Positions 1 to 64,000 of a stretch of 64,000 nucleotides of DNA are shown in pieces. Where the stretch lies: contig CAVPBC010000002.1 in the NCBI GenBank assembly GCA_963701785.1, positions 1,365,093-1,429,092 of the forward strand, in the 5' to 3' direction. Made by a program: the position numbers and the translations under genes. Every line of letters starts with the position of its first letter. Positions within the stretch are counted from its first letter, which is position 1. The DNA comes from an uncultured Bacteroidales bacterium (GTDB taxonomy: Bacteria; Bacteroidota; Bacteroidia; Bacteroidales; JAGOPY01). The notes under the pieces are model-generated. The model was not told where the DNA came from and did not search any database. It worked only from the letters and a program-made list of their open reading frames with translations.

Positions 1-470
1 CCGGAAGCATTATCATCGGCGCCATTGTATATAAGCCCGTTACGGATGCCCAGGTGATCGTAATGGGCGCCGACAACAAGACTTTTCGTACTGTCCTTCC
101 CCCGGATAATGCCGGTAACATTGCTGACGACAGCCGTTCCAGGCCGTCCCAGGATGAGATAAAGAGAACCGATCTTTTCAGGATAATAAAGTTTGATCTC
201 AAAATTCTGTAGATAACTTCGCTGACTGGAATCAAAATCACCAATTGGATCAAGACCATTCATTTGCATCATGCTTGCTATGTAATCAGCGGCCATGTAA
301 TTGCCGCGTTTACCCGGCTCACGGCCTTCCATCCAGTCGGAGGAAAGGAAAGTGAGCGTTGCTGCAAAATCTTTGATTTCAGGGGCCGGAACAGGCATGG
401 GATTGTCCTGTGCCGGCAGCGATGCTGATATCAGCCAGAGCGCAATGGTAATAAGGCTAAATTTTCTCAT
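1..470 (-). CDS. M28-family metallopeptidase (aminopeptidase), 5' part only; gene continues beyond the left edge
   Basis: Own minus-strand translation from ATG (complement of 468-470): MRKFSLITIALWLISASLPAQ signal peptide ... SLVVGAHYDHLG ... YNGADDNASG (M28 zinc-ligand motifs). Open to position 1, so absent from the ORF track. Confidence 0.7.
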   Translation of the reverse strand, partial: MRKFSLITIALWLISASLPAQDNPMPVPAPEIKDFAATLTFLSSDWMEGREPGKRGNYMAADYIASMMQMNGLDPIGDFDSSQRSYLQNFEIKLYYPEKIGSLYLILGRPGTAVVSNVTGIIRGKDSTKSLVVGAHYDHLGIRNGLIYNGADDNAS

Positions 471-478
471 CAGGGAAA

Positions 479-1608
479 TCACCGGGTCATCATTTTTCCC
501 ATGGCCATCAGGTGAACTATGTTGAATCCTGTATCCAGCAGTAAAATATCAGCATCATAACCTTCGCGGATATATCCTTTGCCGGGTAATTTCAAGATGT
601 CGGCCGGATTTGATGTAACTACCTGCAAGGCTTGTTCCAGCGGGACTCCATCTGCCAGGACAGCATCTTTGACTTCTCTCAGGTTTGAAGAAGGAAGTCC
701 CATTTCAATCTTTATCAGTTTCCCGGTCTCAGGATCAAAACCCGGCAGGGAGCCGCAGGCATCGGAGGTAAAGGTAATATGGGCCAGGGGCACGCCGCCT
801 TCCAGGAGCAGTTTTAATGCGGTAGAGGGTTTTATTTCTTCATCAGGATAATAGGGATAAGAACTGGTTGTGATATCGACATAGCCTTTCTTCCCATATT
901 CCAGGGCATCCTTAAAGATATAATCGTTACGGTTGCAATGGGTCGGCAGGAACTGCCTGTATCCCATTTCGCTATTGGCAACCACATCATGGATCGGCCT
1001 GAAAGGGTCACGGGCATCGCCCATATGCATATTGACAATTCCGGCCTTCCCGCCGATCATCCCGGCCACGCGTGCATGGGCCGCAATCCTTGTCAATTCT
1101 GCGATCGAGGGCACGGAAGAACGATGGTCGGAGATGGCAACTTCACCCACCCCGATGACTTCTTCAAAGAGGGCAATATCTTTCATGATATCGCCGGTGA
1201 TGGAGGGAGGAGGGACCTGGTAGGCGCCGGTGTACATCCATGCCGACACCCCCTGGGCACGAAGCGTTTTCACCTTCATCAGCACACTTTCACGGTCCGG
1301 GTTATCCCGTCGGTTCCCAGACAGCCGATCACTGTAGTAACGCCGGCTTCGAGCATCATGCTGAGCTGGAGTTCGGGCATCCTGCTTATGGGGCCGCCTT
1401 CTCCGCCGCCACCCGTAATGTGAACATGAGAGTCGATAAGCCCGGGCACAAGCCAGAGCCCGGTGCAGTCGACCGTTTGCACTTCCATGCCTCCGGGAGG
1501 ATCAATATGATCCGCAATGGCTAAAATACTTTTTCCGCCGGTGAGAACATCTTTATTGCCAAGGTGTTGCGGGCTGTATACCTGTGCATTCTTAAAAAGT
1601 GTCATCAT
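479..1608 (-). pseudogene. iadA: isoaspartyl dipeptidase (amidohydrolase superfamily), split by one frame disruption at ~1279-1285
   Basis: ORF 1279-1608 (GLIDSHVHITGGGGEGG, HxH metal site) and ORF 479-1285 (VGEVAISDHRSS ... ITFTSDA) read as the N- and C-halves of one ~377-aa IadA-like protein. The junction lies in a GTGTG run. Confidence 0.85.
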
Positions 1609-1715
1609 GGTTCCTGGTTTTGTTCAGCAAAATTGGGGAAAAAAGTAATGCCAGTAATGTTTGTTCACCCTTATTTCTTACTTTCGTTTTACAAAATAAG
1701 CAGCACTTAAAAAGT

Positions 1716-3716
1716 ATGAATGATATAATTACCTTAAAAAGGGTTTTATTACACAGGTTGTTATTTCTTTTATGCTTCTGTGGATTTACTGCAGCATACG
1801 CTCAACCCGGCCGCCTGCTGTTAGTGGGAGGCGGCGCTGAAAAAAACGGCGTATCAAGCTGGAGCACACCGGCTTACCGCTGGGCTGGTGAAGGAAAAAG
1901 AGTGGCCATTATCGGTACCTCAACCGGAAGCCTTGCTCCTTATTTCATGCAGCAATGCGGCGCGGCCTGGGCAAAGGAATTTGCCATTGCCAGCCATGAC
2001 AGTGCCGACAGCCAGCTTACTTACGATACGCTGGTCACTTATGATGTAATCTTTTTCAGGGGCGGCGACCAGTATGACTACTACGATTTATACCGCGATA
2101 CAAAACTCCAGGATGCAGTAGAATATTTATACAGCCAGGGAGGTACAATCTGCGGCACTTCGGCAGGTATGTCCATCCTTTCTTCAATAGTTTACACGGC
2201 AGAAAACGGATCAGCTTACCCGGATGAATGTATCGAGGATCCAAACAACCAGTATGTAACCCTTGCCAATGATTTCATGGACTTTGTCCCGGGATTTGTT
2301 TTTGATACCCATTTTGCGAGAACGCGGCCGATTTGGCCGGCTGGTCGGATTTCTTGCCAATTACAGCCTGAACCAGGGGCAGGCCATTACCGGCTTAGGG
2401 ATGGATGACCTGACCTGCATGACCGTGGATGAGAATGGGCTGGGCACTGTTTACGGCACAGGTTGTGCCAATATCTATATGGCCGGCAGTAATTATTCGC
2501 TAAATGGCACCAAACTGCTGGCCGATACCGTGCATGTTATCCAGCTTTTGCACGGATGCACCTATGATTTCGCAACCGGCCAGGCTGGATTTGCAAGCCT
2601 GGACATGCAGATAAACACCTCCGGGCAGGAAGAATCCGGTAATTATACCGTACTGGCCAGCGGCAGCAATTTACTTGCCATATAACCAGGATATGCTGAA
2701 CGACCTGGTGAACAATACAGGGACTCCATCTGCGGAAATACTTATTATTTTCGGGTGACCAGGCCCTGGCAAACACTTATAAAACCAGGCTGCTTGAATT
2801 GGGTGCTTCTCAGGTGCATATCGTCTTACCGGACCCGCAATCGGGTAGCGATCACTGAGCTGGGCAACCTCATTACCCAGGCAACTAAAATACTGTTCCT
2901 GAAGAACAGCTTTCCGGTATTTTCCGGATTTCTGGAAACCTCCGATGGAGATTTGCTTCAGCAAAGAGTTAAAAACGACGGAATGATTACCGCTTTTGTT
3001 GGTGAAGATGCGCGGCTTGCCGGGAAGATTGTCGTGGAGAATTATCTCACGGAATATGCCTCCTATTATGCCGAGCTCACTTTTGGAAAAGGGCTTTCAT
3101 TGCTCCGGCACACCGTTTTAATGCCCGACACCTATCTGAACAGCGACATATATGAGAACACGGCAACGGCAGTCCCTTACGTCATGGCCAGGGATACGCT
3201 GAAATACGGCATCTGGCTCACCAACCACAATTACATGAAATTCACCCCGGTTGATGGTAAAACCACCCTTACAGGCTATGGGACAGCCCCGGTTATGGTA
3301 ATTACCAATGCGGGCAGCCTGGCCGGTTTTTCGAGCCATACGGCCACAGGAAATACCAGCTGTTGAACCCCGGATGGTTGCTGGTTTTGAGCATTTACAA
3401 CTTGTCGCTGACCGACTTACACTTCGCCTTACGTGATGGGAATGGCGCAACCATCCGGGTATAAATACCAACGATGATGAAATTCCAGTTTCAATTTCAC
3501 CAAACCCGGTTCATAACGAGCTTACATTAATGTGGAATTGCGATGAATATTAGCTGGGAAATCATCAGCCTTCAGGGCAACATACTTATGCAAGGCAAAG
3601 CCTGCAACGAGCCTGAACATGTCGATGTTTCCACGCTCAAACCCGGCATCTATATCATTAAACTGAAGAATAAACAAAACAGTGAAATAACCGCTAAAAA
3701 ATTTATAAAGAACTAA
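1716..3716 (+). pseudogene. secreted peptidase S51 (cyanophycinase-like) with T9SS C-terminal sorting domain; at least 5 frame disruptions
   Basis: ATG 1716 with signal peptide LLFLLCFCGFTAAYAQ. Motifs LLLVGGGAEKNG, FFRGGDQYDY, ICGTSAGMSIL (Ser nucleophile), and DTHFA/ERGRFGRL joined across an extra base near 2325. Pieces 1599-2408, 2263-2685, 2755-3366. The tail 3500-3716 reads SPNPVHNELTL...GIYIIKLKN...KKFIKN (T9SS CTD). Confidence 0.75.
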
Positions 3717-3718
3717 AT

Positions 3719-4995
3719 ATGACAAAAAGAAAAGTACTTTTTATTTTAGCAGTCTTAATTCTCTTTTTTATTCCAGGTATTAAGTCCCGGTCGCAGGGAA
3801 ACCTCGTGATTGCCGGGGGAGGGCTGGAAGATGACAATGCCAGTGTTTATGACCAGCTGATAGCGCTGGCCGGGGGGGCCGAAAAGGCTACTTTTGCCGT
3901 TATCCCTTCTGCCAGTGGTGTATCGGTGCAATCTTATACAAGTTTCCGAAACATATTAATTTCCTATGGAATAAAGCCGGAGCATATCTACCTGATCAAC
4001 ATTGCCATGGTTGATGACGACAGTACAACGGATGTGAATGAGGCGGAATGGAGCAACAATGGCAATGATCCTCAGTTAGCCGGTATTGTCAGGTCGTGTT
4101 CGGCTGTCTGGTTTACAGGTGGCGATCAGACGCGCACGATAAAAACGCTGGTCATGCCTGATGGCAGTAAAACCCCCGTGCTTGAAGCGGTCTGGGAGGT
4201 CTATCAATTCAGGTGGCGTAATCGGAGGATCAAGCGCCGGTGCCGCGATCATGAGTGAAGCCATGATCGGGGGCGGCAACAGCCTTGCAGCACTGAAGCA
4301 CGGCATCATTAAAGATTACCAGGGAGATGATTTTCCCGAAGGAGATGGCGTGCTGATGTCGGAAGGACTGGGCTTTTTCCCCCTGGGAATTGTTGACCAG
4401 CATTTTGAACAACGGGCACGTATCGGGCGGCTTGCGGTGGCCCTTATGAATGAAAAACCCGGGTTTAACTTGGGCTTTGGCGTTGATGAAAATACCGCAC
4501 TCATTTACCTGGGCAGTCAGAACCTGGTGAAAGTCGCCGGCGCCGGCAGGGTTACCATAATCGATGCCGCAAATGCCAGTCTGTCTTACGTCCAGGGTTT
4601 ACCGGCGATCGAAAACCTTACAGTAAGCCTCCTCGAAGAAGGTGACTCTTTCGATGGCATCACGGGACAAATAGTCCCGTCTGCAGGGAAAAGACCTACA
4701 CGGGGAAATGAATACTACAATATTGAGAATCCGGGCCAGGCTGGGGTTTTATCGGCCAATTCCACCAGCTTCAGCGATCTGGCCACCATCAGCCTTATCG
4801 ATAACAAAGGAGCTGATATGGTAAGTAATATCAGTTTTTCAGATAAGGAATCCGGATTTATGGTGACTTTATACAAAACCCCTGAAAGTGAAGGTTTTTA
4901 TACTGATCAAGCCGGACGATGAAGATCATTATACCGTGACGAAAATAAGGATGGATATTGCACCCGTGCAGGTGACCATATCACCTTTGAAATAA
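3719..4995 (+). pseudogene. cyanophycinase-like peptidase S51 with signal peptide; 2 frame disruptions (~4205, ~4915)
   Basis: MTKRKVLFILAVLILFFIPG signal. Motifs LVIAGGGLEDDN, VWFTGGDQTR, VIGGSSAGAAIMSE, VDQHFEQRARIGRL. Pieces 3719-4258 and 4161-4922, plus a short tail EDHYTVTKIRMDIAPVQVTISPLK to TAA 4993-4995. Confidence 0.8.
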
Positions 4996-5019
4996 TTACA
5001 AAAACCAAATAATAAGCTT

Positions 5020-7937
5020 ATGAAAAAATTTACGCTTTTATTTTTCATTTTTCTTTTTTCGTTTTTCACTGTTCATTTAAGTATGGCCCAGGAAATGCCA
5101 ATTACCGGTAAAGTCATTTCGGCAGAGGATCAGCAGCCGATCCCCGGGGTTACTGTAAAGATCAGGGGCACATCGACCGGCACTATTTCCGGTCTTGATG
5201 GGAATTACACCATCAATGCCCCTTCAAACGGTGTACTGGTATTTTCATTCGTGGGTATGGAAACCCAGGAACTGGAAATCAACGGGCGCCGGGAAATAAA
5301 CGTGAAACTGGAGGAAGCCAGAATCGACCTTGGGGAAGTGGTGGTCATGGGTTACAGCACTGCCAGCAAAAAACTGATCTCCGGCTCATTCGGTGTGGTC
5401 AAGGAAGAAGAGATGAAGTCAATCCCAATGCGGACTGTAAACGGGGTTTTGCAGGGTAAAACCGCCGGGGTGGTCATCATGCAGAATTCCGGGACACCCG
5501 GGGCACAGAACACGATCAGGATAAGGGGAGGCAGTTCCATCAATGCCAATAACCAGCCGCTTATCGTAGTCGACGGTATACCGGTAATTACCGGAGCTTA
5601 TGGCCAGATCGGTTATTCAGGCCAGGAAATTGATGCTATGTCTGACATCAATCCCAATGATATTGAGCAAATTACTGTGTCTAAAAGATGGCTCAGCAAC
5701 AGCTATTTACGGTGCAAGGGCCTCGAACGGCGTCATCCTGATCACAACCAAAAAAGGAAGTTTGCAGCAAACCAACGTGAACCTGAACACTTCCTTCGGC
5801 TGGCAGGTCCTTCCGCAGGAACGCCTGATCGAAATGATGAATGCTCAGCAATGGAATGAATATAAAGGCACTGATGTCCAGGGTATTGACACCGACTGGA
5901 TGGATGAAATACTCCAGGTTGCACCAACTTCAAATACGGAACTTTCTGTAAGCAGCGGAAACGATAAAACCCGGATGTATATTTCAGGAACTTATTACAA
6001 CCAGGAGGGGGTTGTTAAATCCACTGACTACGACCGCTATTCCGGCAGGTTGAGTGTGGATCATAAACTGCTTAAAAACCTGACCATTGGTGGTGGTGTA
6101 TCCATGACCTATTCTAAAAATAAGCGTGTTGAAGGGGACCAGACACTTTTCGGCCCCCTGCCCAATGCTATGTCGCTCCCTGCCATTTTTCCCGTTTATA
6201 ATGAAGATGGGACATATAATGAAGATGGGCCTTACGCTAACCCTGTGGCCATATGCAATGAAACCGTCAATGAAGCTTACACCAACCGTACCAATGGCAA
6301 CGTTTTCCTGGAATATAAATTTCTTAACGGATTTATTTTCACCACCAAATGGAGTGCAGATATATATAATCTGCGTGAGCATGAATATGACCCGATTACG
6401 GTCAGGCAGGGTGAGAAATACAACGGACTCGGCATTGAAGGCACCAGCTATGTCAGCAACCTGGTCAGCAATAATGTATTGCAATATATAAAAACCGTTA
6501 AAGAAAAGCATAACCTTGAAGCCCTGGCCGGATTCAGTTTCGAAAAATATGCCAGCCGCTATACCTATATTGAGGCGATCGATTTCCCGAATGAACAGCT
6601 GCAGTACATCGAATCAGCAAGCACCATCAGGGCGGCGTCAGCCTCGGCGGTCAACAGTGCCATGAATTCATTCTTCGGCCAGTTCAAGTACAATTATCTT
6701 TACAAATATATCTATCACCCTCACAGCCCGTGCCGACGGTTCGTCGAAATTCGGCGAGAACAACAAGTATGGCTTTTTCCCTGCAGGTTCATTTGCATGG
6801 CGCTTATCCGAGGAATCTTTCATGGAAAATGCCGGTAAAGTTGATGATCTGAAAATCAGGATAAGTGCCGGGCTTACCGGTAATGACGGTATCCCCAACT
6901 TTGCCTCGCTTGGATTGTACCAGGGCGGATACGACTATGAAGGCGGTTCGGGAATCGCTCCCACGCAATTGCCAAACCCGGACCTGAAATGGGAAACCAC
7001 CATGCAGACAGGATTTGGAATAGATCTGGCCATGTTTAATAACAGGATATCCTTTACCGGTGATATATATTATAATAAAACGAGGGATCTGTTGTTTTCC
7101 AGGCCTTTGCCTCCTTCAACAGGTTATTATTACATCTATGAGAATGTTGGCACCCTCGAAAATAAGGGGATTGAACTGGCCCTGACAACTGAAAATTTAA
7201 TAAAAGCTTTTAAATGGAATACGTCAATCGTTTTTTCCGCTAACCGCAACAAGGTGCTGGAACTTTATGAAGGCCAGCCTATTGCTGACCAGGGCCGGGG
7301 TGGTAACTGGGTGATGGAAGGGGAACCGACCGGCATCTTTTATAATTACAGGTGCCTTGGTGTCGATCCGACAACCGGTGATCTTGTTTATGAAGATATA
7401 AATAACGATGGGTTGATCAATTCAGAAGACTGGACCAAGATCGGCAATCCTAACCCGGATTTCACCATGGGACTGACGAATAATTTCAGCTGGAAAAACT
7501 TTGATCTATCCATCTTTCTTCATTTCGTTGCCGGCAACGACGTATTCAACGGCTCTATGATTTACCTCGAATCGGGAACGGGAGATGATAACCAGACCAC
7601 CGACATGATCAGGAGATGGAAGCAACCCGGTGATATTACCGATATGCCAAGGGTGGGTGATTCATACAAGTCGTCGAGGTTTATCGAAAACGGTTCATTT
7701 TGCAGGATCAAAAATGTAACCTTCGGTTATAATTTCCCTAAAGAACTGATCTCGAAAATCAAAATGAAAACCCTCAGGATTTTTGTGATCGGCCAGAACC
7801 TTTATACGTTCACCTCTTATTCTGGTATGGACCCTGAAGTTAATTACTATGCCAATGATAATATCATTCTTGGCACCGACTTCTTTACCTATCCCCAGTC
7901 GCGATCCTTCCTTTTCGGTTTAAACATTGGTTTCTAA
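5020..7937 (+). pseudogene. susC: SusC/RagA-type TonB-dependent outer-membrane transporter; 2 frame disruptions
   Basis: Pieces 5020-5859, 5600-6838, 6822-7937. Signal peptide; CarbopepD_reg-like ITGKVISAEDQQPIPGVTVKIRGTSTGTISGLDGNYTI; plug motifs LQGKTAGV, IRIRGGSS, SATAIYGARASNGVILITTKKG; barrel ends SFLFGLNIGF. Confidence 0.9.
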
Positions 7938-7956
7938 TAATAAATACACGAAAAAT

Positions 7957-9313
7957 ATGAAAAAGCTAATCTATATAACCATCGCCTTTTCAGTCCTTTT
8001 ATTATCCTGTACAAAAATGCTCGATATCGAACCGACTGATGCCATTTCCTCAGATGAAGCGATCAAAGACAAGGCCGGCGTCGATAAAGCAATTGCCGGT
8101 TCTTATGACGCCCTCCAGTATGCCGGGATGTATGGCCGCAACAGGGTGATCTTAGGTGACCTGGCCGCCGACAACCTGGTCTGGACCGGAACCACTTATG
8201 ATTATTATGAAATTGACAATAATGATGTCGCCATTGAAAACGGGATCATCGACGCCATGTGGTCAACATCCTATGACGGGATCAACAGGGTGAACAACGT
8301 CCTTGCTGCACTGCCCGGCATTGGTGACCTGACTGACGATGAACGCAATAAATATGAAGGAGAGGCCTTATTTATGAGGGCCCTGTTTCATTTTAACCTG
8401 CTGCTTTATTTCGGGGGAGTGCCCATTGTCACCGCACCCACACTTAATGTAGATGAAGTCGACAGGCCCCGGAATACTGCTGAATGAAATGTATGACCAG
8501 ATCATTTCAGATCTTAAATCTGCTGAATTAAAGCTGCCATTTCCGGCAGATATGCCGGCAGGGAGTTTTGGAAGGGCGAATTCTTTCAGTGCCTCCGCCC
8601 TCCTGGCCAGGGTTTATCTCACACGTTACCATGCTGAAAACAACAACCAGTATGCAGAGGCAGCTGCAACCAAAGCTGATTATGTCATAAATTCAGGAGC
8701 ATTTTCATTGCTAAGCGATTATGCATTCCTTTACGAAGATGCCGGCAGTGAAAGCATATTCCAGGTCGTATTCAGCGTCCAGGACAGGAACGTGATTGCC
8801 CAGTATTTCTTTCCCAGGAGCCTGACCGGGCGGTACGAAGTTGCCCCTTCAGAATCGCTGATCCAGAGCTATGAGGTCGCTGATTCACTGAGGATAAGTC
8901 AGCAACAATTGCATATGATACAGAGGGAAAGCCATATGGGTATAAATACCAGGATATTGCCGAAGGCACTGATGCCATACTTGTCATCAGGCTTGCTGAA
9001 ATGTACCTTATCAAAGCCGAAGCGCTGGCTTATACAAACGGCGATATTGCCACGATCCAGGATAATATCAACATGATCCGCTCCAGGGCCGGCCTTGAGC
9101 CAACAACTGCCGACTACCTAGATTGAACTCAAACTGGCAATTGAAAATGAGCGCCGGCATGAATTTGCTTTTGAAGGCCACCGCTGGTTCGACCTGGTCA
9201 GAACAAAACGGGCGACAGGTTTACTGGGAATAGATGAAGATTATACCCTTTTCCCTATTCCATTGAGCGAAATGACTACAAATAAAAAAATGGAACAAAA
9301 TCCCGGTTATTGA
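7957..9313 (+). pseudogene. susD: SusD/RagB-family nutrient-binding outer-membrane lipoprotein; at least 3 frame disruptions
   Basis: MKKLIYITIAFSVLLLSC lipobox immediately after susC. Pieces 7927-8487 and 8453-9076, plus unlisted frames reading VIRLAEMYLIKAEALAY and ENERRHEFAFEGHRWFDLVR...FPIPLSEM...NPGY to TGA 9311-9313. Confidence 0.85.
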
Positions 9314-9331
9314 TTTTTAAACTGATAAAAG

Positions 9332-10535
9332 ATGAAAAAGATAATTATTTATATGATGATCATCCTTCCTGTTCTACTGATAACAGGATGCGAAAAATAT
9401 GAGCTGGGAAACCCGCTTCCCAGTACCATAGCTGATTTTACATATTCAGTCGGCAATAGCGGATATGCACCTGCAGATGTAACTTTTACCAACACCTCAC
9501 TGAATGCCAGCAGTTACCATTGGGATTTCGGGAACGGACAAACTTCAACGGAAACCAATCCGGTAATGTTCTATGAATTTCCTGGATTATATACAGTAAC
9601 TTTAACCGTATCAGCCGTTAATGATGTCCATTATAATCAACTCGTAAAAACCATGATAGTCAATGTCAAAGACATCAATGCAGGTAAGTCACAGGTCTTG
9701 TATTTTACTGAACGGACCGCTGATGGTGGCGCAGTTCATATGGTTATCCTTAATGACGAGGCTCCGGTTGTACAGGATTTTGATGCCGTTGAACTTAACA
9801 GGCCTTATGGCATCACGGCTGATTCAGCTACCGGCAAAGTGTTCGTTTCCGATTACTCCCTGGGCTACATTTACAGCTTTAATGCCGATGGTAAAAATCC
9901 CGTCAGGATTCTCGATATTAATGTTGCCGGCCAGGAAATCGTCGATTCCCCGCAAGCAATGATGGTGGTTGACAGCATGCTTTACTGGGGGCGCCCGGGA
10001 GGCATCTACCGCTGCAACCTCGATGGGACCAACCCGGAAGTTTATATAGAGACAGGTCTCGATATTGCCCCTGAATACCCTATCGATATGCAATATGATG
10101 AAATCTCAGGAAAAATTTACCTCTGCAACGACAAGACCGATTACAGCGGAGGCTACTTTTCCATGAATTTCGATGGCACCGGCCTGGTGGAACACATACC
10201 TCGATATTGATGGGACTGCTATCGAAGTTGACTTTAATGCGGGTAAAACCTACATGGCTATTTATCCTGCCGATGGAACCCCGGTCACTGATTATGGTAT
10301 CTATACCTGCAACCTGGACGGAACAGGGCTTGCCAAGATCGCCGATTATGGCGGTAAGGCAACCTGGGGCGTCGCGATCGACCATGAGCGCGGAAAACTA
10401 TTCTGGAGTTTCAAGATGTCGAATACCGGGGCCGATGGAAAGATCATCCGCGCTAACCTCGATGGCACGGACCAGGAAGACTGGGTTACAGAAGTAAATC
10501 CCAATGCCATGTGCGTGGCCTGGGTGAAGCTTTAG
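9332..10535 (+). pseudogene. surface lipoprotein with PKD domain and YWTD/LDL-receptor-class-B-like beta-propeller repeats; 1 frame disruption (~10190)
   Basis: LLITGC lipobox. PKD motif VTFTNTSLNASSYHWDFGNGQTS...YTVTLTV. Repeats IYRCNLDGTNPEV, IYTCNLDGTGLAKI, KIIRANLDGTDQED. Pieces 9332-10210 and 10173-10535. Sits in the SusE/F position of the locus. Confidence 0.7.
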
Positions 10536-10549
10536 TCGTTGGACTACAA

Positions 10550-10578
10550 AAAAAGGCTGCTCTTCCGGCAGCCTTTTT
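10550..10578. terminator. bidirectional rho-independent-type terminator between convergent genes
   Basis: AAAAAGGCTGC-tcttccg-GCAGCCTTTTT: 6-bp GC stem extended by an A/T run on both sides. Lies 15 nt after the stop at 10535 and 70 nt after the minus-strand stop at 10648. Confidence 0.55.
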
Positions 10579-10647
10579 GCTCTTATTATGACTTGATAAT
10601 CTATCTGACCACGAACATTTTATTTGACTGAACCTGTCCGTTACACT

Positions 10648-11703
10648 TTAACGTATAATAATATGACCGCTGGTTAAGCCATCAGCATTAAATTCAATAG
10701 AGTGTGATCCTTTTGTTTGATCTGAACTGACCAGGGTAACCACTTCCTTGCCGAGAGTATTATAAACCTTCAGACTGACAAAACCATCTTCCGGCAACTG
10801 GTATTTGATGGTGGTTGAATTGTTAAAAGGATTGGGATAATTTTGCCCGAGGTTGAATTTATTGACAGAAAGATCATTATCATCTATGGACATGAATAAT
10901 GCCTCATACTTTTCAATCAGCTGCAGCCAATGCTTGCCATCATTGTTGCCTCATCGGCCCCAAGTGCCATTGCATAAAATACATCAAATGATTCCCCTGG
11001 CGCTAAAACAACCGGAGCCTGCGAAGTGATTGTAACCGGACCATCAGCAGTAGTTGAAGCATATAGTGGCTGTAACGTTCCATAATTCATCCAGGTCCAG
11101 AAATCGGAATCAACAGGATAACCATCATACCATTCAAAAGAATAAAGGGATGATAACGATTGCGGAAAGGAGCTTCATCCCCATATTCATCTGTGCACCC
11201 CTGTGAAACCGGATAACTTCTCCAGAACTGTTGTAAGTAACGGAATCAAATCCATACTCCTGGTTTAATTCAGGAATTACTTCCAGACCTGCAGAAGCAT
11301 TAATGGCAGCTGCTTCATTATTCGTTATATTGAATTTGACGATCATATAGGCTCCGTTGTTCCAACCGTAGGCATAATGTTTTACAATCACATCCGGGGG
11401 AAGTAATGAATAAGCGTTATTACAGGAGCCATAGATTTCAAAATCGCTTAATAAAGGATTTTCGACCAAAACTGTCGGATCCAGTTCCTCTGCATCATTT
11501 GTGTAATCAAATACATCTGTTGATGAAGTCCCCACTAAAACCGAAGCGCGCTGCAGATGCCTTGTGCCTTCAGGATCAAAAAGCCTTATCCTGCCATATT
11601 GGCTTATACTTACCTCCAGCGCACCTGTGTTAAAGGTTGCCTGGGAATAACTATCCGTTAATGCAAAGCAGCATGATGCCAGAAAAAGTAGAAGTTTTTT
11701 CAT
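10648..11703 (-). pseudogene. hypothetical secreted protein with T9SS C-terminal sorting domain; at least 2 frame disruptions
   Basis: N-terminal piece 11134-11703 (MKKLLLFLASCCFALTDSYSQ signal). C-terminal piece 10648-10893 (NYPNPFNNSTTIKYQLPEDGFVSLKVYNTLGKEV...). The middle section is readable only in other frames. Confidence 0.6.
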
Positions 11704-11919
11704 AGGTTTTAGATTTTAAGTTTGACGTTGACTTCTGATAATGCGAATATAATAAATATTTGGTCAGAATATTCTTTTATGCCAGTTTAGCCTTCATTAT
11801 TTCATTCATACATGAGATCTTCCCGTTCATCCCTGAATTAATGCCCGCAGGGCTAATTACATTTCTCTGCAATAACCTGTACCGATATCTTTGCTCCGAA
11901 CCAATCAAAAAACATTTTC

Positions 11920-14279
11920 ATGAAAAATATTTTCACTTTTTTGCTCCTGATTTTATTACCTGCTGCTTTACTTTCTCAATCTGCAGGGTATTCCTGGAAA
12001 TTTTACACTCCCGGTAATACAGGCATAATGGGCGATTATTCCGAGGCACTATGGATTGACCATGACGGCGATCCTTACATTGCAGCCTATGTCCCGGCTG
12101 GGAAGAGGGTGGCTTTTCAAAATACATCCAGGCATGAAAACCGGTGGATCAATTATTCAAATGTTGAATACCCGGTTATCGGAAGCATTTATGATGTCGG
12201 GTCATCGCGCATTTCAGATATTGCAGAAGATGCCGATGGCATTCTCTGGATGGCAACCTGGAGAGGGATCCTGAAATTTGATCCTGCTGCCGGAGGAAGT
12301 TCGCTTGAATTCTGGGGGGCAGACAATTCACTTCATCCCGGGGGAAGAACAATGGATATCGATATTGCCCCGGATGGTTCGGTTTGGGCTGCAGTTCATT
12401 CTGTTACCTGGGGCTAGGGAGGATTGGTGCACTTTGATCCTGCTACAGATGAATGGCAATACTGGGGATACGGTTCAACTGCAAATAACTGGCCCAGCCT
12501 GATCGGTTTCTGCGAACAGGTGTCCGTCCAGCCAAAACCTGCCGGAGGATATGTGGTTTGGGTTGATGGGGCAGGATGGAATACGATGATCACTTTTGAC
12601 AGCGATACCCAGTTGTTCACCTTGTTGCCGCAGAATTATGAAACCGGCGAAGTGGTCGCTCTTCCCGGAAATGATTGTATTGATGAGGAAGGGAATTTGT
12701 GGGCGCTCCGGGTTACAAATCCGGGCGACCCTTTTTCGCTCGATTACCTGACACCCGGCGGAACCTGGGTTACACCTCCGCAGCCATCTTCAGTTATGGC
12801 GGATATCTGGGCGTTCACGGCATTTGGAAACCATGAAGCATTGATTACCGGATTAAGCAGTGAAGTGTTTCAGTTTGACGGCACATTCATGGCAAAGCAA
12901 AGGGATCTGGCGGGAAGGAGCATATACTTATGCCCTGGATATCGATGATGCAGGAAATATCTGGGTAAGCGGTGTGGAAGGAGCTGCAAAACGGGATGTT
13001 ACAACAGGCCTGTGGCAGCGTCACCGGATTACAAACTCCTCCCAGATTGATTACTGGGTTGAAGATATAGCCATTGATGATGAAGGCAATGTATGGATGA
13101 CCGGCAATGCCGGGCCTGGTGTCGGAGGCTTTCAGAAATTTGACGGAACCAACTGGACAGGTTATAATGAATATACCTATGGCTTGGGATACCCGTTCCC
13201 TTTCCCGACCGATAATACCGAAGCGATCTGTTTCCGGCCGTCCAATGGAGAAATTGTTATTAATCCCATGTATAATTACCTTCATAGCTGGAATGGCTCG
13301 TCCTACAACTCGCTTAATTACAACCATCGACAGGTCAAAAGGCCTGGCTGAAGATTCCCAGGGCAGGTTATGGAGCCTTGGAGAATATTATAACCTGGAA
13401 TACCTTGATGAAAACGCTAATACCTGGACTTCAGTGCCATTTTATGGGATGGGGCGCCAATATCAGGAAAGATCCGACACGGCCGGGAACGGTCTGGGCC
13501 TGCTCCGGCTACCAGGTCCTGCGGACCGATGGCAAGTTACAATTATTCAAAGGTGGTTGATGATTTTCCGGAACTTGATCCGCAAAGCGATATGCTTTCA
13601 ACGGTTATTCCGGCACCTGACGGCATTGCCTGGGTTGGCTCCAACCAGGGTTTGTTCAGGCTGGATGCCAGAAAACGACACCTATCAGTTTTTCTCATCC
13701 TGGAAACAGCCAGATTCCCGGGGAAAATATTACCCCATTGGCTTATACCCCGGATGGCCGTATCTGGTTTACAAATTTTGGCAGCTGTAAATGCCACAGA
13801 AATTGGTTTATGCTGGTTCGACGGAACAGAATTCGGCATTTTCCCGGTCCAGGATGGCGGATTGCCTCATGCCCAGATTACAGATGTTGAAGTAAAAGAA
13901 CATCTGAATGGTTATGAACTTTGGATGAGCTGCTTAAGCAGGGGCATTGCTGTTCTTGATGTTATTAATGATAATGTGGGGATTGAGACGATTAATTTTC
14001 CTCGAGCCAGGTTTATTCCTGCAGAATTATCCGAATCCTTTCAAAAATAGTACCTCTATCAGCTTTACTATACCTGGTGATGGATTTGTAAGTCTTTCGA
14101 TTATTGATATCAACGGCAGGGTAGTCAGCGAATTAGCCGGAGCATATTATCAAACCGGAACACATTCTTTAACGTGGAATGGAAATGATAATCGCGGCAG
14201 GCATCTTAGTCCCGGAATGTATGTTTGCAGGCTTATAAGCGGAAATAAATCAGAAGCAATCAGGATGATCGTTCAATGA
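11920..14279 (+). pseudogene. decayed beta-propeller-repeat T9SS cargo gene, paralogue of 17312-19636; in-frame TAG at 12415-12417 plus at least 8 frameshifts
   Basis: Seven ORF-track pieces (11920-12417 ... 13947-14279) are colinear with the intact 774-aa protein on the opposite strand, e.g. GNVWMTGNAGPGVGGFQKFDGTNWTGYNEYTYGLGYPFP versus GNVWMTGNAGTGVGGFQKFDGINWTGFNEFTYGLGYPFP. T9SS CTD NYPNPFKNSTSISF at the end. Confidence 0.8.
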
Positions 14280-14311
14280 AAAAAATGGATTTTCGGACCA
14301 GTCTGCTGAAT

Positions 14312-15214
14312 TTACAATCCCATCGGAACTTCCATCAATAAAAATTCGGCATCGGAATTAGCTTTAACAATCAGGGTGTCAACATCCCATGTCCCAAAAC
14401 CATCGCGGCTTTGCAGAGGCTGGCCATTGATGGTTACATCCCCGTTAAGGATGAAGGCGTAAACGCCATTGCCTTTTGATTTGATCTTATATTCAGTGGT
14501 GATCCCTTTGTCGAATTTTCCAAGATGGAACCAGGCATTCTGGTGTATCCAGACCCCGGCATCTTCCGGATTGGGTGAAAGTACCTGCTGCAGTTTATTG
14601 TTGCGGTCGTCTGTATTCAAAGTAATCTGGTCATAACGAGGGGTTACGTCTTTCTTATCCGGGAAAATCCATATTTGCAGGAACTTTACCTGCCGGTCCT
14701 GATTCTTGTTGTATTCACTGTGATAAATTCCAGTGCCGGCACTCATCACCTGTATATCGCTATGCCGGATCACCGAAATATTTCCCATGCTGTCTTTATG
14801 CTCAAGGTCACCTTCAAGCGGGATTGAAATGATTTCCATATTGTCGTGCGGATGGGTACTGAAACCTGAGCCCGCTTCTACAATATCGTCGTTCAGGACG
14901 CGTAAGACGCCAAAATGCATTCGTTCGGGGTTGTAGTAATTGGCAAAACTGAATGTATGCCTGCTTATAAGCCAGCCGTGGTTGGCTTCTCCACGGGTGC
15001 TTGCTTTATGAAGAACTGTATTTGTCATGATTTCAGATGATGTATTTGGGATATGATTGAACCCGAGGATTTCAAGCTCCTGTATCTCATCGATATTATT
15101 TTTTACCAGGTTGCCTAAAGCAGTTGCCGAAACAAAAACGCCTGTACCCAGAAGGCCTTTACGTAGAAATTCTTTCCTGTTCATTCCGTTGGAATTGAGT
15201 TGTTTCTCATTCAA
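14312..15214 (-). CDS. pirin-family bicupin protein with N-terminal Tat-like signal
   Basis: 300 aa, intact. Motifs HGWLISRHTFSFANYY, GFSTHPHDNMEIISIPLEG, VMSAGTGIYHSEYN. N-terminus MNRKEFLRKGLLGTGVFVSATALG. Confidence 0.85.
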   Translation of the reverse strand: MNEKQLNSNGMNRKEFLRKGLLGTGVFVSATALGNLVKNNIDEIQELEILGFNHIPNTSSEIMTNTVLHKASTRGEANHGWLISRHTFSFANYYNPERMHFGVLRVLNDDIVEAGSGFSTHPHDNMEIISIPLEGDLEHKDSMGNISVIRHSDIQVMSAGTGIYHSEYNKNQDRQVKFLQIWIFPDKKDVTPRYDQITLNTDDRNNKLQQVLSPNPEDAGVWIHQNAWFHLGKFDKGITTEYKIKSKGNGVYAFILNGDVTINGQPLQSRDGFGTWDVDTLIVKANSDAEFLLMEVPMGL

Positions 15215-15387
15215 AAAAAACTTTTACAGTTATTTTAACAATTTTGAATTGTAAAATGTTTAATGCGACTTGAAAATTCCCGGAAAATAAATAAATGTAC
15301 CCTCAGTCTGATAATTATTATATTTAATTTTATTCTATTCTATAATTGAATATTCAAGCATTAACCAGGCTGAAAAATAAATTATTT

Positions 15388-17325
15388 ATGAAAAATGTTC
15401 TGATGGGATTGCTTTTCCTTCTTTCCCTGCTAATATGCTTTCAAGGCTGTAAAAAGGATGAAGTTGTCGATGCAGAACTCATCGTCTCGCCTGAACAGAT
15501 CATGCTGAACGGCCTGGATACGGCCATAATTTACTTATCGACATCACCTGAAACGGAGGTTACCTGGCAGGTATCGGGTGCGCCGGATTGGCTGGAGATC
15601 AATCCGACTTCCGGGAAATTGAAGGGAAGTATCACTGAGGTACAGCTGGTTTCGCGACTTGAAGGACTGGACCAGGAGCAATATTTCGAACAGGTCGAGA
15701 TCATCAGCAACAAAGCCGGAAAAGGATCATGCACTGTCATTCTTTACGTTGGAAGCAATCCGGTTGCAACCTTATCCCCAAACACCCTGAATTTCCAGGC
15801 CGGGACAGATTCACTTTACCTCTCCCTTGCGAATACCGGCTCCGGGAACCTGGAATGGCAACTGCTTACCACAGTTGAATGGTTGCATATAATCCCTTCA
15901 TCTGGTTTCTGCGAGGGAGGAGATGACCGAAATATACTGGTAAAGGTAGTCCGGGAAAACATGGCGGTGGGTGATTATAATGCTTCTATTCAACTGGTAT
16001 CCAATACATCCATGCCTGTTCAGGATGTGCCGGTACAGATGGCCGTACCCGAGAGTTACACAATAGCCACCCGTATCGATACCGTCTATTTCGGTTTTTT
16101 CTTTGAGGAGAGAGAGCTTTATATCAGTAATTCAGGAAATATGACTTTTACCTGGGATCTGGACATTCCTGAAGGATACCTTGCCGCAGATAATTTATCA
16201 GGTTCCCTGGATCCGGGCGATTCAGCCCGGGTGGTCATAACCGCCGACAGGCAGGGCCTGGCATCAGGAACTTACCTGTCGGACCTTGTATTTTCGAACA
16301 ATAAAGGTGGTACGCTAGCCGTCCCGGTTGTGGTAAAGAAATATGCCGAGGAAAAGTGGCTGCTGGAAGGGAAGATCATTGATGCAGAGTATGACCGGGT
16401 GCATGATGTCATCATTGCCGTCACCGACTACCCTTACCGGCTGATCAAACTGAACCCTGTTTCACAAACCATGACTGAAGTATCGCTCGGCCTTGCCCCT
16501 ATCTGTATTTCGGTTAACCCTGCAGGAACGCACGCCGTGGTTGGACACGACGCAAATGTTACCTACATCGATCTGTTGTCGATGTCAAAGATCAATGTGT
16601 TCAACACGCCAGAAATTGCTTTCGACATCGTGATAGCTCCTAACAGCTACGCCTATATTTTCCCTGCCACCGGCCAGTGGACAAATATCCTCTGCCTGAA
16701 CCTGGCCACCGGCAGCCAATCTCAAAGTGCCGGTTACAGTATCAGGGAGACTACCAGGGCAAAGCTTCATCCGTCGGGTGAATACATTTACGGCGCCGAT
16801 AACGGGGTATCTCCGTCAGATTTTGAAAAATATGATATCCGTCTGGGCACAGCGGAGCTCATGTATGATTCTCCTTATCATGGCGATTTCTCTTTTGGTG
16901 GCGACATCTGGATCTCCGACGATGGTAGCCGGTTGTTTGCCCGGAGCCGTAATGTGTTCATATCCACTACGAACCCGGCTACTGACATGACCTATAACGG
17001 GCAGTTGTCCGGAGATACATACCTGCAAACCCTGGATCATTCTTCGGCTTCGGGCAGTATCTTCGCCATTGGTTTCGGCGGGGATGTCTGGGATACTTTC
17101 CCTTCAGATGAAGTCAGGATGTATGAGGATGTTTATCTGAATTACACAGGCTCCATCACCCTGCCGGGCTTCATGGTCCCTGATGGGAGCGGCGATGGCA
17201 CCTACTTCAAATCAGAAGGCCATTTTGGTTTCTTTAACAGCAACGGCGATAAGTTCTTTGTTCTTGTCAGGGCCCAGGAAGGATCAGGTATGCTGAACGA
17301 CTGGGCAGTAGCTATCTTACAATGA
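15388..17325 (+). CDS. surface lipoprotein with tandem BACON-like Ig domains and a C-terminal propeller-like region
   Basis: ATG 15388 (the ORF track starts at an upstream TTG). LLICFQGC lipobox. Repeated pattern VTWQVSGAPDWLEINPTSGKLKG / LEWQLLTTVEWLHIIPSSG typical of BACON domains. Intact. Confidence 0.65.
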   Translation: MKNVLMGLLFLLSLLICFQGCKKDEVVDAELIVSPEQIMLNGLDTAIIYLSTSPETEVTWQVSGAPDWLEINPTSGKLKGSITEVQLVSRLEGLDQEQYFEQVEIISNKAGKGSCTVILYVGSNPVATLSPNTLNFQAGTDSLYLSLANTGSGNLEWQLLTTVEWLHIIPSSGFCEGGDDRNILVKVVRENMAVGDYNASIQLVSNTSMPVQDVPVQMAVPESYTIATRIDTVYFGFFFEERELYISNSGNMTFTWDLDIPEGYLAADNLSGSLDPGDSARVVITADRQGLASGTYLSDLVFSNNKGGTLAVPVVVKKYAEEKWLLEGKIIDAEYDRVHDVIIAVTDYPYRLIKLNPVSQTMTEVSLGLAPICISVNPAGTHAVVGHDANVTYIDLLSMSKINVFNTPEIAFDIVIAPNSYAYIFPATGQWTNILCLNLATGSQSQSAGYSIRETTRAKLHPSGEYIYGADNGVSPSDFEKYDIRLGTAELMYDSPYHGDFSFGGDIWISDDGSRLFARSRNVFISTTNPATDMTYNGQLSGDTYLQTLDHSSASGSIFAIGFGGDVWDTFPSDEVRMYEDVYLNYTGSITLPGFMVPDGSGDGTYFKSEGHFGFFNSNGDKFFVLVRAQEGSGMLNDWAVAILQ

Positions 17326-19636
17326 TTTTTACAGTTTCTATGTATCCGGAATTCATGTACCTGGCAAAATAAAGGCCACTTATAACACTGTTGCCTGACT
17401 GATCGGTCAAATTCCACTCAGCCGTATGACGGCCTATTTCCATTTTTTCATTTATGATATCCTTTACTTTTTTTCCAAGGATATCATAAACGGAAAGCTG
17501 AACAAATCCAACACGGTCATTAGTAAAAGTGATATCCACTTTATCACTTGCCGGGTTGGGACTTGCTGAAATATTGAAGTCCTGTTTTACATGGTCTTTT
17601 TCGGCAACGCTAACCGGGTCTGTGATAATTGTCAATACAGCTATTCCTCTTCCCAGGCAGCTCATCCAAAGTTCATAACCTCCAGGGATTTCTTTTACTT
17701 CAATTTCTTTGATTGTACTGTTCGGCAAGCCGCCATACTGCGGAACACCTCCTGGCGAAGAAGGGAATGTGCCAATATTCACTCCGTCATACCAGCATAT
17801 ACCAGCTTCGTCAGAAGGGTATTCAGAATCATATTGCAACCACAGCAACCCGTCGGGAGTAATCGCCATAGGGCGGACATGCTGACCGGGAAATGGCCAT
17901 CCCTCGTCATACGACCAGGTCTGGTATTCACCTGTGTTCGCATTGAGGCGGATCAGCGTGCTGCCTGTAATGGTGAACTGAGACCAGGTTCCTATCCAGG
18001 CAATGCCGTCCTGGTCGACTGCCAGGCCTGTAAACCAGGCAGCGCTTCCGGGAAAATCTTCAATGGTACGGCTGAATGAGTTGTTGCCATCGGTGCGCAG
18101 GATCTCGTTATTTGTAGCCGCCCAGATGGTTCCGGGCAGGTTGGGGTCTTTTCTGATAGTGCCTCCGGAGCCGGTGATGGGTACCGTAATCCATTCACCT
18201 GTGCTGCTATCATAGTACCTTAGATTATAATACTCGCCAAGACTCCATAACCTGCCTTGTGAATCCTCCGCAAATCCTTTCGATGTAGTTAATAAGTCTT
18301 CCAGCGGGGAATAGCCGGCGCCATCCCAGGCATGGATGCCATTAAATGTCGGATTGAATACAACATCACCGTTCGAAGGCCTGTAGCAAATGGCCTGAGT
18401 ATTGTCGGCCTGGTAAGGGAAAGGATATCCCAGGCCATACGTAAATTCATTAAATCCTGTCCAGTTGATTCCGTCAAATTTCTGGAACCCGCCGACACCG
18501 GTGCCTGCATTGCCGGTCATCCAGACATTGCCTTCGATGTCGATCGACAGGTCTTCAACAAAATAATCGATCTGCGAGGTGTTCGTGATCCTGTAACGCT
18601 GCCAGTTACCAGTCTGCACATCGCGTTTTGCCGCGCCTCCTATTCCGCAAACCCACACATTGCCCAGCTGATCTGCATCAACAGAGAGGGTAAATTCACC
18701 CGGCCGCCAGGTCCCGTAATTTTGCCATGCAGTTCCGTCGAACATCCAGGTTTCACCGGTGGTGATGACCAATAAAGCTTTTCCGTTCCCGAATGCTTTG
18801 AAGGAATCAATATAAAAGCTGACATTTTCATAGGGGGGAGTGGGATAAATCCAGGTTCCATCCGGGCGCTGGTATTCAAGGGTCTCCCAGTTACCATCGA
18901 CAGACATGCGCAATGCCCAGAAATTTCCGGCATCATCAACACAGTCTTTACCGGGCAGGCCGGCAATTTCTCCTTCAACCGAAGGCAGGTAGGTTGTATA
19001 TTGATCAGTTGCGCTGTTATATGTGAACATATATCCGTAATAGATGTCTCCCGACCAGACCAGGTAGCTTCCGTCTGGTTTGGGTTGTACGGCAAGCCGT
19101 ATATTTGATCCCTCCCAGGAGGTCCATTGATTGTCCCCCGGATTAAAACGAACCAGGCCGCCGCTGGTGAACCAGATGCTGCTGTCGGGCGCCAGGTCTA
19201 TATCGTAGGTAAAGCCAAGCAAGCCTGAGTTTACTGCGTCAAATTTTTCTATCGATGAAGGTCCCGCCAGGGGATCAAATTTAAGTGCCCCGGTAAAATT
19301 ACCCATCCAGAGATTATGATCATAATCCTCAATGATGTCCAGGATCTGGACTTCGCCATTATCAAACGAACCCAGCACCGGGTAATCGACATTAGAATAG
19401 TTGATCCATCTGTTTTCAGACTGGCTGAACCTGGCAAAGCCGCCTTCACCCCAATTACCAGTGGCAGCAGCAATGTAAGGATCCCCGTTTGCATCCACAA
19501 AGAGCGCTGTTGCCTGGTCGCCCTGGATCCCGGTATTGCCGGGACGATAATAGCGCCATGATGATTCTCCGGGAGGCTGTGAAAATATGATTACAGGTAA
19601 TAAGATGAAATAAAGAAGTGTAAATGGATTTTTCAT
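17312..19636 (-). CDS. beta-propeller-repeat protein with T9SS C-terminal sorting domain (intact paralogue of 11920-14279)
   Basis: 774 aa, intact. Signal MKNPFTLLYFILLPVIIFSQ. Repeated W-rich blade motifs. C-terminus SPNPASDKVDITF...GLYFARYMNSGYIETVKIIVR. Its 3' end overlaps the convergent gene by 14 nt. Confidence 0.75.
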   Translation of the reverse strand: MKNPFTLLYFILLPVIIFSQPPGESSWRYYRPGNTGIQGDQATALFVDANGDPYIAAATGNWGEGGFARFSQSENRWINYSNVDYPVLGSFDNGEVQILDIIEDYDHNLWMGNFTGALKFDPLAGPSSIEKFDAVNSGLLGFTYDIDLAPDSSIWFTSGGLVRFNPGDNQWTSWEGSNIRLAVQPKPDGSYLVWSGDIYYGYMFTYNSATDQYTTYLPSVEGEIAGLPGKDCVDDAGNFWALRMSVDGNWETLEYQRPDGTWIYPTPPYENVSFYIDSFKAFGNGKALLVITTGETWMFDGTAWQNYGTWRPGEFTLSVDADQLGNVWVCGIGGAAKRDVQTGNWQRYRITNTSQIDYFVEDLSIDIEGNVWMTGNAGTGVGGFQKFDGINWTGFNEFTYGLGYPFPYQADNTQAICYRPSNGDVVFNPTFNGIHAWDGAGYSPLEDLLTTSKGFAEDSQGRLWSLGEYYNLRYYDSSTGEWITVPITGSGGTIRKDPNLPGTIWAATNNEILRTDGNNSFSRTIEDFPGSAAWFTGLAVDQDGIAWIGTWSQFTITGSTLIRLNANTGEYQTWSYDEGWPFPGQHVRPMAITPDGLLWLQYDSEYPSDEAGICWYDGVNIGTFPSSPGGVPQYGGLPNSTIKEIEVKEIPGGYELWMSCLGRGIAVLTIITDPVSVAEKDHVKQDFNISASPNPASDKVDITFTNDRVGFVQLSVYDILGKKVKDIINEKMEIGRHTAEWNLTDQSGNSVISGLYFARYMNSGYIETVKIIVR

Positions 19637-19868
19637 GGGTATGATAATTTATAGATTCGCATACAAACATACAGGCATATATTTTTTCTACAAAATGCAA
19701 TGTGTTCAGCGGGTAATATTTCGTGATGAGATGGAAAATTCAACGCCTTAAATCAAAAAACATTATTAGGTATTGTTAAATATTTAATTGACTTTTTATT
19801 AATTTTCTTATATTTAAAGCTTGTCTATATAATAAATTTCCAGTCTTACATTCAAAAACAAAACAACC

Positions 19869-20528
19869 ATGAAAAAATTAATTTACCTACCGCTCATTTT
19901 GAGTTTCGTTACAGGCATGGATCAGCTTTTTGCACAGGGTGAAGGCGATTCAACCAGGTATCTTCTTTCTGAAAAAACCGTATTATCCGGTTTTGGCTCT
20001 CCTTTTGTGGAGTTCTCTTCAGTAAACAGCCAATTTGCAGTATGCATAGGTGGAGGTGGTGGATTATTGATAAACCAGACTGTTTACATCGGAGGTTATT
20101 TCGAAGGAATAATTACAAAACATTACAGAGGAGATCTTCAAACAATAGTAGATACGGAGAAACCAGAGATATCATTTGAACATGGCGGAATATGGCTGGG
20201 ATATATTTATAAACATCAAAAAGCCGTTCATGGAGGTTTCAGCATGAAATTGGGCTGGGGAGAGATTGACCTGAAGGACGAAGGAAACGGCAATCCGGAT
20301 TCTGACTATGATTACAGGGACAGGATCTTTACCATCCAACCCCAGGCTGAGCTGGAACTTAACCTGACAAAGTGGTTTAAGGCAAATGTGGGGGTCGGAT
20401 ATCGCATTGTGACAGGCATTGATGCAACCTACCCGGACGACGAGGGTAACGTGACGAATTTTTACAAGAATGGTGATTTTAACAGCCCTGTTGGGACAAT
20501 AACCCTGATTTTCGGAGGGCACGATTAA
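19869..20528 (+). CDS. hypothetical exported protein, possibly a small beta-barrel
   Basis: 219 aa. Signal MKKLIYLPLILSFVTGMDQLFAQ. Alternating-hydrophobic, Gly/Tyr-rich strands. No recognisable catalytic motif. Confidence 0.5.
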   Translation: MKKLIYLPLILSFVTGMDQLFAQGEGDSTRYLLSEKTVLSGFGSPFVEFSSVNSQFAVCIGGGGGLLINQTVYIGGYFEGIITKHYRGDLQTIVDTEKPEISFEHGGIWLGYIYKHQKAVHGGFSMKLGWGEIDLKDEGNGNPDSDYDYRDRIFTIQPQAELELNLTKWFKANVGVGYRIVTGIDATYPDDEGNVTNFYKNGDFNSPVGTITLIFGGHD

Positions 20529-20611
20529 AGGAATTAATTCTGAAACTTTTGTTTGTCAATAGATTTAAGTAAATATACTAACCAGTAATGCTTGATTACT
20601 AAATCCCGGCA

Positions 20612-21397
20612 TCATGATGGTTTCCTGAAAGTAATCAGGTAGCCGTATTCATTCCAGATGCTTTTTAAGCTGATTTCCTGCATGTTTGCAGGGATCAAAT
20701 CGACAGGAGGCACAACCGGGTCGTGGTGGCCGACAAAAATGGCAAACAACCTTGAAGCTTTTTCTGATTCGTCGGCAATCACGATCCTGGTCCCGGGCCT
20801 GGCTACCCGGATCATTTCGTCTATTGCACATTTCTTGTCACGGAATAGATTTATTGCCCCAAGGTGGAAGACCACATCGAAGCTATTATCCTTAAAAGGA
20901 AGTTCTTCTGCATTTGCCCGATAAAGCAATACCGGTTGTTTCCATTTAAATGAATTCTTTGTGCACCTCCGGAGCATGATTTGCTGGTTATCCAATCCAT
21001 AGTAAGGGCGTCCGTTAAGTATACCATTCAGATATGAAATATTATCTCCTATTCCGATGCCGGTTTCAAGGACTAAAGAACTCCTGCTGATTTCCAAATT
21101 TTCAAGCACTTCCCGGCGGGCCTGGCATTCCCCCCCACAAGGAATGAACATTAAGTTTGTCAACGGGCCATAAAACCTTGCATAAATGTCACGCATGATC
21201 TCCTCCCGTTTGGATGACCGAAAAACATCTTCATCTTTTATAAATTGTAAAAAACCCTCCTTAATTGGATATTCAATTCCACAATACTTGCATTTCCATT
21301 TACCGCAAGGATTCGAAGAGGTTTCTTCCACTGGCCTGTAATGCAGGTCATGCTTGCATTTCGGACAGCATATAATTTCTGAATTGCCGGTTTCCAT
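20612..21397 (-). CDS. class I SAM-dependent methyltransferase with N-terminal Trm112-like zinc ribbon
   Basis: 261 aa. CPKCKHDL...CKYCGIEYPIKEGFLQF (4-Cys ribbon); VLETGIGIGDN (motif I); FDVVFHLGAINLF; MIRVARPGTRIVIADE. Confidence 0.8.
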   Translation of the reverse strand: METGNSEIICCPKCKHDLHYRPVEETSSNPCGKWKCKYCGIEYPIKEGFLQFIKDEDVFRSSKREEIMRDIYARFYGPLTNLMFIPCGGECQARREVLENLEISRSSLVLETGIGIGDNISYLNGILNGRPYYGLDNQQIMLRRCTKNSFKWKQPVLLYRANAEELPFKDNSFDVVFHLGAINLFRDKKCAIDEMIRVARPGTRIVIADESEKASRLFAIFVGHHDPVVPPVDLIPANMQEISLKSIWNEYGYLITFRKPS

Positions 21398-21728
21398 TTT
21401 GACGATTTTTTAATCAGTTATTTTGGCATTTTGATCCGGAAATGACGTCATCTGGAGTCAAAGTTATACTTAGGCAGGCTGGATCTGAAACGGGAAAATC
21501 AAGGGATCTCCCGGAGGAATTGGATTAACAGCAACGAATTGAATCAGCAAAGAGGCTTCTTGAGAAAAAATCAGAATTTCCGATTTCCGATAAGGTATTT
21601 TATTGAATTATGCCAAATGTTCTATCCCTGCAGGCATTTATTCGTAAATTAGTGAAATGTTTATAAAAAACGGCCAGATCTCATATTATCAGACCCATCG
21701 GGTCATTAACAGAACACCAGGATTAACA

Positions 21729-22460
21729 ATGAAAACATCGTTAAGAAAAATCTTAGTGGCACTGGTCCTTTTCCTGTTTTTTCATATAGCAGCAGCCCAG
21801 CCGGTAGTAGCCATCATAAACCTGATGGATTCCGTTTTGCTGCATGTAAATATAGGAATTACTGTTTTTGCAAACAGTACCGGCGAGTTTGACTGCCAGT
21901 TCAATCCGAAAGAATATGTTGACCATGAGATGGAACGCTTTCTTTCCGGGAAATTCTCCCCGGTTTTTGTTATTATTGAGGATTCACCTGTTGAAATTGC
22001 GGATGAAAAACCTGCAGATGAAATATACGAAAATGTTTACCCTGAAAAGATTAATTATAAAGCCTGGGTTAAAGAGCACAGAAATGAATATAACTATGTG
22101 GTTTTCATTGAGAACCGCCCCTGGACAGACCCTTTATTAAATATACAACTGCAATCCAATGGTTTGTTTACCAGCGGTAATTTTATTAAACAATGGGGCA
22201 AAGTATATAGTACAGTATATATTACGGCTTACAGCACAAAGACATTAAAAACGCTTTATTTTGATAAGTCCAACTGGTACTATACGCGGACGATAAAGGA
22301 TTATGTTTTCCCGGAAGAAAAAGCAAAGATAGATCCCGAAATGGTTCAGGTTATCATAGATCATCTTAAAGGGCTTATCGATTCCAGAATAGAGCATTTC
22401 CTGGTGGGCACTGGTTTGCTGTCCCAAAATGAATTTCACTATGTAAAAATGCAAAAATAG
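21729..22460 (+). CDS. hypothetical exported protein
   Basis: ATG 21729 gives signal peptide MKTSLRKILVALVLFLFFHIAAAQ. ~243 aa with no recognisable motifs. Confidence 0.5.
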   Translation: MKTSLRKILVALVLFLFFHIAAAQPVVAIINLMDSVLLHVNIGITVFANSTGEFDCQFNPKEYVDHEMERFLSGKFSPVFVIIEDSPVEIADEKPADEIYENVYPEKINYKAWVKEHRNEYNYVVFIENRPWTDPLLNIQLQSNGLFTSGNFIKQWGKVYSTVYITAYSTKTLKTLYFDKSNWYYTRTIKDYVFPEEKAKIDPEMVQVIIDHLKGLIDSRIEHFLVGTGLLSQNEFHYVKMQK

Positions 22461-22583
22461 GGAAGTGCCGGGTCCAGTCGCTATTTAAAACCACTTCGGA
22501 AAGCATTGATTTGATTGAAGTGCATTTTTATAATGGGTGTCCCAAATGAGATTTTAGGTAAATTTTACGGTTTGTTTCGTTGT

Positions 22584-22708
22584 AAATCCCGTTAGGGATT
22601 TCATATGGGTAGCGTATCGGTTGAATGCTGGATATTCCGTCCCATACGGGACGGGATAAATATTTATGTACCCTGTTTCTACTACCAATATCTTGTGCCT
22701 GACGGCAC
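22584..22708. repeat. cluster of three short stem-loops (REP-like) immediately 3' of the Y1 transposase gene
   Basis: AAATCCC-gtta-GGGATTT (22584-22601), CCGTCCC-atac-GGGACGG (22637-22654), GTGCC-tgac-GGCAC (22695-22708). The ORF-track 'protein' 22528-22710 is probably only a translation of these. Confidence 0.55.
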
Positions 22709-22716
22709 ACGTTGTT

Positions 22717-23190
22717 TCAATCCTCAACCCATTCTATAGGTTTAAAGATATATCGCTCGTCAAAATCAACTTCAAATTTTTCTAAAAAATCATGATACTC
22801 TTCAATAAATGTTCTTTTACGATGATGAACCTCCTGTTTTTTAATATAGTCAATGACATTTTCAACATTCGATTTGCTATATGAAAATGCTCCATATCCC
22901 TCCTGCCAAGAAAAACGACCTTTCACAAAACCTTTGTTGTTAATCCATTTTGATGAATCGCCTTTTATATCTTGCATCAAATCTGATAAGGACTGGGTAG
23001 GCCTCATGCCAAAGAATATATGAATATGATCTGCCATGCCATTAATTGCCAGCAATTTATGGCCATGATTTTGAACAATGCCCGTAATATATTTATATAA
23101 TTCATCTTTCCATAATTTTCTAATTATGCAATTCCTGTCATGTACTGTAAATACTGCCTGGATATGAATTTGTGTATAAGTATTAGCCAT
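22717..23190 (-). CDS. IS200/IS605-family HUH Y1 transposase, REP-associated tyrosine transposase (RAYT)-like
   Basis: 157 aa, intact. HUH motif MADHIHIFFG. C-terminal helix NVIDYIKKQEVHHRK carries the catalytic Tyr. No tnpB partner. Confidence 0.85.
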   Translation of the reverse strand: MANTYTQIHIQAVFTVHDRNCIIRKLWKDELYKYITGIVQNHGHKLLAINGMADHIHIFFGMRPTQSLSDLMQDIKGDSSKWINNKGFVKGRFSWQEGYGAFSYSKSNVENVIDYIKKQEVHHRKRTFIEEYHDFLEKFEVDFDERYIFKPIEWVED

Positions 23191-23472
23191 GAGTATAGAA
23201 GTATGAAACTATTTCAAATGTAAAAATATTTATGGTCACACCTGATTTATCATAGAATCAAATTTCGGATAAAAGCAAACAATTGCTTTTACTACATTCT
23301 ATTTCCTGGATGATGGAGCCGGTCCATTGCAGAATTATCAATAGAAATTTTCAGGGTGTCCAAATTCTGAAAACAGGGAAAAGAGAATTTACCTTTATAT
23401 TGACATTATACACGTTTATATTGTCAATATAAACTTAATATTTCTTCCCCTGAAAAACAAGAATACGGATCA

Positions 23473-24359
23473 TTATTTATTTTTCGGCTCAAATTCCAGT
23501 ATTGTCCCTCCCAGGCCAGCCCCTTCATTTGCAATGAAAAGTTTGCCATCCGGGCTGAAACAAATCCCTTCCGGTTGTGGAAAGATCATCGGGCTGAGTT
23601 TTATCATGGCCAGCATTTCCCCCGTCCTTGATAATACCAGCAAAAGCTTACCAGCCGAACTCAAAATGAAAATATTTCCTGTTACCGGATGGATGGCCAT
23701 CCTGAAGGTTTAAAGCTGACCTTGCCTGTGTGAGATTTGACAGTGTCGGGGTTGATCATTAAAAATGGCTTTAAATCCAGCTGTCCGGATTCAAGGTTGA
23801 AACTGTAAATTGCTTTTGCATGATTGCCCTCTGATTCATCCAGAAAAGGATGTTCTTTACAGGCAATGAGAAGGCTTTTATTTACCGGGTCATAAGCAAG
23901 GCCCTCGGTATCGTTCTTCCCCGATAATGCAGTAGAAAACTTTTTCACGACGGATCCCTTTTTCTCCAGGAAATCTGCAATCATGAACAAGGTCCCATTG
24001 CTTTTTAAAACCCAGGCATCCTTATCAATGACCTCAATGCCCTCATAGTCACCATCATCGCTAAATTCTATTTTCGATTCAACTTCCCCGGATTTAAGAC
24101 TGAAAATGTAAATAATCCCATTCTCATCCTGAACGCAGGCAAGCCTTTGATCGTCAATACAGCTCAGGCCTGAGATTTCAGCCAGTTCCGGCGGCATCTT
24201 CCATGTCCGACCGGGTTCATTCAATTGATATGGAAAAAGGTAACCGGGACGTTCGAATAGCATGGTTTTATTATTATCCTGCGAGCAGGCTGTTATGCAT
24301 GATAAGAGCAGTATTGATAGCTTAACCTGCATTAAATTCTTACGTTTCCAATTAAGCAT
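23473..24359 (-). pseudogene. SdiA-regulated-domain beta-propeller lipoprotein; 1 frame disruption (~23690)
   Basis: Pieces 23682-24359 and 23473-23700. LLLSCITAC lipobox. YQLNEPGRTWKMPPELAEISGLSCIDDQRLACVQDENGIIYIF...GDYEGIEVIDKDAWVLKSNGTLFMI matches the SdiA-regulated family pattern. Confidence 0.75.
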
Positions 24360-24360
24360 G

Positions 24361-25538
24361 TCAGGTCTGATAATGTATAAAAATATAATTCAGCAGAAAT
24401 ACGAACACAGTTATTATGATGCCAATCATGAATACATTGTAAGCAATTCTGACAAGCCTGAATTTTTTTGCCAGGATTTTCCCCAGTGCATATTGATTTT
24501 TAAGCAAAGTGGAATAAAGATGTTCATCATCCGTCATCATCTCTTTCACGGCATCCTGGTAATCATCATAATTTAATTTGATGAAATTGCCGAAAAAGGT
24601 GAGATCAACATTCTTGTTCTTGAGGTCTTCCTCGTTGAATTTCCTGGTCACTATATTTGGCCTTGTAGACAAAATAGCAATGATTATGGTGATAAGGCAG
24701 ATGACCAGGAAGACCAGGATTGGCACAATATCCTTCGACATATTCCCGATATTCCCGGCAAGCATGGTAATGATGATCGAGATGATAATTGCATTGACCG
24801 AGATCAGGATATTCGATTTGTTATCCGCAATGGAATTCAGGTTGATTTGATTACGCGCTGTTATGCGGAACATGGTATCTACGCCCCTGGAATAAGAAAT
24901 GCTTTTCTTTTCGGGAATTTCTTTTTTAGGCTCGACAAGTTTACGTCGTTTTAACCGTTCGGATATCCGTTTGACAATTGCTTCCTTTTTGGGTTGAAGC
25001 ACTGTCTTCCCATATTCCGTAAAATAAATATGTTTTGTGAAAAAATCAATAAAGTACTTTTCGAAAACCTGGCGTTTTACTGGTTTTGACTTCGACATGG
25101 CGGTTTCATCAAAAAGCAGGTCAAATTGTTCCATGCCATTTTCAGCAGCGATAAACATCAGATCGGCATCACAAAGGACTTCCGCAATTTTATCCTTCGG
25201 GTTTTGAGGCAGCCTGGTTGCCCCGATGATTTCAGCAATTTGGTCGATGGTCTGTTGATCAACATGATGTTCTGCCAGGAATGAAGAGGCGATAACAATG
25301 CTTTCCTCATGGCATTGATCATATGAGCCCACATATCCTGTATTGCATGAAACAATGCACATATCCTGAGGATATTCATTTCTTCACCGGTAAGCCCGGC
25401 GTGCTCCCCTATCGTTTCTGCATATTTTTTAACCCGTAAAGCATGATCAAAATCATGATAAATGATAGTTGAAGGTAATTTTTCAGCCAGCAACGCAGAA
25501 ATATAACTTTCTGATTCAGCTAATTAAAAGATCATTAA
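24361..25538 (-). pseudogene. HD-domain phosphohydrolase fused to a DUF5706 / Pycsar-effector-like transmembrane domain; at least 2 frame disruptions
   Basis: N-terminus MSKINDLLIS (ATG at complement of 25536-25538) joins AESESYISALLAEKLPSTIIYHDFDHALRV by a 1-nt shift. ICALFH/DTGYVG (HD motif) is broken near 25350. The C-terminal half MFRITARNQINLNSIADNKSNILISVNAIIISIII... has 4 predicted TM helices. Stop lies 1 nt before the next gene's ATG. Confidence 0.7.
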
Positions 25539-25647
25539 TTTTACTCATAATTCATTGCAGATTACTTTTCAAATATAATAAACAAATTTACCTGAATTTC
25601 CATTATTTTCATTTTTGAGGAGTTCCTTGCAACCTTTTACCTTTTTA

Positions 25648-26751
25648 ATGGTTATAATTATGATGCAATTACAGATTATTAAAGACATCAGACAATTTCT
25701 GATCAATAAAACAGCCTGCTTTATTATAATAGCAGTGCTCGTTTCCTTAAGCAATCTAATGGCCCAGGATAAAATTTCAGGGCAGCCAATGCCTTTATTT
25801 CAGTCTGATGAAATCTTGAATCTTACTCTTGAAGCCGATTTTAAAACGGTATTTTCAGTTAAGGATGATTCTACCTTTTTCCCGGCCAGGATTTCTTTAA
25901 CCGATAATGATGGCCTGGAAAGGAACATTGAAATTGAAATTCGGTCACGTGGTAAAACTCGCCGGGAAAGTGATGTTTGCACATTTACCCCCTTACGTCT
26001 GGAGTTCCCGAAGAAGGAAACCGGGAACACTCCCTTTGAAGGGCAAAAAGCCATAAAACTCGTCACGCACTGTGACAAGGCCGACTTTTACGAGCAAAAT
26101 ACCATGATGGAATATTTAATTTACAAGGCTTATAATGTCTTGACCGATAGCTCATTTAAAGTAAGGGCTGCTATGATCAATTATATTTATTCCGGTAAAA
26201 AAGCGGATACGGTGCTGAAATTTGCTTTTTTCATTGAACGTGAAAAACACCTGGCCGATCGTTTACAGGGAATCGAGATTGAGTCTCAAAAGTTCAATCC
26301 AAACCGGTTGCATCCTTTTCAATCCTGCATGATGGACATGTTTCAATACATGATCGGGAATACGGATTATTCGAGTTATGATCTGCATAATATCATCCTG
26401 GTAGCCGATTCCGCCCGCAAATTTCCACCCATTCCGGTTCCCTATGATTTTGACTGGAGTGGATTGATTTCGGCGAATTATGCAGTGCCGCATCCTATAA
26501 TAGGGACCGGGCATGTTAGCGAACGGGTCTATCGTGGATTTAAGAAAGAACCGTTCATCGTCGATCATACCATCCAGATATTCAATGACAAAAAACAGGA
26601 AATTTACCAGGTGTTCGAAAATTTTGCATTACTGGACGATGATGAAAAGGAAGAAGCCATTGAATATCTGGATGAATTTTACGAGATCATAAACAATGAT
26701 AAAAAGGTTCAAACGGAGTTTTTCGATAATGCCAGGGTGGTTCATGAATAA
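25648..26751 (+). CDS. hypothetical exported protein with CotH-like (atypical kinase fold) motif pattern
   Basis: Start uncertain (TTG 25615, ATG 25648 or 25660). IEIRSRGKTRRESDVCTFTPLRLEF, MEYLIYKAYNVLTD, FQYMIGNTDYSSYDLHNIILV, IPVPYDFDWSG resemble the CotH RGNSS / HN / PWDxD pattern. Intact. Confidence 0.45.
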   Translation: MVIIMMQLQIIKDIRQFLINKTACFIIIAVLVSLSNLMAQDKISGQPMPLFQSDEILNLTLEADFKTVFSVKDDSTFFPARISLTDNDGLERNIEIEIRSRGKTRRESDVCTFTPLRLEFPKKETGNTPFEGQKAIKLVTHCDKADFYEQNTMMEYLIYKAYNVLTDSSFKVRAAMINYIYSGKKADTVLKFAFFIEREKHLADRLQGIEIESQKFNPNRLHPFQSCMMDMFQYMIGNTDYSSYDLHNIILVADSARKFPPIPVPYDFDWSGLISANYAVPHPIIGTGHVSERVYRGFKKEPFIVDHTIQIFNDKKQEIYQVFENFALLDDDEKEEAIEYLDEFYEIINNDKKVQTEFFDNARVVHE

Positions 26752-26752
26752 T

Positions 26753-26785
26753 AATGTTGAATGTTGAATGTTGAATGTTGAATGG
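26753..26785. repeat. heptanucleotide tandem repeat (AATGTTG) x4 plus a partial unit
   Basis: Units at 26753-59, 26760-66, 26767-73, 26774-80, then AATGG. Sits between stop 26751 and ATG 26789. Confidence 0.9.
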
Positions 26786-26788
26786 AAA

Positions 26789-28440
26789 ATGAATAAGGGG
26801 ATTTTAAAAATATGGGTTATTATAGTTTTTATTGGTTTGGCTTTCCCTGTGCTTGGCTATTGACAAAGAAGAGAAATTGGCAATACAGGCTATAAAAGCA
26901 GGTGATATTGAATTATTAAAATCATACCTGGAAAAGCATCCGGATTTAAATTGCAGGTTCAGTAACGGGAAAACCGGGTTATATTATGCCATTGTAAATG
27001 ACCGGTTTAAAATCAGTGAATTCTTGCTCAGGAGAGGGGCCGATCCGGATTTTATCGTAAATGATCAATCCACCCTGAAGTTGGGCGATAAAGTCGAACC
27101 GTGAAAGAATAGCCAGGTTATTGATTGAGTACGGGGCAGAGGTGAATAAACAGGATGAAAAACTTAATACGCCTTTGATTTATGCCGCAGAACTTAACAA
27201 CCTGGAAATGTGTAAAATACTTGATCGACCGGGGAGCAGATCCGTTGCATACAAACCTGAAAGAAAAACGGGCAAGTGATTACGCCATCTTATTATGACG
27301 AATCACCTGCATATAAGTACCTGCTGTTGATGGAAAAGCAATGCAAAAACCAGGATTCAATTCCTTCCATGCAGGATGGCCCCTATATTTACTGGGAAAC
27401 TGATGACCAGATTGTAATGACCTATTACGAGCGCAACCAGGAGAAAAATCTCACCCGTCTTATTGAGAAGACCATTGAGACAGGAAAAACAGATACGATT
27501 GTTGAGGGATATTGGATGGGATAAGAATTCATATCACATTAAACACGACGTATACCCCGAATCCTGATGATGTAAAAACAGCCGGAAACATATTCGTTAT
27601 CGGGGATATTCATGGCAAATACAACGCACTGGTAAATCTGTTGATGAATAATAAGATCATAGATACAGAGCTGAAATGGATTTTTGGTGAAGGTCAGCTT
27701 GTATTACTGGGAGATGTATTTGATCGCGGAGGATTTGTTACAGAGATGTTATGGTTTCTGTATGAACTGGAGATCCAGGCCCGGAATTCCGGGGGGAATG
27801 TGCACCTGTTACTGGGAAATCACGAAATAATGGCGTTAACCGGCGATCATCGCTATGTAAACTACAAATATAATTATTTTACCCAATATACCCAGATATA
27901 CTATTTTCAATTATTTGAAAAAAATACGGTGTTGGGAAGATGGTTGCGCAGTCAGAATGCTAATTGTCCGGATCAATGACTATTTGTTTATGCACGCCGG
28001 CATATCGCCCGAGTTTGCCGCATTTGATTATTCATATTCGGATATAAATTCCAGGGTTCAGAATTACCTCAATTCTGGTCAAGAGAGATGAGGATGGAAG
28101 TCCGGAAGATATTATCCTGGGTCCGATCGGCCCGCTGTGGTACAGGGGATATTCAGTGGCAATACCAATGACAATATCAATGACAATTATAATGACGATG
28201 GCAATGGATATGCCGCAGGTGACGCAGGAATTTGTTGATAATTACTTAAATTCAAAAGGCCTGAAGCGAATGATCCTGGGCCATAACGAGCAATTGACAA
28301 TCAATACCTCTTTTGAGGGAAAAATAATCTTTGCCGATGTGGCAATTGACGAAAGCGGAAAATCGGCGCAGGGATTGCTTATATCCGGGGATGAAATCTT
28401 CAGATGTTCTTCAGATGGTATAAAAGAACGCATCGAATAG
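26789..28440 (+). pseudogene. exported ankyrin-repeat + calcineurin-like metallophosphoesterase protein; at least 6 frame disruptions
   Basis: MNKGILKIWVIIVFIGLAFPVLG signal. Ankyrin repeats (NGKTGLYYAIVNDRFKISEFLLRRGADPD; LNTPLIYAAELNNLEMCKIL; IDRGADPL). MPE motifs VIGDIHGKYN, LLGDVFDRGG, LLGNHE, FMHAGISP, ILGHNE. Pieces 26832-27104, 27276-27524, 27512-27979, 28156-28440 plus unlisted frames. Confidence 0.65.
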
Positions 28441-28538
28441 AGTTCATATCCACAGCTCAGGAAAATAGTGAAATTGAACCAAAACGATAATTTTCTAATT
28501 TAGTCCCCAATGATTTTTTAATCCCGGCATGGGTACTT

Positions 28539-30309
28539 ATGCGTGTTTATTATTTCATAAGGAATTATAAAAGGAGCTTTGTGCTTTTAACCATATTGAT
28601 CCATGTCGTCACATCCATATTTGCGGATGATCGGGACAAAGCAACCGAAGACAACCATGTTTCCAATGCTGCTGCCGTTGATTCAAGCACCATTGCAGCG
28701 CTGACCAGGCGTGGGGTGAATTTAAAATGAATGACTTGTGCCGACCTGGATTTTGCGATTTTTTATCTTAAACAGGCCCTCTGGCTTGCCCGGGAATCAA
28801 CTTCCACAAGTTATTTGTATTCCGTTTATGACCAGTACAGCAGGGTTTTTATGAAGAGCGGTAACTTTTCACTCGCCCTTGAATATTATTATAAAATGCT
28901 GAAACTGTTGGATGATGAAGCTATGGGGGCACATGACGAGTCTGCATTATTATACCAGAAATATGCCAGCTTGTATACGCATATCGGGAATTGTTATTTC
29001 AGTATGGATAACTTCAAATCACTCGATTTTTATCGGAAAAGTCTGGAAATGGTAAAAAAGCTCTCTGAAATCGATCCGGATTATCCTGCCCGTGAACGGG
29101 AAATGATCAATTATATCAATATTGGTTCGGCCTACCTGAATAATTATAATTTCATGGAAGCCGAGATTAATTTTATAAAGGCACTTGAATTAAGTGAAAC
29201 GCTTGATAATCCTGTAAATGAAGGCACACTGTACAACAATCTGGGAATTGTTTACAAGGAGAAGAAAGATTTCGATAAAGCCTTTGAATACTATCAAAGA
29301 TCACTCTCCATCCGTTTAGAATATAAGGATTCAATTGGCCTCGCGCAGACATATAATAATCTTGGAGATGCCTATATACTGACCGGACAGAACAAGACTG
29401 CGATCGGGGTACTTGAAAAGGCCGTGCAGATGAGCCGGCAAACCGGTAACCTGAGGTCAGGGATGAAAGCGGCTAATTTTCTTTCAATTGCTTATGAAAA
29501 TGTGGGGGAAATAGCCCGTGCATACGATATGTTCAAGGTCTATTCCACCCTTCACGACAGCATTATCAACCAGGAAGCAGTACAAAACTCTTTGCGCCTG
29601 GAAATGCAATATCAGTACGATAAACAAATCAGGGAAAATGAATTGCAACAAGAGTTGCTCCTTGCAAAAAAGGAAAGAAAGTCACTGATTTACATGATTA
29701 TATCGGGTATCCTCCTATTTTCCGTTACCATCCTTGTTTTACTGTCACGCAATCAGAGAATGCGCATCAAGCAGGCATTACTGAGAAAGGATAGGCTCGA
29801 GCTGGAAAGAAAAACTCTGCATCTTGAAAAAGAAAACCTGCTGATTGAAAAACAAAAGCTTGAGATGGAACTGGATTTCAGAAATAAGGAACTTTCCACG
29901 CATGTGATCTATCTTCTGAAGAAAAAATGAATTTATATCTTCTATCATTGAGAAATTACTTCATCTTAGGAGGTCTTCAGGGAACGATATGACGAAAGAA
30001 GCCTGGATACAGGATATTTTGCGGGAGATGCAATCCAACGTCGATAGTACCGTCTGGAATGAATTTGAGGTCCGTTTTCAACAGGTTCACAATGATTTTT
30101 ACCAGAGACTTGCGGAAAAATACCCAGATCTGACACCAAATGAGATCGAGAATTTTGCGCGTTCCTCAAACTTAATATGACCTCCAAAGATATTTCCGCC
30201 ATTACCTTTCAATCCGTTAAAAGTATTGAGGTGAGCCCGCCACAGGCTCCGGAAAAAATTGGGCATCGAACGGGATGAAAACCTGGTCACGCTCCTGCAA
30301 CAGCTTTAG
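28539..30309 (+). pseudogene. TPR-repeat, single-TM, LuxR-type HTH regulator; in-frame TGA (28728-28730) plus 3 frameshifts
   Basis: TPR region 28731-29930, TM helix LIYMIISGILLFSVTILVLL, coiled coil. The C-terminus reads PDLTPNEI...AFLKLNMTSKDISAITFQSVKSIEVS.HRLRKKLGIERDENLVTLLQQL (LuxR/GerE HTH) to TAG 30307-30309. One shift is an extra A in an A-run at ~29925. Confidence 0.7.
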
Positions 30310-30625
30310 CTCATTTTCTAAAGTATTAATATTCAGTCTGGTAAAAATATTGTAGTATTATTATTCCTGCTCATATAGATCCTGTATATTTATTGTATAG
30401 GTCATTAATTAGGTGTATATTTAAGATCAGTCTTCCTTTGCACCGAAATTCAAATTACAACAAATGGACATGACAATTTCCGGGAATGAAGATGCAGATT
30501 GAAAAAAAAACTAAAGCATCTAAAAAACAGGCTTAAAAATGAAAAAATAGCCCTTGATAAGATCCTTAAATCAGTTGAGGGTGAAGAAAAACATAAACAA
30601 TCAAATAAATAAAAAATTATCAAGC

Positions 30626-32209
30626 ATGAAAAAAATCAGACAATTACTTTTTGCATTGCTAATGGCTTCGGGCCATCTCCTGGTGGCTCAAAATACGCCA
30701 GGGACAATCGATTCAACTTTCAATAATACAGGGCTGGTCATCCTTGACAATGGTTTTCTGGATCTTTACCAGGATGTAAAGATTCAGACCGATGGTAAGA
30801 TCGTTGCTGTCGGAACGACCTACGATGAAAACTATGCTTCTGATTTCCAGGTGACACGGTTGATGAGCGATGGCAGTTATGATCCGTCATTTGCCGATAA
30901 CGGGGTATTCCGTTTTCACCTTGGCTATGAGACGGGTGCTTATTCATGCATCGCACAGGATGATGGGAATATCCTGGTATCCGGAATCTCAATGGATAAC
31001 TTCGGGGGTTTTGAAATGCTTTTGATCCGGCTTGATGAATACGGTGTTATCGACCAGACTTTTGGGGAAAGCGGGATAGCGCGATTCGATTATGGTGCAG
31101 GAGAAGATATGGCCTTTGCAATGGCCATGCAGGAAGATGGTAAGATCCTGCTTGCCGGCCATATTTCAAATGAGAACTTTCAAAAAGAGCCCGCAGTCGT
31201 GCGATTTAACGACAACGGAACACTGGATGAATCATTTGGAGACAATGGTGTGGCAAAGATCACGGTTACGGAAACAGACAATGAGTTTGCAGGCATACAG
31301 ATCCAATCCGATGGTAAAATCGTTGCGGACGGGCACATTTCTAACGGGCTGAACTGGTTTTCCCTTTTGATGGCGCGGTTCGATACCGATGGAAACATTG
31401 ACACCACCTTTGGGGACCAGGGAATAGTTAATATGAACCTCAATAATGTGGATGATGAATTTTTCGATCTCCGGCTTACAATGGAAAATGAAATTATTGC
31501 CACCGGATTCACGACCACGCAGGATGATTTAAATTTCCATCTGCTTGTCATGAAGTTCGATCAAAACGGCAGCCTGGTCAACGGATTCGGCGACGAAGGA
31601 ATGATCATCCTGGGAGAGAGTCCTTATAATGTCGGTTATGCTCTTGAGATCCTTCCTGATGATAAGATCATTGTATCCGGTTCATGCGGTGAAAAAGCGC
31701 CGATGGACAGCGATTGGGGGATATGGAAATTCAATGCCGATGGTAGCCTTGATCAGACTTTCGGTAATGAGGGAATTGTTACTACTGATGCCACTATGGA
31801 ATTCGATGAGGCGCTGGGGGTTGCTATCCAGGATGACGGGAAAATCGTTGCAGCCGGCAAGTTCCGCAGTGGTTCGGTCAATTTCGGAGTTGCCCGTTAC
31901 CTGAATGAATTGACAGTGTCCGTACCTGAAATTATACTAACACACAATATTTCCGTGAACCCGAATCCGGCAGGAAAGAACGGTAATTTATATCTTGCTG
32001 TTGAATTAGCCGTACCACAAACCTTATCCTTGCGGATTGTAAGCCTTTCCGGCAAAATTATTATGGATAGGTCACTGGGTTATCATGCAGCAGGCAACTA
32101 CAGGGAAAATTTCACGCTGCCTTCAAATATCACCAGCGGACTTTACTTCATCCAGGTCAACGGCCCCAAATCATTTTTCCCTCCGGTTAAGTTAATGGTT
32201 ACAGAATAG
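30626..32209 (+). CDS. delta-60-repeat protein with T9SS C-terminal sorting domain
   Basis: ATG 30626, signal MKKIRQLLFALLMASGHLLVAQ. Repeated D.SFG..G......(Q.DGKI.) units (TIDSTFNNTGLV, YDPSFADNGVF, IDQTFGESGIA, LDESFGDNGVA, IDTTFGDQGIV, LDQTFGNEGIV). CTD NPNPAGKNGNLYL...GLYFIQV. Intact. Confidence 0.8.
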   Translation: MKKIRQLLFALLMASGHLLVAQNTPGTIDSTFNNTGLVILDNGFLDLYQDVKIQTDGKIVAVGTTYDENYASDFQVTRLMSDGSYDPSFADNGVFRFHLGYETGAYSCIAQDDGNILVSGISMDNFGGFEMLLIRLDEYGVIDQTFGESGIARFDYGAGEDMAFAMAMQEDGKILLAGHISNENFQKEPAVVRFNDNGTLDESFGDNGVAKITVTETDNEFAGIQIQSDGKIVADGHISNGLNWFSLLMARFDTDGNIDTTFGDQGIVNMNLNNVDDEFFDLRLTMENEIIATGFTTTQDDLNFHLLVMKFDQNGSLVNGFGDEGMIILGESPYNVGYALEILPDDKIIVSGSCGEKAPMDSDWGIWKFNADGSLDQTFGNEGIVTTDATMEFDEALGVAIQDDGKIVAAGKFRSGSVNFGVARYLNELTVSVPEIILTHNISVNPNPAGKNGNLYLAVELAVPQTLSLRIVSLSGKIIMDRSLGYHAAGNYRENFTLPSNITSGLYFIQVNGPKSFFPPVKLMVTE

Positions 32210-32273
32210 AATAACCATGTAACCCTTCAGCAAGTTGCATATTGACTTGTATTAACATTGAAAGCCGAACAAT

Positions 32274-32314
32274 CCCGGCGTCATGAGATTCTTTGAGAAT
32301 CTCATGACGTCGGG
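32274..32314. terminator. 41-nt near-perfect palindrome (19-bp stem, 3-nt loop); possible terminator or recombination scar
   Basis: CCCGGCGTCATGAGATTCT-ttg-AGAATCTCATGACGTCGGG with one G-T pair. Lies 65 nt after the stop at 32209. No U-tract follows. Confidence 0.4.
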
Positions 32315-32378
32315 AAATCTGCGCAGGGACTGCTTATATCCGGGGATGAACTTTTCAGGTGTTTCTCTGATGGCACAA
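32313..32378 (+). pseudogene. 3'-terminal remnant of a metallophosphoesterase paralogue
   Basis: Reads GKSAQGLLISGDELFRCFSDGTKE, versus the end of the gene at 28360-28440: GKSAQGLLISGDEIFRCSSDGIKE. Nucleotide similarity is visible. No upstream coding part exists. Confidence 0.7.
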
Positions 32379-32473
32379 AAGAGCCGGATAGAATAAGTGC
32401 AAACCAACAGAGTAACTTGCTTTCAGATTATTATTAGCTATACTTTTGGACTGTATAACTTATCAAATAGATT

Positions 32474-33856
32474 ATGAAGAAATTTTTGCTATTTCTGGTA
32501 ATTGCCTTTTCAGGGATTTTATTCGCCTGCAATAAAGATAACGATGACAATAGAAACCAGGTAGAAATTCCGGAAGGTTATTCTTTGCTCTGGGCAGATG
32601 AATTTGATGGATCTGATTTAAATACTGACTACTGGCAATATGAAACCGGGGATGGGACGGATTATGGTTTGCCTGCCGGTTGGGGAAATAATGAAAAGCA
32701 AATATATACAAGCAACAGTGATAATTCAGGTATCGAAAACGTTGGCGGAGTTTCCTCCCTTGCGATTACTGCCCGCGAAGATAATTCAGGGGGTTATACT
32801 TCAGCCAGGATTACAACCAGAGACCTGATAAGCATTCGGTTCGGCCGCCTGGAGATAAGGGCAAAATTGCCCGAAGGCCAGGGTATCTGGCCGGCAATCT
32901 GGATGCTTGGTGATAATATTGATACGATTGCCTGGCCGGGCTGCGGCGAGATTGATTTTGTTGAGGTTTTAGGTCATGAACCTTCTGTTTTATACACAAG
33001 CCTGCACTATACCAACGGTACCAATCAGAAAGGTGATATCCAGAATGTTTACCAGTTGCCTGCCGGGAGTTTTAGTGATGGGTATCATACATTCACATTA
33101 GACTGGACGCCGGATTCTTTGAAATGGAGCCTGGATGCACAGCAGGTCTTTCAAACATCAATTGAGGCTGACATGAAAGAATTCCTGCGCAGCTTTTATT
33201 TGATATTAAATGTTGCAGTTGGAGGGAACTGGCCTGGCGATCCCGACGGCACCACCGCTTTTCCACAAACCATGTATATTGATTTTGTGCGCCTCTTTTC
33301 AAAGGACGACCTGCAGGTGCCGGCCTCGCCCCCTTTAAATATCGAAGAAGAAACAGTAGGGCAAATCATTGAGCCAAACATTGGAGATAATGCGATCAGG
33401 GAAGGGTTCACTGAATTTGGGAGCCTGGACGTCTTATCATATGGGGGTGGGGGAGAACCCCTGGTTTTAACGTCTGAAACTGCTATTGACGGAGATCTCA
33501 GCCTGGTATTTGATTTTCCCGGCGGCAACTGGGGAGGGGCGTACATTGAACTAGCTGCTGCAAAGAACCTGGGTAATTACGCATACCTTAAATTTTCACT
33601 TAACAAACCATCTTCTTTGGTGAATGCCGAAATAAAACTTGAATCCCCCTCAACCAATGCCATTGTATTCCTTGAAGATTATACCGGGTTGCCTGTTGCT
33701 GAAGGATTTGTGGAATATACTATTCCGCTCGCCGATTTTACCGGGCTCGATCTTACCCAGATAACCATTCCATTCGCAATCTGGAATCCCAAGGGGGCTT
33801 ATCAGAACTTCGTGGCAGCCACTGTATTGATTGATAATGTTTATTTTTCTGATTGA
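32474..33856 (+). CDS. GH16 beta-glucanase (laminarinase-like) lipoprotein with C-terminal carbohydrate-binding-like domain
   Basis: 460 aa. AFSGILFAC lipobox. WADEFDG, GRLEIRAKLP, WPAIWMLG, and catalytic GEIDFVE (ExDxxE). Intact. Confidence 0.85.
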   Translation: MKKFLLFLVIAFSGILFACNKDNDDNRNQVEIPEGYSLLWADEFDGSDLNTDYWQYETGDGTDYGLPAGWGNNEKQIYTSNSDNSGIENVGGVSSLAITAREDNSGGYTSARITTRDLISIRFGRLEIRAKLPEGQGIWPAIWMLGDNIDTIAWPGCGEIDFVEVLGHEPSVLYTSLHYTNGTNQKGDIQNVYQLPAGSFSDGYHTFTLDWTPDSLKWSLDAQQVFQTSIEADMKEFLRSFYLILNVAVGGNWPGDPDGTTAFPQTMYIDFVRLFSKDDLQVPASPPLNIEEETVGQIIEPNIGDNAIREGFTEFGSLDVLSYGGGGEPLVLTSETAIDGDLSLVFDFPGGNWGGAYIELAAAKNLGNYAYLKFSLNKPSSLVNAEIKLESPSTNAIVFLEDYTGLPVAEGFVEYTIPLADFTGLDLTQITIPFAIWNPKGAYQNFVAATVLIDNVYFSD

Positions 33857-33914
33857 ACTTGCCAGTTATAATACTAGATTGATATTTTCGATATATTTGA
33901 ATGCAGAAAAGAAA

Positions 33915-34607
33915 ATGATGCGTAAATCCATTTCCTTGTTTTCTTTCAGACTGCTCATGCTTTCAGTTACCATGGCCTGGGCAGTTAATGTTACCGGCCA
34001 GGTAAAAAACCTGGCAGTTGGAGGCGGGGTGGGCTTTAACTTTACACCACTCATGCTGATTGAAGGAGGTTACTGGGATCGTTATGCATGGGTTGGTAAT
34101 TTTACTCCAACAGTTACCGTTCGCTATGGAAATAAAATTTCCGGCGTGTTTAAAGCATCTTACATCAGTTATTCTTTTGAAAAAGAAGTATTCAGCCAAT
34201 ATGGCGGAACCAGCATGCATACCTGGGAGGCAAATATTCATCAGATACACAGTGATCTGTTATTTGAACATTCACCATTTGGTTCCAGGGGCTTCTTTTA
34301 TTACCTGGGGCCCGGTTTCGGGATTCCGGTCAAAGTGAAGATGACAGAGGAATACTGGCAAGGGGCATGGGGCCCTTACCCCTCAGAGCATACCTACGAA
34401 GAGTCTACCGTACCGGCGGATTTTAATCTTTATATCCAGGGGGTTTTTGGTATAGGAGGATATATTCCAGTTAAAGAGAAAAACCTGATCAGCGTTGAAT
34501 GTAACTTCAGGATCGGATTATACAAAGTCCTGGTAAATGTTGATGAATCCGAAGAAACAAAAATGATAGCCATCCAGTTCATTCTGGGTTATTTAAGGCG
34601 TCTTTAA
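33915..34607 (+). CDS. outer-membrane beta-barrel-like protein, paralogue 1
   Basis: ATG 33915, signal MMRKSISLFSFRLLMLSVTMAWAVNVTGQ. ~75% aa and roughly 80% nt identity by eye to 41656-42363. Ends ILGYLRRL. Confidence 0.6.
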   Translation: MMRKSISLFSFRLLMLSVTMAWAVNVTGQVKNLAVGGGVGFNFTPLMLIEGGYWDRYAWVGNFTPTVTVRYGNKISGVFKASYISYSFEKEVFSQYGGTSMHTWEANIHQIHSDLLFEHSPFGSRGFFYYLGPGFGIPVKVKMTEEYWQGAWGPYPSEHTYEESTVPADFNLYIQGVFGIGGYIPVKEKNLISVECNFRIGLYKVLVNVDESEETKMIAIQFILGYLRRL

Positions 34608-34885
34608 AAGGGATCGTTGAATTATCCCTGGAATTCCCTGCCAGTAATTTTCATTTTAAGGTCTTAAATTTCATCTCAAAACACCTGACCCTCTTATCTT
34701 TTAAATCCTCCGTAAAACGACTGATCAACAATGGTTTCATTAAGATTGCACTTCCGGGGGGAAGACTGATCTCTGAGGCGGTAACCAGATCATAGATCAG
34801 CTGAGGGATATTTTTTCTCCCGGAAATTAAATTTTAGACTTTTGACAGCCTGATTTTCTTATATTTACCCTGAATTAACCAAGCC

Positions 34886-37813
34886 ATGAAACGATCCGCT
34901 TTCCTGGTCATTTTATTTGCTCTCCGGATTTTTAACCTGAACGGTCAGATCATCTACATCCCCGGTGATTATCCCACAATCCAGCAGGGGATAACAGCCG
35001 CAACGGAAGGGGATACGGTACTGGTATCTCCCGGGACCTATTATGAGAACCTGTTTTTTAACGGGACCAATATAACGCTGGCCTCGCTTTTTCTCACAAC
35101 GAACGATACATCATATATTTCCACCACCATCATTAATGGCAGCCAGGCAGGCTCTGTTATTACTGTTGAGAATTATGAAGATTCAACCACGCTCATTTGT
35201 GGTTTTTCCATCATTAATGGTGATGGCGGAACCTCCGGTGGCGGATTGTACATTTTTGACGCAGCACCCGTTCTGGAACATCTATATATCTTGGACAATG
35301 AAGCAACGGAAGGTGGAGGCATTTACTTGTTTTATAGCGAGGCGGTTATCCGGCATTGCCGCATTGAAGCAAACCTTGCGAATAAAGGCGCCGGTATCAT
35401 TTCTTGTTATTCCACTCCCCAAATGACCGATCTTTTGGTTTTACAGAACGAGGCAAGTAGTGGGGGCGGAGGTATCGTTATTCTTTCATCTGTCCCGGTA
35501 ATGGACAACATCCTGATTGAAGGCAACAGCTCTGGTTCTGGCGGAGGTGGACTGGTAATCGAATACAGTAATCCCAAAATCGTATTGACTGGCGTCTATA
35601 TTGTATCGAATACAGCCGTCGATGGTGCAGGAATACATAGTAACGGGGAACTAAACTTTAAAAACGGTTTGGTTTCAGGAAATATTGCCAGCAGATACGG
35701 GGGAGGAATTTATTCCAGGGACTCGTTATGGATTTACAATTCGGAGATCAGTTATAATTCAGCCAATTATGGCGGAGGCCTTTACATTAACGGCTCCTGT
35801 GTAAAAACCGATTCCGTGGAAATTACACATAACAACGTGATTTATAACGGGGGAGGCATCAATTGTTACCAGACCTCCCTGGCTATCCTTAACCATTCAT
35901 CTTTGAATGCCAATACTGCCGGTAGCGCCGGAGGTGGTTTATATTGCCATGAAGACAATGAACTTATGCTTTCAGGAACTTCCGTAATTTATAATCATTC
36001 CCGCATCGGAGGCGGGTTATCATTCCATTCAGGACAATCATTAAGCTTTGACCCGATAAACCGCTGTAATATTTACCTCAATTCTTCAGATAATTATGGT
36101 AGTGATCTATACTCTGAGGCCGACACTTTTGTAATCATCGTGGATACCTTTACAGTCAGGTATCCTACTGAATTTCATGTCGAAAACATGGGGAAATTTA
36201 GTTTTGATATACTGGCCGGAAAGATAACACAAGTTGATGCTGATCTGTATGTTTCTCCTTCCGGGAATGATACCAATTCCGGCCATACCCCGGATGATCC
36301 GCTTCGGACGATATTATGCGCCTTTAGCAGGCTCCGGGCAGAAGCAGGCCACAGTCACAGCGTCCGTCTTGCCAATGGTACTTACAGCCCGTCAACCGGC
36401 CAGGTCTTCCCGTTGCGCCTGCTGAATTACGGCAGCCTCAGCGGAGAATCAATGGAACAAACCATCCTGGATGCGGAAGGTGCCGGTTCTGTAATTATAA
36501 TGGAGAATGATACGATACCCCGAATAGAGATGCTTACTATTAAAGGTGGAATTTATTTGGTTGGAGGAGGTATTTATTCTGTTAATTCTGAATTTCATGG
36601 ACGAAAACTCTTGCTTACCGGCAATTCAAGTACCTATGACGGTGGAGGTGCATATATCGTTAGCAATAAAAATTCCAGTCTGGAGAATTCCATTGTGAAA
36701 AACAATACATCTGTTGAAGGAGGTGGTGTATATGCAGAAGATTCAGGAATTAAAATGCAATCTGTTGAATTCAACAGTAACATTGCCATGTACGGAGGCG
36801 GAATAGCGATGAGAGACTGTGATACGGCATTAATGAGCGGGCTAAAGTTTTCTAATAACCAGGCCTATAGCATGGGTGGTGGATTGTATGCCTTGCGAAC
36901 ATCAAATTTCATCATAAGCAGTTCAGAATTCAACTCAAACACAGCAGCCGATGGCGGAGGCGTTCATTCCCGCTATTCTTCCCCGGTGATCATTAATTCT
37001 CTGTTCACAAACAATATCGGCATACACACAGGCAGCGGGGTCGAATTGTATCATGATTATGAGGACGATACAACGGATATTGAATCCCGAATCATTAATG
37101 TCACGTTTTCAAACAATACCACACCGGCCTTATTTTGTTATGCTGCCAGTGTCAGCCTGACCAATGATATTTTCTGGGGGAATGCCGGCCCATACCAGGT
37201 ACAATGCCAGGAACCCGATACCCTTTCCGATACGCTTCGCGTAATCAACTCAACGATCCAGAATGGGATGAACGGGATCGGTATTACCGGCCCGGCAGAG
37301 ATCATCTGGCTTGACGGCAACAAAGATTCAGATCCGCTTTTCATGGAGGCCGGGACCGATCCGTTTGCGCTGGACACGGGATCGCCCTGTATTGACGCCG
37401 GTACGACAGATACAACCGGACTGTTTCTGCCTTTTAACGACATCATTGGAAACACCCGCGTATGGGATGGCGATGGCAACGGAACACAAATCATTGACAT
37501 GGGTGCTTATGAATATGGGGCACCTGTGGAACTGCCGGAACCAGGGATCCTTGCATTCAATTCCTCCGGTGAATCCATTATTTACCCTAATCCTGCCAGG
37601 GATGAGCTGAAAATTGAACTGGCCGGAAATAATGCCGGGAACGGTACGATCTCGGTTTTTGACATTTCAGGGAAAATGATTTACAGCGACACCCGGGCTC
37701 TTTCGCAGGCAATGACTATCAATACCTCTTTTCTTGATAGTGGAATTTATATCATACAAGTTTCCACGGTTGCTAAAACAGAACGTCAGATTTTTATCAA
37801 ACTTAATTTCTAA
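34886..37813 (+). CDS. right-handed beta-helix protein with polymorphic-membrane-protein (Pmp)-type GGG(I/L)Y repeats and T9SS C-terminal sorting domain
   Basis: 975 aa, intact. More than 15 repeats of the form N.A..GGGIY / GGGLY. CTD IIYPNPARDELKIEL...GIYIIQVSTVAKTERQIFIKLNF. Confidence 0.8.
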   Translation: MKRSAFLVILFALRIFNLNGQIIYIPGDYPTIQQGITAATEGDTVLVSPGTYYENLFFNGTNITLASLFLTTNDTSYISTTIINGSQAGSVITVENYEDSTTLICGFSIINGDGGTSGGGLYIFDAAPVLEHLYILDNEATEGGGIYLFYSEAVIRHCRIEANLANKGAGIISCYSTPQMTDLLVLQNEASSGGGGIVILSSVPVMDNILIEGNSSGSGGGGLVIEYSNPKIVLTGVYIVSNTAVDGAGIHSNGELNFKNGLVSGNIASRYGGGIYSRDSLWIYNSEISYNSANYGGGLYINGSCVKTDSVEITHNNVIYNGGGINCYQTSLAILNHSSLNANTAGSAGGGLYCHEDNELMLSGTSVIYNHSRIGGGLSFHSGQSLSFDPINRCNIYLNSSDNYGSDLYSEADTFVIIVDTFTVRYPTEFHVENMGKFSFDILAGKITQVDADLYVSPSGNDTNSGHTPDDPLRTILCAFSRLRAEAGHSHSVRLANGTYSPSTGQVFPLRLLNYGSLSGESMEQTILDAEGAGSVIIMENDTIPRIEMLTIKGGIYLVGGGIYSVNSEFHGRKLLLTGNSSTYDGGGAYIVSNKNSSLENSIVKNNTSVEGGGVYAEDSGIKMQSVEFNSNIAMYGGGIAMRDCDTALMSGLKFSNNQAYSMGGGLYALRTSNFIISSSEFNSNTAADGGGVHSRYSSPVIINSLFTNNIGIHTGSGVELYHDYEDDTTDIESRIINVTFSNNTTPALFCYAASVSLTNDIFWGNAGPYQVQCQEPDTLSDTLRVINSTIQNGMNGIGITGPAEIIWLDGNKDSDPLFMEAGTDPFALDTGSPCIDAGTTDTTGLFLPFNDIIGNTRVWDGDGNGTQIIDMGAYEYGAPVELPEPGILAFNSSGESIIYPNPARDELKIELAGNNAGNGTISVFDISGKMIYSDTRALSQAMTINTSFLDSGIYIIQVSTVAKTERQIFIKLNF

Positions 37814-37821
37814 TCGGGTTT

Positions 37822-37932
37822 TTAACCACAAAGGCGCACAAAGTACAACACAAAGGCACACGAAGTAATTTTATATCAATTAGTAAGCCTTAGTGCGCCT
37901 TCGTGAAATCCTTAGTGCGCCTTTGTGGTTAA
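37822..37932. repeat. 111-bp palindromic intergenic element with 18-bp perfect terminal inverted repeats
   Basis: TTAACCACAAAGGCGCAC (37822-37839) ... GTGCGCCTTTGTGGTTAA (37915-37932). Inner pair CACGAAG/CTTCGTG. Internal reiteration of the word CACAAAGG. Confidence 0.8.
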
Positions 37933-38105
37933 ACGGGATGTCTCAGAAGTGTATTTATCAAAACATTAGAATTGAGGCAGGTTACAGACTTTGTTTAATC
38001 GTCGAAAAATCTGTGTTTAATCCGTGCAAATCCGAGTAATCTGTGGTGACTAACAATGAAATCTATAGGGAGTCAATCTTATTCACAGCAATGGCCAACC
38101 TGGGA

Positions 38106-39581
38106 TCACAAACTCTTGATCTCCGCTACCAGCTTCTGTAAGGTAGCCTTGGCATCGCCGAACAGCATGCTGTTTTTCTGGTGGTAGAACAGATTGTTGG
38201 GGATGGCGGCATAACCCGCGGCCATACTCCGTTTCATGACAATGACATTCCTTGCGTCCAGCACCTTGATGATGGGCATGCCATAAATAGGGCTGGAAGG
38301 ATCATCCTCGGCAGCAGGGTTCACCACATCATTGGCGCCGATCACGATCACCACATCCGTGTTGGCCATTTCATTGTTGGCGTCTTCCATCTCCATGAGT
38401 TTTTCATAAGGGACATCCGCCTCGGCCAGCAATACGTTCATATGGCCGGGCATTCGGCCCGCGACCGGGTGGATGGCATATTTCACTTCCACGCCTTTAG
38501 CTGAAAGCAGGTTGTCAAGTTCATGGCAAAGGTGCTGTGCCTGCGCAACCGCCAGCCCGTAGCCGGGAACAATGTAAACCTTCTTCGAATAACTCAGAAG
38601 TACGGCTGCATCGCTGAGCGAGATCTCTTTCGCAGTTTTGTCGGCTGCCTCAGTGCCTTGCGCACCAGCTACGCCGAAGGCCCCGATGATAACGTTCATC
38701 AGTGAACGGTTCATGGCCCTGCACATCAGGATAGTCAGGATCGTACCCGATGATCCGACAAGGATACCGCCGGTGAGCATGGCCGTGTTGCCATATAAGA
38801 AGCCTCCCATGGCAGCCGCTACCCCGGTAAATGAGTTCAGCAGCGAGATGACCACGGGCATGTCGGCACCGCCGATGGGCATAACAAACGTAACGCCATA
38901 AATGAGCGCGGCAACTGCGAAAAGGTAAATGGGCAGGTTGTTTCCGGCCCGGGGCTCCATGAAGAGTATAACCACCAGCGCGACCAGCAAAACAACCAGG
39001 AAAGTAAGATTGACGATACGTAGCAGTGGATGCTTGATATCACCGATCCGTCCATCGAGTTTGCCGAAGGCAATCATACTTCCGGCAAATGAAACGCTCC
39101 CGATCATCAGCCCGAGCATGATGGCGATCCCCTCGCCGCCGAGCATGTGGGTTGCCCCTTCAGCTGCCATCATATTTTGCATATTGGGGAATTCCATCAT
39201 GGAGATCAGGGCTGCGCAGGCACCTCCCATCCCGTTGAATATGGAAACCATCTGCGGCATGGCCGTCATTTTTACTTTAACCGAGGCGTACCACCCGATA
39301 AATGACCCGATAGCCAGCGCAACGACAATCCACCCTATGTTGTGGATACCCTTTGATTCAATGGTGCCATCAGGAAGCTGCACGCTGGTTTTATGAAAAA
39401 GTATGGTGAAAAGGATGGCCGCTGCCATGCCCGCTGCTGCCCAAAGGTTTCCTGCACGGGCAGTGGCCGGGTGACTGAGTTTTTTCAACCCGAGAATAAA
39501 AAGAACCGAAGCCAGGAGGTAGGAAATTTCAAGAATAGAAATCTGGTTCGAGTAAGCTATTACTTTGGTGATTGTTTCCAT
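38106..39581 (-). CDS. pntB: NAD(P) transhydrogenase subunit beta
   Basis: 491 aa. Multi-TM N-terminal half and C-terminal NADP(H) domain (YIVPGYGLAVAQAQH, HPVAGRMPGHMNVLLAEA, VIGANDVVNP). Confidence 0.92.
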   Translation of the reverse strand: METITKVIAYSNQISILEISYLLASVLFILGLKKLSHPATARAGNLWAAAGMAAAILFTILFHKTSVQLPDGTIESKGIHNIGWIVVALAIGSFIGWYASVKVKMTAMPQMVSIFNGMGGACAALISMMEFPNMQNMMAAEGATHMLGGEGIAIMLGLMIGSVSFAGSMIAFGKLDGRIGDIKHPLLRIVNLTFLVVLLVALVVILFMEPRAGNNLPIYLFAVAALIYGVTFVMPIGGADMPVVISLLNSFTGVAAAMGGFLYGNTAMLTGGILVGSSGTILTILMCRAMNRSLMNVIIGAFGVAGAQGTEAADKTAKEISLSDAAVLLSYSKKVYIVPGYGLAVAQAQHLCHELDNLLSAKGVEVKYAIHPVAGRMPGHMNVLLAEADVPYEKLMEMEDANNEMANTDVVIVIGANDVVNPAAEDDPSSPIYGMPIIKVLDARNVIVMKRSMAAGYAAIPNNLFYHQKNSMLFGDAKATLQKLVAEIKSL

Positions 39582-39584
39582 GGC

Positions 39585-39896
39585 CTATTCCTGTTTTTTC
39601 TTTTTCCTGAACATTTCGAGCATCCGGTCAGTCACGACAAATCCGCCGACCACATTCAGCGTTCCGAGTATCACGGCAATAAAACCGAGTATGAGCGACA
39701 GGGTACTTTCGGCATGCCCCATCACAATGATGGCACCGATGATGACCACACCGTGTATGGCGTTGCTCCCCGACATGAGGGGGGTGTGCAGTACCGCAGG
39801 CACATGCGAGATAACTTCAATCCCAAGGAATATGGACAGGAGGATGATAAAGATCATGTCTTTATATTCCAGGAAAAATTTTAACACATCTTCCAT
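39585..39896 (-). CDS. pntAB: NAD(P) transhydrogenase subunit alpha part 2 (membrane)
   Basis: 103 aa, 3-4 TM helices (LHTPLMSGSNAIHGVVIIGAII), between pntAA and pntB with 3-11 nt spacers. Confidence 0.88.
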   Translation of the reverse strand: MEDVLKFFLEYKDMIFIILLSIFLGIEVISHVPAVLHTPLMSGSNAIHGVVIIGAIIVMGHAESTLSLILGFIAVILGTLNVVGGFVVTDRMLEMFRKKKKQE

Positions 39897-39907
39897 AATT
39901 TTTCGCG

Positions 39908-41035
39908 TTATTGAATGATAACTGATTTGACTCTTTCGTGAACGATCTCCTTATTGTGGGTGACAGCGGTTCCTTTCACGATATCATCTTCCCAGTTGAG
40001 GTTCATGCCTCCTTCCGGCGTGATAATGAGCCTGAGGAAGTTGATGACATTTTTACCGAACATGCGGCTGGCATCGGTTGGAATATCGGACGGGAATGAT
40101 GAATTGCCTATGATTTTAACCCCGTTGTGCACGATCGTTTCACCATTTTTAGTAACCTCGCAGTTGCCCCCTGAAGAAGCTGCCAGGTCGATGATCACCG
40201 AGCCCGGCGCCATGGCTTCCACGGTTTCCTTTTTGATAAGCAGTGGGGCGCGCTTGCCCGGTATCTGCGCCGTGCAGATGATCACGTCGCTTTTAACTGC
40301 CTGGTTATGCACGGCCTGGGCCTGTCGCTGTTTGAACTCCTCCGACTGCTCAACCGCATATCCGCCGGCAGACTTGTCGTCGATAGCCCCTTCCACATCC
40401 ACGAATTTCCCTCCCAGTCCGACAACTTCTTCCTTTACGGCCGACCTCACGTCAAAGACATATACCACGGCCCCGAGTTTGCGGGCGGTGGCGACAGCCT
40501 GGAGCCCTGCAACGCCAGCCCCGAGGATGAGCATACTGGCCGGCTTGATGGTGCCTGCGGCAGTCATGAACATTGGGAAGAACTTCGGCAGGGTATTGGC
40601 TGCGGTGAGAACAGCCTTATACCCCGCTGCCGTTGCCTGCGACGAAAGAATATCCATAGCCTGTGCACGGGTGGTGCGTGGGATGACATCGAGGCTGAAA
40701 CTGGTGATATTCCTTGCAGCCAGCTCCTTTACAAGCTCACCGTTGAAAAAGGGGTTAAGAACAGCTATCAGCACCTGGCTTTCCTTAAGCAGATTGAGTT
40801 CTTCTTTACCGGGCGGGTTTATCTGTAAAACCAGGTCGGATGAAGCCATGACCTTTGCCCTGGATTCGATCCTGGCCCCGGCCTTCTCATAGTCCGTGTC
40901 GGATGCAAACGAAAATTCTCCGGCACCGTTTTCAACGATTACGGTAACATTCATCTTTACCAGGGCGGCGACACCTTCAGGCAGCAGGGCCACCCGGTTC
41001 TCACCGGTATTTTCTTTGAGCAAACCAATTGTCAT
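39908..41035 (-). CDS. pntAA: NAD(P) transhydrogenase subunit alpha part 1 (NAD(H)-binding dI)
   Basis: MTIGLLKENTGENRVALLPEG from the ATG at complement of 41033-41035 (the ORF track begins at an upstream TTG, 41068). LILGAGVAGLQAVATARKLGAVV Rossmann motif. Confidence 0.9.
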   Translation of the reverse strand: MTIGLLKENTGENRVALLPEGVAALVKMNVTVIVENGAGEFSFASDTDYEKAGARIESRAKVMASSDLVLQINPPGKEELNLLKESQVLIAVLNPFFNGELVKELAARNITSFSLDVIPRTTRAQAMDILSSQATAAGYKAVLTAANTLPKFFPMFMTAAGTIKPASMLILGAGVAGLQAVATARKLGAVVYVFDVRSAVKEEVVGLGGKFVDVEGAIDDKSAGGYAVEQSEEFKQRQAQAVHNQAVKSDVIICTAQIPGKRAPLLIKKETVEAMAPGSVIIDLAASSGGNCEVTKNGETIVHNGVKIIGNSSFPSDIPTDASRMFGKNVINFLRLIITPEGGMNLNWEDDIVKGTAVTHNKEIVHERVKSVIIQ

Positions 41036-41305
41036 GGTAGCAGGTTTAAAGGTTAATAACGAAGGCAAATTTAAAATAATTAAAAGAATTCCATATAAAT
41101 TGTCGGTTTAGCTTCGGCAATATTATTAAATTCATCAAAAATATTTAACAACATGCAATTAAGTAGAGGAAGTATCAAAAGTTTTTTCCACGCAAAGCAC
41201 GCGAAATAATAAATGGAAGAACGCAAATTATTTAATTGGGAGACACCATATTACCCTTTATTATTATGATTGTAATTTTACAATGATTATTAAATCGAAA
41301 ATATA

Positions 41306-41638
41306 ATGGAATGGATCGAAAAACTGGATGGCAATGTGATTGTTTGTGATGCGGAAGGAATTATTATTTACATGAATGAAACCGCGTTCAGGAATTATGC
41401 AAAAGATGGGGGTAAAAGCCTTATTGGACGGAATTTGATGGATTGCCACAACGAGGATTCACGTCGAAAAATCCTCGAAATCATGACGACTCACCAGAAG
41501 AATGTTTACACGATTGAAAAGCGGGGTAAGAAAAAGATAATTTACCAGGCTCCCTGGATGGATGGAGATCTGTTTAAAGGAATCATTGAATTATCCCTGG
41601 AGATCCCATTTGAAATGCCGCATTATAAGAGGGATTGA
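41306..41638 (+). CDS. small stand-alone PAS-domain protein
   Basis: 110 aa. VIVCDAEGIIIYMNETAFRNYAKDGG...LIGRNLMDCH pattern of a PAS fold. Confidence 0.6.
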   Translation: MEWIEKLDGNVIVCDAEGIIIYMNETAFRNYAKDGGKSLIGRNLMDCHNEDSRRKILEIMTTHQKNVYTIEKRGKKKIIYQAPWMDGDLFKGIIELSLEIPFEMPHYKRD

Positions 41639-41655
41639 ATTTTTCTTTAAACTTA

Positions 41656-42363
41656 ATGGCAAAAAAGAAAATTGTGCGCATCTCCTTTTCTTTGTTTTCT
41701 TTCAGGCTGCTCATGCTTTCAGTTATCATGGCCTGGGCAGTTAACGTCAGTGGTCAGGCTAAAAACCTAGCATTTGGAGGCGGGGTAGGGTACAATATTA
41801 CGCCTATTTTGAAGCTCGATTATTATACCTGGTATCGTTATGAAGCAAATGGCAATTTCACCCCAACAATTACCTTGAGATATGGAAATAAGGTTTCCGG
41901 TGTGTTTAAAGCATCTTACATTCGAAACGCCTTTGAACAAACATTTTTTAGCCAATACGGCGGAACCTCCACAGACAGGCTCGAAGCGAATATCCATCAA
42001 ATCTATTGTGATCTTTTGTTTGAGCATGCTCCTCTTGGCTCCAGGGGTTTCTTCTATTACCTGGGGCCCGGTTTCGGCATTCCGGTCAAAGTTGAGATAA
42101 CTGAGGAATACTGGAGAGGGGAATGGGGCCCGTACCCTTCAGAGCACACTTACAAAGAATCTGTTGTACCTGCTGAGTTTAATTTATGTATCCAGGGAGT
42201 TATTGGTTTAGGCGGATATATTCCAATTAAAGAAAAAAACCTGATCAGCGTGGAATGCAACTTCAGGATTGGATTAAACAAGGTCCTGGTAAATGTGGAT
42301 AATTACGAAAAGGCCAGGATGGTTGCCATCCAGTTCATTCTGGGCTATTTAAGGCGTTTTTAG
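41656..42363 (+). CDS. outer-membrane beta-barrel-like protein, paralogue 2
   Basis: ATG 41656, MAKKKIVRISFSLFSFRLLMLSVIMAWAVNVSGQ. Colinear with 33915-34607. Ends ILGYLRRF. Confidence 0.6.
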   Translation: MAKKKIVRISFSLFSFRLLMLSVIMAWAVNVSGQAKNLAFGGGVGYNITPILKLDYYTWYRYEANGNFTPTITLRYGNKVSGVFKASYIRNAFEQTFFSQYGGTSTDRLEANIHQIYCDLLFEHAPLGSRGFFYYLGPGFGIPVKVEITEEYWRGEWGPYPSEHTYKESVVPAEFNLCIQGVIGLGGYIPIKEKNLISVECNFRIGLNKVLVNVDNYEKARMVAIQFILGYLRRF

Positions 42364-42552
42364 GATGATATTGGCTGGTAATTGCACGGCTACCAATACG
42401 GATAATAATTTCCCGGCCATTGCCCCTATACCTTTTCTTTCAGTGCCTTATACTGACTGTTGATTGACATATTGATCAACAGTCAGTATATTTGTGTAAG
42501 CCTTCATCAGGTTAATGGTTAATGATCATTCAATTCCTGTGAGGTTGTTAGG

Positions 42553-44084
42553 ATGTTTGCAGAAAAGGATCATATTAGACCTTTTATGAACCTCAATCCA
42601 ATAGCCGGGGCCTTTTGGATAATAATTCCAGCTGTCATGCTGTTTCTGTCAAGCCCCGGCAGGCTGGCTGGCCAGTGCACCGACACCGCTGACTTTTCCG
42701 GATGGTTTGAGGCAAATGGCAAGGACCACTGGCTGTTGAATTCGCCTCGTAAGGTAACAAACATTGTCGAGATTATACCGGCCAGGCCCTCTTTCTTCGT
42801 GAGCGACCAGCAATTGATCAATGTGAGGTTTTCTTTTGACGTCGAATCCCAGAATAGTCTGGATAATGACTTTATTGGATTTGTTGTCGGCTATCGAAAT
42901 CCTTATTCTGACGAATCCAATGAGTACGATTTTATTTTGTTTGACTGGAAAGCCAAATCCGGAAATGGGTATTCCCATTATGCTGAAGAGGGTTTCAGCC
43001 TGGCTGCGTTTCACGGCTATATTGCCCAGGATGCAATACATGATTATTTCTGGGGGCATAACAGTTCTGCCTCAAATTCAGCATATGAGCTTCTCTCATA
43101 CAGCTATGGGGATGAAAAAGGCTGGGATGTCATTCAAAAATATCATTTTGAGGTATTTTATATGGAAACATCCATAAAAATACTCATTGATGATAAACTA
43201 ATTTTTGATGTCGAAAGGTGCAATCAGCCCGGGAGGATCGGATTTTATACCTATTCCCAGTACGGAGTGGTTTTCAGCAATTTTTATTCCCGGAGCTCGG
43301 CCGACATCTTTGCCTCCCCAACCACTATTTGTGCAGGGGATACTGTCTTTGCAAGCCTGATGGATCCTTACTGCACCGCGTATGATCCTGCCATTGAAAG
43401 CTGGCAATGGAACTGGGGCGACGGGGAAACCTCCTTCAATAAACCCGTTGACTTCCACATTTACCAGGCTGCCGGAAATTATTTCATGGAACTTGTAGCC
43501 CAATTTTCCAGCAGTTGCAGCGATACTATAGGTACCCTGATAACCGTGCAAAACCAGCCGGAATTCGACCTTGGCCCGGATACTTCTGTACATGCCGGTG
43601 AATCGATTACCCTGACGCCGGGCGATTATCATCCAGGCTGGACTTACCATTGGTCAACAGGCAGCCGGGAGCCTCAAATCACCCTGAATGACCTTGACAG
43701 GGATACGACAATCAGGCCTTCTGGTGATAAGTTCCCTTTGCCAGGATTATGATGAGATCACTATTAAAGTAATCCATGATACCATTCCGAAATATAATAT
43801 CTGGGTACCGAATGCCTTTTCACCGGACGGTGATGGCCAGAATGATTTTTTCCAGCCGGTAACGACCGAGGTATTGCCAGATAAGTATAACCTTTACATT
43901 TATGACAGATGGGGCACGGAAATTTTCCGAGAGTTCCGAGCCTGGTAAAGGTTGGGACGGAACCTATAAAGGGCAGCCATGCCAGGGTGATGTTTATGGT
44001 TACCTGATCAGTTATCAGCCCGCCGATCAGTTACAAACTAAAGAGGTAATCATGTTAAAAGGGTGCTTTTTATTGCTAAAGTGA
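42553..44084 (+). pseudogene. TSP-C/LamG-like lectin domain + PKD domain protein with type-B T9SS (gliding-motility CHU_C) C-terminal domain; 2 frame disruptions
   Basis: Pieces 42553-43752, 43688-43948, 43902-44084. DNDFIGFVVGY...YDFILFDWK; WQWNWGDGETS (PKD); NAFSPDGDGQNDFF...IYDRWGTEIF...WDGTYKGQP...GDVYGYLISY. Confidence 0.7.
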
Positions 44085-44102
44085 ACTTTAAATTCCCACC
44101 CG

Positions 44103-44144
44103 CCTCTGTTTCCTCTGTTTATCCTCTGATACCTCTGCGGTTAA
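44103..44144. repeat. solo right arm of the TTAACCACAGAG palindromic element family
   Basis: CCTCTGTTTCCTCTGTTTATCCTCTGATACCTCTGCGGTTAA matches 55972-56013 at 41 of 42 nt. The following GACTTTTGTGAC also matches the flank at ~56026-56037. Confidence 0.8.
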
Positions 44145-44235
44145 TAATAAATGGGACTTTTGTGACATCCTCACTAAAATAATAGAGGCTAAATCCTGGC
44201 AATTTCCTTAGTTTTACAATGTAAATACAGGAAAA

Positions 44236-46586
44236 ATGACCAGGAAAATGTCCTATTATTTCAGTAAGCATTTCTTAAAAGCTTTATTCATCATCCTTTT
44301 TCTTGCCCTGTTTACCCGGGCTGAATCACAGGAATGCAGTTACACCCTGAGTATGCACGATAGCTACGGGGATGGCTGGAATGGTGGTTATCTTTCGGTT
44401 TTAGTCAATGATGTCCCGGTGGGTAATTTCTATGCCACCAATTTTGGAAGTACAGGGACCTTCCAGGTGAACACCGGAGATCTGGTAGAGCTTATCTACA
44501 CCCCCGGCGATTGGGAAAATGAAAATTCCTACCAGTTATTCGATCCGGTGTGGAATTTCCTTTTCGGTGACGGGCCTTCCCCTCAAACAGGCAGTGTTTT
44601 TTCATCCACAGGCGATTGCGATGGATCGATGCTTGCCGGGCAATCATCCCTGTACCGCGATACAAATTGATACGGGATGCATTGTTTCCGATAATACCGG
44701 CTTTCCGGGCTCCGGTTTAAACCCGGGTTGTGCTGAATACCAGGGCGCTGACATCTGGTTTGCTATGCAGGTGCCCCCTTCGGGTAATGTCAGTTTTGTT
44801 ACGGACAATGGTGATCTGACCGACACTGGATTAGCCGCCTGGACCGGCAGTACGTGCACAGATATTCATTACCTGGGCTGTGATGATGACGGAGGGAATG
44901 GTTATTACTCCTTCCTTTCCTTATATGACCTTACCCCGGAAAATATGCTGTATATACAGGTCTGGGGCTATGGTGGGGCAACCGGTACATTCGAGCTCTG
45001 TGCCCACGACCTGGGAACAGTGACCCTTGATAGTACTGAGCTGCCGATTGTCATGATCAACACATTGGGACAAACTATTGTGGAGAATACAAAGATTGAT
45101 GCCCTCATGGACATGAAATACAATGGCCCTGGCACCATAACTTATGTATCTGACAGCTCCAATGTATACAGCGGCAATATCGGCATTGAAATACGGGGAG
45201 CCACTTCGGCAGGTTATCCCCAGCATCCTTACAGCATTGAAACCCGCACCGCTGAAGGCGAAAATAACAACGTGCCCCTTCTGGGGATGCCTGAGGAAAA
45301 TGATTGGTTGCTGTTATCCAATTACAATGACCGGTCACTCATCAGGAATACGCTGGCATACAAGCTGTTCGAAGTAATGGGCAATTACAGTGTGCGGACA
45401 AGTTTATGCGAAGTGATGATCGACAGCGCTTATAAAGGCATTTACGTTTTCTGTGAAAAAATAAAACAGGATAACGGCAGGGTCGACATCGCCAAATTAA
45501 CCCCGGCCGATACTGCAGGGGATGACCTTACCGGCGGATATATCCTTGAACAGAATTACTGGAACGAATACAATAGTTTCCTTTCGAATTATTCCCCTAT
45601 CGACCATCCGGATTTTGATGTGCATTTTGTGTATTATTACCCCAAGCCGGATTCCATTGTTGGCGTTCAGAAATCATATATCGCATCCTTTGTGGATAGT
45701 CTTGAAACGGCGCTGTACAGCCCTGGGTTTGCAGATCCGGTCACAGGTTACAGGAAGTATCTCGATGTAAAATCATTCATTGATTATTTCCTGGTGAATG
45801 AATTATCACGCAACAACGATGGCTTTAAAAAGAGTGTTTATTTCAATAAGGATAAGAATTCAAACGATAGCAAGCTGAAAGCAGGACCTGTGTGGGATTT
45901 CGACTGGGCGTGGAAAAACCTGTATGGCTGTTCACATTTTTGAAAACCTGGATGGCTCAGGATGGGCGCACCATATCAATGATTGCCCCACTGACAATTA
46001 CTCCTGCGGCTGGTATATCCGGTTATTGCAGGACAGCACATTTGCCGATGAACTCAGGTGCGCCTACGACAATTACAGGCTGACCATTTTAGATACTGCC
46101 TATATTTTTTCCTACATCGACAGCGTGGAGAACCTGGTGCAAAATGCCCAGGCAAGGCATTTCCAGAAATGGCCCATCCTGGGCATCAGCGGTCCTGCAC
46201 CCGAGGTTGGAAATGTGGCCACAACCTACAGCGGAGAGCTTGATACCCTCAAAGCCTGGATAAAATTACGTTTACAATGGCTGGATGAAAATATACCGGG
46301 GCTCTGTCCGAATGTCTCCATTAATGACGATCCACGGCAAGTTGAAAACACTTTAAATTTCTACCCAAATCCCGGTAACGGTAATTTTCATTTTGAAGGA
46401 TATATTGAAAGCGACACCCCGATACAAATGTATGTTTACGATCTGACCGGCAGAATGATCGATCGCGTTTCCCTTCAGCCAGGCAGCTTGCGATTCGATT
46501 ACCGGTTGAACAGGAAAGGGTTGTTCTTATTCACCATTACCAACAATAACGGGCTCCTGCAGTCTGGAAAATTGATCGTACAGTAG
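44236..46586 (+). pseudogene. CotH-family (atypical kinase fold) protein with T9SS C-terminal sorting domain; 2 frame disruptions
   Basis: Pieces 44236-44670, 44519-45943, 45924-46586. LPIVMINT, IGIEIRGATSAGYPQHPYSIE, NDRSLIRNTLAYKLF, KGIYVFCEKIKQD, NNDGFKKSVYFNKD, GPVWDFDWAW. CTD LNFYPNPGNGNFHF. Confidence 0.75.
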
Positions 46587-46660
46587 CTGGAAACGTCAAC
46601 CATGCTAAATGACTTCATGGGCACCTATGTTATGGATCCGATGAACCAAAATGAGATTTT

Positions 46661-46668
46661 TATGTTTA
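46661..46668 (+). promoter_or_regulatory. possible Bacteroidota -7 promoter box (TATGTTTA; consensus TAnnTTTG)
   Basis: 28 nt upstream of ATG 46696. An identical octamer sits at the same spacing upstream of the paralogue at 54044, within a conserved GGATCCGATGAACCAAA...TATGTTTA leader. Confidence 0.3.
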
Positions 46669-46695
46669 ATGCCTACACTACTTAAAATATTATTT

Positions 46696-48493
46696 ATGAA
46701 AAAAGATTATTACTCTAAATCAAGCACCTTTAGATCCTTCATTTTCGGTATCATATTATTATTATCAATGACGATGTCCCTTCACGCCCAGACACTTACA
46801 GTTCAAACGCCAAACGGCGGCGAAGTTTGGACTTACGGACAAAGTGAAACAGTTACCTGGACCGGAACCGGCCTGGGCAGCCTGGTGTCGCTTGAATTTT
46901 CAGCGGATGGTGGCGCTACATGGTCCTTTATCGGCAATACTCCGTCGACTCCAACCGGCGGCTCTGTCCTGATCGGTGTTCCGGTATTGGCGAGCACCAA
47001 TGCATTCTTTAGGGTTACAAACCTTGAGGTCCCCGCTGCTTCGGATATCAGCGATGCACCATTTACGGTCATTGTGCCTCCGATCATCATTTATGAACCT
47101 TCTCCAGCATCTGCCATTTTTGCTGAAGCAGAAGTCTTTGTTAATTGGGGAACTACCGAAAATGGTATTACCCTTCTAAATGCTGAAATATCAATTGATA
47201 ATGGCGTGACCTATACGCCTGTTGCTCAGAACATCAATGCATTGTTTTATTATACATATATTGTGTTATCGGATACTCCATCTGATTCCTGTATCCTTAA
47301 GCTTTATAACGTGGATGATCCTACCGAGTATGGCCTGAGCCAGGTTTTTACAATAAGTCCTCTTCCTGTTTATAACCTGATTTCCCCGGCCGCCGGAGAA
47401 CTGGTAAATACCAACAGCCCTTACAGCATTACCTGGACCGTGGAGAATCCTTATAATGGATATGCTTATCTTGAATATTCCATTAATAACGGTCAGACCT
47501 GGGAAATCATCAATGGTGTTTTTTATCAGGGTAATACCGGAAGTTATGAATGGTACACACCAAATGTGGATTCAGATGAATGCCTCGTCAGGATCGGCGA
47601 TTCTTATTCATTAAACTCCCTGGATACCAGCGGGATGTTCTCGATATTTACGTTCCCTGAAACCCCGGTCTGCATGGTGTCGGTCGACAGCCTGACGAAT
47701 TACAATGTGGTTATATGGGAAAGGCCTGTTTCAGATATGATAGCCGATTTCCTGGTTTATAAAGAAACAGATGAATTTAATGTATATGAAGTGATCGATA
47801 CAGTAGGGTATGAGGAAATAACGATGGTCACCGACGCCGGTTCAAACCCGGCCATTAGGCCCTATCGATATAAAATCGGGTTCATTGATATCGAAAACAG
47901 GCTGTTCCCGTCAGGCGATTACCACCAGACCATTCACCTGACCATCAACCAGGGCGTGAACGATTCCTGGAACCTGATCTGGACGCCTTATACCGGGTTT
48001 GATTATCCTTCCTATAAGATCATGCGTAAAACAGATTCCGGCGATTATGAGCAGATCGCGACCGTTTCGGCAAGTTTTAGTTCCTATACCGACTTGAATG
48101 CGCCTCCCGGTGAAGTCTTCTATATGATAAAGATTGATGCACCCCGACGGCTGCAACCCGGCTATCCGCGATGGAGAATATGCCAGCGTATACTCCAATG
48201 TGGCAACAAACAGCATTGTTTCGGTTTTCGAAAACAAAGACCCGGACTTCACCATTTATCCCATCCCGGCTGATAAGCAACTCAATGTTTCATTCGGTGA
48301 AAACATTACCGGAAAGACCAGGCTGATCATCAGCGATCTGACGGGCAGGGTGGTTTATTCCGAAGATATCAATGACGTGCGTCCCGGACAGGTGCAAACG
48401 ATCAACAGCCTTGGCTTTAAAGAGGGGATGTACCTGCTGCAGTTAACCTCAGAAGGAAACAGTGCTACCAGAAAGATTGTGATAAAGCACTAG
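46696..48493 (+). pseudogene. Asp-box (SxDxGxTW) repeat / FN3-like T9SS cargo protein, paralogue 1; 1 frame disruption (extra T at ~48137)
   Basis: Pieces 46651-48273 and 48134-48493. SADGGATW, SIDNGVTY, SINNGQTW. AAGATTGATGCACCCCGACGGC versus AAGATTGAGCACCCTGACGGC in copy 3. CTD IYPIPADKQLNVSF. Confidence 0.8.
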
Positions 48494-48564
48494 CCGAGAC
48501 TAATTCACGGCTGCTGCACTGAACAAAACATGATTACTTTTGTTGTAAGTTCGAAATTGAGAAA

Positions 48565-49783
48565 ATGAAAAAGATAAAGTTACTTCTGGCCATTCTTCTG
48601 ATATCAAACATGGGGTTGAACGCCCAGATCAACCTTGTTGGTGCAGCATATAACCCGTCGACCGAAATGATCGATATTGTCAAATGGCAGGCGCTCGATT
48701 CGGGATCTGTAATCACCATTCCATCTATCCTTGAGGGATATTACTTCGGCTCATCAGCATTTGATGCATACAATGGAAATTATTACCTGACCGGGATCAC
48801 CGCCGATGATCAGGGCTTGTTTTCATTCAACACTCAAACAAATGAACAGGAACTGAGTGAATTCACTCTATTTTCGAATGTTTCGGAATTCGACATGAGC
48901 ACGGGCAAAATTTACGATCTCCGCCTTGACTCTACCGAATATATCAGTGTGAATGAATTTGATATTCTAACCGGAACTGACAGCCTGATCGGGGTGATCT
49001 ATGAGCCGGGAGCCAATGCAATTGTGGCTGACGCAATCGGTTTTAATTCCAATGATGGCATTATTTATTATGTGGGTTTTACTAATGAACCTGCAATATG
49101 CCTTTACGCTATCCCGGTAAGGGAAGAAGTTTTTTCTTTCAGCAGGACAACGCTTTTGCCAACCGCTCCTTATAATATTCTGACCGGCGTAAATTATGAT
49201 AATGTCAATGATAAGATATTTGCGTTAAATGCAACTTACGACAGCCTTTTCAATTATACCGGCAACGAAATCGTAGAGATAGATAAAGAGACCGGCGATA
49301 TTAATGTCCTGGCAGAATTGAATGAATTTACAGGATTCGTAGGCGGTTCTTCTTCTTTCGATCAGAATACCGGCAGTTTTCTGCTTTCGGGTATTGATAC
49401 CAGCAACCTGTTGCGCATGATCGTCTTCAACACCTACACAAACACCTATGAGACCGGGTTTGTCCCTGGCGTTTCCGAAATCGCTTGTGATAATACCATA
49501 TTTGCATTGAACAATTACATCATAACCTCAGTAACAGATAATGAAGAAATTGACTTCAGTGTCTCCCCAAATCCTGCCACCGACAGGCTTAGGGTTACTG
49601 TTAACGCTGCGTGAAGATGTCCTGGTGAGGATTTATTCGACGAATGGAAGCCTGGTGATCAGCAAAGAATTCTCACCAGGGGAAAATATTGAATTGTACC
49701 TGGATTTCCTGCCGTCAGGCGCATATCTTGTCAATGTTTTATCCGGCGGGATGAACGGTTCTAAAAAGATTCAGATACTTTAA
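48565..49783 (+). pseudogene. hypothetical secreted protein with T9SS C-terminal sorting domain; 1 frame disruption (~49600)
   Basis: Pieces 48565-49614 (signal MKKIKLLLAILLISNMGLNAQ; ...FSVSPNPATDRLRV) and 49541-49783 (VRIYSTNGSLV...GAYLVNVLSGGMNGSKKIQIL). Confidence 0.65.
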
Positions 49784-49792
49784 ATATTATTT

Positions 49793-51589
49793 ATGAAAAC
49801 AGATCAATACACCAAATCAACCACCTTAAAATCCTTCATTTTAGGCGTCATATTATTATCATCAATGACGATGTCGCTTAATGCCCAGTCACTTACGATT
49901 CAAACACCAAACGGTGGGGAGGTATGGACCTACGGGCAGTCGGAGATCATAACCTGGACCGGAAACAACCTTAGCAATTCAGTTATGGTCTACTTCTCCT
50001 ATGACGGCGGGACGAACTGGTGGTCTTATGGGCAGGTTCCTTCAGGACCCAATGGCGGCAGCGCAACGGTTAGCGCTCCAAATGTTCAAACCACGAATGC
50101 AATAATTAATCTGACCGATGTCATTAATCCTGATGCAACCGATATGAGTGATGAGCCATTTACTGTTTATGTTCCACCGATTATCATTTGGAGCCCTGCG
50201 CAAGGAGATGTCATCTTTAATAACACCGTATCGTCTGTGTTCTGGGTAATAAATACTACAGGGATCAATCTTCTTAATGCTGAACTGTCGAATGATAATG
50301 GCCAGACCTATACACTCATAGGGGAAAATATAAATGCACAGGAGGGTTATACCTTTCTCTTTTTTTCCACCACTCCTTCTGATTCATGCATCATCAGGCT
50401 ATACAACGTGGAAGATCCTGCTGAATATGGTCTCAGCGCTATCTTTACAATAGCAACTCCCCCGGTCTATACCCTCACATCCCCGCAGGGAGGTGAAATT
50501 GTAAATACATTTAGCCCTTTCTTAATTACATGGACGGTGGAAAACCCTTATGGGCCCTATTGCTACCTTGAATACTCCGAAGATAGCGGACAGACCTGGG
50601 AGATTATTGATAATGCCATGAATGAAGGCAATTCAGGAAGTTACGAATGGTTTACGCCCAATGTGGAGTCCGAAGAGTGCCTTGTCAGGATCACGGACTC
50701 TTATTCATTTACATCGGTCGATACCAGTGGAATGTTCACAATTTTAATGTTCCCTGAAACACCGGTCTGTATGGTGTCGGTTGATAGCCTGACAAACTAC
50801 AATGTGGTTATTTGGGAAAAGCCTGTTTCAGATATGATAGCCGATTTCCTGGTTTATAAAGAAACAGATGAATTTAATGTTTATGAAGTGATCGATACAG
50901 TAGGGTATGAAGAAATAGCGATGGTCACAGATTCCGGTTCAAACCCGGGCATGAGGCCTTATCGGTATAAAATCGGGTTCATTGATGTCGAAAACAGGCT
51001 ATTCCCGGCAGGCGATTACCACCAGACCATTCACCTGACCATCAATCAGGGTGTGAACGATTCATGGAACCTGATCTGGACCCCTTACATCGGAATTGAT
51101 TATACTTCATATAAGATCATGCGGAAAACAGATGCTGATGATTTTGAGCAGATCGCGACCGTATCGGCCAGTTTCAGTTCATTTACTGATTTTAACGCTC
51201 CTCCCGGTGAAGTTTTCTATATGATCAAGATCGAGCATCCTGACGGCTGCAACCCGGCTTCACGCGATGGAGAATATGCCAGCGTTTATTCCAATGTAGC
51301 TTCGAACAGCATCGTTTCGGTTTCCGAAAACAAAGACCTGGACTTCACCATTTATCCCATCCCGGCTGATAAGCAACTCCATGTTTCATTCGGAGAAAAC
51401 ATCACCGGAAAGGCCAGGCTGATCATCAGCGACCTGACGGGCAGGATGGTTTATTCGAAAGATATCAATGGCGCGCGTCCCGGACAGGTGCAGTCGATCA
51501 ACAGCCTTAACTTTAAAGAGGGGATGTACGTTCTGCGGTTAACCTCAGAGGGTAACAGTGCAATCAGGAAGATCGTGATTAAGCACTAG
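49793..51589 (+). CDS. Asp-box repeat / FN3-like T9SS cargo protein, paralogue 2
   Basis: 598 aa, intact. SYDGGTNW, SNDNGQTY, SEDSGQTW. The C-terminal ~290 aa are ~90% identical to copies 1 and 3. Confidence 0.8.
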   Translation: MKTDQYTKSTTLKSFILGVILLSSMTMSLNAQSLTIQTPNGGEVWTYGQSEIITWTGNNLSNSVMVYFSYDGGTNWWSYGQVPSGPNGGSATVSAPNVQTTNAIINLTDVINPDATDMSDEPFTVYVPPIIIWSPAQGDVIFNNTVSSVFWVINTTGINLLNAELSNDNGQTYTLIGENINAQEGYTFLFFSTTPSDSCIIRLYNVEDPAEYGLSAIFTIATPPVYTLTSPQGGEIVNTFSPFLITWTVENPYGPYCYLEYSEDSGQTWEIIDNAMNEGNSGSYEWFTPNVESEECLVRITDSYSFTSVDTSGMFTILMFPETPVCMVSVDSLTNYNVVIWEKPVSDMIADFLVYKETDEFNVYEVIDTVGYEEIAMVTDSGSNPGMRPYRYKIGFIDVENRLFPAGDYHQTIHLTINQGVNDSWNLIWTPYIGIDYTSYKIMRKTDADDFEQIATVSASFSSFTDFNAPPGEVFYMIKIEHPDGCNPASRDGEYASVYSNVASNSIVSVSENKDLDFTIYPIPADKQLHVSFGENITGKARLIISDLTGRMVYSKDINGARPGQVQSINSLNFKEGMYVLRLTSEGNSAIRKIVIKH

Positions 51590-51625
51590 CGGAATAAGTT
51601 CGTGCTCCAACAACCCCCATCCCGG

Positions 51626-51647
51626 CCTTCCCCCAAACGGGGGAAGG
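51626..51647 (+). terminator. GC-rich stem-loop downstream of paralogue 2
   Basis: CCTTCCCCC-aaac-GGGGGAAGG, 9-bp perfect stem, 37 nt after the stop at 51589. No U-tract. Confidence 0.4.
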
Positions 51648-51722
51648 AGATGCCAGAACCGACGGCTTCATTCGTCGGACTGCAAAAACAGAGGTTGAGC
51701 CATATGAGGAAACACTTCAAAG

Positions 51723-51897
51723 ATGCCTGACAAATTGTTATTTATTGATACAGAGACAGGAGGCCTGGATCCGGACAAACATTCGCTGTTATCAATAGCT
51801 ATGGTTGTCTGGGAAGACATGGAGATCATATACGGCGATAGGTGATGCCATCGCTACAGCAAAACTTTTTACGAAATTGCTGTATCTTCTAAAGTAG
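51723..51897 (+). pseudogene. internally deleted DnaQ-like (DEDD) 3'-5' exonuclease remnant
   Basis: Own translation: MPDKLLFIDTETGGLDPDKHSLLSIAMVVWEDMEIIYGDR* (Exo I motif DTET), followed in another frame by DAIATAKLFTKLLYLLK* (the typical C-terminal Exo III tail). About 130 aa of middle are missing. Confidence 0.6.
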
Positions 51898-51940
51898 GGA
51901 TTCAAAGTGGCAACCTGCAGTAGGCCTTATCAACCTATGT

Positions 51941-52042
51941 TTCACGCAAAGACCGCTAAAACAAAAGAAAGTTCGCAAGCATTTAAATATCAATAATTTA
52001 TTTTGCGATCTTTTTTATAATCTTTGCGAACTTTGCGTGGAA
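51941..52042. repeat. ~100-bp palindromic intergenic element of the CACGCAAAG type
   Basis: CACGCAAAG (51944-52) pairs with CTTTGCGTG (52031-39). AGTTCGCAA (51970-78) pairs with TTGCGAACT (52024-32). A solo arm TTTCCACGCAAAG occurs at 41184-41196. Confidence 0.7.
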
Positions 52043-52227
52043 ATCAACTTTTAAGACAATCTCTTACAAAAGGCGTCGTGACGCGCGGGTATCTATCCAA
52101 ATAAGGATAAAGCTCTTTTGTTAATAATTTCCCCGATACTGTGAACATAAGAGTTTGATGATCATTCTGGATAAAAGCTACTTTTGATTACTTAATAAAC
52201 CGGAAATAATCTATAAGAAAATAAAAA

Positions 52228-53319
52228 ATGGCGCAACAATATTTAGATCATTCAAAAGCAATTTTAACTTCTCATCGTTCCAATTTTAAAGGGGGAAGCA
52301 AAGGTTCGGGGATTATCTCATTATTTGGATATCAAAACGAATATGATCTCAGAGAAGGGTATCCCTTATTGACTACAAAAAAAATGGCCACAAGATCCAT
52401 GTTTCATGAAACAATATGGTTCTTGCGAGGGGATACAAATATTAAATATCTTGAAGACAATAACGCCCCGATCTGGAGGCCTGATGCTTTTCAGGACAAT
52501 CTTCCAGGGATGATCAAAGAAGGAGTATTTCCGGAAGGTCTTATAAAGTATTCTCCCGATTGGGACAAAGCGATGGAAGAATATGGTCAGAGGATAAGAG
52601 AAGATGCTGAATTTGCAGAAAGATGGGGAGATGCAGGACCCATATATGGTAAACAGTGGAGAAGATGGGAATATTTTGATCATGACAAAGGAACCTTTGT
52701 TGAAATAGATCAACTGGGAAAAATGATTGCAGGTCTGAAAAAGAAACCAACCGGGAAGAAACATATTGTCGATTCATGGAATCCCGGGGATACCCCGAAA
52801 ATGTCATTACCTCCATGCCATGTTCTTTACCAGGCAACTGCAAATGAAGAAGGAGAGCTGGAATTACAGCTTTACCAGAGAAGTTGCGACCAGTTTTTAG
52901 GTGTCCCTTTTAATATAGCCAGTTATGCTGCGCTCACCCAGATAATTGCGCAGGAAGCAGATATGGTCCCAAAAACATTTATCCACACTTTTGGCGATGC
53001 ACATTTTTATACCAGTATTGGAAAGAGAACTCAATGGTACAAAGGTAATTTCAAGGAAGTACAACAAAGAATAAGAAGTGTTTCTCAAAGAGAAGATTAT
53101 CTGGAAGTTGTTGATTGGATCAATAAAAATGCCCCCAGTGACGGAAATGAAGAAAAATATGATCATGTAACTGCAATACTCGAGCAAATGTCGAGGGAAC
53201 CCAGGCCCCTGCCTAAATTACATATTGCAAAAAAACCTTTTGATCAGTTGACCATAGATGATTTTGTCGTAGAAAATTATGATCCCCATCCTCCGATAAG
53301 AAGGAATATGTGTGTATAA
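52228..53319 (+). CDS. thyA: thymidylate synthase (ThyA family), unusually long with two insertions
   Basis: 363 aa. HETIWFLRGDTNIKYL, GPIYGKQWRRW, DQLGKMIAGLKKKPTGKKHIVDSWNP, LPPCHVLYQ (catalytic Cys), YQRSCDQFLGVPFNIASYAALTQ, FGDAHFY. Confidence 0.85.
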   Translation: MAQQYLDHSKAILTSHRSNFKGGSKGSGIISLFGYQNEYDLREGYPLLTTKKMATRSMFHETIWFLRGDTNIKYLEDNNAPIWRPDAFQDNLPGMIKEGVFPEGLIKYSPDWDKAMEEYGQRIREDAEFAERWGDAGPIYGKQWRRWEYFDHDKGTFVEIDQLGKMIAGLKKKPTGKKHIVDSWNPGDTPKMSLPPCHVLYQATANEEGELELQLYQRSCDQFLGVPFNIASYAALTQIIAQEADMVPKTFIHTFGDAHFYTSIGKRTQWYKGNFKEVQQRIRSVSQREDYLEVVDWINKNAPSDGNEEKYDHVTAILEQMSREPRPLPKLHIAKKPFDQLTIDDFVVENYDPHPPIRRNMCV

Positions 53320-53930
53320 ACCGCACAACTTTGGAAGAATTAGTATTTGCTATTCCAGCAGACATCCTATGGAAATTATTACCCTATAAAGAAAAGGGGT
53401 TAATAAAGGGAACCGGCGATGTTTTGAACAGGATTGTTCAGAATGGCCTGTTTCGGAAAAGGAGCGAATTGGAAGAAGACCCTTCCTTTAAGCAAATTAT
53501 TCCGTATGCATTGATCTCAAATAAAAAATCATTTTACGTATTCCGGAGAATATCCGGGCAGACAGAGAAAAGATTACACAATAAGCTTCACCTGGGTGTA
53601 GGCGGGCATATGAATCCCGGCAGTTCAAAGGAACCGGGTGAACAGTACCTGGTTAATGAATTAAAAAGAGAATTTTTTGAAGAGGTTCAATTGTTAAATG
53701 GATGTTTAATAGAGGATATAGAATTTATTGGCTTTATCAATGATGATTCTATTTCGGTTGGCCGTGTTCATATAGGACTACTATATAATATCCGTGTATC
53801 AAATAGATATGTTGTTATTAATGAAACGGATAAGATGTCAGCAGAATGGATAGATAAAAAAGATCTGTTTGAATATTACGAAGAAATGGAAACATGGACT
53901 AAAATTGCAATTGATGACTTTATAAAGTGA
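53310..53930 (+). CDS. Nudix-like hydrolase (YmaB-like by recollection), overlapping the thyA stop
   Basis: 206 aa. GVGGHMNPG...E..LVNELKREFFEEVQL approximates a Nudix box with an enlarged loop. GTG start at 53310 overlaps the thyA end by 10 nt; start codon uncertain. Confidence 0.6.
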   Translation: MCINRTTLEELVFAIPADILWKLLPYKEKGLIKGTGDVLNRIVQNGLFRKRSELEEDPSFKQIIPYALISNKKSFYVFRRISGQTEKRLHNKLHLGVGGHMNPGSSKEPGEQYLVNELKREFFEEVQLLNGCLIEDIEFIGFINDDSISVGRVHIGLLYNIRVSNRYVVINETDKMSAEWIDKKDLFEYYEEMETWTKIAIDDFIK

Positions 53931-54007
53931 AGATATACACCAGCATAAAAGTGTAAGCCTCCCCGGACAAGCTTATTTTTGGATCCGATGAACCAAATTG
54001 AAATGAA

Positions 54008-54015
54008 TATGTTTA
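54008..54015 (+). promoter_or_regulatory. possible -7 promoter box (TATGTTTA), conserved with 46661-46668
   Basis: Same octamer and the same 28-nt spacing to ATG 54044, preceded by the conserved GGATCCGATGAACCAAA. Confidence 0.3.
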
Positions 54016-54043
54016 TTCCGTTAATTACTAAAAAAAATTATTT

Positions 54044-55840
54044 ATGAAAAAAGATAATTACGCTAAATCAAGCACATTTAGATCCTACATTTTTGGAATC
54101 ATATTATTGTCATCCATGACGATGTCCATTCATGCCCAGACACTTACGGTTCAATCACCAAATGGTGGGGAGTTTTGGACTTATGGAGGAACAGAAATAG
54201 TCACCTGGACCGGTAACAACCTTAGTAGCATTGTTTCGATACACTTTTCTTATGACGGCGGGACGAACTGGTGGTATTTCGGCGAGGTTCCTTCAGGCCC
54301 CAATGGTGGCAGTGCAACGCTTGGGGTCCCAAATGTTCAAACCACGAATGCAATATTAAAGCTTAGTGATGTCATTAATCCTGTTGCAACCGACATGAGT
54401 GATGAGCCATTTACTGTTTATGTTCCGCCGATCGTCATTTATGCACCTTCTCCGGAATATGCCGTTTTTGCTGGAAGTGATGTATATGTTAACTGGATGC
54501 TGACCGTGGGTGGTATTACTCTTCTAAATGCTGAAATATCGATTGATAATGGTATGACCTATACACCCGTTGCTCAAAACATTAATGCACTGGCGGGGTA
54601 TACCTATCTAAATTTGTCCGATACCCCTGCGGATTTATGTATCCTCAAGCTTTATAACGCTCAGGATCCTTCCGAGTATGGCCTGAGCGAAGTTTTTACA
54701 ATAAGTCCCCTTCCTGTTTATAACCTGGTTACCCCGGCGGCCGGGGAACTTGTCAATACCAACAGCCCTTACACAATCACCTGGACCGTGGAAAATCCTT
54801 ATTCAGCGTATTGCTACCTTGAATACTCCGTAAATAACGGCCAGACCTGGGAGGTTATCAATAATGCAATTAATGAAGGGAATTCAGGTAGTTACGAATG
54901 GTATACGCCAAATGTGGATTCCGAAGAATGCCTGGTCAGGATCACCGATTCCTATGCATTTTCGGAAATGGATACCAGTGGAGTGTTCTCAATATTTACC
55001 TTCCCGGAAACGCCGGTTTGCATGGTCTCCGTTGACAGCCTGACCAACTTTAATGTGATCATCTGGGAAAAGCCTGTTTCTGATATCATAGCCGATTTCC
55101 TGGTTTATAAAGAAACAGATGAAGCCAATGTCTATGAAGTGATTGATACGGTAGGTTATGTGGAAGTAACCATGGTCACCGACTCCGGTTCAAACCCGGC
55201 CATCAGGCCCTATCGGTATAAGATCGGGTTCGTTGATGTCGAAAACAGGCTGTTCCCGGCAGGTGATTACCACCAGACCATTCACCTGACCATCAACCAG
55301 GGAGTGAATGATTCCTGGAACCTGATCTGGACACCTTATACCGGGTTCGATTATTCTTCCTATAAGATCATGCGTAAAACAGATTCTGGCGATTATGAGC
55401 AGATCGCGACCGTTTCGGCCAGTTTCAGTTCATATACTGACTTCAACGCCCCTCCCGGTGAAGTCTTCTATATGGTAAAGATTGAGCACCCTGACGGCTG
55501 CAACCCTGTTACACGCGATGGAGAATATGCCAGTGTATACTCCAATGTAGCCTCGAACAGCATCGTATCGGTTTCCGAAAACAAAGATCCGGACTTCACC
55601 ATTTATCCCATCCCGGCTGATAAGCAACTCAATGTTTCATTCGGTGAAAACATCACCGGTAAGGCCAGGCTTGACATCAGCGATCTAACGGGAAGGGTGG
55701 TATATTCAGAAGATATCAACGATGTTCGTCCCGGACAGGTGCAACCAATCAACAGCTTTGGCTTTAAAGAAGGGATGTATCTGCTGCAATTAACCTGCGG
55801 AGAAAACAGCGCCACCAGGAAGATCGTAGTAAAGCATTAG
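54044..55840 (+). CDS. Asp-box repeat / FN3-like T9SS cargo protein, paralogue 3
   Basis: 598 aa, intact. SYDGGTNW, SIDNGMTY, SVNNGQTW. CTD IYPIPADKQLNVSF...MYLLQLTCGENSATRKIVVKH. Confidence 0.8.
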   Translation: MKKDNYAKSSTFRSYIFGIILLSSMTMSIHAQTLTVQSPNGGEFWTYGGTEIVTWTGNNLSSIVSIHFSYDGGTNWWYFGEVPSGPNGGSATLGVPNVQTTNAILKLSDVINPVATDMSDEPFTVYVPPIVIYAPSPEYAVFAGSDVYVNWMLTVGGITLLNAEISIDNGMTYTPVAQNINALAGYTYLNLSDTPADLCILKLYNAQDPSEYGLSEVFTISPLPVYNLVTPAAGELVNTNSPYTITWTVENPYSAYCYLEYSVNNGQTWEVINNAINEGNSGSYEWYTPNVDSEECLVRITDSYAFSEMDTSGVFSIFTFPETPVCMVSVDSLTNFNVIIWEKPVSDIIADFLVYKETDEANVYEVIDTVGYVEVTMVTDSGSNPAIRPYRYKIGFVDVENRLFPAGDYHQTIHLTINQGVNDSWNLIWTPYTGFDYSSYKIMRKTDSGDYEQIATVSASFSSYTDFNAPPGEVFYMVKIEHPDGCNPVTRDGEYASVYSNVASNSIVSVSENKDPDFTIYPIPADKQLNVSFGENITGKARLDISDLTGRVVYSEDINDVRPGQVQPINSFGFKEGMYLLQLTCGENSATRKIVVKH

Positions 55841-55908
55841 CGGATTAGGGGTTTGCGCCGTCGACTAAAGCCGTCGGTTCAGGCACCTACGGCTGTCTCA
55901 AAAGAATT

Positions 55909-56013
55909 TTAACCACAGAGAAAACAGAGGTTCAGCAGAGGAAACAGAGAAATAAGTATCTGATATTGAATCCTCTGTTTCCTCTGTTTATCCTCTGATA
56001 CCTCTGTGGTTAA
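55909..56013. repeat. 105-bp palindromic intergenic element, TTAACCACAGAG...CTCTGTGGTTAA
   Basis: 12-bp perfect termini. The arms are built from reiterated ACAGAGG/CCTCTGT words. An outer inverted pair GTCTCAAAAG (~55895) / CTTTTGAGAC (~56027) extends the structure to ~55893-56038. Confidence 0.8.
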
Positions 56014-56071
56014 TAAGAAAAATAGACTTTTGAGACGATCTTTCCGGATGGGGGTCTGTGCTCCGACGACT

Positions 56072-56876
56072 AACATTTAAAAATTGCTTTTTATACAGCG
56101 AACGGCCAGGCCACAATTTTTACGGAAATGATTTCTGAAAAGGGCGGTATTGTCATATGACATGCTCCTGTAAAATGCAAATTCAGAATTTTCTTCCGTG
56201 GAAGTCCACCATAAGCCATAATAGCCAAAGTACCAGAAAGGCCCGTCCTTTTGCCGGCTGCCGCCGGGCAATCCTGAGAAGCCGGTTACATTGGTCGCAC
56301 CCGTATTAGGGCTGTGCCAGTAGAGCGTATCGGTTTCTTTCAATTTCCCGCCCGACACCTGTTCACCTCCAAGAAATTCCACCATGATGGTCCAGTCATC
56401 ATCTGTCGGTATGCGCCAACCGTCAGGACAAAGGCCGCGGGGATCATTCAGGGCGTGCCAGTTATACAGGTGCCCGAAAACGGCGGCATTCGGGGAATGG
56501 TTATTTATATCACACCAGGCCCCGGAAAATAATTCATCCCAATCCTTACTGTCCACTACATTGGCTACCATGTCACCATTCCGATAATGGGTTGTATTCA
56601 GGTTCTCCGCCATCCAGACCTGGTTCCCGATAATTATTGTGTGATATACATTGCCGTCAATATCCGTAACAGTCGTTTTGTCTTGTTTGTCACAACAGGG
56701 TAAACAGATTATGATCCCGGTAACAACGACAGCGAATAAAGCCGGAGATAAATAAAACTTCATCGCAGGGAATGATAAATTAAGCCAATATAACGGAAAT
56801 GACCGGGGGCAGCGCCGGTAAAACCACGAATGGTCAATTTGAAATTGCAAATAGAATCAGGACAGGACAGGACAGG
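56072..56876. repeat. 0.8-kb direct repeat, copy A (contains FISUMP gene 1 and its upstream region)
   Basis: Aligns by eye with 58910-59708 with about 16 substitutions. Boundaries run from AACATTTAAAA to the (AGGAC)n tract. Confidence 0.85.
56077..56763 (-). CDS. FISUMP (Fibrobacter succinogenes major paralogous) domain lipoprotein, copy 1
   Basis: ATG at complement of 56761-56763: MKFYLSPALFAVVVTGIIICLPCC. DIDGNVYHTIIIGNQVWMAENL, GHLYNWHA, CPDGWRIPTDDDW, GGKLKE, GFSGLPGG, WWTSTE, AVRCIK. Confidence 0.8.
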   Translation of the reverse strand: MKFYLSPALFAVVVTGIIICLPCCDKQDKTTVTDIDGNVYHTIIIGNQVWMAENLNTTHYRNGDMVANVVDSKDWDELFSGAWCDINNHSPNAAVFGHLYNWHALNDPRGLCPDGWRIPTDDDWTIMVEFLGGEQVSGGKLKETDTLYWHSPNTGATNVTGFSGLPGGSRQKDGPFWYFGYYGLWWTSTEENSEFAFYRSMSYDNTALFRNHFRKNCGLAVRCIKSNF

Positions 56877-57085
56877 CAGTTTAATTAAGCAATTGATCTG
56901 AGGTCCTCGCATTTTTAGGAAACTTCTAAAGTAGGGTTTACCGGGTCATCGGGAGGAGGTCAATTCACCTGCTGTCGGCTAATTCTCTTAATCTTTGTTA
57001 AAAAAGTATTGCTTACGGATGATCCTTCTGAACCATCTGCCCCTGTTCTTGTTTCATTATTTACACCCAAAAAAGCCAACGCGTT

Positions 57086-57952
57086 ATGACACTGCTTAAA
57101 CTTCAGGTTAACAAGATCGTTGAATCAGGGCCTTTCCGTTATTTCATCCTCGGAGTGATCCTGGTGTCAGCTATTATTGTCGGAATTGAAACTTACCCGG
57201 CTTTTTATCAGGAGCATCATTCATTGCTGCATAATATTGACCGCATCATCCTTTTCATTTTTGCCATTGAGATCACTTTGAAGATCCTTGCAAAAGGGAC
57301 CAGGCCATGGGATTTCTTTAAAGATCCCTGGAATGTCTTTGATTTTATTATTGTCGGCGTATGTTTCATTCCCGGCATCGACACCCATTATGTTGCCGTG
57401 TTGCGTCTTGTCAGGGTACTGCGGGTCTTTCGGGTGATCTCCATATTCCCTAAACTGCAGCTTCTGGTAAATGCCCTGCTGAAAAGTATACCATCGATGG
57501 GTTATGTTATCGTCCTGCTGGCTTTGATCTTTTACATCTATGCCGTCATGGGCACATTCCTTTTTGGGATCAAAGATCCTGTTCACTTTGGCAACCTCCA
57601 TATTTCCATGATCACTTTATTCAAGGTGCTTACGCTTGAGGGGTGGACGGACATTATGAACATCCAGTTTTACGGGACCAATGATCCTATGGCTGAATAT
57701 AATTCAAAACCAATTTCTTACTTTTCTTTCATTTATTTTGTCTCCTTTATTCTCCTGGGTGCAATGATTATAATGAACCTGTTTATTGGCGTGATCATGA
57801 ATAGTATGCAGGAGAGTCACCAGGAAATGGAAAAAGAGAAAAAATCAAAGAGTCCTAAGTCTGAAAGTTTCGAAGGAATTATACAGGAATTGGACAGGAA
57901 AATCGATGACTTTAAAAATGATCTATCGAAATTAAAGGATGTGATCAGGTAA
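57086..57952 (+). CDS. single-domain voltage-gated cation channel of the BacNaV family, selectivity filter TLEGWTD
   Basis: 288 aa, 6 TM. S4 VAVLRLVRVLRVFRVISIFPKL (4 Arg at every third position). Pore ITLFKVLTLEGWTDIMN. C-terminal coiled coil IIQELDRKIDDFKNDLSKLKDVI. Confidence 0.85.
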   Translation: MTLLKLQVNKIVESGPFRYFILGVILVSAIIVGIETYPAFYQEHHSLLHNIDRIILFIFAIEITLKILAKGTRPWDFFKDPWNVFDFIIVGVCFIPGIDTHYVAVLRLVRVLRVFRVISIFPKLQLLVNALLKSIPSMGYVIVLLALIFYIYAVMGTFLFGIKDPVHFGNLHISMITLFKVLTLEGWTDIMNIQFYGTNDPMAEYNSKPISYFSFIYFVSFILLGAMIIMNLFIGVIMNSMQESHQEMEKEKKSKSPKSESFEGIIQELDRKIDDFKNDLSKLKDVIR

Positions 57953-57988
57953 CTTTAATCTCATATTAGACAATTAATTCAAAAGAAA

Positions 57989-58903
57989 ATGGAAATAAAC
58001 ATCTGGTTCTGGATAGGTTTCAACGCATTCATCTTATTGATGTTAGCTCTCGACCTTGGAGTCTTTCACAGGAAAGCCCATGAGGTCGGTTTTAAAGAGG
58101 CCATTACCTGGAGTGCGATATGGATTAGCCTTGCATTGGTATTTAACCTGGGAATCTATTATTATTTCGGAAAAGTCAGGGCCGTCGAATTTCTTACAGG
58201 TTATATTATAGAGAAATCGCTTAGTGTTGACAATATTTTTGTTTTTGTGTTAATATTCAGTGCATTCGCAGTGCCTGCAGCCTACCAGCACCGGGTACTT
58301 TTCTGGGGTATACTCGGTGCTTTGATCATGAGGGCAATCTTCATTTTTGCCGGAGTAGCACTCATAAATAAGTTTCACTGGATAATTTATGTCTTCGGAA
58401 TCTTCCTGCTTTACACAGGGGTTAAGATTGCCGTCCAAAAAGGCACCAAGATCAATGTCGAAAATAGCTGGATGCTTAACCTGTTCCGAAAGTATTTTCC
58501 TGTCACAAACAACTATCATGGAGCCAAATTTATTACAAAGATCGAGGGAAAGAAATACGCCACACCCCTGATGCTGGTGCTGATCCTGGTAGAAACCACC
58601 GACCTGATCTTTGCAGTCGACTCTATCCCTGCAATCTTAGCCATTACCGACAATCCGTTCATTGTATATACTTCCAATGTATTTGCCATTCTCGGGCTGC
58701 GGTCATTATATTTCGCGCTTGCTGGGATTTTAAAGTACTTCCATTACCTGCACTATGGCCTGGCAGCAATACTGGTCTTTGTTGGTATCAAGATGCTGAT
58801 CTCAGATTTTTATAAGTTTGATCCTTTTGTTTCATTGGGTATCATAGCCATAATCCTTATTGTGAGTATCGTGTTGTCGATTCTTAAACCTTCAAAGCAC
58901 TAG
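57989..58903 (+). CDS. TerC-family integral membrane protein (Alx-like)
   Basis: 304 aa. YIIEKSLSVDNIFVFVLIF and VETTDLIFAVDSIPAILAIT (duplicated TerC motifs). Starts 36 nt after the channel gene. Confidence 0.85.
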   Translation: MEINIWFWIGFNAFILLMLALDLGVFHRKAHEVGFKEAITWSAIWISLALVFNLGIYYYFGKVRAVEFLTGYIIEKSLSVDNIFVFVLIFSAFAVPAAYQHRVLFWGILGALIMRAIFIFAGVALINKFHWIIYVFGIFLLYTGVKIAVQKGTKINVENSWMLNLFRKYFPVTNNYHGAKFITKIEGKKYATPLMLVLILVETTDLIFAVDSIPAILAITDNPFIVYTSNVFAILGLRSLYFALAGILKYFHYLHYGLAAILVFVGIKMLISDFYKFDPFVSLGIIAIILIVSIVLSILKPSKH

Positions 58904-58909
58904 TGGAAG

Positions 58910-59708
58910 AACATTTAAAATTTGCCTTTTATACAGCGAACGGCCAGGCCACAATTTTTACGGAAATGATTCCTGAAAAGGGCGGTATTGTCATATGACA
59001 TGCTCCTGTAAAATGCAAATTCAGAATTTTCTTCCGTGGATGTCCACCATAAGCCATAATAGCCAAAGTACCAGAAAGGTCCGTCCTTTTGCCGGCTGCC
59101 GCCGGGCAATCCTGAGAAGCCGGTTACATTGGTCGCACCCGTATTAGGGCTGTGCCAGTAGAGCGTATCGGTTTCTTTCAATTTCCCGCCCGACACCTGT
59201 TCACCTCCAAGAAATTCCACCATGATGGTCCAGTCATCATCTGTCGGTATGCGCCAACCGTCAGGACAAAGGCCGCGGGGATCATTCAGGGCGTGCCAGT
59301 TATACAGGTGCCCGAAAACGGCGGCATTCGGGGAATGGTTATTTATATCACACCAGGCCCCGGAAAATAATTCATCCCAATCCCTGCTGTCCACCACATT
59401 GGCTACCATGTCACCATTCCGGTAATGGGTCGTCTTCAGGTTCTCTACCATCCAGACCTGGTTCCCGATAATTACTGTGTGATATACATTGCCGTCAATA
59501 TCCGTAACAGTCGTTTTGTCTTGTTTGTCACAACAGGGTAAACAGATTATGATCCCAGTAACAACGACAGCGAATAAAGCCGGAGATAAATAAAACTTCA
59601 TCGCAGGGAATGATAAATTAAGCCAATATAACGGAAATAACCGGGGGCAGCGCCGGTAAAACAACGAATGGTCAATTTGAAATTACAAATTCAATGAGGA
59701 CAGGACAC
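58910..59708. repeat. 0.8-kb direct repeat, copy B
   Basis: See copy A. Begins 7 nt after the TerC stop. Confidence 0.85.
58915..59601 (-). CDS. FISUMP-domain lipoprotein, copy 2
   Basis: ATG at complement of 59599-59601. The protein differs from copy 1 at a handful of positions (HTVIIG, VENLKT, SRDW, C-terminal KGKF). Confidence 0.8.
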   Translation of the reverse strand: MKFYLSPALFAVVVTGIIICLPCCDKQDKTTVTDIDGNVYHTVIIGNQVWMVENLKTTHYRNGDMVANVVDSRDWDELFSGAWCDINNHSPNAAVFGHLYNWHALNDPRGLCPDGWRIPTDDDWTIMVEFLGGEQVSGGKLKETDTLYWHSPNTGATNVTGFSGLPGGSRQKDGPFWYFGYYGLWWTSTEENSEFAFYRSMSYDNTALFRNHFRKNCGLAVRCIKGKF

Positions 59709-59795
59709 CTGGTGGATGAATAAATCTGTTTACTTCAAGCCATCCATATTTAGGCATATTATTACTATATTTAATCCAACCAAAAACCTCAACTT

Positions 59796-62738
59796 ATGAA
59801 ACGCACATTTTGCCATGCGGTCCTGGCTTTTGGACTGCTGTTCTCGACCAATTTCATCCATGCACAGGTCTCTATCAACGCTACTAACACCCCGGCTAAC
59901 AGCTCTGCGATGCTGGATGTGAGCAGCACCACAAAGGGCTTGCTGATCCCGAGCATGACACAGGCCCAAAGGGATGCCATCGTAAATCCCGCTACGGGAC
60001 TGCTCATCTACCAACTGGATTTTCCCATCGGAGTTTACTTTAATGCCGGCACTCCCGATTCCCCGCACTGGTTCCTGGTTGGAATTAATGCCGGGCAATG
60101 GGGTACAGAAGGGAACGATATTTTCTACCTTACAGGTAATGTAGGTATTGGAACCTATACTCCGGGGGCGAGATTGGAAGTAGTCGGGGGTGATATCCTT
60201 GTCAATGATTTAACGCTGGGACGAGGATTAGGCAATCAACCGCAAAATACAGCGTTCGGATACCATGCTCTTGACACCAACACCACCGGCAATTTTAACA
60301 CGGCCATTGGGCTTTATGCCCTGGCAGGCAATACAACCGGCACAGGCAATACTTCCCTGGGAAGTTCTGCCCTCATTGCCAATAAAACCGGCAGTTATAA
60401 CATTGCAATCGGAAGGCGTACCCTTTTCAGCAATGTTTCAGGTTCAGATAATATAGCCATAGGAACGAGAGCCTTATACAATTGTACCAACAGGGGCAAT
60501 CTTATAGCTATAGGTGATTCTGCCCTGTTTAATAATAGCCAGGGAGCAACATTCTCAAGCCAGGGGACTCAAAATACAGCTGTGGGATCAAAAGCCCTTT
60601 ATTCCAATACGGTCGGAAAAAGCAACTCTGCATTCGGATATGAGGCATTGATTGCCAACGACACAGGTGATTATAATGCTGCATATGGCCATTTTTCACT
60701 CCATTCCAATACTTCCGGAGGTATGAATGTTGCTATGGGAGGCTTTTCGTTGGATGAAAACACTTCAGGATCGTGGAACATTGCTATAGGTCACGGTGCA
60801 ATGAGCAGCAATACAACAGGAAATTCCAATTGTGCCTATGGTTTAAGTGCGCTGCATGATAACATTTCGGCGGGATTTAACACGGCCATTGGTTATGCTT
60901 CCCTGTATAATAATGAAACCGGCGAAAACAATGTTGCTATTGGCAGCATGGCGCTGTTTTTTAATAAGGAAATCTCAGACCTTGTTGCCATTGGAGATTC
61001 CGCACTATACTCGAATGGCATGTCAGGATTTGGCTACCCGGAATCGGCCATGAATACCGGGGTAGGTTCAAAAGTCCTGCGATCGAACGATTACGGGAGA
61101 TGCAACACGGCGCTGGGTTGCGAGGCCTTATATGGCAATTATTCTGCAAATTACAACACAGCCATCGGGGCATTTGCACTCAACGCCAATAACGGGTGGA
61201 GCAACACCGCCACCGGATATAATTCCCTTAATTCGAACACAGGAGGAGGAAGCAATACTGCGAACGGAAGTGATGCGCTTTTCTCAAATACCTCAGGGGG
61301 TTATAATACAGCAATCGGGAGAAATGCCATGCATGATAATACGACAGCCATGAATAATTCTTCAATTGGATATAATACATTATTTCACAATACCACAGGT
61401 TATTCCAACACGGCCATCGGTGCATCCGCGCTTTTCTGGAATACATCGCGGTCCAACCTCGTGGCGGTCGGTGACTCCGCCTTATTCTACAATGGCTCCG
61501 GGGCTTCAGGCACCCAGGCTACATGCAATACAGCGATTGGATCAAAGGCTCTTTACTTGAATACGACCGGCAAGAACAACACGGCCCAGGGATTCAACAC
61601 ATTACAAAACAACTCTTCTGGCGACTATAATACCGGTACCGGGCATTTGTCACTGTTCACAAACACCACCGGTGACAGGAACACGGCAACAGGCTCCCAG
61701 GCACTTTATTTTAACACGCAAGGCACCTATAATACGGCATCAGGATATGCAGCACTTTATCACAATACTACCGGTGACCACAATACCGCAATAGGCTATG
61801 TCGCGTTATATGATAATACAACTGCCAATAATAATACCTCGGTCGGCTATGGTTCAATGTATAACAATGCTACAGGGTATTCGAATGTCGCAGTAGGCGT
61901 TGCCTCTCTTTTTGAGAACACCAACCGTTCCAACCTTGTGGCGGTCGGTGACAGCGCTTTGTACAATAACGGCTTAAATGTTAGCTCTTCTGAACATGCC
62001 ACTAAAAATACCGCTGTGGGCTCAAAATCCCTGTATTCAAACAGCAATGGCTATTCTAACAGTGCCGTAGGTTATGAAGCGCTCTATTCCAGTACTACCG
62101 GAGATCAAAATGTGGCAATTGGAGAGCAGGCACTCTTCTCGAACACAACCGGATCCTATAACACCGCCGTTGGGGTGGATGCGGGTTCCAGCCAATCCAA
62201 TATCACGCAAGGCACCTTTATCGGTAATGCAACCTTTGCCAGCGGTTCCGGTCTGACCAATGTGACTGCTATCGGATACAATACGAGCGTAACCGCGAGC
62301 AGCCAGGTCCGTATAGGCAACTCCGGCGTATCCAGCATCGGCGGATACGCCGGCTGGACCACCCTGCCCAGCGACAGCAGATACAAAAACAATGTCCGGG
62401 AAAATGTCTACGGATTGGATTTTATCTTAAAACTCCGTCCGGTGACCTATAACCTGGATTTGAAAAGACTTTCTATAGACCTGGGAGAAGAACAGGATGC
62501 AAATCTGATTACAGATAAATCTAAGGCTGTCTATTCCGGCTTCATCGCACAGGAGGTTGAAGCAGCCGCAAAAAGCATCGGCTATGAATTCAGCGGTGTG
62601 GATGCCCCAAAAAATGAGGATGATTTTTACGGCCTTCGCTACGCTGAGTTTGTCGTGCCGCTGGTGAAGGCGGTGCAGGAACTCTCGGCAAAAGTGGAGT
62701 CACTGGAAAGGGAACTGGCAGAAATGAAAAAGAAGTGA
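59796..62738 (+). CDS. tail-fibre-like repeat protein: signal peptide, ~40 YadA-head-like NTA(I/V)G repeats, C-terminal peptidase-S74 intramolecular-chaperone domain
   Basis: 980 aa, intact. MLDVSSTTKGLLIPSMTQAQRDAIVNPATGLLIY. Reiterated NTA.G..AL..NTTG. LPSDSRYKNNV...LRPVTYNL...GFIAQEVE...YGLRYAEFVVPLVKAVQEL plus a coiled coil. Confidence 0.8.
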   Translation: MKRTFCHAVLAFGLLFSTNFIHAQVSINATNTPANSSAMLDVSSTTKGLLIPSMTQAQRDAIVNPATGLLIYQLDFPIGVYFNAGTPDSPHWFLVGINAGQWGTEGNDIFYLTGNVGIGTYTPGARLEVVGGDILVNDLTLGRGLGNQPQNTAFGYHALDTNTTGNFNTAIGLYALAGNTTGTGNTSLGSSALIANKTGSYNIAIGRRTLFSNVSGSDNIAIGTRALYNCTNRGNLIAIGDSALFNNSQGATFSSQGTQNTAVGSKALYSNTVGKSNSAFGYEALIANDTGDYNAAYGHFSLHSNTSGGMNVAMGGFSLDENTSGSWNIAIGHGAMSSNTTGNSNCAYGLSALHDNISAGFNTAIGYASLYNNETGENNVAIGSMALFFNKEISDLVAIGDSALYSNGMSGFGYPESAMNTGVGSKVLRSNDYGRCNTALGCEALYGNYSANYNTAIGAFALNANNGWSNTATGYNSLNSNTGGGSNTANGSDALFSNTSGGYNTAIGRNAMHDNTTAMNNSSIGYNTLFHNTTGYSNTAIGASALFWNTSRSNLVAVGDSALFYNGSGASGTQATCNTAIGSKALYLNTTGKNNTAQGFNTLQNNSSGDYNTGTGHLSLFTNTTGDRNTATGSQALYFNTQGTYNTASGYAALYHNTTGDHNTAIGYVALYDNTTANNNTSVGYGSMYNNATGYSNVAVGVASLFENTNRSNLVAVGDSALYNNGLNVSSSEHATKNTAVGSKSLYSNSNGYSNSAVGYEALYSSTTGDQNVAIGEQALFSNTTGSYNTAVGVDAGSSQSNITQGTFIGNATFASGSGLTNVTAIGYNTSVTASSQVRIGNSGVSSIGGYAGWTTLPSDSRYKNNVRENVYGLDFILKLRPVTYNLDLKRLSIDLGEEQDANLITDKSKAVYSGFIAQEVEAAAKSIGYEFSGVDAPKNEDDFYGLRYAEFVVPLVKAVQELSAKVESLERELAEMKKK

Positions 62739-62954
62739 TCTCACCGCCCGCATCCTGTGAAAAATCAAAAACCTGGCAAAAAGAAAAAGCACCCGGAATT
62801 CATGGACGATTTTACATGTTTTTGAGTGAGAGCAAAATCATCAGACTAAGGGGGAAGCTTACACAAGGACCGTGTTAACCTGGCCGGATTCTCCAATATT
62901 AGCGTAACCCAGGAAATGTTATAAGAATCTCACTTCTTGTATTCTTACATTCTT

Positions 62955-64000
62955 TCAGAAGGCACCTAAGGATGCCAATGAAATTACGTTTATGCCGTCG
63001 TTTCGAGTGTAACTTATTCCTGTTCCTGTTATTATGTTGATCGATCTGGGTGGTTTCGTTTTTTTTGTGTCTAATATCGAAACTAACTTTTTAAGACTTA
63101 CTGCAGCTTCGTCAAATTGCCCGGTGCCGAGTTTTATTTCAAAAGCGCACCAGTCGCCATTATATTTTTGCACAATGCAGTCCACTTCCAAACCGCTTGA
63201 ATCGCGGTAATGATAAACTTTGGCATCATTTGCCTGTGCGTATACGCGTAATTCGTGCGTAACGAGTGACTCAAACAAAAAGCCCGTAAAATTCAAATCG
63301 TTTAACAGCGAATTTTCGTCTGCTCCTAACGCAGCAATAGCCAGGGAAACATCGGTAAAATGTCGTTTTGGCGCTTTTCGCAATGACGACGATGATCGTA
63401 TATGCGTGTTCCAGGCAGGTTGATCATCCACAATCATCAACCGGTTCAGGGCATCGAGATAATCATAAACGGTTGGCCGGGTAATACCTCCGTTTTCCTT
63501 TTCACGGATATCGCTTTCCAAAGCGGAAATATCCACTATTGTTGCGGTGTTTCTGGCAAGCGAACGCAGCAGGCTTCGTACTTTTACCGGGTCGCGCTTC
63601 ACATCGGAAACCCTGCTCAGATCCACTTCGGCAAGTAATTCAACATACGCACGGTTTAAGTCGGTCGCCTGTGAAATATTTTTATTCAGTGAAGTGGGAA
63701 AACCTCCGATAATCAGTCTCTCGATGATAAATTCCAGGTCAGTAGGGTTTTCATAAACATCAATCTTTTCGCCTTCAAAGAGTTTCGCCAGGCTTATTTT
63801 ACCCGATGAAAAGCCTAATTCCTGCCACGACATGGTACGCATATCTACGATGGTAAACCTGCCGGCACCCGAGTGCATTTTAGCTGATTCTTCAGGATTT
63901 GCGGAACCTGTGAGAATGAATTGTGCAGTTTTTTGACGGTCGTCTATTTCGTGGCGTATGTAGTCCCAAAGTTTTGGTTGAGCCTGCCATTCGTCAACCA
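62955..64000 (-). CDS. AAA+ ATPase with DUF4143 domain (COG1373-type), 5' end beyond the right edge
   Basis: The ORF track begins at 63878, but the frame stays open to 64000: VDEWQAQPKLWDYIRHEIDDRQKTAQFILTGSANP (Walker B-like). C-terminal GFLFESLVTHELRVY...EVDCIV...AFEIKLG (restriction-endonuclease-like DUF4143). Confidence 0.75.
   Translation of the reverse strand, partial: VDEWQAQPKLWDYIRHEIDDRQKTAQFILTGSANPEESAKMHSGAGRFTIVDMRTMSWQELGFSSGKISLAKLFEGEKIDVYENPTDLEFIIERLIIGGFPTSLNKNISQATDLNRAYVELLAEVDLSRVSDVKRDPVKVRSLLRSLARNTATIVDISALESDIREKENGGITRPTVYDYLDALNRLMIVDDQPAWNTHIRSSSSLRKAPKRHFTDVSLAIAALGADENSLLNDLNFTGFLFESLVTHELRVYAQANDAKVYHYRDSSGLEVDCIVQKYNGDWCAFEIKLGTGQFDEAAVSLKKLVSILDTKKTKPPRSINIITGTGISYTRNDGINVISLASLGAF

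Follow-up and report, generated by a model that had tools for sequence, protein, structure and literature searches.

A SusC/SusD gene cluster with cyanophycinase-type S51 peptidases and an isoaspartyl dipeptidase as a candidate cyanophycin-scavenging locus in an uncultured Bacteroidales bacterium

The window analyzed here, a 64,000-nucleotide stretch of one contig from an uncultured Bacteroidales bacterium, opens with a compact set of peptidase and outer-membrane transport genes. Cyanophycin is an Asp-Arg storage polymer that is set free by dead cyanobacteria and other bacteria, and a preliminary description of the DNA had put the set forward as a candidate locus for its use. Each gene named there was recovered in its place with frame-corrected translations and profile searches. 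The minus strand carries the N-terminal portion (~156 codons) of an M28 aminopeptidase (1–470), which starts with a Sec signal peptide (MRKFSLITIALWLISASLPAQ...) and is cut by the window edge, followed by iadA (479–1608), coding for an isoaspartyl (beta-aspartyl) dipeptidase. The plus strand carries S51T9 (1716–3716), a 663-aa S51 peptidase with a T9SS C-terminal domain; S51b (3719–4995), a second S51 protein of 424 aa and a CphE-type cyanophycinase; a SusC/RagA-family TonB-dependent outer-membrane transporter (5020–7937); a SusD-family surface lipoprotein with the lipobox LLLSC (7957–9313); and a lipoprotein that combines a PKD domain with a YWTD propeller (9332–10535). The two arms diverge, as had been described, from a region of about 100 bp, an intergenic spacer of 107 bp between iadA and the S51 operon (1609–1715). 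The spacer presumably holds the promoters of both transcription units; a sigma-70 scan of it scored no better than shuffles, using a tool whose models do not cover Bacteroidota promoters.

As assembled, the window-cut M28 gene is the only intact open reading frame in 1–11.7 kb. About 21 frameshifts fall in this part: one in iadA (near 1288–1293), ~9 in S51T9, two in S51b (~4203 and ~4909), two in susC (~5679 and ~6712), three in susD (8480, 8894–8895, and 9110), one in the PKD gene (~10201), and three in the convergent gene beyond it. At least five more follow up to ~14.0 kb, and beyond 14.3 kb there are two candidates only. A useful comparison is offered by L085, a short-read contig whose source sample also contains genes of the window at 99.97% identity. 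L085 matches 7793–10696 at 98.07% identity, and within these limits every window frameshift is an indel relative to L085, with all five coding sites intact in the short-read version. There, SusD is a complete protein of 450 aa, and the intact PKD protein (P0241) has 393 aa and is 98% identical. Because a short-read contig this similar has both genes intact, the frameshifts most probably stem from errors in the assembly consensus and not from gene decay.

True decay in this strain, with real frameshifts and a cluster made up of pseudogenes, is quite unlikely. It would fit the crowding of ~26 frameshifts into 1–14 kb, against two candidates at most in the remaining 50 kb, and also the 1.9% divergence of the block from L085, which, set against the 99.97% identity to a same-sample contig in another part of the window, indicates that the frameshifted block has a distinct history. 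The lesions themselves do not look like usual natural decay, as they are almost all +1 insertions outside homopolymers, and nonsense substitutions and large deletions are absent; the one in-frame stop in the corrected genes lies in susD, where the correction misplaced a frameshift. Unrelated neighbor genes up to ~14 kb are affected equally. Corrected proteins are 80–98% identical to intact orthologues, and 29 of the 49 substitutions relative to L085 fall at codon position 3, which points to purifying selection.

The claim of a cytoplasmic isoaspartyl dipeptidase was borne out for IadA. It passes the isoaspartyl-dipeptidase equivalog TIGR01975 (445.9 bits against a cutoff of 331.25), and its best PDB matches, 7cdh, 7cf6, 1onw, and 8dqn, are all isoaspartyl dipeptidases (E ~1e-90). 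The protein has no signal peptide and is thus predicted to be cytoplasmic. The IadA enzymes of cyanophycin clusters are promiscuous toward isoaspartyl dipeptides (PMC10206079), so the substrate cannot be read from iadA alone.

The motifs reported for the S51 pair, GTSAGM/GSSAGA and DTHFAERGRFGRL/DQHFEQRARIGRL, are present, although DTHFAERGRFGRL becomes readable only once the frameshift near 2319 is corrected. By sequence, both proteins match only PDB chains named as cyanophycinases, and no PepE. On the more stringent tests the two part ways: The cyanophycinase profile and the Ser-His-Glu triad hold for S51b and fail for S51T9. S51b passes the equivalog TIGR02069 with 175 bits (cutoff 126.6). 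Aligned to CphB (3en0), it keeps the whole triad (S132, H174, and E201) along with the pocket residues Q101, D172, Q173, R178, R180, and R183. It has more than 1500 homologues, typically of 424 aa and often named cyanophycinase. Among the 80 loci listed, the nearest come from Lentimicrobiaceae and Bacteroidales MAGs, with S51b identities of at most 70%. Full-length alignments to proteobacterial homologues show 35–41% identity, and these homologues adjoin a DcuC-family permease and sometimes IadA. S51b has a Sec signal with neither a lipobox nor a T9SS domain, features that predict a periplasmic protein. Among solved structures, 7uqv comes nearest to both S51 proteins; it was deposited as 'pseudo-CphB', and likeness to CphB in sequence is therefore perhaps no guarantee of activity as a cyanophycinase.

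After a Sec signal and the S51 catalytic domain, S51T9 continues with another alpha/beta domain, ~270 aa long and without a nucleophile (GEDARLAG), and closes with a C-terminal sorting domain of T9SS type A. The sorting domain noted at the end of this protein was confirmed by TIGR04183 (37.8 bits), and an extracellular location is predicted from it. On TIGR02069, S51T9 reaches 90.3 bits, which is under the cutoff. Its subfamily has fixed exchanges of Glu to Asp at E201, the triad Glu, and of Gln to Thr at Q173 (CphB numbering), and its invariant motifs are GGDQ, GTSAG, D-T-H, ExRxRxxR, and DD. In an AF2 model of an 82%-identical orthologue (pLDDT 85), the fold matches are 7uqv, 7uqw, and 3en0, and the C-terminal part matches the T9SS domains 8qb1 and 8gl6; by fold, cyanophycinases rank ahead of PepE. 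S51T9 can be regarded as a putative cyanophycinase-like secreted enzyme, with its activity suggested by family resemblance. It is missing from at least 10 related loci, which indicates that a surface depolymerase of this kind either is not essential or has a substitute there.

The transport genes fall into well-defined families. SusC scores 874.9 bits on TIGR04056 and 64.1 bits on the TIGR04057 signature, with the SusC homologue 8aa4 as its best PDB match (E 1e-142) and RagA (6sli) third. SusD matches the Pfam families SusD-like_3 (109 bits) and SusD_RagB (102 bits), and its PDB matches are SusD homologues. The surface lipoprotein had been placed in the SusE/F position, and lipobox, domain match, and fold model all agree with that description: The lipobox LITGC is followed by acidic residues and one PKD domain (Pfam PKD_4), and the AF2 model (pLDDT 89.8) shows a six-bladed YWTD-type beta-propeller whose top Foldseek matches are the propellers of LRP6, LRP4, and LDLR (E ~3e-12, TM ~0.55). 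It is a predicted substrate-binding protein. In the PDB, the nearest matches of SusC and SusD are glycan-utilisome proteins and not RagAB, as would be expected of an ordinary glycan polysaccharide utilization locus (PUL) with peptidase neighbors that are there by coincidence. Such a reading is extremely improbable, given that profile searches of 1–11.7 kb found no CAZyme family (glycoside hydrolase, lyase, or esterase) and that S51b and SusC are adjacent in many species.

The gene neighborhood is conserved elsewhere in the Bacteroidota. The order M28 and iadA on one strand, and S51T9 (where present), S51b, susC, susD, and the PKD gene on the other, recurs in 37 Bacteroidota species representatives. 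The core of IadA, S51b, SusC, SusD, and PKD protein is complete in 23 of the 37 loci, and several of the incomplete ones are short contigs. SusC directly follows S51b in 32 of 32 testable loci, and the association is not due to chance. A periplasm-type cyanophycinase fixed beside SusC implies that a polymer or oligomer, and not a dipeptide, crosses the outer membrane. Related loci also carry an M14 carboxypeptidase and a dipeptide-epimerase-like MR_MLE gene.

Taken with the family tests, this synteny supports the candidate cyanophycin locus: The cluster very probably lets the cell harvest environmental cyanophycin via SusCD. In the mechanism envisaged, the T9SS would export S51T9 to the cell surface, where it may attack cyanophycin from lysed cells. 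The SusD and PKD–propeller lipoproteins, judged by family, lipoboxes, and gene order, would bind soluble chains or oligomers, and the SusC TonB-dependent barrel would import them. Periplasmic S51b, with its intact active site, would then cut the imported oligomers to beta-Asp-Arg dipeptides. The dipeptides would pass the inner membrane through a transporter encoded outside the window, and cytoplasmic IadA would split them to Asp and Arg. For the inner-membrane step, a DcuC/YfcC-family permease is encoded in related loci. The depolymerase, the importer, and the final hydrolase are co-located as had been claimed, but the whole pathway is not, as no inner-membrane transporter was found among the open reading frames scanned in the window. 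Characterized cyanophycinases are described as exo-acting and dipeptide-releasing (PMC10206079; PMC3235067). Dipeptides would not need SusCD, so oligomer import needs an activity beyond that of these enzymes. For the scavenging mechanism as a whole, together with assembly errors as the source of the frameshifts, we estimate a probability of about 0.73.

An alternative is that the locus takes up beta-aspartyl, Asp-rich, or necromass peptides in general, in the manner of RagAB, with the S51 proteins, M28, and IadA processing isoaspartyl or acidic peptides and with no dedication to cyanophycin. This is unlikely, although the breadth of IadA substrates, the subthreshold score and altered triad and pocket of S51T9, the 'pseudo-CphB' name of the nearest structure, the M28 gene with the M14 and MR_MLE genes of relatives, and the place of RagA, from a known SusCD-type peptide importer, among the matches of SusC are all compatible with it. 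S51b weighs on the other side, having passed the cyanophycinase equivalog with the entire CphB pocket, including three arginines, and having the size and signal peptide of CphE; PepE-type S51 proteins are absent from the sequence matches and rank lower by fold. Turnover of the cell's own cyanophycin, as in cphA–cphB clusters, is highly improbable. Many Bacteroidota do encode CphA1 plus a cyanophycinase (PMC10206079, Table 2), but here both S51 proteins carry signals for export, to which S51T9 adds its T9SS tail, their genes sit inside an outer-membrane import operon, and no cphA-like gene appears among the window open reading frames scanned or is listed in two annotated related loci (L001 and L002).

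The scavenging reading has a close precedent. A SusCD locus for a storage polypeptide had been called unusual, but such loci were already predicted in 2017 and are widespread, so the concept of cyanophycin harvest is not new. The 'cyanophycin utilization locus' of Ben Hania et al. 2017 (Environ Microbiol 19:1134) is known here from its citation in Sharon et al. 2023 (PMC10206079), whose summary concerns the locus of Salinivirga cyanobacteriivorans L21-Spi-D4. As in the window, iadA and cyanophycinase genes are there combined with a PUL-homologous transporter, which serves to scavenge environmental cyanophycin. According to the account in PMC6243061, this cyanobacteria-feeding member of the Bacteroidetes has both S51 types as well: a plain protein and another that bears a Por-secretion domain. 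The likeness is drawn from these published descriptions; the Salinivirga genome does not appear among the 80 loci listed, and the window organism belongs to a different, uncultured lineage of Bacteroidota. The literature searched contained no enzyme-assay, growth, or expression data for this locus type.

Other known systems share parts of the design. CphE of Pseudomonas anguilliseptica and P. alcaligenes has the GxSxG-His-Glu triad in common with S51b, and the P. alcaligenes enzyme (CphEal) has 419 aa with a 24-aa Sec signal (PMC3235067); S51b likewise has a Sec signal and a mature protein of ~400 aa, a comparison made by description and not by sequence. Unlike extracellular CphE, S51b is predicted to be periplasmic, and its gene is set within a SusCD operon. 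CphB of Synechocystis (3EN0/7UQW) shares its fold with S51b and the catalytic domain of S51T9 but is intracellular, whereas both window proteins appear to be exported. Relative to CphB, S51b is extended at its C terminus by ~110 aa, and S51T9 differs by the Asp and Thr exchanges, the second, noncatalytic domain, and the T9SS tail. RagAB of Porphyromonas gingivalis is a precedent for SusC/SusD-type peptide import; it lacks linkage to S51 or IadA and takes up ordinary oligopeptides derived from proteins. Classical PULs follow the same logic of surface depolymerase, SusD and lipoprotein binders, SusC, periplasmic exo-enzyme, and cytoplasmic final hydrolysis. In the window locus, by contrast, the enzymes are all peptidases or amidohydrolases, and the open reading frames scanned include no regulator of the HTCS, SusR, or ECF type.

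Past the PKD gene, a plus-strand hairpin with a 12-bp stem (10550–10578) lies before a convergent gene. It was the top terminator-like site of the region and had the longest stem there, and this match to a consensus suggests that it likely marks the operon end. The convergent gene, T9x (10601–11703, minus strand), encodes a T9SS-secreted protein of 366 aa whose sole family match in profile searches, after frame correction, is Por_Secre_tail; a PDB sequence search with its N-terminal 250 aa gave no match even at E 10. T9x goes with the locus in 20 of the 37 related genomes. At the other end, the M28 protein (Pfam PF04389, 29.1 bits against a cutoff of 21.3) has orthologues adjoining iadA in 21 of the 37 loci, and this signal-peptide-bearing aminopeptidase is a conserved accessory.

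All the genes named in the preliminary description are present in the first 11.7 kb of the window, at the positions it gave. On the minus strand lie an M28 aminopeptidase gene with a signal peptide, cut by the window edge so that 156 N-terminal codons remain (1-470), and iadA (479-1608, one frameshift). A spacer of 107 bp (1609-1715) separates these from a series of plus-strand genes. The first encodes S51T9, an S51 peptidase of 663 aa that ends in a T9SS sorting domain (1716-3716, about nine frameshifts), and the next encodes S51b, a second S51 peptidase of 424 aa (3719-4995, two frameshifts). SusC (5020-7937, two frameshifts), SusD (7957-9313, three frameshifts) and a 400-aa lipoprotein with a PKD domain and a propeller (9332-10535, one frameshift) complete the series. 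A hairpin with a 12-bp stem (10550-10578) lies at the likely operon end, opposite the convergent minus-strand gene for T9x, a T9SS-tailed protein of 366 aa (10601-11703, three frameshifts). A sigma-70 promoter scan of the spacer, with a tool that does not cover Bacteroidota promoters, scored no better than shuffled sequence.

The cut M28 gene is the only intact ORF of the locus, and all the remaining genes are broken. On the raw, uncorrected ORFs, Pfam returned only weak S51 matches. Frames were corrected by aligning intact orthologues from a related locus, L002, with the window DNA in a frameshift-aware protein-to-DNA dynamic programme; a second alignment of the locus genes was made at the nucleotide level against a closer locus, L001. 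The frameshifts are single-base insertions almost throughout, and because the inserted bases sit outside homopolymer runs, homopolymer slippage was rejected as their cause. The corrected frames are free of stop codons, with the exception of one placement artefact in SusD.

S51b is the protein for which the proposed cyanophycinase type was borne out in profile score, triad, and pocket. Its only family match is the TIGR02069 cyanophycinase equivalog, which covers CphB, CphE, and CphI, and it scores 175 bits (E 1.8e-51) against a curated whole-protein cut-off of 126.6 bits. Residues were read from a HMMER alignment to Synechocystis CphB (3en0, chain numbering minus 20). In CphB numbering, the Ser-His-Glu triad is kept as S132 (GSSAG), H174 (DQHF), and E201 (GVDE), and so are all six pocket residues, Q101 (GGDQ), D172, Q173, R178, R180, and R183. 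These six reportedly form the conserved CphB substrate pocket described by Law et al. in 2009. With its 424 aa and Sec signal, S51b resembles the secreted CphE, a Ser-His-Glu triad enzyme whose 419 aa include a 24-aa signal (PMC3235067). S51b has neither a lipobox nor a T9SS domain, which points to a predicted periplasmic location in the Bacteroidota cell. The solved structure closest to both S51 proteins is 7uqv, which the PDB titles 'Pseudobacteroides cellulosolvens pseudo-CphB' despite the presence of the DQHFDQRGRFGRL motif. Similarity alone is therefore no proof of activity, and a CphB-like sequence may not guarantee a working cyanophycinase.

S51T9 is, by its sequence, cyanophycinase-like but distinct. 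TIGR02069 is its only enzymatic family match, at 90.3 bits (E 1.3e-25), which is below the equivalog cut-off. The cyanophycinase-type assignment stands for this protein insofar as its sequence matches in the PDB are cyanophycinase-named chains only, but it does not extend to the equivalog or to the triad Glu. The Ser and His of the triad are kept, with Asp at position 201 (CphB numbering). Across 41 members of the S51T9 subfamily, GGDQ, GTSAG, D..H, ExRxRxxR, and a DD pair are invariant, and the invariance of the DD pair indicates that the triad acid is Asp rather than Glu. Five of the six pocket residues are kept; Q173 is replaced by a Thr (Thr198) that is nearly invariant in the subfamily. 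Orthologues are named in NCBI as 'T9SS type A sorting domain-containing protein' or 'Type 1 glutamine amidotransferase-like'.

Export of S51T9 is indicated by an N-terminal Sec signal and by a sorting tail that matches TIGR04183 (37.8 bits, cut-off 23) and PF18962 (38.6 bits), in agreement with the sorting domain originally proposed. Its structure was taken from the AF2 model (pLDDT 85) of an orthologue, P0122, that is 82% identical. The model has three parts: a cyanophycinase-fold domain, for which Foldseek ranks 7uqv, 7uqw, and 3en0 ahead of PepE; a second alpha/beta domain; and a C-terminal domain that matches the solved T9SS C-terminal domains 8qb1 and 8gl6. The second domain (residues about 311-575, window about 2650-3450) parallels the catalytic domain in its modeled beta-alpha order, with GEDARLAG as the 'nucleophile elbow'. 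With hhalign, this domain gave no match to the protein's own first domain and a weak colinear match to the S51b core (P 0.002, probability 14%). It may be a duplicated S51 domain that has degenerated and forms a pseudo-dimer, a reading for which the secondary-structure order of the model is the main evidence, since the profile matches are weak or absent.

The isoaspartyl dipeptidase call was substantiated: IadA scores 445.9 bits against the TIGR01975 equivalog (cut-off 331.25), and its residues 1-374 align end to end with the solved isoaspartyl dipeptidases 7cdh, 1onw, and 8dqn (E about 1e-90). A signal peptide is absent from IadA. SusC matches TIGR04056 at 875 bits and carries the TIGR04057 signature, and SusD has SusD-like_3 and SusD_RagB matches and the lipobox LLLSC. 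With the two genes adjacent and 19 bp apart, the PUL-type marker pair holds. The nearest PDB entries for SusC and SusD are glycan-utilisome proteins, with RagA third for SusC. CAZyme families (GH, PL, CE, CBM) were found in none of the 1-11.7 kb products and not in the core of L001 or L002; a glycan PUL, of the kind that contains CAZymes, was rejected on their absence from the 1-11.7 kb products. The lipoprotein was examined through the AF2 model (pLDDT 89.8) of P0241, a 98% identical orthologue. It combines a matched PKD domain with a six-bladed YWTD-type propeller whose top fold matches are LRP6, LRP4, and LDLR, as its first description had it. In T9x the sorting tail is the sole recognizable domain and no sequence relative was found in the PDB; the protein may be an unrecognized component of the system. 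Farther right, a long T9SS-tailed gene (11920-14279, plus strand) lies in at least six ORF pieces resulting from frameshifts, and none of the locus genes that were mapped in related genomes corresponds to it.

The locus type is widespread. Homologues of S51b number more than 1500, mostly of 424 aa and often labeled cyanophycinase in Bacteroidota MAGs, and those of S51T9 several hundred. Synteny was surveyed with an S51b profile in one genome per species, and all the locus proteins were mapped onto the best 80 loci. This set does not include Salinivirga cyanobacteriivorans; 37 of the loci are from Bacteroidota, and several incomplete ones are short contigs. S51b is followed directly by SusC in all 32 testable Bacteroidota loci. 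Among the 37, IadA is present in 31, SusD in 26, the PKD lipoprotein in 25, S51T9 in 22, M28 in 21, and T9x in 20, and the full core of IadA, S51b, SusC, SusD, and the PKD lipoprotein recurs in 23. The gene neighborhood is therefore conserved in other Bacteroidota genomes.

A DcuC/YfcC-family permease is encoded in many of the Bacteroidota loci (L002, 18242-19633; also L004, L008, L018, L020, L022, and L035). In most of the proteobacterial loci (L040-L080), the S51b homologue (35-41% identity) adjoins a DcuC-family permease. This permease is a promising candidate for importing beta-Asp-Arg across the inner membrane. Genes for an M14 carboxypeptidase and for a dipeptide-epimerase-like protein (MR_MLE) flank the locus in 14-15 of 37 Bacteroidota cases (L001, 16795-19440; L002, 1319-5118; and equivalents), and a saccharopine-dehydrogenase-like gene does so in 2 of 37. 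The window holds no DcuC, M14, MR_MLE, or saccharopine-dehydrogenase homologue; equivalents of the last three would fall beyond its left edge. A scan of the remaining window for cphA or Arg/Asp catabolic genes found none.

In the best-supported model, the locus follows PUL logic with a polyamide as the substrate. S51T9, displayed via the T9SS, would attack environmental cyanophycin, and the resulting chains or oligomers would be bound by SusD and the PKD-propeller lipoprotein and imported through SusC. The CphE-type S51b would then make beta-Asp-Arg in the periplasm, a permease encoded outside the window would take up the dipeptide, and cytoplasmic IadA would release Asp and Arg. The cyanophycin-use interpretation is supported in silico by what the analysis shows directly: the protein families, the active-site residues, the export signals, and a gene order that is conserved. 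We infer the compartments, the SusCD substrate, and above all the passage of oligomers, not dipeptides, across the outer membrane. Oligomer import is suggested because a periplasm-type cyanophycinase is invariably paired with SusC. However, this step conflicts with the behavior of the characterized cyanophycinases, which are reported to be exo-acting and to release dipeptides (PMC10206079, PMC3235067). S51T9 is missing from at least ten loci; its place must sometimes be taken by another surface activity or by cross-feeding within the community.

It is possible, though on balance doubtful, that the S51T9 subfamily is a new class of surface cyanophycin depolymerase, marked by the Ser-His-Asp triad, the Thr in place of Gln173, and the fused degenerate S51-like pseudo-dimer domain, that releases oligomers instead of dipeptides. 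In that case, oligo-(beta-Asp-Arg) would enter through SusCD in a 'selfish' mode and be cleaved in the periplasm by the CphE-type enzyme, with T9x and the DcuC-family permease as new accessory parts. If true, an oligomer-releasing S51T9 coupled to selfish SusCD import would extend the full PUL paradigm to a polypeptide for the first time.

The abstract of Ben Hania et al. is said to describe a cyanophycin transport complex homologous to polysaccharide utilization loci. As far as the definition of the cyanophycin utilization locus by Ben Hania et al. 2017 is relayed in PMC10206079, the window belongs to that kind: one or more cyanophycinase genes cluster with iadA and with an outer-membrane transporter homologous to those of PULs, and these components are syntenic across 37 species representatives of Bacteroidota. 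Sharon et al. noted similar clusters in strain L21-Spi-D4 and Flammeovirga pacifica (PMC10206079), and Sorokin et al. 2018 reported two S51 proteins in Salinivirga cyanobacteriivorans, of which one carries a Por-secretion domain and the other is plain (PMC6243061). A TonB-dependent transporter had been noted beside a cyanophycinase in Citromicrobium in 2012 (PMC3400609). The preliminary description, which considered a SusCD locus dedicated to a storage polypeptide unusual, overstated the novelty, as this kind of locus was already predicted and published (PMC10206079, PMC6243061). The literature searched yielded no biochemical or genetic validation of the locus type. It also yielded no description of the Ser-His-Asp/Thr198 signature and extra domain of S51T9, the YWTD-propeller lipoprotein, the conserved T9x, or the DcuC-family association. 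The window contributes a further example, and some anatomical detail, to a prediction that is now nine years old; it opens no new question.

In cyanobacterial mats, blooms, and sludge, cyanophycin accounts for a large share of the fixed nitrogen. To our knowledge, its recyclers and their means of using it are poorly documented beyond the Pseudomonas and Bacillus producers of CphE. Dozens of uncultured Bacteroidota species carry a locus of this type; together with the abundance of S51b homologues, this suggests that Bacteroidota may be major cyanophycin consumers that use PUL-style capture.

The broken genes also carry information on the history of the assembly. Frameshifts occur at about two per kb in 1-14,050, and ORFs remain broken into pieces until about 14.0 kb. 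Between 14,312 and 64,000 the ORFs look normal (300-980 aa), with the exception of a split CotH gene and possibly one more. The CotH-family gene (44519-46586, plus strand) is split at about 45.93 kb into two overlapping ORFs that cover Pfam positions 1-217 and 239-322, probably by another frameshift in this otherwise clean part. A GH16 ORF (32474-33856) shares 26 nt with the ORF that follows it and may be a further example.

A 975-aa protein from the clean part (34886-37813) has an exact match in the Logan assembly ERR11561443, and the contig that carries it, L084, is 99.97% identical to the window. A short-read contig from the same sample, L085, shows 98.07% identity to window 7793-10696, and on it both SusD (450 aa) and the lipoprotein P0241 (393 aa) are intact. 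Where the two overlap, each of the five frameshift sites within genes, and one more between genes, is an indel when the window is compared with L085. The 49 coding substitutions fall at codon position 3 in 29 cases and about half are synonymous, a pattern that marks true divergence between strains under purifying selection. The first ~14 kb are most simply explained as a poorly polished minor or mixed strain haplotype, in which a true 2% divergence is overlaid by insertion errors; the block 1-14,050 has the look of a minor-strain segment that was polished poorly in a long-read assembly. Real frameshifts in a pseudogenized locus would be an improbable explanation of the same broken ORFs, as it fits badly with the bias toward insertions, with the lack of nonsense mutations, and with unrelated neighboring genes being damaged to the same degree. 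With roughly two indel errors per kb over ~14 kb of such a poorly polished segment, automatic annotation of the locus would be wrecked.

T9SS cargo genes are abundant in the window. Two T9SS-tailed paralogues of 598 aa, 76% identical, lie on either side of a thymidylate synthase gene (49793-51589 and 54044-55840, plus strand), and near this pair are two paralogues with a Fib_succ_major domain (56077-56850 and 58915-59664, minus strand). A minus-strand ORF at 24361-25362 carries a PycTM (Pycsar effector) domain (102 bits) and may be part of an anti-phage Pycsar system.

Follow-up and report, generated by a model that had tools for sequence, protein, structure and literature searches.

Disrupted genes in three blocks of the window

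The window analysed here (the whole 64,000-nucleotide stretch of DNA) belongs to a 2,890,125 bp contig, which NCBI and ENA list with no protein names, from a metagenome-derived Bacteroidales/Lentimicrobiaceae-like genome and contains 49 reading-frame lesions, comprising 47 indels and two in-frame stops, which fall into three bad blocks of 6–13 kb each. Bad block 1 (1290–14010) has 28 lesions at 2.1/kb (27 indels plus a TAG at 12415, with local densities ranging from 1.3 to 4.7/kb), and these affect an amidohydrolase, two S51-like peptidases, SusC, SusD, a PKD protein, a minus-strand T9SS protein and a 774-aa-type T9SS propeller protein. Bad block 2 (23700–30240) has 15 lesions, also at 2.1/kb (14 indels plus a TGA at 28728), located in an SdiA-regulated-like gene, an HD-like/PycTM gene, an ankyrin-metallophosphatase gene and a TPR regulator. 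Bad block 3 (43700–49610) has six lesions, all +1, at 0.85/kb in four genes for T9SS-sorted proteins (a PKD/CHU_C protein, a CotH protein, a 598-aa-family paralogue and the product of a gene ending at 49783). The bad blocks alternate with clean blocks 1 (14011–23699), 2 (30241–43699) and 3 (49611–64000), which have zero lesions.

Lesions were detected using a self-trained six-frame coding HMM, by following Pfam domains which continue across adjoining ORF pieces in different frames, and with a frameshift-aware protein-to-DNA aligner plus DNA alignments to related contigs. The HMM was usable in bad blocks 1 and 3 and almost blind in the low-GC block 2, and provides a lower bound only. The lesions of block 1 are based on frameshift-aware alignments, the HMM, Pfam pieces and ORF reading, those of block 2 on DNA alignments to the relatives L100 and L101, homologue alignments, Pfam and ORF reading, and those of block 3 on Pfam continuity, paralogue and homologue alignment, DNA alignment to the relative L084 and ORF reading. 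It should be noted that about 17 of the 49 are based solely on ORF junctions, Pfam matches and the reading of translations, with positions accurate to ~30 nt, and that some lesions are hidden from ORF junctions (a compensated -1/+1 pair at 12094/12126, and the +1 lesions at 25520 and 26858). The share of sequence in long ORFs separated neither bad from clean blocks nor long-read from short-read loci, and this measure was dropped.

The block pattern is confirmed as a real observation. The lesion-free stretches of 9,690, 13,460 and 14,390 nt sum to 37,540 nt, in which 28.7 lesions would be expected at the mean rate (Poisson P about 3e-13), and the observed gaps were reproduced by 0 of 200,000 random placements (in these the three largest gaps summed to ≤28,442 nt). 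A uniform error rate is incompatible with this, as had been argued in a preliminary description from counts of at least 25, 13 and 6 disruptions, for which we now find 28, 15 and 6; the three blocks described there remain after computational checking of the reading frames, which did not yield an even spread of lesions, though their starts are shifted, with the first real lesions near 1.29 kb in block 1 and 43.7 kb in block 3. At one border the lesion density drops from >2/kb to zero in ≤300 nt, a >100-fold change, and at another the break sits between two paralogues.

The stretches between and after the bad blocks had been described as free of disruptions, and comparisons by aligner, Pfam and contig agree in finding zero lesions there. 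Over some 14 kb of coding sequence from the clean blocks the aligner returned no events; the regions tested included 17312–19636 (tested against two homologues), 49793–51589, 54044–55840, 53331–53927 and thyA, as well as pntB, pntAB, pntAA, 41689–42357 and 33933–34604 in clean block 2 (here L084 proteins served as references for pntB/AB/AA and two 227-aa-type genes). Pfam domains were full-length in clean block 2 and in the remaining ORFs of clean block 3, and the 975-aa product of 34886–37813 in clean block 2 is on record under Logan, NCBI and ENA. An apparent +1 at 41048 was rejected because the gene as called in the relative is too long, the true pntAA start being the conserved MTIGLLKE, and candidate junctions at 33.85, 39.58 and 53.3 kb proved to be normal boundaries between genes.

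Individual lesions and their spectrum

Nearly every gene in the bad blocks is disrupted, susC and susD included, as had been recognised earlier, and the maximum found by homologue alignment was 10 lesions in one gene. In bad block 1, one extra base in SusC at 6714–6716 (+ strand), placed using five homologues and a DNA alignment to L003, converts YKYIFTLTARADG into a junk tail, and the frameshifted product (P0001) is present in the public record. An extra A at ~2325 (GCG-A-GAACGC) was read in the sequence, and the in-frame TAG at 12415–12417 (+) was read directly in a gene which aligns across the stop to a clean paralogue.

In bad block 2, the SdiA-regulated-like gene is missing one base at 23700 (+), where L100 has an extra G and an open frame. 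This is one of just three anchored deletions. The HD-like/PycTM gene is uninterrupted in L100 (392 aa) and L101, and has two extra bases at 25348–25349 (+; TG on the + strand and CA on the coding strand) and an extra C near its 5′ end at 25520 (+), all absent from both relatives; the preliminary description was right about a 2-nt lesion near 25350 and wrong in placing it at an HD motif, as the relatives read F-C-N-T-G-Y. The CDS at 25648–26751 is intact within the bad block, as had also been seen before, and an identical product is found in public records. In the ankyrin-metallophosphatase gene there are 8 insertions in 1.3 kb and the Pfam ankyrin repeats are spread over three frames; the insertions include an extra T in the signal-peptide region at 26858 (+), an extra T between ankyrin repeats at 27081 (+; ~27078 by five protein homologues) and an extra G in the ankyrin region at 27223 (+; ~27220 by protein homologues), all absent from L101. 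The in-frame TGA at 28728–28730 (+), read directly and with no homologue anchor, separates the signal-peptide part of the TPR regulator gene from its TPR part, and an extra A in an A-run was read at 29925.

In bad block 3, one extra base at 48137–48139 (+; ATTGA-T-GCAC) in the 598-aa-family T9SS gene was placed by clean paralogues in the window and five homologues, and the last lesion of the block is an extra C at 49610 (+; GCTG-C-GTG) which is absent from L084 in a 90% identical stretch. The lesions at 2325, 12415, 28728, 29925 and 48137 were all reported previously and seen again here.

Thirty indels could be anchored by homologues or the DNA of related assemblies, and these comprise 27 insertions (25 of one base and two of two bases) and three one-base deletions (binomial P = 8e-6 for the excess of insertions). 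The largest indel in the window is 2 nt, all 47 being of 1–2 nt, and these compare with two in-frame stops in about 25 kb. As in bad block 3 (6/6), the lesions of the ankyrin-metallophosphatase gene are all +1 (8/8). Six of 26 lesions lie ≤8 nt from a run of 4 or more, compared with 25% of random positions, and for runs of at least 5 the figures are 1/26 and 7.5%; a single indel of the 47 extends a base run (the A-run at 29925, from 5 to 6), and no recurrent slippery motif was found in the lesion contexts. The earlier view that the lesions are mostly a single extra base, often outside homopolymers, is in keeping with these figures.

Once corrected for frame, all of the genes tested were colinear end to end with intact homologues, with identities of up to 0.86–0.88, and none was truncated or lost even at 8–10 lesions in one gene. 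The third-position share of differences was 0.62–0.63 for lesioned genes compared at full length with L100 (a weak test at 90% identity), 0.58–0.72 for SusC/SusD compared with L003 (also a weak test) and 0.70 for the intact neighbour gene, and was only 0.42 and 0.49, respectively, when the HD-like/PycTM gene (5′ part) and the ankyrin-metallophosphatase gene (its beginning) were compared with L101 over short partial stretches. As a spectrum of errors the lesions do not look like natural mutation and resemble a sequencing or consensus process; insertion-only events of 1–2 nt, with hardly any nonsense changes and without larger deletions, are the opposite of natural gene decay.

Relatives and block borders

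The block 2 genes are uninterrupted in two contigs that were assembled independently, namely L100, a k141-named ENA contig which is 90.4% identical to the window, and L101, a Logan contig which is 90.6% identical, and the coding sequences differ in reading frame from those of the window at the lesion sites only. The coding-sequence lesions spanned by L100, L101 and L084 were absent in 7/7 cases (these relatives are 82–91% identical and not the same strain), which is the outcome of a comparison with orthologous loci that had been proposed in the preliminary description, and homologues were colinear in a single frame at every lesion compared. Intact copies in ~90% identical relatives may still leave room for recent mutations in the lineage of the window.

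Same-species contigs (L001, L097, L098 and L092/L096) cover clean block 1 only, where their identity to the window is 99.4–100% and 5.9 kb of alignment contain 0 gaps. Here L001 is 100% identical over 14310–15888, and L097, L098 and L092/L096 are 99.4–99.9% identical with 0 gaps over 18504–22798; those from other runs have 2–24 substitutions per 1.6–3.9 kb. A protein query joining 11 bad-block ORF pieces, used to seek same-species fragments, returned two irrelevant matches only. A PntB scan of the genome collection gave 80 loci, the best of which was 89% identical, with synteny confined to the pnt operon, and served only to place the organism among Bacteroidales/Lentimicrobiaceae-like MAGs; in the 180 kb JGI contig L088 synteny was limited to the query gene. 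Split genes are likewise seen in related MAG loci (L002, with SusC in two pieces, L085/L086 and L099).

The Logan contig L001 ends at 14310, at the edge of bad block 1, and L102 (92%) and L099 (82%) lose their homology to the window at 14310–14312, while synteny with L084–L086 is lost at 42366 and regained at 49536. Because these contig and synteny breaks fall at block borders, the bad segments seem to be strain-variable. We note that the end of L001 is weak evidence since its other end sits inside a clean block, and that the bad blocks need not all be variable islands: a low-GC region spans the left border of block 2 and extends into clean block 1, and the gene order of block 2 is common to L100 and L101. 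No repeats were found at the block borders that would account for them, and Rfam and tRNA scans gave no match.

Origin of the lesions

We are confident that the lesions are artefactual, whatever their exact cause, and they are very probably consensus errors in the deposited assembly and not mutations in the organism. The indels are very short and sit in genes which are otherwise full-length and conserved, as expected of an artefact. Segment-wise differences in consensus quality had been suggested from the outset, and this suggestion is supported by the lesion spectrum, the full-length corrected genes, the intact relatives, the gap-free same-species clean block and the abrupt change in lesion density at one border.

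In choosing among low coverage, unpolished segments and a mixed-strain consensus, we infer a low-depth consensus, to which we give roughly an even chance. The bad segments would be carried by part of the population only, and their consensus would have been built on very few reads, perhaps 2–3. A consensus step which keeps any base seen in one of a few reads would pass insertions and repair deletions, and graph consensus preferring the path of highest summed weight would act in this way at low depth, while steps in depth at read ends could give sharp block borders on a read-length scale and sub-blocks of 1 versus 4–6 lesions/kb. What commonly remains uncorrected in nanopore and HiFi consensus is homopolymer indels; insertions at random positions are not typical of it, and to account for them the above behaviour of the consensus step has to be assumed in addition. 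Long-read consensus indel and frameshift errors are known to depend on depth (PMC9262707). The lack of same-run contigs over bad-block genes was considered as evidence of low coverage and rejected, as clean-block genes are often missing too.

A mixed-strain (collapsed) consensus is possible and appreciably less probable. Here the reads of at least two co-occurring strains would have been merged, with misaligned neighbouring variants leaving extra bases and the clean blocks representing stretches in which the strains are near-identical, so that the lesions would still be artefacts with a cause other than low depth. Indels and seeming frameshifts can result when allelic variants are collapsed (PMC8445201), contig and synteny breaks coincide with block borders, and strain diversity is evident in the substitutions among same-species contigs. 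The well-resolved GA-T-G, T-A-T and G-C-G lesions can be read as two alternative bases side by side, but any single insertion can be read in this way and three cases prove nothing; moreover, in two of these cases the variant would fall at the second codon position, although most of the variation between real strains is synonymous, and the density of insertions in the ankyrin-metallophosphatase gene would demand very dense variation.

We consider a hybrid or patched assembly unlikely, in which clean blocks would be accurate short-read contigs or polished sequence and bad blocks gaps bridged by raw or lightly corrected long reads without short-read cover. The quality contrast is indeed sharp and near all-or-none, and one contig of run ERR11561443 matches the window at 100% identity and breaks off at 14310, on the edge of block 1. 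Logan also has three of the clean-block products, two of which, Pirin (L001) and a methyltransferase (L097), were traced to contigs of this run, whereas for the three bad-block products that were checked the records are from NCBI and ENA alone; four other clean-block products are also missing from those runs, however, and the contrast is not significant. Moreover, L097 is 2 substitutions from the window, and ERR11561443 is perhaps not the source. A rate of 1–6 indels/kb is also too low for raw noisy reads.

Genuine block-wise pseudogenisation, with a polysaccharide-utilisation locus, a low-GC island and a set of secreted proteins inactivated in this lineage, is very improbable, and had already been ranked behind differences in consensus quality. 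The lesions are present in the public record, the blocks hold accessory-type genes whose loss would be affordable, and the intact copies seen come only from ~90% identical relatives and not from the same strain. Against this stand the insertion bias, the small size of all events, the paucity of stops, the lack of truncated or lost genes and of a homopolymer link, codon-position patterns like those of the intact neighbour in full-length comparisons, and the abrupt borders, one of them between two paralogues. Bacterial decay is said, after work by Mira, Ochman and Moran in 2001, to be deletion-biased with a broad size range; we found neither such a bias nor nonsense with relaxed selection (the latter being a weak test at 90% identity). 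It is less credible still that the lesions are real and recent and result from a localised insertion-biased mutational process acting on three 6–13 kb tracts and sparing the DNA between them, for which error-prone synthesis during the repair or recombination of strain-variable segments might serve as an example. Programmed or reversible frameshifting at ribosomal sites or phase-variable repeats is refuted at all sites but one and can be dismissed, as only the lesion at 29925 lengthens a run while the remainder lie outside repeats with up to ten per gene, homologues are unshifted at the same positions and no slippery motif recurs.

Indel errors in long-read consensus, as Watson and Warr reportedly found in 2019, fragment gene calls. 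The lesions are of no biological weight, because the genes are most likely intact. In practice, however, annotation would turn about 25 kb of the 64 kb of the window into pseudogenes or into dozens of short proteins that do not exist; P0001 and P0123 already carry junk tails in public protein collections. Genome-wide quality scores would mask errors concentrated in accessory segments, and it is from these segments that niche traits (such as polysaccharide-utilisation loci, defence-like genes and secreted proteins) are inferred. The insertion-only, non-homopolymer block signature could be used to flag bad segments without reads.

Several known systems resemble the window in part. Phase-variable contingency loci likewise have one-base frame changes, and the genes concerned have surface or uptake functions (SusC/SusD-type loci, for example). 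Phase-variable sites are long repeats, usually one per gene, and slipped-strand change of this kind is not what we see in the window, where one indel in 47 extends a base run. Pseudogene-rich genomes, such as those of Mycobacterium leprae and recently host-restricted symbionts, likewise have many adjacent disrupted genes with several lesions each. Real decay brings deletions of many sizes, nonsense changes, raised amino-acid change, gene loss and a genome-wide spread, and none of these marks was seen in the window. Where allelic or strain variants are collapsed (Cosentino et al. 2021, PMC8445201), frameshifts arise only where the merged sequences differ and variation-free stretches are clean, so that borders would track variation as the contig and synteny breaks of the window suggest; that case differs in being a diploid eukaryote with phased evidence. 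Consensus errors in long-read genomes and metagenomes (Sereika et al. 2022, PMC9262707; Kastor, PMC12007338) are likewise single-base indels which split conserved genes, at rates depending on read depth and polishing, and are typical of MAGs with megabase contigs; they differ in being homopolymer indels found genome-wide, whereas those of the window are almost only non-repeat insertions in bounded blocks.

Confinement of frame lesions to three blocks

We counted 49 lesions (reading-frame indels and in-frame stops) in the window, with 28 in 1290–14010, 15 in 23700–30240 and six in 43700–49610 (bad blocks 1–3), which upholds the three-block confinement and the counts of the preliminary description (at least 25, at least 13, and six). 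The lesion-free stretches (clean blocks 1–3) measure 9.7, 13.5 and 14.4 kb, where 28.7 lesions would be expected at the mean rate, and three gaps of equal total size were found in 0 of 200,000 random placements; the computational frame check gave no even spread of lesions. Density inside the blocks is uneven and ranges from about 1 per kb to 4–6 per kb.

In the list of open reading frames (ORFs), same-strand ORFs are short and overlapping at 0.5–14.3, 23.5–30.3 and 42.5–49.8 kb and long in the rest, and a coding HMM covering six frames, with the window itself as training data, placed direct frame-to-frame switches in these three regions alone, giving only normal gene boundaries outside them. 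Neighbouring ORF pieces in different frames match consecutive portions of one Pfam domain, as seen for an amidohydrolase (profile positions 2–58, then 236–344), SusC (plug domain, then barrel) and CotH (positions 1–217, then 239–322), while ankyrin repeats are spread over three frames and sorting domains are separated from their parent proteins. A purpose-written frameshift-tolerant protein-to-DNA aligner, run with homologues or paralogues, identified two events each in an S51 peptidase (3701–4986) and SusC (5020–7934), three in SusD (7957–9310), one in a PKD protein (9329–10532), seven in an ankyrin-metallophosphatase gene (26808–28437), one in a T9SS gene (46696–48490), and nine plus the stop TAG 12415 in a propeller protein (11920–14276) aligned to its clean paralogue (17312–19636). 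The same aligner found no events in ~14 kb of clean-block genes, and an apparent event at 41048 was rejected as the relative's gene call was over-long. Lesions in genes beyond this set were called by manual reading of three-frame translations.

The window otherwise carries ordinary Bacteroidota genes, including a SusC/SusD locus with S51 peptidases, pntAB, thyA, an IS200-type transposase and Pirin, and many of its proteins have type IX secretion sorting domains. Within a species-representative genome collection, the best PntB match (89% identity) comes from uncultured Bacteroidales/Lentimicrobiaceae MAGs, and identity rises to 95% in a JGI metagenome relative. Three window products (P0001, P0123 and P0138) are all present in public protein records at NCBI and ENA, from one contig of 2,890,125 bp and with no protein names. 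P0001, a SusC piece, and P0123 end in frameshift-derived junk tails, with P0138 being the third recorded product; because frameshifted products are already on public record, the lesions are a property of the public sequence and not of the copy analysed.

We note several individual genes and elements. The 980-aa protein at 59796–62738 has a Peptidase_S74 (endosialidase chaperone) domain of the type present in phage tail fibres, and its N-terminus is similar to a PTL_trimer/YadA-head protein of L084, a JGI relative. Three T9SS-sorted paralogues of ~598 aa (46696–48490, 49793–51589 and 54044–55840) are mutually 69–77% identical and belong to a functionally unassigned family that occurs very frequently in Lentimicrobium-like MAGs (372 hits at E<=1e-10). 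Intergenic palindromic elements based on TTAACCACAGAG...CTCTGTGGTTAA follow secreted-protein genes at 37821–37933, 44103–44151 and 55909–56013, with copies kept in L084 and no match in Rfam. An intact IS200/IS605-type Y1 transposase (22717–23190, minus strand) lies immediately left of bad block 2, and the same-species JGI contig L092 terminates within it. Finally, a 72-nt segment at the ankyrin-metallophosphatase gene's 3' end (28356–28427) is repeated with 85% identity at 32311–32382, in the intergenic region after 30554–32209, where it may be the remnant of a second copy.

Lesion spectrum and intact copies in relatives

Thirty indels could be anchored using protein homologues or related-contig DNA, and these comprise 25 of +1, two of +2 and three of -1 (binomial P = 8e-6); every lesion of block 3 (six) and of the ankyrin-metallophosphatase gene (eight) is +1. 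The individual lesions cited in the preliminary description stand with small corrections, and one inserted base is seen in SusC (ATC-T[A]TC) and at 2325 (GCG[A]GAA), 25520 (TTCAG[C]TAAT), 48137 (ATTGA[T]GCAC) and 49610 (GCTG[C]GTG). There is no link to homopolymers, since a run of at least four lies no more than 8 nt away from 6/26 lesions compared to 25% of positions drawn at random from these blocks. Only two in-frame stops were found against 47 indels, none of which exceeds 2 nt, and no gene is truncated despite 8–10 lesions in single genes.

Orthologous loci, in relatives ~90% identical and not of the same species, were reached via the cluster of 25648–26751, the sole intact gene of the bad blocks. 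The flanking genes are intact in both L100 (a k141-named ENA contig, 90.4% identical over 23479–26857) and L101 (a Logan contig from a different run, 90.6% identical over 24913–27232), which are concordant throughout their overlap. Length differences in coding sequence are confined to lesion sites (-1 at 23700, +2 at 25348–49, and +1 at 25520, 26858, 27081 and 27223), and those remaining are intergenic, directly past the stop codon at 26749–26751. Here the window and L101 have different copy numbers of a short GAATGTT-type tandem repeat (26751–26775), which resembles natural length variation of non-coding DNA. The C inserted at 49610 is likewise absent from L084, where the surrounding stretch is 90% identical. 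Same-species contigs, from the data sets ERR11561443, SRR10466858 and JGI 3300004282, were found over clean block 1 only and align with 0 gaps: L001 (14310–15888, 100% identical), L097 (18504–21740, 99.94%), L098 (19288–20933, 99.88%) and L092/L096 (18858–22798, 99.39%).

The ~392-aa gene at 24364–25547 (minus strand) is intact in L100 and L101 and combines a strong C-terminal match to PycTM (Pycsar effector transmembrane domain; E = 3.5e-29) with a weak N-terminal one to the HD domain (E = 0.0025); no cyclase gene adjoins it. The two-nucleotide lesion reported near 25350 is confirmed at 25348–49, but L100 and L101 read F-C-N-T-G-Y where H-D is expected.

The gene-splitting type of error is, judging from sequence, widespread around the present lineage, since genes are split in related metagenome contigs too (L002 1345–4250, L085 4417–5099, L086 7621–9654, L099 9844–10466 and L102 ~256). 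The SusC of GCA_016708515.1 is split in two, Pirin is in three pieces in an ENA contig, and two contigs from a single JGI sample are distinguished by split genes.

Origin of the lesion blocks

We consider it very probable that the lesions are an assembly artefact that leaves a distinctive pattern rather than mutation in the organism, and the earlier reading of segment-wise consensus quality is supported by the insertion-dominated 1–2 nt spectrum, complete genes, intact copies in relatives and abrupt borders. The bad blocks may be segments that vary between strains, as their borders coincide with points where other assemblies stop or diverge. L001 terminates at 14310 and homology to the related contigs L102 (92% identical) and L099 (82% identical) ends at 14310–14312, a coincidence partly owed to the choice of query, with the next 119 nt of L102 unrelated to the window. 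The JGI relative ceases to be syntenic at 42366 and becomes so again at 49536, bracketing block 3. Block 2 fits this suggestion less well, as its left border falls within a low-GC region extending into clean sequence and its gene order is common to the window and relatives.

In a mixed population, strain-variable segments would have lower read coverage than the shared backbone, and where only two or three reads overlap, a consensus favouring the path of greatest summed support would retain single-read bases. Insertion errors would then persist and deletions be repaired, which would account for an insertion-only, context-free spectrum, and whole-number depth steps at read ends would produce sharp borders and sub-blocks differing in density. 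A similar picture would be expected of a mixed-strain consensus, which we regard as possible though improbable, and of hybrid gap-filling, which appears less probable again.

Genuine gene decay, ranked by the preliminary description as the less likely reading, is very improbable. Natural decay in bacteria produces indels of widely varying size together with nonsense mutations and amino-acid replacements, leads eventually to gene loss, and is reportedly biased towards deletion (Mira, Ochman and Moran in 2001), whereas here the spectrum is reversed and the genes are complete. In full-length comparisons with L100, differences are mostly at third codon positions in lesioned genes (0.62–0.63) much as in an intact neighbour (0.70), with lower shares in two short partial comparisons with L101 (0.42 and 0.49). 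Lesion density also drops from >2 per kb to zero in no more than 300 nt at 14.0–14.3 kb, and the 49.6–49.8 kb border separates two paralogues, one lesioned and the other perfect. Insertion bias, complete genes, mostly third-position differences and this abrupt drop thus argue for an artefact. Programmed frameshifting and phase variation failed their defining tests (homologue alignments and homopolymer context).

The lesion blocks are of little biological interest and of some use as a caution to annotators. Two ingredients of the proposed low-depth mechanism are supported by published analyses, in which the indel and frameshift errors of long-read consensus sequences vary with depth (PMC9262707) and the collapsing of variants produces indels and apparent frameshifts (PMC8445201).

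Follow-up and report, generated by a model that had tools for sequence, protein, structure and literature searches.

In the genome of an uncultured, Lentimicrobiaceae-like member of the Bacteroidota, three nearby paralogues that encode an uncharacterised secreted surface protein resemble one another segment by segment, and the closest pair changes along the gene. Is this mosaic a product of recombination, and if so, of a dedicated variation system or of ordinary exchange? The question was addressed in a 64-kb window, the whole stretch of DNA analysed, together with related sequences from metagenomes and metagenome-assembled genomes (MAGs).

Architecture and context of the three copies

The three copies (c1, c2 and c3) lie at the positions given by the original prediction (Table 1), and all are full-length, with a start codon, a signal peptide and a sorting domain. 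The expected length of about 598 aa applies to c2 (P0008 in the protein collection) and c3, but the ORF of c1 is not intact as assembled. It is represented by two ORFs, 46651-48273 and 48134-48493, and P0057 is its truncated product. An extra T relative to c2 and c3 shifts the frame just 5' of the HPDGCNP motif, and its deletion restores 598 aa. The assembly contains many split genes, including those for a TonB receptor, a beta-propeller and CotH, the 405-aa gene and c1 itself, and therefore the extra base is probably a consensus error.

Table 1. Coordinates of the genes, leader motifs and recombinant tracts in the window.
Feature	Positions	Strand	Remark
Promoter-like motif TGAAC-N17-GTTTA upstream of c1	46642..46668	+	Ends 24-28 nt before ATG
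Copy 1 (c1)	46696..48493	+	598 aa after removal of the extra base; homologous start codon at 46696
c1 tract, c1 outlier	46903..47076	+	Gene nt 208-381, aa 70-127, most of module 1
Second c1 tract, c1 outlier	47459..47597	+	Gene nt 764-902, aa 255-301, within module 3
Extra single base (T) in c1	48138..48138	+	From alignment to c2 and c3
Intervening T9SS cargo gene (405-aa gene)	48565..49792	+	Split by a 1-nt insertion at 49610; intact, 405 aa, in related strains
Copy 2 (c2)	49793..51589	+	Intact 598-aa gene
c2 tract, c2 outlier	50182..50555	+	Gene nt 390-763, aa 130-255, module 2 and start of module 3
Thymidylate synthase	52228-53319	+	Housekeeping gene between c2 and c3
206-aa ORF	53310-53930	+	Housekeeping gene between c2 and c3
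Promoter-like motif TGAAC-N17-GTTTA upstream of c3	53989..54015	+	From family-wide motif comparison
Copy 3 (c3)	54044..55840	+	Intact 598-aa gene

Each copy begins with a signal peptide, continues with three Asp-box beta-sandwich modules and two FN3-like domains, and ends in a T9SS type A sorting domain. In the structure model of c3, the signal peptide covers aa 1-31, the modules 33-127, 130-222 and 225-318, and the FN3-like domains approximately 325-481, followed by a linker and the sorting domain at 520-597. The last region is matched by Por_Secre_tail (40-42 bits, cut-off 27) and TIGR04183 (38-40 bits, cut-off 23). The proposed Asp-box motif, S-x-D/N-x-G-x-T/N-W/Y, is present at aa 69, 166 and 262, but the Pfam BNR score is under its cut-off. 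The AF2 model is all-beta. Its pLDDT is 81.7 for the whole protein and exceeds 90 in the N-terminal modules. Foldseek matched only multi-Ig/FN3 ectodomains and one S-layer protein.

By these sequence features the proteins are T9SS cargo. The Sec signal peptide leads them across the inner membrane, the type A sorting domain directs T9SS export, and the exported protein is most likely anchored on the cell surface. The mature part is modelled as five Ig/FN3-like beta-sandwich domains that form a rod, so that the proteins may act at the surface as adhesins or structural components. The three genes are paralogues of an uncharacterised family of ~599-aa proteins in Lentimicrobiaceae and other Bacteroidales. 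Lentimicrobium and Bacteroidales MAGs contain at least 277 members, nearly all of them 597-600 aa long and with identities of 56-85%, often as tandem arrays of 2 to 4 copies.

The stop codon of the 405-aa gene lies 11 nt before the start of c2, and thus c2 has no leader of its own. A leader common to c1 and c3 had been noticed, and the similarity is real (75 nt at 72% identity). It does not represent an exchange specific to c1 and c3, as the promoter-like motif is present upstream of 35 of 43 family genes.

Recombinant tracts and conflicting trees

The copies are 77-81% identical at the nucleotide level and 73-80% at the amino acid level over the whole gene. Identity is 86-91% aa over aa 311-598, in agreement with the expected value of ~90% for the C-terminal half, and 59-70% aa over aa 1-310. 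Sliding windows reproduced the predicted switching of partners in the N-terminal modules. At nt 151-375, c2 and c3 are 79-86% identical versus 50-57% for c1; at nt 376-750, c1 and c3 are 77-87% identical versus 62-69% for c2; at nt 751-900, c2 and c3 pair once more. The clustering is significant in a runs test on 456 informative sites (z=-5.9; 0 of 20000 shuffles as extreme) and on the 143 synonymous sites (z=-3.2, p=0.001), as well as in 3SEQ-like walks on the three copies (p<=0.0004).

Segmentation by BIC placed breakpoints at aa 68-70, 127-130, 255 and 301. In the first c1 tract, 68 informative sites have c1 as the odd sequence, 9 have c2 and 5 have c3; the second c1 tract shows 26, 10 and 2 such sites in the same order. 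In the c2 tract, c2 is odd at 84 sites, c1 at 27 and c3 at 25. The tracts are real, but the mosaic is not strictly module-wise, because only the breakpoint at aa 127-130 coincides with a domain boundary of the structure model. Breakpoints were not significantly enriched in locally conserved DNA (p=0.32). The further switching described for the C-terminal half is weak when only c1-c3 are compared, with p=0.14 in a runs test and p=0.008 in a post-hoc block chi-square test.

Nine DNA sequences, c1-c3 and six from related metagenomes and MAGs, were used for tests with outgroups. The PHI statistic was 0.431, far below the permutation null of 0.553 +/- 0.004, and it was also significant in the N-terminal half, the C-terminal half and third codon positions. 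Neighbour-joining trees of adjacent segments conflict. At nt 151-400, P0002 groups with c2 (100% bootstrap) and c1 falls outside a clade of P0001, P0002, c2 and c3 (97%); at nt 401-780, P0002 groups with P0001 (100%), c2 with P0016 (100%), and c1 falls inside a clade of P0001, P0002, c1 and c3 (96%). L005b leaves the group of L001 and L002 (100%) and joins that of P0016 and c2 (100%), and c2 in its outlier tract groups with P0016 and L005b at 100%.

Comparisons with P0013 and P0015, made as proteins only, show the same pattern. At aa 51-133, a stretch that includes its first tract, c1 shares 98% aa identity with P0015, found in another sample, versus ~50% with c2 and c3. At aa 134-260, c2 is 98% aa identical to P0013. 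Between c2 and P0013 there are ~40 mismatches in aa 1-128 and ~6 in aa 129-300, a sharp switch from ~70% to ~97% aa at residue ~128; the mismatch pattern of c2 against P0002 is the opposite.

Rate changes specific to lineages and regions were considered as a cause without recombination; they could stem from heterotachy or from positive selection that acts on one module of one copy. The N-terminal modules do evolve faster than the C-terminal half (dN 0.12-0.47 versus 0.02-0.11), and three sequences alone give no four-gamete test. However, synonymous sites show the clustering too, third codon positions give a significant PHI result, and with outgroups the same sequences fall into different clades of 96-100% support in adjacent segments. 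Provided that the alignments are right, PHI, the segment trees and the identity step between c2 and P0013 rule this explanation out, and its probability is close to nil. These results establish segmental homologous recombination as the source of the incongruence, as the original prediction had proposed.

Age and sources of the exchanges

The exchange events are old, because identical runs between copies reach at most 40-65 nt, identity does not exceed 95% in any 150-nt window, and dS never falls below 0.22. Its values are 0.22-0.71 in the C-terminal half, 0.5 to >1.5 in the N-terminal half, and 0.22-0.6 in the most similar segments. With dN/dS of about 0.08-0.28 throughout, purifying selection acts across the gene. 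For comparison, the genes at 52228..53930, used as the yardstick of flank divergence, share 89-92% nt identity with their counterparts in related strains.

In the N-terminal modules, c1 and c2 have relatives in other samples far closer (up to 98% aa) than the copies in their own genome. For c3, outside relatives are only marginally closer, and c1 and c2 are among the nearest. Module types are common to several samples. The slot downstream of the 405-aa gene is occupied by c2 here, by the c1-type P0015 in another sample, and by P0016 in L053. Much of the exchange involves lineages outside this genome rather than c1-c3 among themselves.

In the 3' half, copies of one genome tend to group together. 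This points to partial concerted evolution, as a tendency and not a rule. Of 21 genes, 4-5 have their nearest neighbour within their own genome in modules 1-3, and 9-10 do so in the C-terminal regions. Mutual nearest neighbours within a genome are often seen there, such as c1-c2, L005a-L005b, L007-L022 and the L008 array. L005a and L005b, which lie in tandem in one MAG, pair with 100% bootstrap at nt 1441-1794, but their N-terminal modules belong to separate clades. In each of the pairs L016 and L027, two divergent paralogues are stable and unmixed along the whole gene, and in the tail tree the clade of the window copies has only 45-60% bootstrap.

It is very probable that the mosaic results from old, ordinary RecA-type homologous recombination acting on a multi-copy, population-polymorphic family, with no indication of a dedicated or fast mechanism. 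The 5'-half tracts are deeply diverged types, common to strains and even species, that would have been swapped between gene lineages through interlocus gene conversion, import of alleles from other strains, or both. Relative to a core lineage of c3, P0001 and P0002, c1 would carry foreign tracts at aa 70-127 and 255-301, and c2 one at aa 130-255. The 3' half, with its FN3-like domains, linker and sorting domain, tends to be more alike within a genome than to N-terminal orthologues elsewhere. The data show that recombination took place, where its tracts lie, that it is old and that selection is purifying; the direction of each transfer and the balance between intragenomic conversion and inter-strain import are inferred.

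It is unlikely that the exchange was essentially allelic replacement between strains or species, by transformation or other horizontal transfer with homologous recombination, and that c1-c3 did not convert one another. The outside relatives of the c1 and c2 modules and the different types found in one slot would fit this, but own-genome copies are often mutual nearest neighbours in the C-terminal regions. The C-terminal half of c2 is 87-90% nt identical to c1 and only 78-84% to its positional orthologue P0016, while the 405-aa gene is 94% identical between the two contigs. Intragenomic conversion explains these observations more easily, and the two processes do not exclude each other. A chimeric consensus, in which a long-read metagenome assembler switched between co-existing strains or paralogues, is very unlikely. 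The assembly is error-prone, and the combination of module-1 and module-2 types in c2 is unique among the 40 closest relatives, so that a consensus chimera at that one junction is possible. On the other hand, the mosaic of c1 also occurs in the independent assembly with P0015, and the conflict of P0002 with P0001 and P0016 does not depend on the window, as P0002 was found on 6 contigs in several samples. In none of its segments does c2 match a known strain allele exactly (its module 1 shares 89% nt identity with P0002), and copies with differences of 20-50% in the relevant tracts are not easily collapsed.

Programmed antigenic or surface variation, with expressed genes rewritten at high frequency by conversion from cassettes of the pilE/pilS, vlsE, tprK or msp2 type, is extremely unlikely. 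The multi-copy family with a conserved 3' half, a variable 5' half and proven segmental mosaicism would suit such a system, as would the identity of 72-90% nt between strains for a family gene versus 94% for the adjoining gene. But the cassette analogy drawn in the original prediction was not supported. A search of the 64-kb window for further cassettes found no partial, silent or promoterless family copies; all three copies are complete, c1 and c3 each with the family promoter-like motif; near-identical donor and recipient tracts are absent (longest run 65 nt); and dN/dS is nowhere above 0.28. The combination of module types in c1 recurs in P0015 (94-98% aa) from an independent sample, and therefore the mosaics are stable over strain divergence. 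In two-copy genomes such as L016 and L027, the paralogues have stayed unmixed. Among the ORFs scanned, neither a site-specific recombinase nor a reverse transcriptase was recognised, only an IS200-like transposase ~24 kb away, and no inverted repeats were found flanking the c1-c3 genes.

Comparison with known systems

Cassette-based antigenic variation is represented by Neisseria pilE/pilS, Borrelia vlsE, Treponema tprK and Anaplasma msp2. The c1-c3 genes resemble these systems in the segmental, non-reciprocal-looking exchange within a surface-protein family and in variable blocks set in a conserved frame. They differ in lacking a layout of expression site and silent cassettes and near-identical donor tracts, in showing no sign of high frequency, and in purifying selection throughout.

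Interlocus gene conversion and concerted evolution are known from paralogous families of bacterial surface proteins, among them mosaic genes of naturally transformable species. Like such families, c1-c3 are multi-copy, close together and on one strand; their conserved part tends to be homogenised within genomes, and their variable parts are a patchwork of deep allelic lineages. Unlike in these families, no recent tract is visible at c1-c3, and therefore conversion is either rare or quickly obscured. Patchwork formation by old recombination is an ordinary route of evolution for bacterial surface-protein families.

In Porphyromonas gingivalis, T9SS surface proteins (Kgp, RgpA, HagA adhesin domains, PrtT and others) are diversified by domain rearrangement and allelic exchange. 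Their combinations of domain variants form a mosaic unrelated to strain phylogeny. PHI and GARD-type tests detected it, and it was ascribed to gene conversion and homologous recombination (Dashper et al. 2017, PMC5266723). In contrast to these proteins, c1-c3 belong to an uncharacterised family with Asp-box beta-sandwich and FN3-like modules and no protease or haemagglutinin domains, and their tracts mostly ignore domain boundaries. Their hosts are environmental and uncultured, known from metagenome contigs, whereas P. gingivalis is a host-associated pathogen studied in isolates. Both groups nevertheless are T9SS cargo of Bacteroidota, equipped with a signal peptide and a C-terminal sorting domain, and in both, discrete domain variants form a mosaic that does not follow strain phylogeny and in which recombination is detected by PHI.

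Gene layout, assembly quality and locus plasticity

The three T9SS surface-protein genes c1, c2 and c3 and the features discussed below are listed in the table. Their proteins are encoded on one common contig of 2,890,125 bp. In the protein collection, P0008 corresponds exactly to c2 and P0057 to a truncated c1, and c3 also has its own record. As assembled, c1 consists of two ORFs (46651-48273 and 48134-48493), and deletion of the base at 48138 restores a 598-aa product colinear with c2 and c3.

Features of the window and of the family proteins (nucleotide positions are those of the window; aa, residues of the family proteins)
Feature	Position	Strand	Remarks
TonB-dependent receptor (plug and barrel)	5020-6838		split
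Beta-propeller protein	11920-14050		five pieces
IS200-like Y1 transposase ORF	22717-23190	-	in low-GC stretch (22-26 kb, 37-38% GC)
REP-like element, half copy	44103-44151		
CotH	44519-46586		two pieces
975-aa DUF1565 protein			T9SS sorting domain; surface-protein island
TSP_C/PKD protein			surface-protein island
CotH-like protein			sorting domain; surface-protein island
980-aa protein			Peptidase_S74 intramolecular-chaperone domain, tail-fibre type; surface-protein island
c1	46696-48493	+	family gene; frame broken by extra base at 48138
T9SS cargo gene (405 aa)	48565-49792		between c1 and c2
c2	49793-51589	+	family gene; intact 598-aa ORF
c3	54044-55840	+	family gene; intact 598-aa ORF
REP-like palindromic element	55909-56013		intergenic, just downstream of c3; 52-nt arms, 81% complementary
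Fib_succ_major-domain genes, pair	56077-56850 and 58915-59664	- and -	~98% identical over ~790 nt
Beta-sandwich module 1	aa 33-127		AlphaFold2 model
Beta-sandwich module 2	aa 130-222		AlphaFold2 model
Beta-sandwich module 3	aa 225-318		AlphaFold2 model
Two more beta domains (FN3-like)	aa about 325-481		AlphaFold2 model
Linker, then sorting domain			AlphaFold2 model; linker of low confidence
BIC block	aa 3-68		mixed
BIC block	aa 70-127		c1 odd; informative sites with c1:c2:c3 as outlier, 68:9:5
BIC block	aa 130-255		c2 odd, 27:84:25
BIC block	aa 255-301		c1 odd, 26:10:2
BIC block	aa 301-598		mixed

Many genes of the window are broken into overlapping ORFs that lie in different frames, a pattern typical of an indel-prone long-read consensus. 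Because the pattern fits such a consensus, apparent pseudogenes in the window are untrustworthy. Relative to two intact orthologues, the 405-aa gene contains one additional nucleotide at 49610, and the frameshift in c1 is a single non-homopolymer insertion of the same kind. It is real in the assembly, yet the window is full of split genes; thus, it cannot be taken as biological, and c1 was not accepted as a pseudogene. A consensus error is the probable cause. A single inserted base was also observed in the family copy L003b (P0109; L003 13373-13390), so that the linker and sorting domain are lost. This copy belongs to another MAG, with contig names of a kind that points to long reads. The insertion lies ~12 codons downstream of the c1 site, and in both genes the extra base is between GA and G. 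This likeness may be a coincidence or a systematic basecalling error.

c2 and c3 are separated by a thymidylate synthase gene and a 206-aa ORF. Related contigs have the transhydrogenase genes, the thymidylate synthase gene and the 405-aa gene as common flanks, and the content between them varies. The contigs L049, L050 and L051 each carry one family gene, P0002, with the 3'-terminal ~250 nt of the 405-aa gene upstream and with other cargo genes and then thyA downstream. The contig L052 carries P0001 with an ion-channel gene upstream. In another sample, P0015, a c1-type gene, directly follows the 405-aa gene and thereby occupies the slot held by c2 in the window. As related contigs with the same flanks differ in these ways, the island has been rearranged between strains, on top of intragenic exchange. 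Comparison of L049 9689-10000 with window positions 48503-48572 and 49536-49792 revealed that the L049 version of the 405-aa gene is cut to its first few bases and its last ~250 nt. The remnant encodes a 52-aa sorting-domain piece directly upstream of the family gene, and its structure indicates that an internal deletion took out the body of the 405-aa gene.

The island of secreted and surface proteins extends over 34886-46586 and 59796-62738. Two homologous segments, 33946-34606 and 41708-42366, are each 73-74% identical to a single L049 gene. The two Fib_succ_major-domain genes form direct repeats around a TerC gene and an ion-channel gene, with unrelated sequence beyond the repeats; they represent either a recent duplication or conversion, or else an assembly duplication. 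Intergenic copies of the REP-like element are also present in the related strain L049 (7264-7465 and 16373-16515; 84-88% identity).

Mosaic structure and recombination

The amino acid identity among c1, c2 and c3 is 86-91% at aa 311-598 and 59-70% at aa 1-310, and the odd-one-out copy shifts along the gene. At the 456 sites where exactly one copy deviates, 238 runs were observed against 297 +/- 10 expected (z=-5.9). The 143 of such sites in codons for the same residue in all copies are also clustered (z=-3.2, p=0.001), and 3SEQ-like walks are significant whichever copy is taken as the child. BIC-penalised segmentation divided the gene into five blocks. The segment-wise change of the nearest relative, on which the original prediction was based, is confirmed with corrections. 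The partner switching proposed for the C-terminal half is visible by eye but statistically weak (runs test p=0.14; post-hoc blocks p=0.008). Strict module-wise shuffling was rejected, as aa 127-130 is the only breakpoint that coincides with a domain boundary of the structural model. In the left/right distance-correlation profile of 42 genes, a dip is seen at nt 375-390 (r=0.44), and the other domain boundaries show no clear dip. A preference of breakpoints for conserved DNA was also rejected; conservation at the four BIC breakpoints does not significantly exceed that at random positions (p=0.32).

At the protein level, the N-terminal modules of c1 and c2 are far closer to proteins found elsewhere than to the copies in their own genome. 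The related proteins P0013 and P0015 were compared as proteins. The identity of c1 to P0015 is 98% at aa 51-133, 94% at aa 134-260 and 96% at aa 261-310, and that of c2 to P0013 is 98% at aa 134-260 and 92% at aa 261-310, while the best match of c2 over aa 51-133 is P0002 (88%). Between c2 and P0013 there are ~6 mismatches in aa 129-300 and ~40 in aa 1-128, and the comparison of c2 with P0002 gives the reverse. The nearest relatives of c3 are P0001, P0017 and P0006, and c1 and c2 are nearly as close to it in modules 1-2 (76-86% versus 77-78%). When the segments of the 40 closest relatives were typed by clustering, the module types occurred in many combinations.

Nine sequences were analyzed at the DNA level: c1, c2, c3, P0001 (L052), P0002 (L051), P0016 (L053), L001, L005b and L002. 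For these, PHI is 0.431, whereas permutation gives a mean of 0.553 (sd 0.004), and p<0.001 was obtained for the full gene, the N-terminal half, the C-terminal half and third codon positions. Neighbor-joining trees with bootstrap conflict at 96-100% bootstrap among nt 151-400, nt 401-780 and nt 1441-1794. At nt 151-400, P0002 groups with c2 (100%) and both with P0001 and c3 (97%), c1 groups with L005a (88%), and L001, L002 and L005b form a clade (100%). At nt 401-780, P0001 groups with P0002 (100%), c2 with P0016 (100%) and both of the latter with L005b (100%), and P0001, P0002, c1 and c3 form a clade (96%).

Rate variation cannot produce such conflicting trees. A chimeric consensus could in principle be the source of the unique combination of module types in c2. 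It cannot account for the mosaic of c1, which is reproduced in P0015, or for the conflicts among sequences from other assemblies. The PHI test, the conflicting segment trees and the clustering at silent sites support recombination as the cause of the incongruence, as originally proposed, and with the outside sequences included they are proof of recombination in the family. In the simplest description, c3, P0001 and P0002 would represent a core lineage, relative to which c1 would carry foreign tracts at aa 70-127 and 255-301, and c2 a foreign tract at aa 130-255. We infer this direction of transfer.

The 3' half tends to follow the genome. The tandem copies L005a and L005b from one MAG group together at nt 1441-1794 with 100% bootstrap, and belong to different clades in the N-terminal modules. 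Among the 21 genes from multi-copy genomes, the nearest neighbor is from the same genome for 4, 4 and 5 genes in modules 1, 2 and 3, and for 9, 10 and 9 genes in the two FN3-like domains and the linker/sorting domain, respectively. Closeness within a genome over part of the gene was also found in L007/L022 and in the L008 array. c2 and P0016 are positional counterparts, each lying immediately behind the 405-aa gene, whose identity between the two contigs is 94%; in the C-terminal half, c2 is 87-90% identical to c1 versus 78-84% to P0016. Interlocus gene conversion would give such a similarity within a genome. In the L016 and L027 pairs, the two paralogues are stably different over the whole length with no concerted signal at the 3' side, and the L019 pair likewise shows none.

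Age of the exchanges and candidate programmed mechanisms

The dS values among the three copies are 0.22-0.71 in the C-terminal segments and from 0.5 to saturation in the N-terminal segments, and no segment has a value below 0.22. Uninterrupted identity between any two copies extends over 40-65 nt at most, and the best 150-nt window reaches 95%. As a yardstick, orthologous genes in the flanks show 6-15% divergence between this genome and the P0001-, P0002- and P0016-carrying strains. Compared with this divergence of the flanks, the dS values and the identical runs indicate that the exchanges are about as old as, or older than, those strain splits. The dN/dS ratios are mostly 0.08-0.15 with a maximum of 0.26 in the C-terminal segments, and 0.1-0.28 in the N-terminal modules; they exceed these ranges only in the signal-peptide segment. 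There is no sign of ongoing high-frequency switching or of strong diversifying selection.

Besides the three full-length genes, tblastn and blastn searches of the 64-kb window with c3 found no full or partial family copy, and the other matches were unrelated sorting domains of other cargo genes (26-28% identity). Silent promoterless partial cassettes beside an expression locus were not found within the window, nor were near-identical donor/recipient tracts, a sign of recent or ongoing conversion, among c1, c2 and c3. With these results and with dS of at least 0.22, the likening of the locus to variable surface-antigen cassettes is unsupported. Among the Pfam matches listed for most ORFs of the window (25 of 35 matched families for a batch of 26 ORFs), there was neither a recombinase of the tyrosine or serine type nor a reverse transcriptase, and the sole transposase was the IS200-like Y1 enzyme. 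Neither the genes nor their leaders are flanked by inverted repeats, the only one near the genes being the REP-like palindrome. A shufflon or other invertible DNA was rejected, as no site-specific recombinase match is listed and flanking inverted repeats are absent. The family genes were also rejected as targets of a diversity-generating retroelement: the differences extend across all of the 5' 930 nt and comprise every type of substitution, and no reverse-transcriptase match is listed.

A promoter-like motif, TGAAC-N17/18-GTTTA, was found upstream of 35 of 43 family genes from many genomes (loci L003-L043 and the window), ending 24-28 nt before the start codon. In the window it is present only upstream of c1 (46642-46668) and c3 (53989-54015). 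The motif is absent from c2, P0002 and P0016, each of which abuts the upstream 405-aa gene or its remnant. Its GAAC-type upstream element resembles those of ECF-sigma promoters. A scan for sigma-70 promoters and terminators gave only chance-level results, and the Rfam search returned zero matches.

Protein architecture, family distribution and known systems

The match to curated families in Pfam and NCBIfam above cut-off is limited to the C-terminal 77 residues, the T9SS type A sorting domain. At aa 520-597 of c2 and c3, PF18962 scores 40.3-42.3 bits (cut-off 27) and TIGR04183 scores 37.7-40.1 bits (cut-off 23). With the frame restored, the c1 tail is 84-90% identical to those of c2 and c3 at the amino acid level. 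The CotH-like protein, the 405-aa protein and the 975-aa DUF1565 protein are further sorting-domain proteins in the window. The N-terminus has a basic start, a hydrophobic stretch and an A-Q junction (…SMTMSIHAQ/TLTVQ), and the AlphaFold2 model places a helix at 11-23, with a stretch of low confidence after it; the helix is taken to be a putative Sec signal peptide.

The AlphaFold2 model, based on 82 homologues, has a mean pLDDT of 81.7, with values >90 across aa 30-320. An Asp-box-like motif is present once per N-terminal module (aa 69, 166 and 262), and the Pfam matches to BNR, Reelin-subrepeat-B and Big_7 are all under cut-off. Foldseek against PDB returned nothing but strings of Ig/FN3 domains, such as those of receptor ectodomains, titin and an S-layer protein, with TM 0.2 or below, and a profile search of PDB sequences recognized only the sorting domain. 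In the model the fold class is clear. Function could not be assigned via homology, as Pfam, NCBIfam, PDB sequence profiles and Foldseek give only the sorting domain and generic Ig/FN3 folds. The architecture suggests that the family protein may be a surface-anchored, rod-like adhesin or structural protein.

At least 277 relatives, 56-85% identical to c3 and almost all 597-600 aa long, are present in the protein collection, from MAGs and metagenomes of Lentimicrobium, Lentimicrobiaceae and Bacteroidales. A scan of species-representative genomes, a set that excludes the source genome, yielded 48 loci. Two to four tandem copies were found at many loci (L003, L005, L008, L016, L019, L023, L027 and L029), and many copies lie on short contigs. 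The family is uncharacterized, widespread and often tandemly amplified in environmental Bacteroidales. Its genes are spots where short-read assemblies break, and the consensus of MAGs should be treated with care there. The library searched contained no paper on T9SS in Lentimicrobiaceae.

One reading, which we consider improbable, is that modules are shuffled at the population level in free-living Lentimicrobiaceae, under frequency-dependent selection and with a promoter specific to the family. The family protein would be a surface receptor or adhesin. Negative frequency-dependent selection, imposed for instance by phages or grazers that recognize them, would maintain deeply diverged allelic types of its N-terminal Asp-box modules, and reshuffling would mix these types among gene copies and among strains. 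Constant anchors for recombination and expression would be provided by the conserved 3' half and the TGAAC-N17/18-GTTTA promoter, and crossovers would recur at the junction of modules 1 and 2 (aa ~128).

The locus fails the tested defining features of cassette-type antigenic variation (pilE/pilS), shufflons and diversity-generating retroelements. It reveals no new mechanism, and the kind of phenomenon is already known. In Porphyromonas gingivalis, T9SS-exported surface proteins have discrete domain variants in mosaic combinations unrelated to strain phylogeny, ascribed to homologous recombination and allelic exchange (PMC5266723). This is the nearest described case, and the c1-c3 locus works alike, whereas its proteins belong to a different, uncharacterized family and its hosts are environmental, uncultured Bacteroidales. 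In such uncultured lineages, surface diversity at the strain level is made by recombining old module types, and the locus is a clean, statistically solid case of mosaic evolution of T9SS cargo beyond the well-studied oral pathogens.

Follow-up and report, generated by a model that had tools for sequence, protein, structure and literature searches.

Paralogous FISUMP lipoprotein cassettes, a probable gene-conversion mosaic, flank a resident channel-TerC operon in an uncultured Bacteroidales genome

We analysed a window of 64,000 nucleotides (the whole stretch of DNA examined) from an uncultured Bacteroidales bacterium. Two paralogous FISUMP cassettes flank a resident channel-TerC operon and probably form a gene-conversion mosaic, an instance of ordinary concerted evolution, with nothing to indicate a mobile element. 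A cassette comprises one coding sequence together with the ∼106 bp that precede it, and the two bracket the operon as direct repeats. Their 97.4% identity would be the outcome of intrachromosomal gene conversion and not of a single clean duplication in recent times. The most recent homogenisation may have covered a core of at least 303 bp; most of the remaining repeat sequence would have been homogenised earlier, though still after the closest relatives sampled had branched off. Conversion would have missed a patch of 92 bp, or the patch was imported, and the copies there may be as old as that split, or older.

Geometry and coding content of the repeats

Local alignment joined the two repeats in one ungapped 798-bp direct match with 21 mismatches; coordinates are given in Table 1. 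The original prediction had set the repeats at 56072-56876 and 58910-59708. They are real, but the right edge of copy 1 was placed 7 nt too far, and the estimate of about 16 substitutions (∼98% identity) was low. It correctly gave each repeat a complete FISUMP gene (an intact 228-aa ORF in both) with ∼110 bp of upstream region (106 bp by alignment), and, as it stated, the space between the repeats holds no sizeable ORF with family support other than the channel and TerC genes. No third copy emerged when the window was compared with itself by BLAST.

Table 1. Positions of the repeats, their internal segments and neighbouring features in the window
Feature	Positions	Strand	Remarks
Hairpin, 105 nt (52-nt arms, 81% complementary)	55909..56013	.	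between T9SS-cargo gene and FISUMP-1
Repeat copy 1	56072..56869	-	FISUMP-1 gene + 106 bp upstream + 5 nt past stop
FISUMP-1 CDS	56077..56763	-	228 aa; ATG 56763, stop 56077-56079
Identical core, 303 bp	56243..56545 (partner 59081-59383)	-	0 differences; adjoins patch B
Divergent patch B, 92 bp	56546..56637 (partner 59384-59475)	-	9/21 differences
(GGACA)3 pentanucleotide repeat	56860..56874	+	5′ (upstream) edge of copy 1
Upstream region of channel operon, conserved	56964..57043	+	precedes VTT/DedA gene in relatives
Voltage-gated cation channel, single-domain, BacNaV type	57086..57952	+	PF00520, 168 bits
TerC/Alx-family membrane protein, 304 aa	57989..58903	+	TIGR03718, PF03741
Repeat copy 2	58910..59707	-	FISUMP-2 + 106 bp upstream + 5 nt past stop
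FISUMP-2 CDS	58915..59601	-	228 aa; ATG 59601, stop 58915-58917
(GGACA)2	59698..59707	+	5′ edge of copy 2

On its 3′ side, copy 2 breaks off abruptly. Copy 2 starts 6 nt after the TerC stop, and the convergent stop codons of TerC and FISUMP-2 are 11 nt apart with no terminator between them. This junction occurred in the window and in one other contig, L001; relatives with an intact TerC carry other sequence there. The motif GGACAGGACA was found three times in the 64 kb, every time at a repeat edge (two edges), where 0.06 occurrences were expected. Past the 5′ edge, residual similarity between the copies reached a local score of 9, equalled by 53 of 500 shuffles and thus not significant alone, so that this edge cannot be proved to be the end of a conversion tract as against a duplication breakpoint. 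The hairpin at 55909-56013 is probably a shared terminator or a REP-like element, and a 65-nt piece related to it was found by self-BLAST at 44103-44166.

Both proteins scored well above family cut-offs (PF09603, 160 bits against 33.9; TIGR02145, 130 bits for FISUMP-1 and 127 for FISUMP-2 against 41.65), and they differ at six residues (I43V, A52V, N56K, K73R, S226G, N227K). FISUMP-1 begins with MKFYLSPALFAVVVTGIIICLPCC followed by DKQDK, which, read from the sequence alone, gives a hydrophobic signal, a Cys and an acidic stretch; in the lipoprotein signal read in this way, without a predictor, residue -1 is a non-canonical Cys or Pro. FISUMP-1 matched collection protein P0246, encoded on a 2.89-Mb contig, at 100%, and exact-protein look-ups with both copies returned no record. 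The AlphaFold model of FISUMP-1 (pLDDT 90.5) matched no PDB fold at E<0.001, giving only faint C-type-lectin-like matches. Between the copies we counted 8 synonymous changes over 144 sites and 7 non-synonymous changes over 540 sites (dS ∼0.056, dN ∼0.013). The resulting dN/dS of ∼0.23 indicates that both are functional genes kept by purifying selection. The upstream 106 bp differ by 5.7%, about equal to dS.

Mosaic divergence between the copies

The differences between the copies are unevenly distributed. The original prediction had noticed a cluster at ∼56575-56625; the clustering is real, but the stretch is wider, extending over patch B. Beside it, the 303-bp identical run was improbable under permutation (p=0.0008 with uniform rates, p=0.0024 rate-weighted), and it takes in an unbroken series of 54 sites at which the relatives vary (GENECONV-like p=0.0015). 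Among relatives, the core is not unusually conserved and patch B is not unusually variable.

Comparison with the outgroup contig L070 gave a second view of the same mosaic. In patch B, 9 copy-copy differences stood against 1 site where the copies both differ from L070, while the adjoining segments had 3 and 0 copy-copy differences against 18 and 13 sites of shared divergence from L070 (Fisher p=1e-4 and 1e-5 for patch B against these two neighbours). Across segments, the proportion of copy-copy differences to shared divergence was heterogeneous (chi-square p=2.5e-5). Copy 1 differs in patch B at 4 positions from L070/L154 and at 9 from copy 2; counts in the patch are small, with 3 changes specific to copy 1 and 6 to copy 2. 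An identical core next to a patch with almost no shared derived states points to gene conversion, and from the heterogeneity among segments relative to the outgroup we infer that conversion tracts caused the mosaic. The choice between recent duplication and ongoing gene conversion had thus been rightly framed, and the earlier hint of patchy conversion is now backed by p values from 2e-3 to 1e-5.

A simple recent segmental duplication, in which copy 2 arose from copy 1 in the window lineage (for example by template switch, or by tandem duplication then deletion) and the 21 differences accumulated by drift with no conversion, appears unlikely. It would account for the copies being each other's closest overall (97.4%, compared with 93.5-94.9% to L068, L070 and L154), for the presence of FISUMP behind TerC in no relative, for the abrupt 3′ end of copy 2, which a breakpoint would leave, and for the near-even derived changes over the whole repeat (9 versus 11 between the copies). 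However, uniform drift fails on 0 differences in 303 bp beside 9 in 92 bp (p ∼0.001-0.002), neither special conservation of the core nor special variability of the patch in relatives comes to its aid, and the near-absence of shared derived states in patch B is left unexplained. The same mosaic would result if the gene had been duplicated recently and the 92-bp patch then imported once, whether a third paralog or a related strain was the donor; a third donor is conceivable, as the analysis covered 64 kb of the 2.89-Mb genome. Targeted hypermutation of the patch was considered because the cluster is short and FISUMP proteins have been annotated as targets of diversity-generating retroelements (DGRs) in 43 cases (PMC11661182). 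This explanation is effectively refuted: the window holds no third (template) repeat, the changes show no preference for adenine (of the 9 sites, copy 1 has A at 4 and copy 2 at 1), synonymous sites changed too, and patch B falls within the first, N-terminal third of the gene and away from the C-terminus. Finally, it is very improbable that a single FISUMP gene, or a pair of strain variants, was wrongly placed twice by the assembly. The source is a metagenome-derived 2.89-Mb contig, but the flanks of the two copies differ on both sides. Moreover, L001 (Logan run ERR11561443, 2613 bp, 3 mismatches), a separate assembly that may share the sample behind the window, has both inner junctions, copy 1-channel and TerC-copy 2. 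Its left repeat carries copy-1 alleles at 6/6 upstream sites and its right repeat copy-2 alleles at 3/5 sites; the mixing of alleles in the right repeat could suggest an artefact but is expected when a de Bruijn assembler pops bubbles. Such repeats break short-read assemblies at this locus, and it is within them that L001 and several 1-2-kb contigs end.

The bracketed operon and its relatives

The channel has one 6-TM Ion_trans domain (PF00520 match, residues 16-247), and its best PDB sequence matches were Cav3/Cav1 repeats and NaChBac. The pore filter is TLEGWTD, compared with TLEGWVD in CavMr and TLEDWTD in NavPp; position 4 is Gly, which CavMr shares, and position 7 is acidic. By domain and filter, the channel is predicted to belong to the ancestor-like BacNaV (AnclNav/CavMr-like) group. 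TerC is the second gene, 36 nt downstream (TIGR03718 score 433 bits, cut-off 246). The model name 'R_switched_Alx' derives from the yybP-ykoY (Mn) riboswitch leader; neither this nor any other riboswitch gave an Rfam match at E≤1 in 53000-64000, where only chance miRNA-like hairpin hits were returned.

The same-strand cluster of TerC, VTT/DedA and channel is conserved in dozens of Bacteroidales genomes. Among 72 channel loci, TerC lay on the same strand within 2.5 kb in 50 and VTT immediately upstream in 44. In the window, the conserved region upstream of the channel operon matches L150:3623-3702, L152:2789-2868 and L153:1-68 at 81-84%, and the VTT gene that follows in L150 (3703-4324) has no counterpart, indicating that the window lost VTT/DedA from this operon. 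The channel-TerC pair is a resident operon, the apparent remnant of the TerC/VTT(DedA)/channel cluster after VTT loss, and not cargo of the repeats. That a CavMr-like channel is kept beside TerC and DedA/VTT across Bacteroidales points to a common role in divalent-cation or membrane-potential homeostasis. The bracketed genes probably hold more interesting biology than the repeats.

The relatives compared are metagenome contigs, some just 1-2 kb long, and chimeric assembly is possible for any one of them; the neighbours of this genome are Prolixibacteraceae/Draconibacterium-like. None of the relatives examined has the two-copy FISUMP arrangement, and a search among them for the same layout with diverged repeats, named in the original prediction as contrary evidence, found no example. 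They carry channel-TerC without FISUMP, one FISUMP with decayed or missing channel/TerC, or the channel alone. The 3′ flank of copy 1 (to 56059, then the T9SS-cargo gene) is common to L068, L070, L151 and L154, which places copy 1 at the ancestral position; its 5′ intergenic region is common to L070. Relatives with an intact TerC (L152/L153, 93-94% aa; L155/L156, 88%) have FISUMP on neither side, and copy 2 behind TerC is lineage-specific. Five relatives have lost or truncated TerC or the channel, seemingly in independent events. These differences in gene content among close relatives confirm that the channel-TerC locus is in flux.

The original prediction had likened the repeats and their 'insert' to a composite element without transposase. 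Such a reading, with FISUMP, channel and TerC as excisable or amplifiable cargo that entered as a Campbell-type circle or cycles between single, looped-out and tandem states, seems quite improbable to us. Certain observations would fit it: the direct repeats hold the 303-bp identical core, the conversion evidence shows that the copies do interact, and L001 fits a circle or a tandem array equally as well as two flanking copies. The predicted relatives with one FISUMP and neither channel nor TerC do exist, in L068 and L154, which have it beside the same T9SS gene (L070 matches only partly). But the upstream neighbour in L154 is a different, propeller-like gene and not the right flank of the window, so that L154 is no simple loop-out product. 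The mappable losses of channel or TerC (L070, L150, L151, L157) end within or beside those genes, away from the FISUMP repeats, and the cluster is present in relatives without FISUMP flanks. As for a composite transposon, it was rejected because each repeat encodes FISUMP alone, with no transposase and no other ORF with family support. No inverted repeats were found at the repeat ends, comparison of the sequences just outside the unit (...CGACGACTA and CCTGGTGG...) showed no target-site duplication, and no record in plasmid and phage collections contained the unit. No deletion or tandem variant was observed in the assemblies compared, and in none of the relatives without channel/TerC does the locus look like a simple loop-out.

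It is a long shot that the FISUMP gene with a ∼106-130-bp promoter region is a discrete relocatable cassette, with the upstream (GGACA)n as a recombination hot spot. Among relatives 85-95% identical, the cassette occupies at least five genomic contexts (next to the channel, behind TerC, next to the propeller-like gene, between two T9SS genes and next to a terminator hairpin). A GGACAGGAYA motif directly follows TerC in L152, L153 and L070, and the channel in L151, and at these novel junctions, after the channel stop or after TerC, the (GGACA)n motif or the FISUMP 5′ flank stands alone. Were the cassette moved by a specific mechanism, be it a site-specific recombinase or template switching at microhomologies, Bacteroidota would have a promoter-carrying gene cassette system unlike any described there.

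Under the gene-conversion reading, the repeat pair would still expose the 2-kb operon to RecA-type deletion or tandem amplification, because the recombination intermediates of conversion can also resolve as crossovers. For RecA-dependent recombination, tens of bp of perfect identity suffice, and its rate rises with length; at 798 bp and 97.4% identity, with a longest identical run of 303 bp, the repeats qualify as substrates. Loop-out or amplification is therefore a plausible expectation from 0.8-kb repeats with such a core, and the pair marks the channel-TerC operon of this genome as structurally unstable.

Comparison with known systems

A composite transposon likewise has two like elements in the same orientation around 'cargo' genes, but the window unit lacks transposase, terminal inverted repeats, target-site duplication and plasmid or phage occurrence. 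Long direct repeats such as IS, rrn or paralog copies bound chromosomal units that are amplified or deleted through RecA-dependent unequal crossing-over. The window shares with these the 0.8-kb direct repeats, the 303-bp identical core and the 2-kb segment between, and differs in that working genes take the place of IS or rrn copies as repeats and its segment is an old resident operon. Against known families of FISUMP (Fibrobacter succinogenes major paralogous domain; TIGR02145/PF09603) lipoproteins, the copies show nothing out of the ordinary: they share the strong HMM scores and the habit of occurring in several copies, and their N-terminus reads as a putative signal with Cys.

The tufA/tufB genes of Salmonella and the rRNA operons are textbook cases of intrachromosomal gene conversion. 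As in these, identical tracts alternate with older patches in the FISUMP copies, which appear functional and under purifying selection and would be far more alike than their age predicts. They differ from the textbook cases as direct repeats 2.8 kb apart that bracket an unrelated operon, with a converted unit that takes in the promoter region. Without outgroups, 0.8-kb repeats at 97% identity give no basis for calling either a 'recent duplication' or a 'mobile unit'. With them, the pair offers a statistically supported and clean, if modestly important, example of concerted evolution in surface-lipoprotein paralogs of an uncultured Bacteroidales bacterium.

The FISUMP repeat pair and its mosaic ancestry

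The repeat scan and local alignment placed a direct repeat at 56072-56869 (copy 1) and 58910-59707 (copy 2), a 798-bp ungapped match with 21 mismatches (97.4% identity). The original prediction had counted ~16 substitutions, which was too few, and had ended copy 1 seven bases beyond its true right edge; the rest of what it described is accurate. Each repeat includes a complete minus-strand FISUMP ORF together with 5 nt past the stop codon and, ahead of the ATG, 106 bp of upstream sequence. From the sensible starts, ATG 56763 and ATG 59601, both copies encode a 228-aa product (MKFYLSPALF...), and both ORFs matched the FISUMP models (TIGR02145/PF09603) far above cut-offs. The predicted fold was confident (pLDDT 90.5) with only faint C-type-lectin-like matches, and a PDB fold search with the model, run for clues to function, returned no match at E<0.001. 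Self-BLAST detected no third FISUMP copy in the 64-kb window.

Both inner junctions were reproduced in L001, a 2613-bp contig of Logan run ERR11561443 that spans 56771-59383 with 3 mismatches and fits two flanking copies, a circle or a tandem array alike. L001 is a separate assembly, although its run may or may not share the source sample of the window. Its mixed alleles were discarded as a sign of conversion in another population, since bubble-popping in a de Bruijn assembler yields the same pattern. Exact-protein look-up of both FISUMP copies gave no record of an alternative junction contig, although one collection protein (P0246) is identical to the copy 1 product.

The 106 bp ahead of the gene hold six of the differences (5.7%); the other 15 are in the CDS, where eight are synonymous and seven non-synonymous, causing six amino-acid changes. 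With dS ~0.056 and dN ~0.013 (144 synonymous and 540 non-synonymous sites), the ratio of ~0.23 shows purifying selection on both copies. Neutral divergence between them is ~5%, i.e., not negligible, and polarisation by the closest relative assigned nine derived changes to copy 1 and 11 to copy 2.

These differences are unevenly spread, with none in 303 bp (56243-56545) and nine in the adjoining 92 bp (56546-56637). A stretch of this length without differences would rarely arise if substitutions were placed at random (p=0.0008), also when sites are weighted by the variability of relatives (p=0.0024), and it takes in 54 sites in a row at which relatives vary (GENECONV-style permutation, p=0.0015). 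The identical core is as anomalous as the substitution cluster. Four FISUMP-bearing relatives (L070, L154, L068 and L069) served as outgroups for a comparison by segment. On either side of the 92-bp patch, the copies differ from each other at 3 and 0 sites and share 18 and 13 differences from L070; within the patch, they differ at nine sites, and at a single site both differ from L070 (Fisher p=1e-4 and 1e-5 against the neighbouring segments; overall chi-square p=2.5e-5). Copy 1 shows four differences from relatives in the patch versus nine from copy 2. The repeat is therefore made up of stretches of unequal age, the signature of gene conversion, and the earlier hint of patchy conversion is borne out.

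Relatives, rearrangements and repeat edges

The two-copy arrangement was found in no relative examined (see table). Copy 1 sits at an ancestral position, since four relatives have its 3′ flank and L070 has its 5′ intergenic region. Copy 2 is a lineage-specific placement, convergent with TerC, 6 nt past its stop and with no terminator between. The stops of TerC and FISUMP-2 lie 11 nt apart (58904-58914) without an intervening hairpin, and the transcripts would run antisense into each other's gene unless terminated internally.

Genes and hairpins of the window, and the corresponding arrangements in relatives (L-handles: their loci or contigs; bare coordinates: window)
Feature or locus	Position	Size or identity	Arrangement
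Ion_trans channel	57086-57952	288 aa	between repeats
TerC/Alx protein	57989-58903	304 aa	between repeats, 36 nt after channel
T9SS-cargo paralogs (three, Por_Secre_tail)	46630-48497, 49782-51596, 53977-55847	~1.8 kb, 598 aa; 77-81% DNA identity	
Near-palindrome hairpin	55909-56013	105 nt	between T9SS gene and FISUMP-1
Hairpin related to 55909-56013 element	44103-44166	65 nt	intergenic
Hairpin of a different family	62777-62818		after BIG980; also in L070 and L002
PycTM-domain and SdiA-regulated genes	23473-25412		homologs in L067:1-2649
BIG980, repeat-rich, C-terminal Peptidase_S74 (endosialidase-chaperone)	59796-62738	980 aa	divergent beside FISUMP-2
L152/L153		channel 93% aa, TerC 94% aa	T9SS gene, channel, TerC; FISUMP on neither side
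L155/L156		channel 88% aa	VTT, channel, TerC, fasciclin gene
L150	TerC stump L150:5277-5372	channel 91% aa	VTT, channel, 32-aa TerC stump
L157	L157:939-986	channel 92% aa	VTT, channel; TerC gone after 17 nt
L151		channel 89% aa	T9SS gene, decayed FISUMP remnant with copy 1 3′ flank, T9SS598 ortholog, channel; then GGACAGG motif, L069-like FISUMP 5′ flank, hairpin, tRNA-Met; no TerC
L070	TerC deletion L070:408-785	FISUMP 94% nt	T9SS gene, one FISUMP, intergenic region as at copy 1; channel deleted (counterpart of window 57044-57970 absent); TerC shortened internally and in frame (residues 41-217 lost); GGACAGGACA next, and the hairpin found after BIG980 in window
L068/L154		FISUMP 95% nt	T9SS gene, single FISUMP, 115 nt, divergent propeller-like gene; no channel/TerC
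L067		FISUMP 87% nt	FISUMP directly after PycTM and SdiA-regulated genes

The locus is a rearrangement hot spot among genomes that are only 5-15% diverged. Channel or TerC was lost or truncated, apparently independently, in five relatives (L150, L157, L151 at 3714, L070 and L002); the channels of relatives with TerC loss or truncation are 80-92% identical. Where end points of these losses could be mapped, they lie within or beside channel and TerC, not at the FISUMP repeats. L068/L154 was considered as a loop-out product and rejected: it agrees on the 3′ side, yet another gene adjoins it on the 5′ side. The 2054-bp contig of collection protein P0124 is not the unique segment between the repeats; it has lost TerC and holds VTT and channel, after which comes an unrelated gene. 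In the L070-type population (three samples; P0242, P0243 and P0245), FISUMP starts with TTG rather than ATG (L070:1088-1090), and gene callers begin at an internal Met and predict 178 aa; this may be early pseudogenisation.

The 5′ repeat edge coincides with (GGACA)n, in three units at copy 1 (56860-56874) and two at copy 2 (59698-59707); the GGACA 10-mer is absent elsewhere in the 64 kb (0.06 occurrences expected). Homology of L068, L069, L070 and L154 to the window copies likewise reaches this motif, and the unit number ranges from 1.5 to 3.5 across copies and relatives. Past it, the window copies are not significantly alike (53/500 shuffles equal), and residual homology there was dropped as proof of old paralogy. 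Flank links past the motif were weak for copy 1 to L151 (5/500 shuffles) and copy 2 to L069 (8/500); only L151 versus L069 was solid, the sequence after the L151 channel matching the L069 FISUMP 5′ flank with a local score of 20 and 0/500 shuffles as good. GGACAGGAYA occurs just after TerC in L152 (4848), L153 (2048) and L070 (383), the position of copy 2 in the window, and in relatives (GGACA)n recurs by itself where rearrangements join new sequence directly 3′ of TerC or channel (including L151:3717). These edge data are compatible both with paralogs of older date, their conversion tracts stopping close to (GGACA)n, and with (GGACA)n as microhomology for rearrangements. The motif may promote recombination, serve in regulation or be there by coincidence; it seems doubtful that the FISUMP gene and promoter form a (GGACA)n-bounded cassette that is itself relocatable.

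The channel-TerC operon and its surroundings

In Bacteroidales, the genes for TerC, a VTT/DedA-family protein and a channel of the BacNaV type lie together on one strand as a conserved cluster (57086-58903; L003-L063, L150-L157). A genome scan for the channel identified 65 loci, almost all of them in MAGs with Bacteroidales, Prolixibacteraceae or Draconibacterium-like labels. With the window itself and six closer contigs from metagenomes, the set comprises 72 loci. TerC lies on the same strand no more than 2.5 kb away in 50 of them, and in 44 a VTT/DedA gene directly precedes the channel; the order is TerC-VTT-channel or VTT-channel-TerC. The window has the latter order with VTT lost: 56964-57043 matches L150 sequence upstream of VTT, and the 622-bp VTT stretch of L150 is without counterpart. 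What the repeats enclose is therefore a long-resident operon rather than cargo. Their lower GC (40-41% vs 44% for the window) was rejected as a sign of foreign origin; it is outweighed by conservation in relatives, and lower GC is typical of membrane-protein genes.

The channel filter reads TLEGWTD, with Gly at position 4, the residue that determines Ca2+ selectivity in CavMr (TLEGWVD; PMC7041947). Our literature search found no paper linking BacNav with TerC or DedA; the cluster points to a module in which these proteins jointly serve divalent-cation or membrane-potential control. TerC belongs to TIGR03718, without the riboswitch behind the model's name. Rfam models, riboswitches included, gave no match ahead of channel-TerC or within the repeat's 106-bp leader, and this leader folds no better than shuffles (z=+0.81). 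A promoter/terminator consensus scan yielded nothing usable; sigma-70 rules are not valid for Bacteroidota.

In relatives, T9SS paralogs adjoin the channel in differing orders. The paralog at 46630-48497 is split over two frames (46696-48159, 48131-48490), reflecting a pseudogene or a sequencing error. The long intergenic hairpins look REP-like or terminator-like. A FISUMP gene with 83% identity to that of the window follows the PycTM/SdiA-regulated genes by 23 nt in L067 and a 9-kb JGI contig; none follows them at 23473-25412 in the window, where the SdiA-regulated ORF is 225 aa versus 295 aa in relatives, yet DNA homology runs on to 23473. Peptidase_S74, carried by BIG980, is a domain typical of phage tail fibres. 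Shorter relatives of BIG980 occur in the channel neighbourhoods of L002 and L150, and the 3.07-kb segment holding the gene (59708-62775), with CCTGG at both ends, is missing in L070.

Origin of the arrangement and comparison with known systems

The window carries two intact, selected FISUMP paralogs in direct orientation and of mosaic ancestry, one on each side of a resident operon. The arrangement is specific to this lineage, and the region around it is plastic. We infer that intrachromosomal gene conversion made the mosaic, and it is very likely that conversion, or an equivalent recombinational exchange, occurred at least once. A plain recent duplication without conversion, which the overall identity would allow, is unlikely, as it leaves the identical 303 bp beside the nine-difference patch to chance. 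DGR-type hypermutation could produce a substitution cluster; it was rejected because the window holds no third (template) repeat, and we give it practically no credence. An assembly artefact is very improbable.

Homologous recombination between direct repeats can delete or amplify the segment between them, and the pair would expose the channel-TerC operon to such RecA-type events. A unit that cycles through excision or amplification, or a Campbell-type insertion, would share this geometry; we hold it to be improbable, given that mapped losses in relatives do not end at the FISUMP repeats. Overall, the locus probably reflects FISUMP paralogs homogenised by conversion around a resident operon that they would make liable to recombination. 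As to how this pair arose, old paralogy and duplication in this lineage appear about equally plausible.

The FISUMP, TerC/Alx and channel genes are ordinary members of their families. The unit is absent from plasmid and phage collections, and its membership of a plasmid or phage was rejected, only a 250-bp TerC core matching alx genes (67-70%). While its conversion component stood, the original prediction of a composite or mobile insert did not: unlike a composite transposon, the pair has no transposase, terminal inverted repeats or target duplication, and what it flanks is a resident operon. Physically, it resembles a repeat-bounded amplifiable unit, and it works in the manner of paralogs under concerted evolution.
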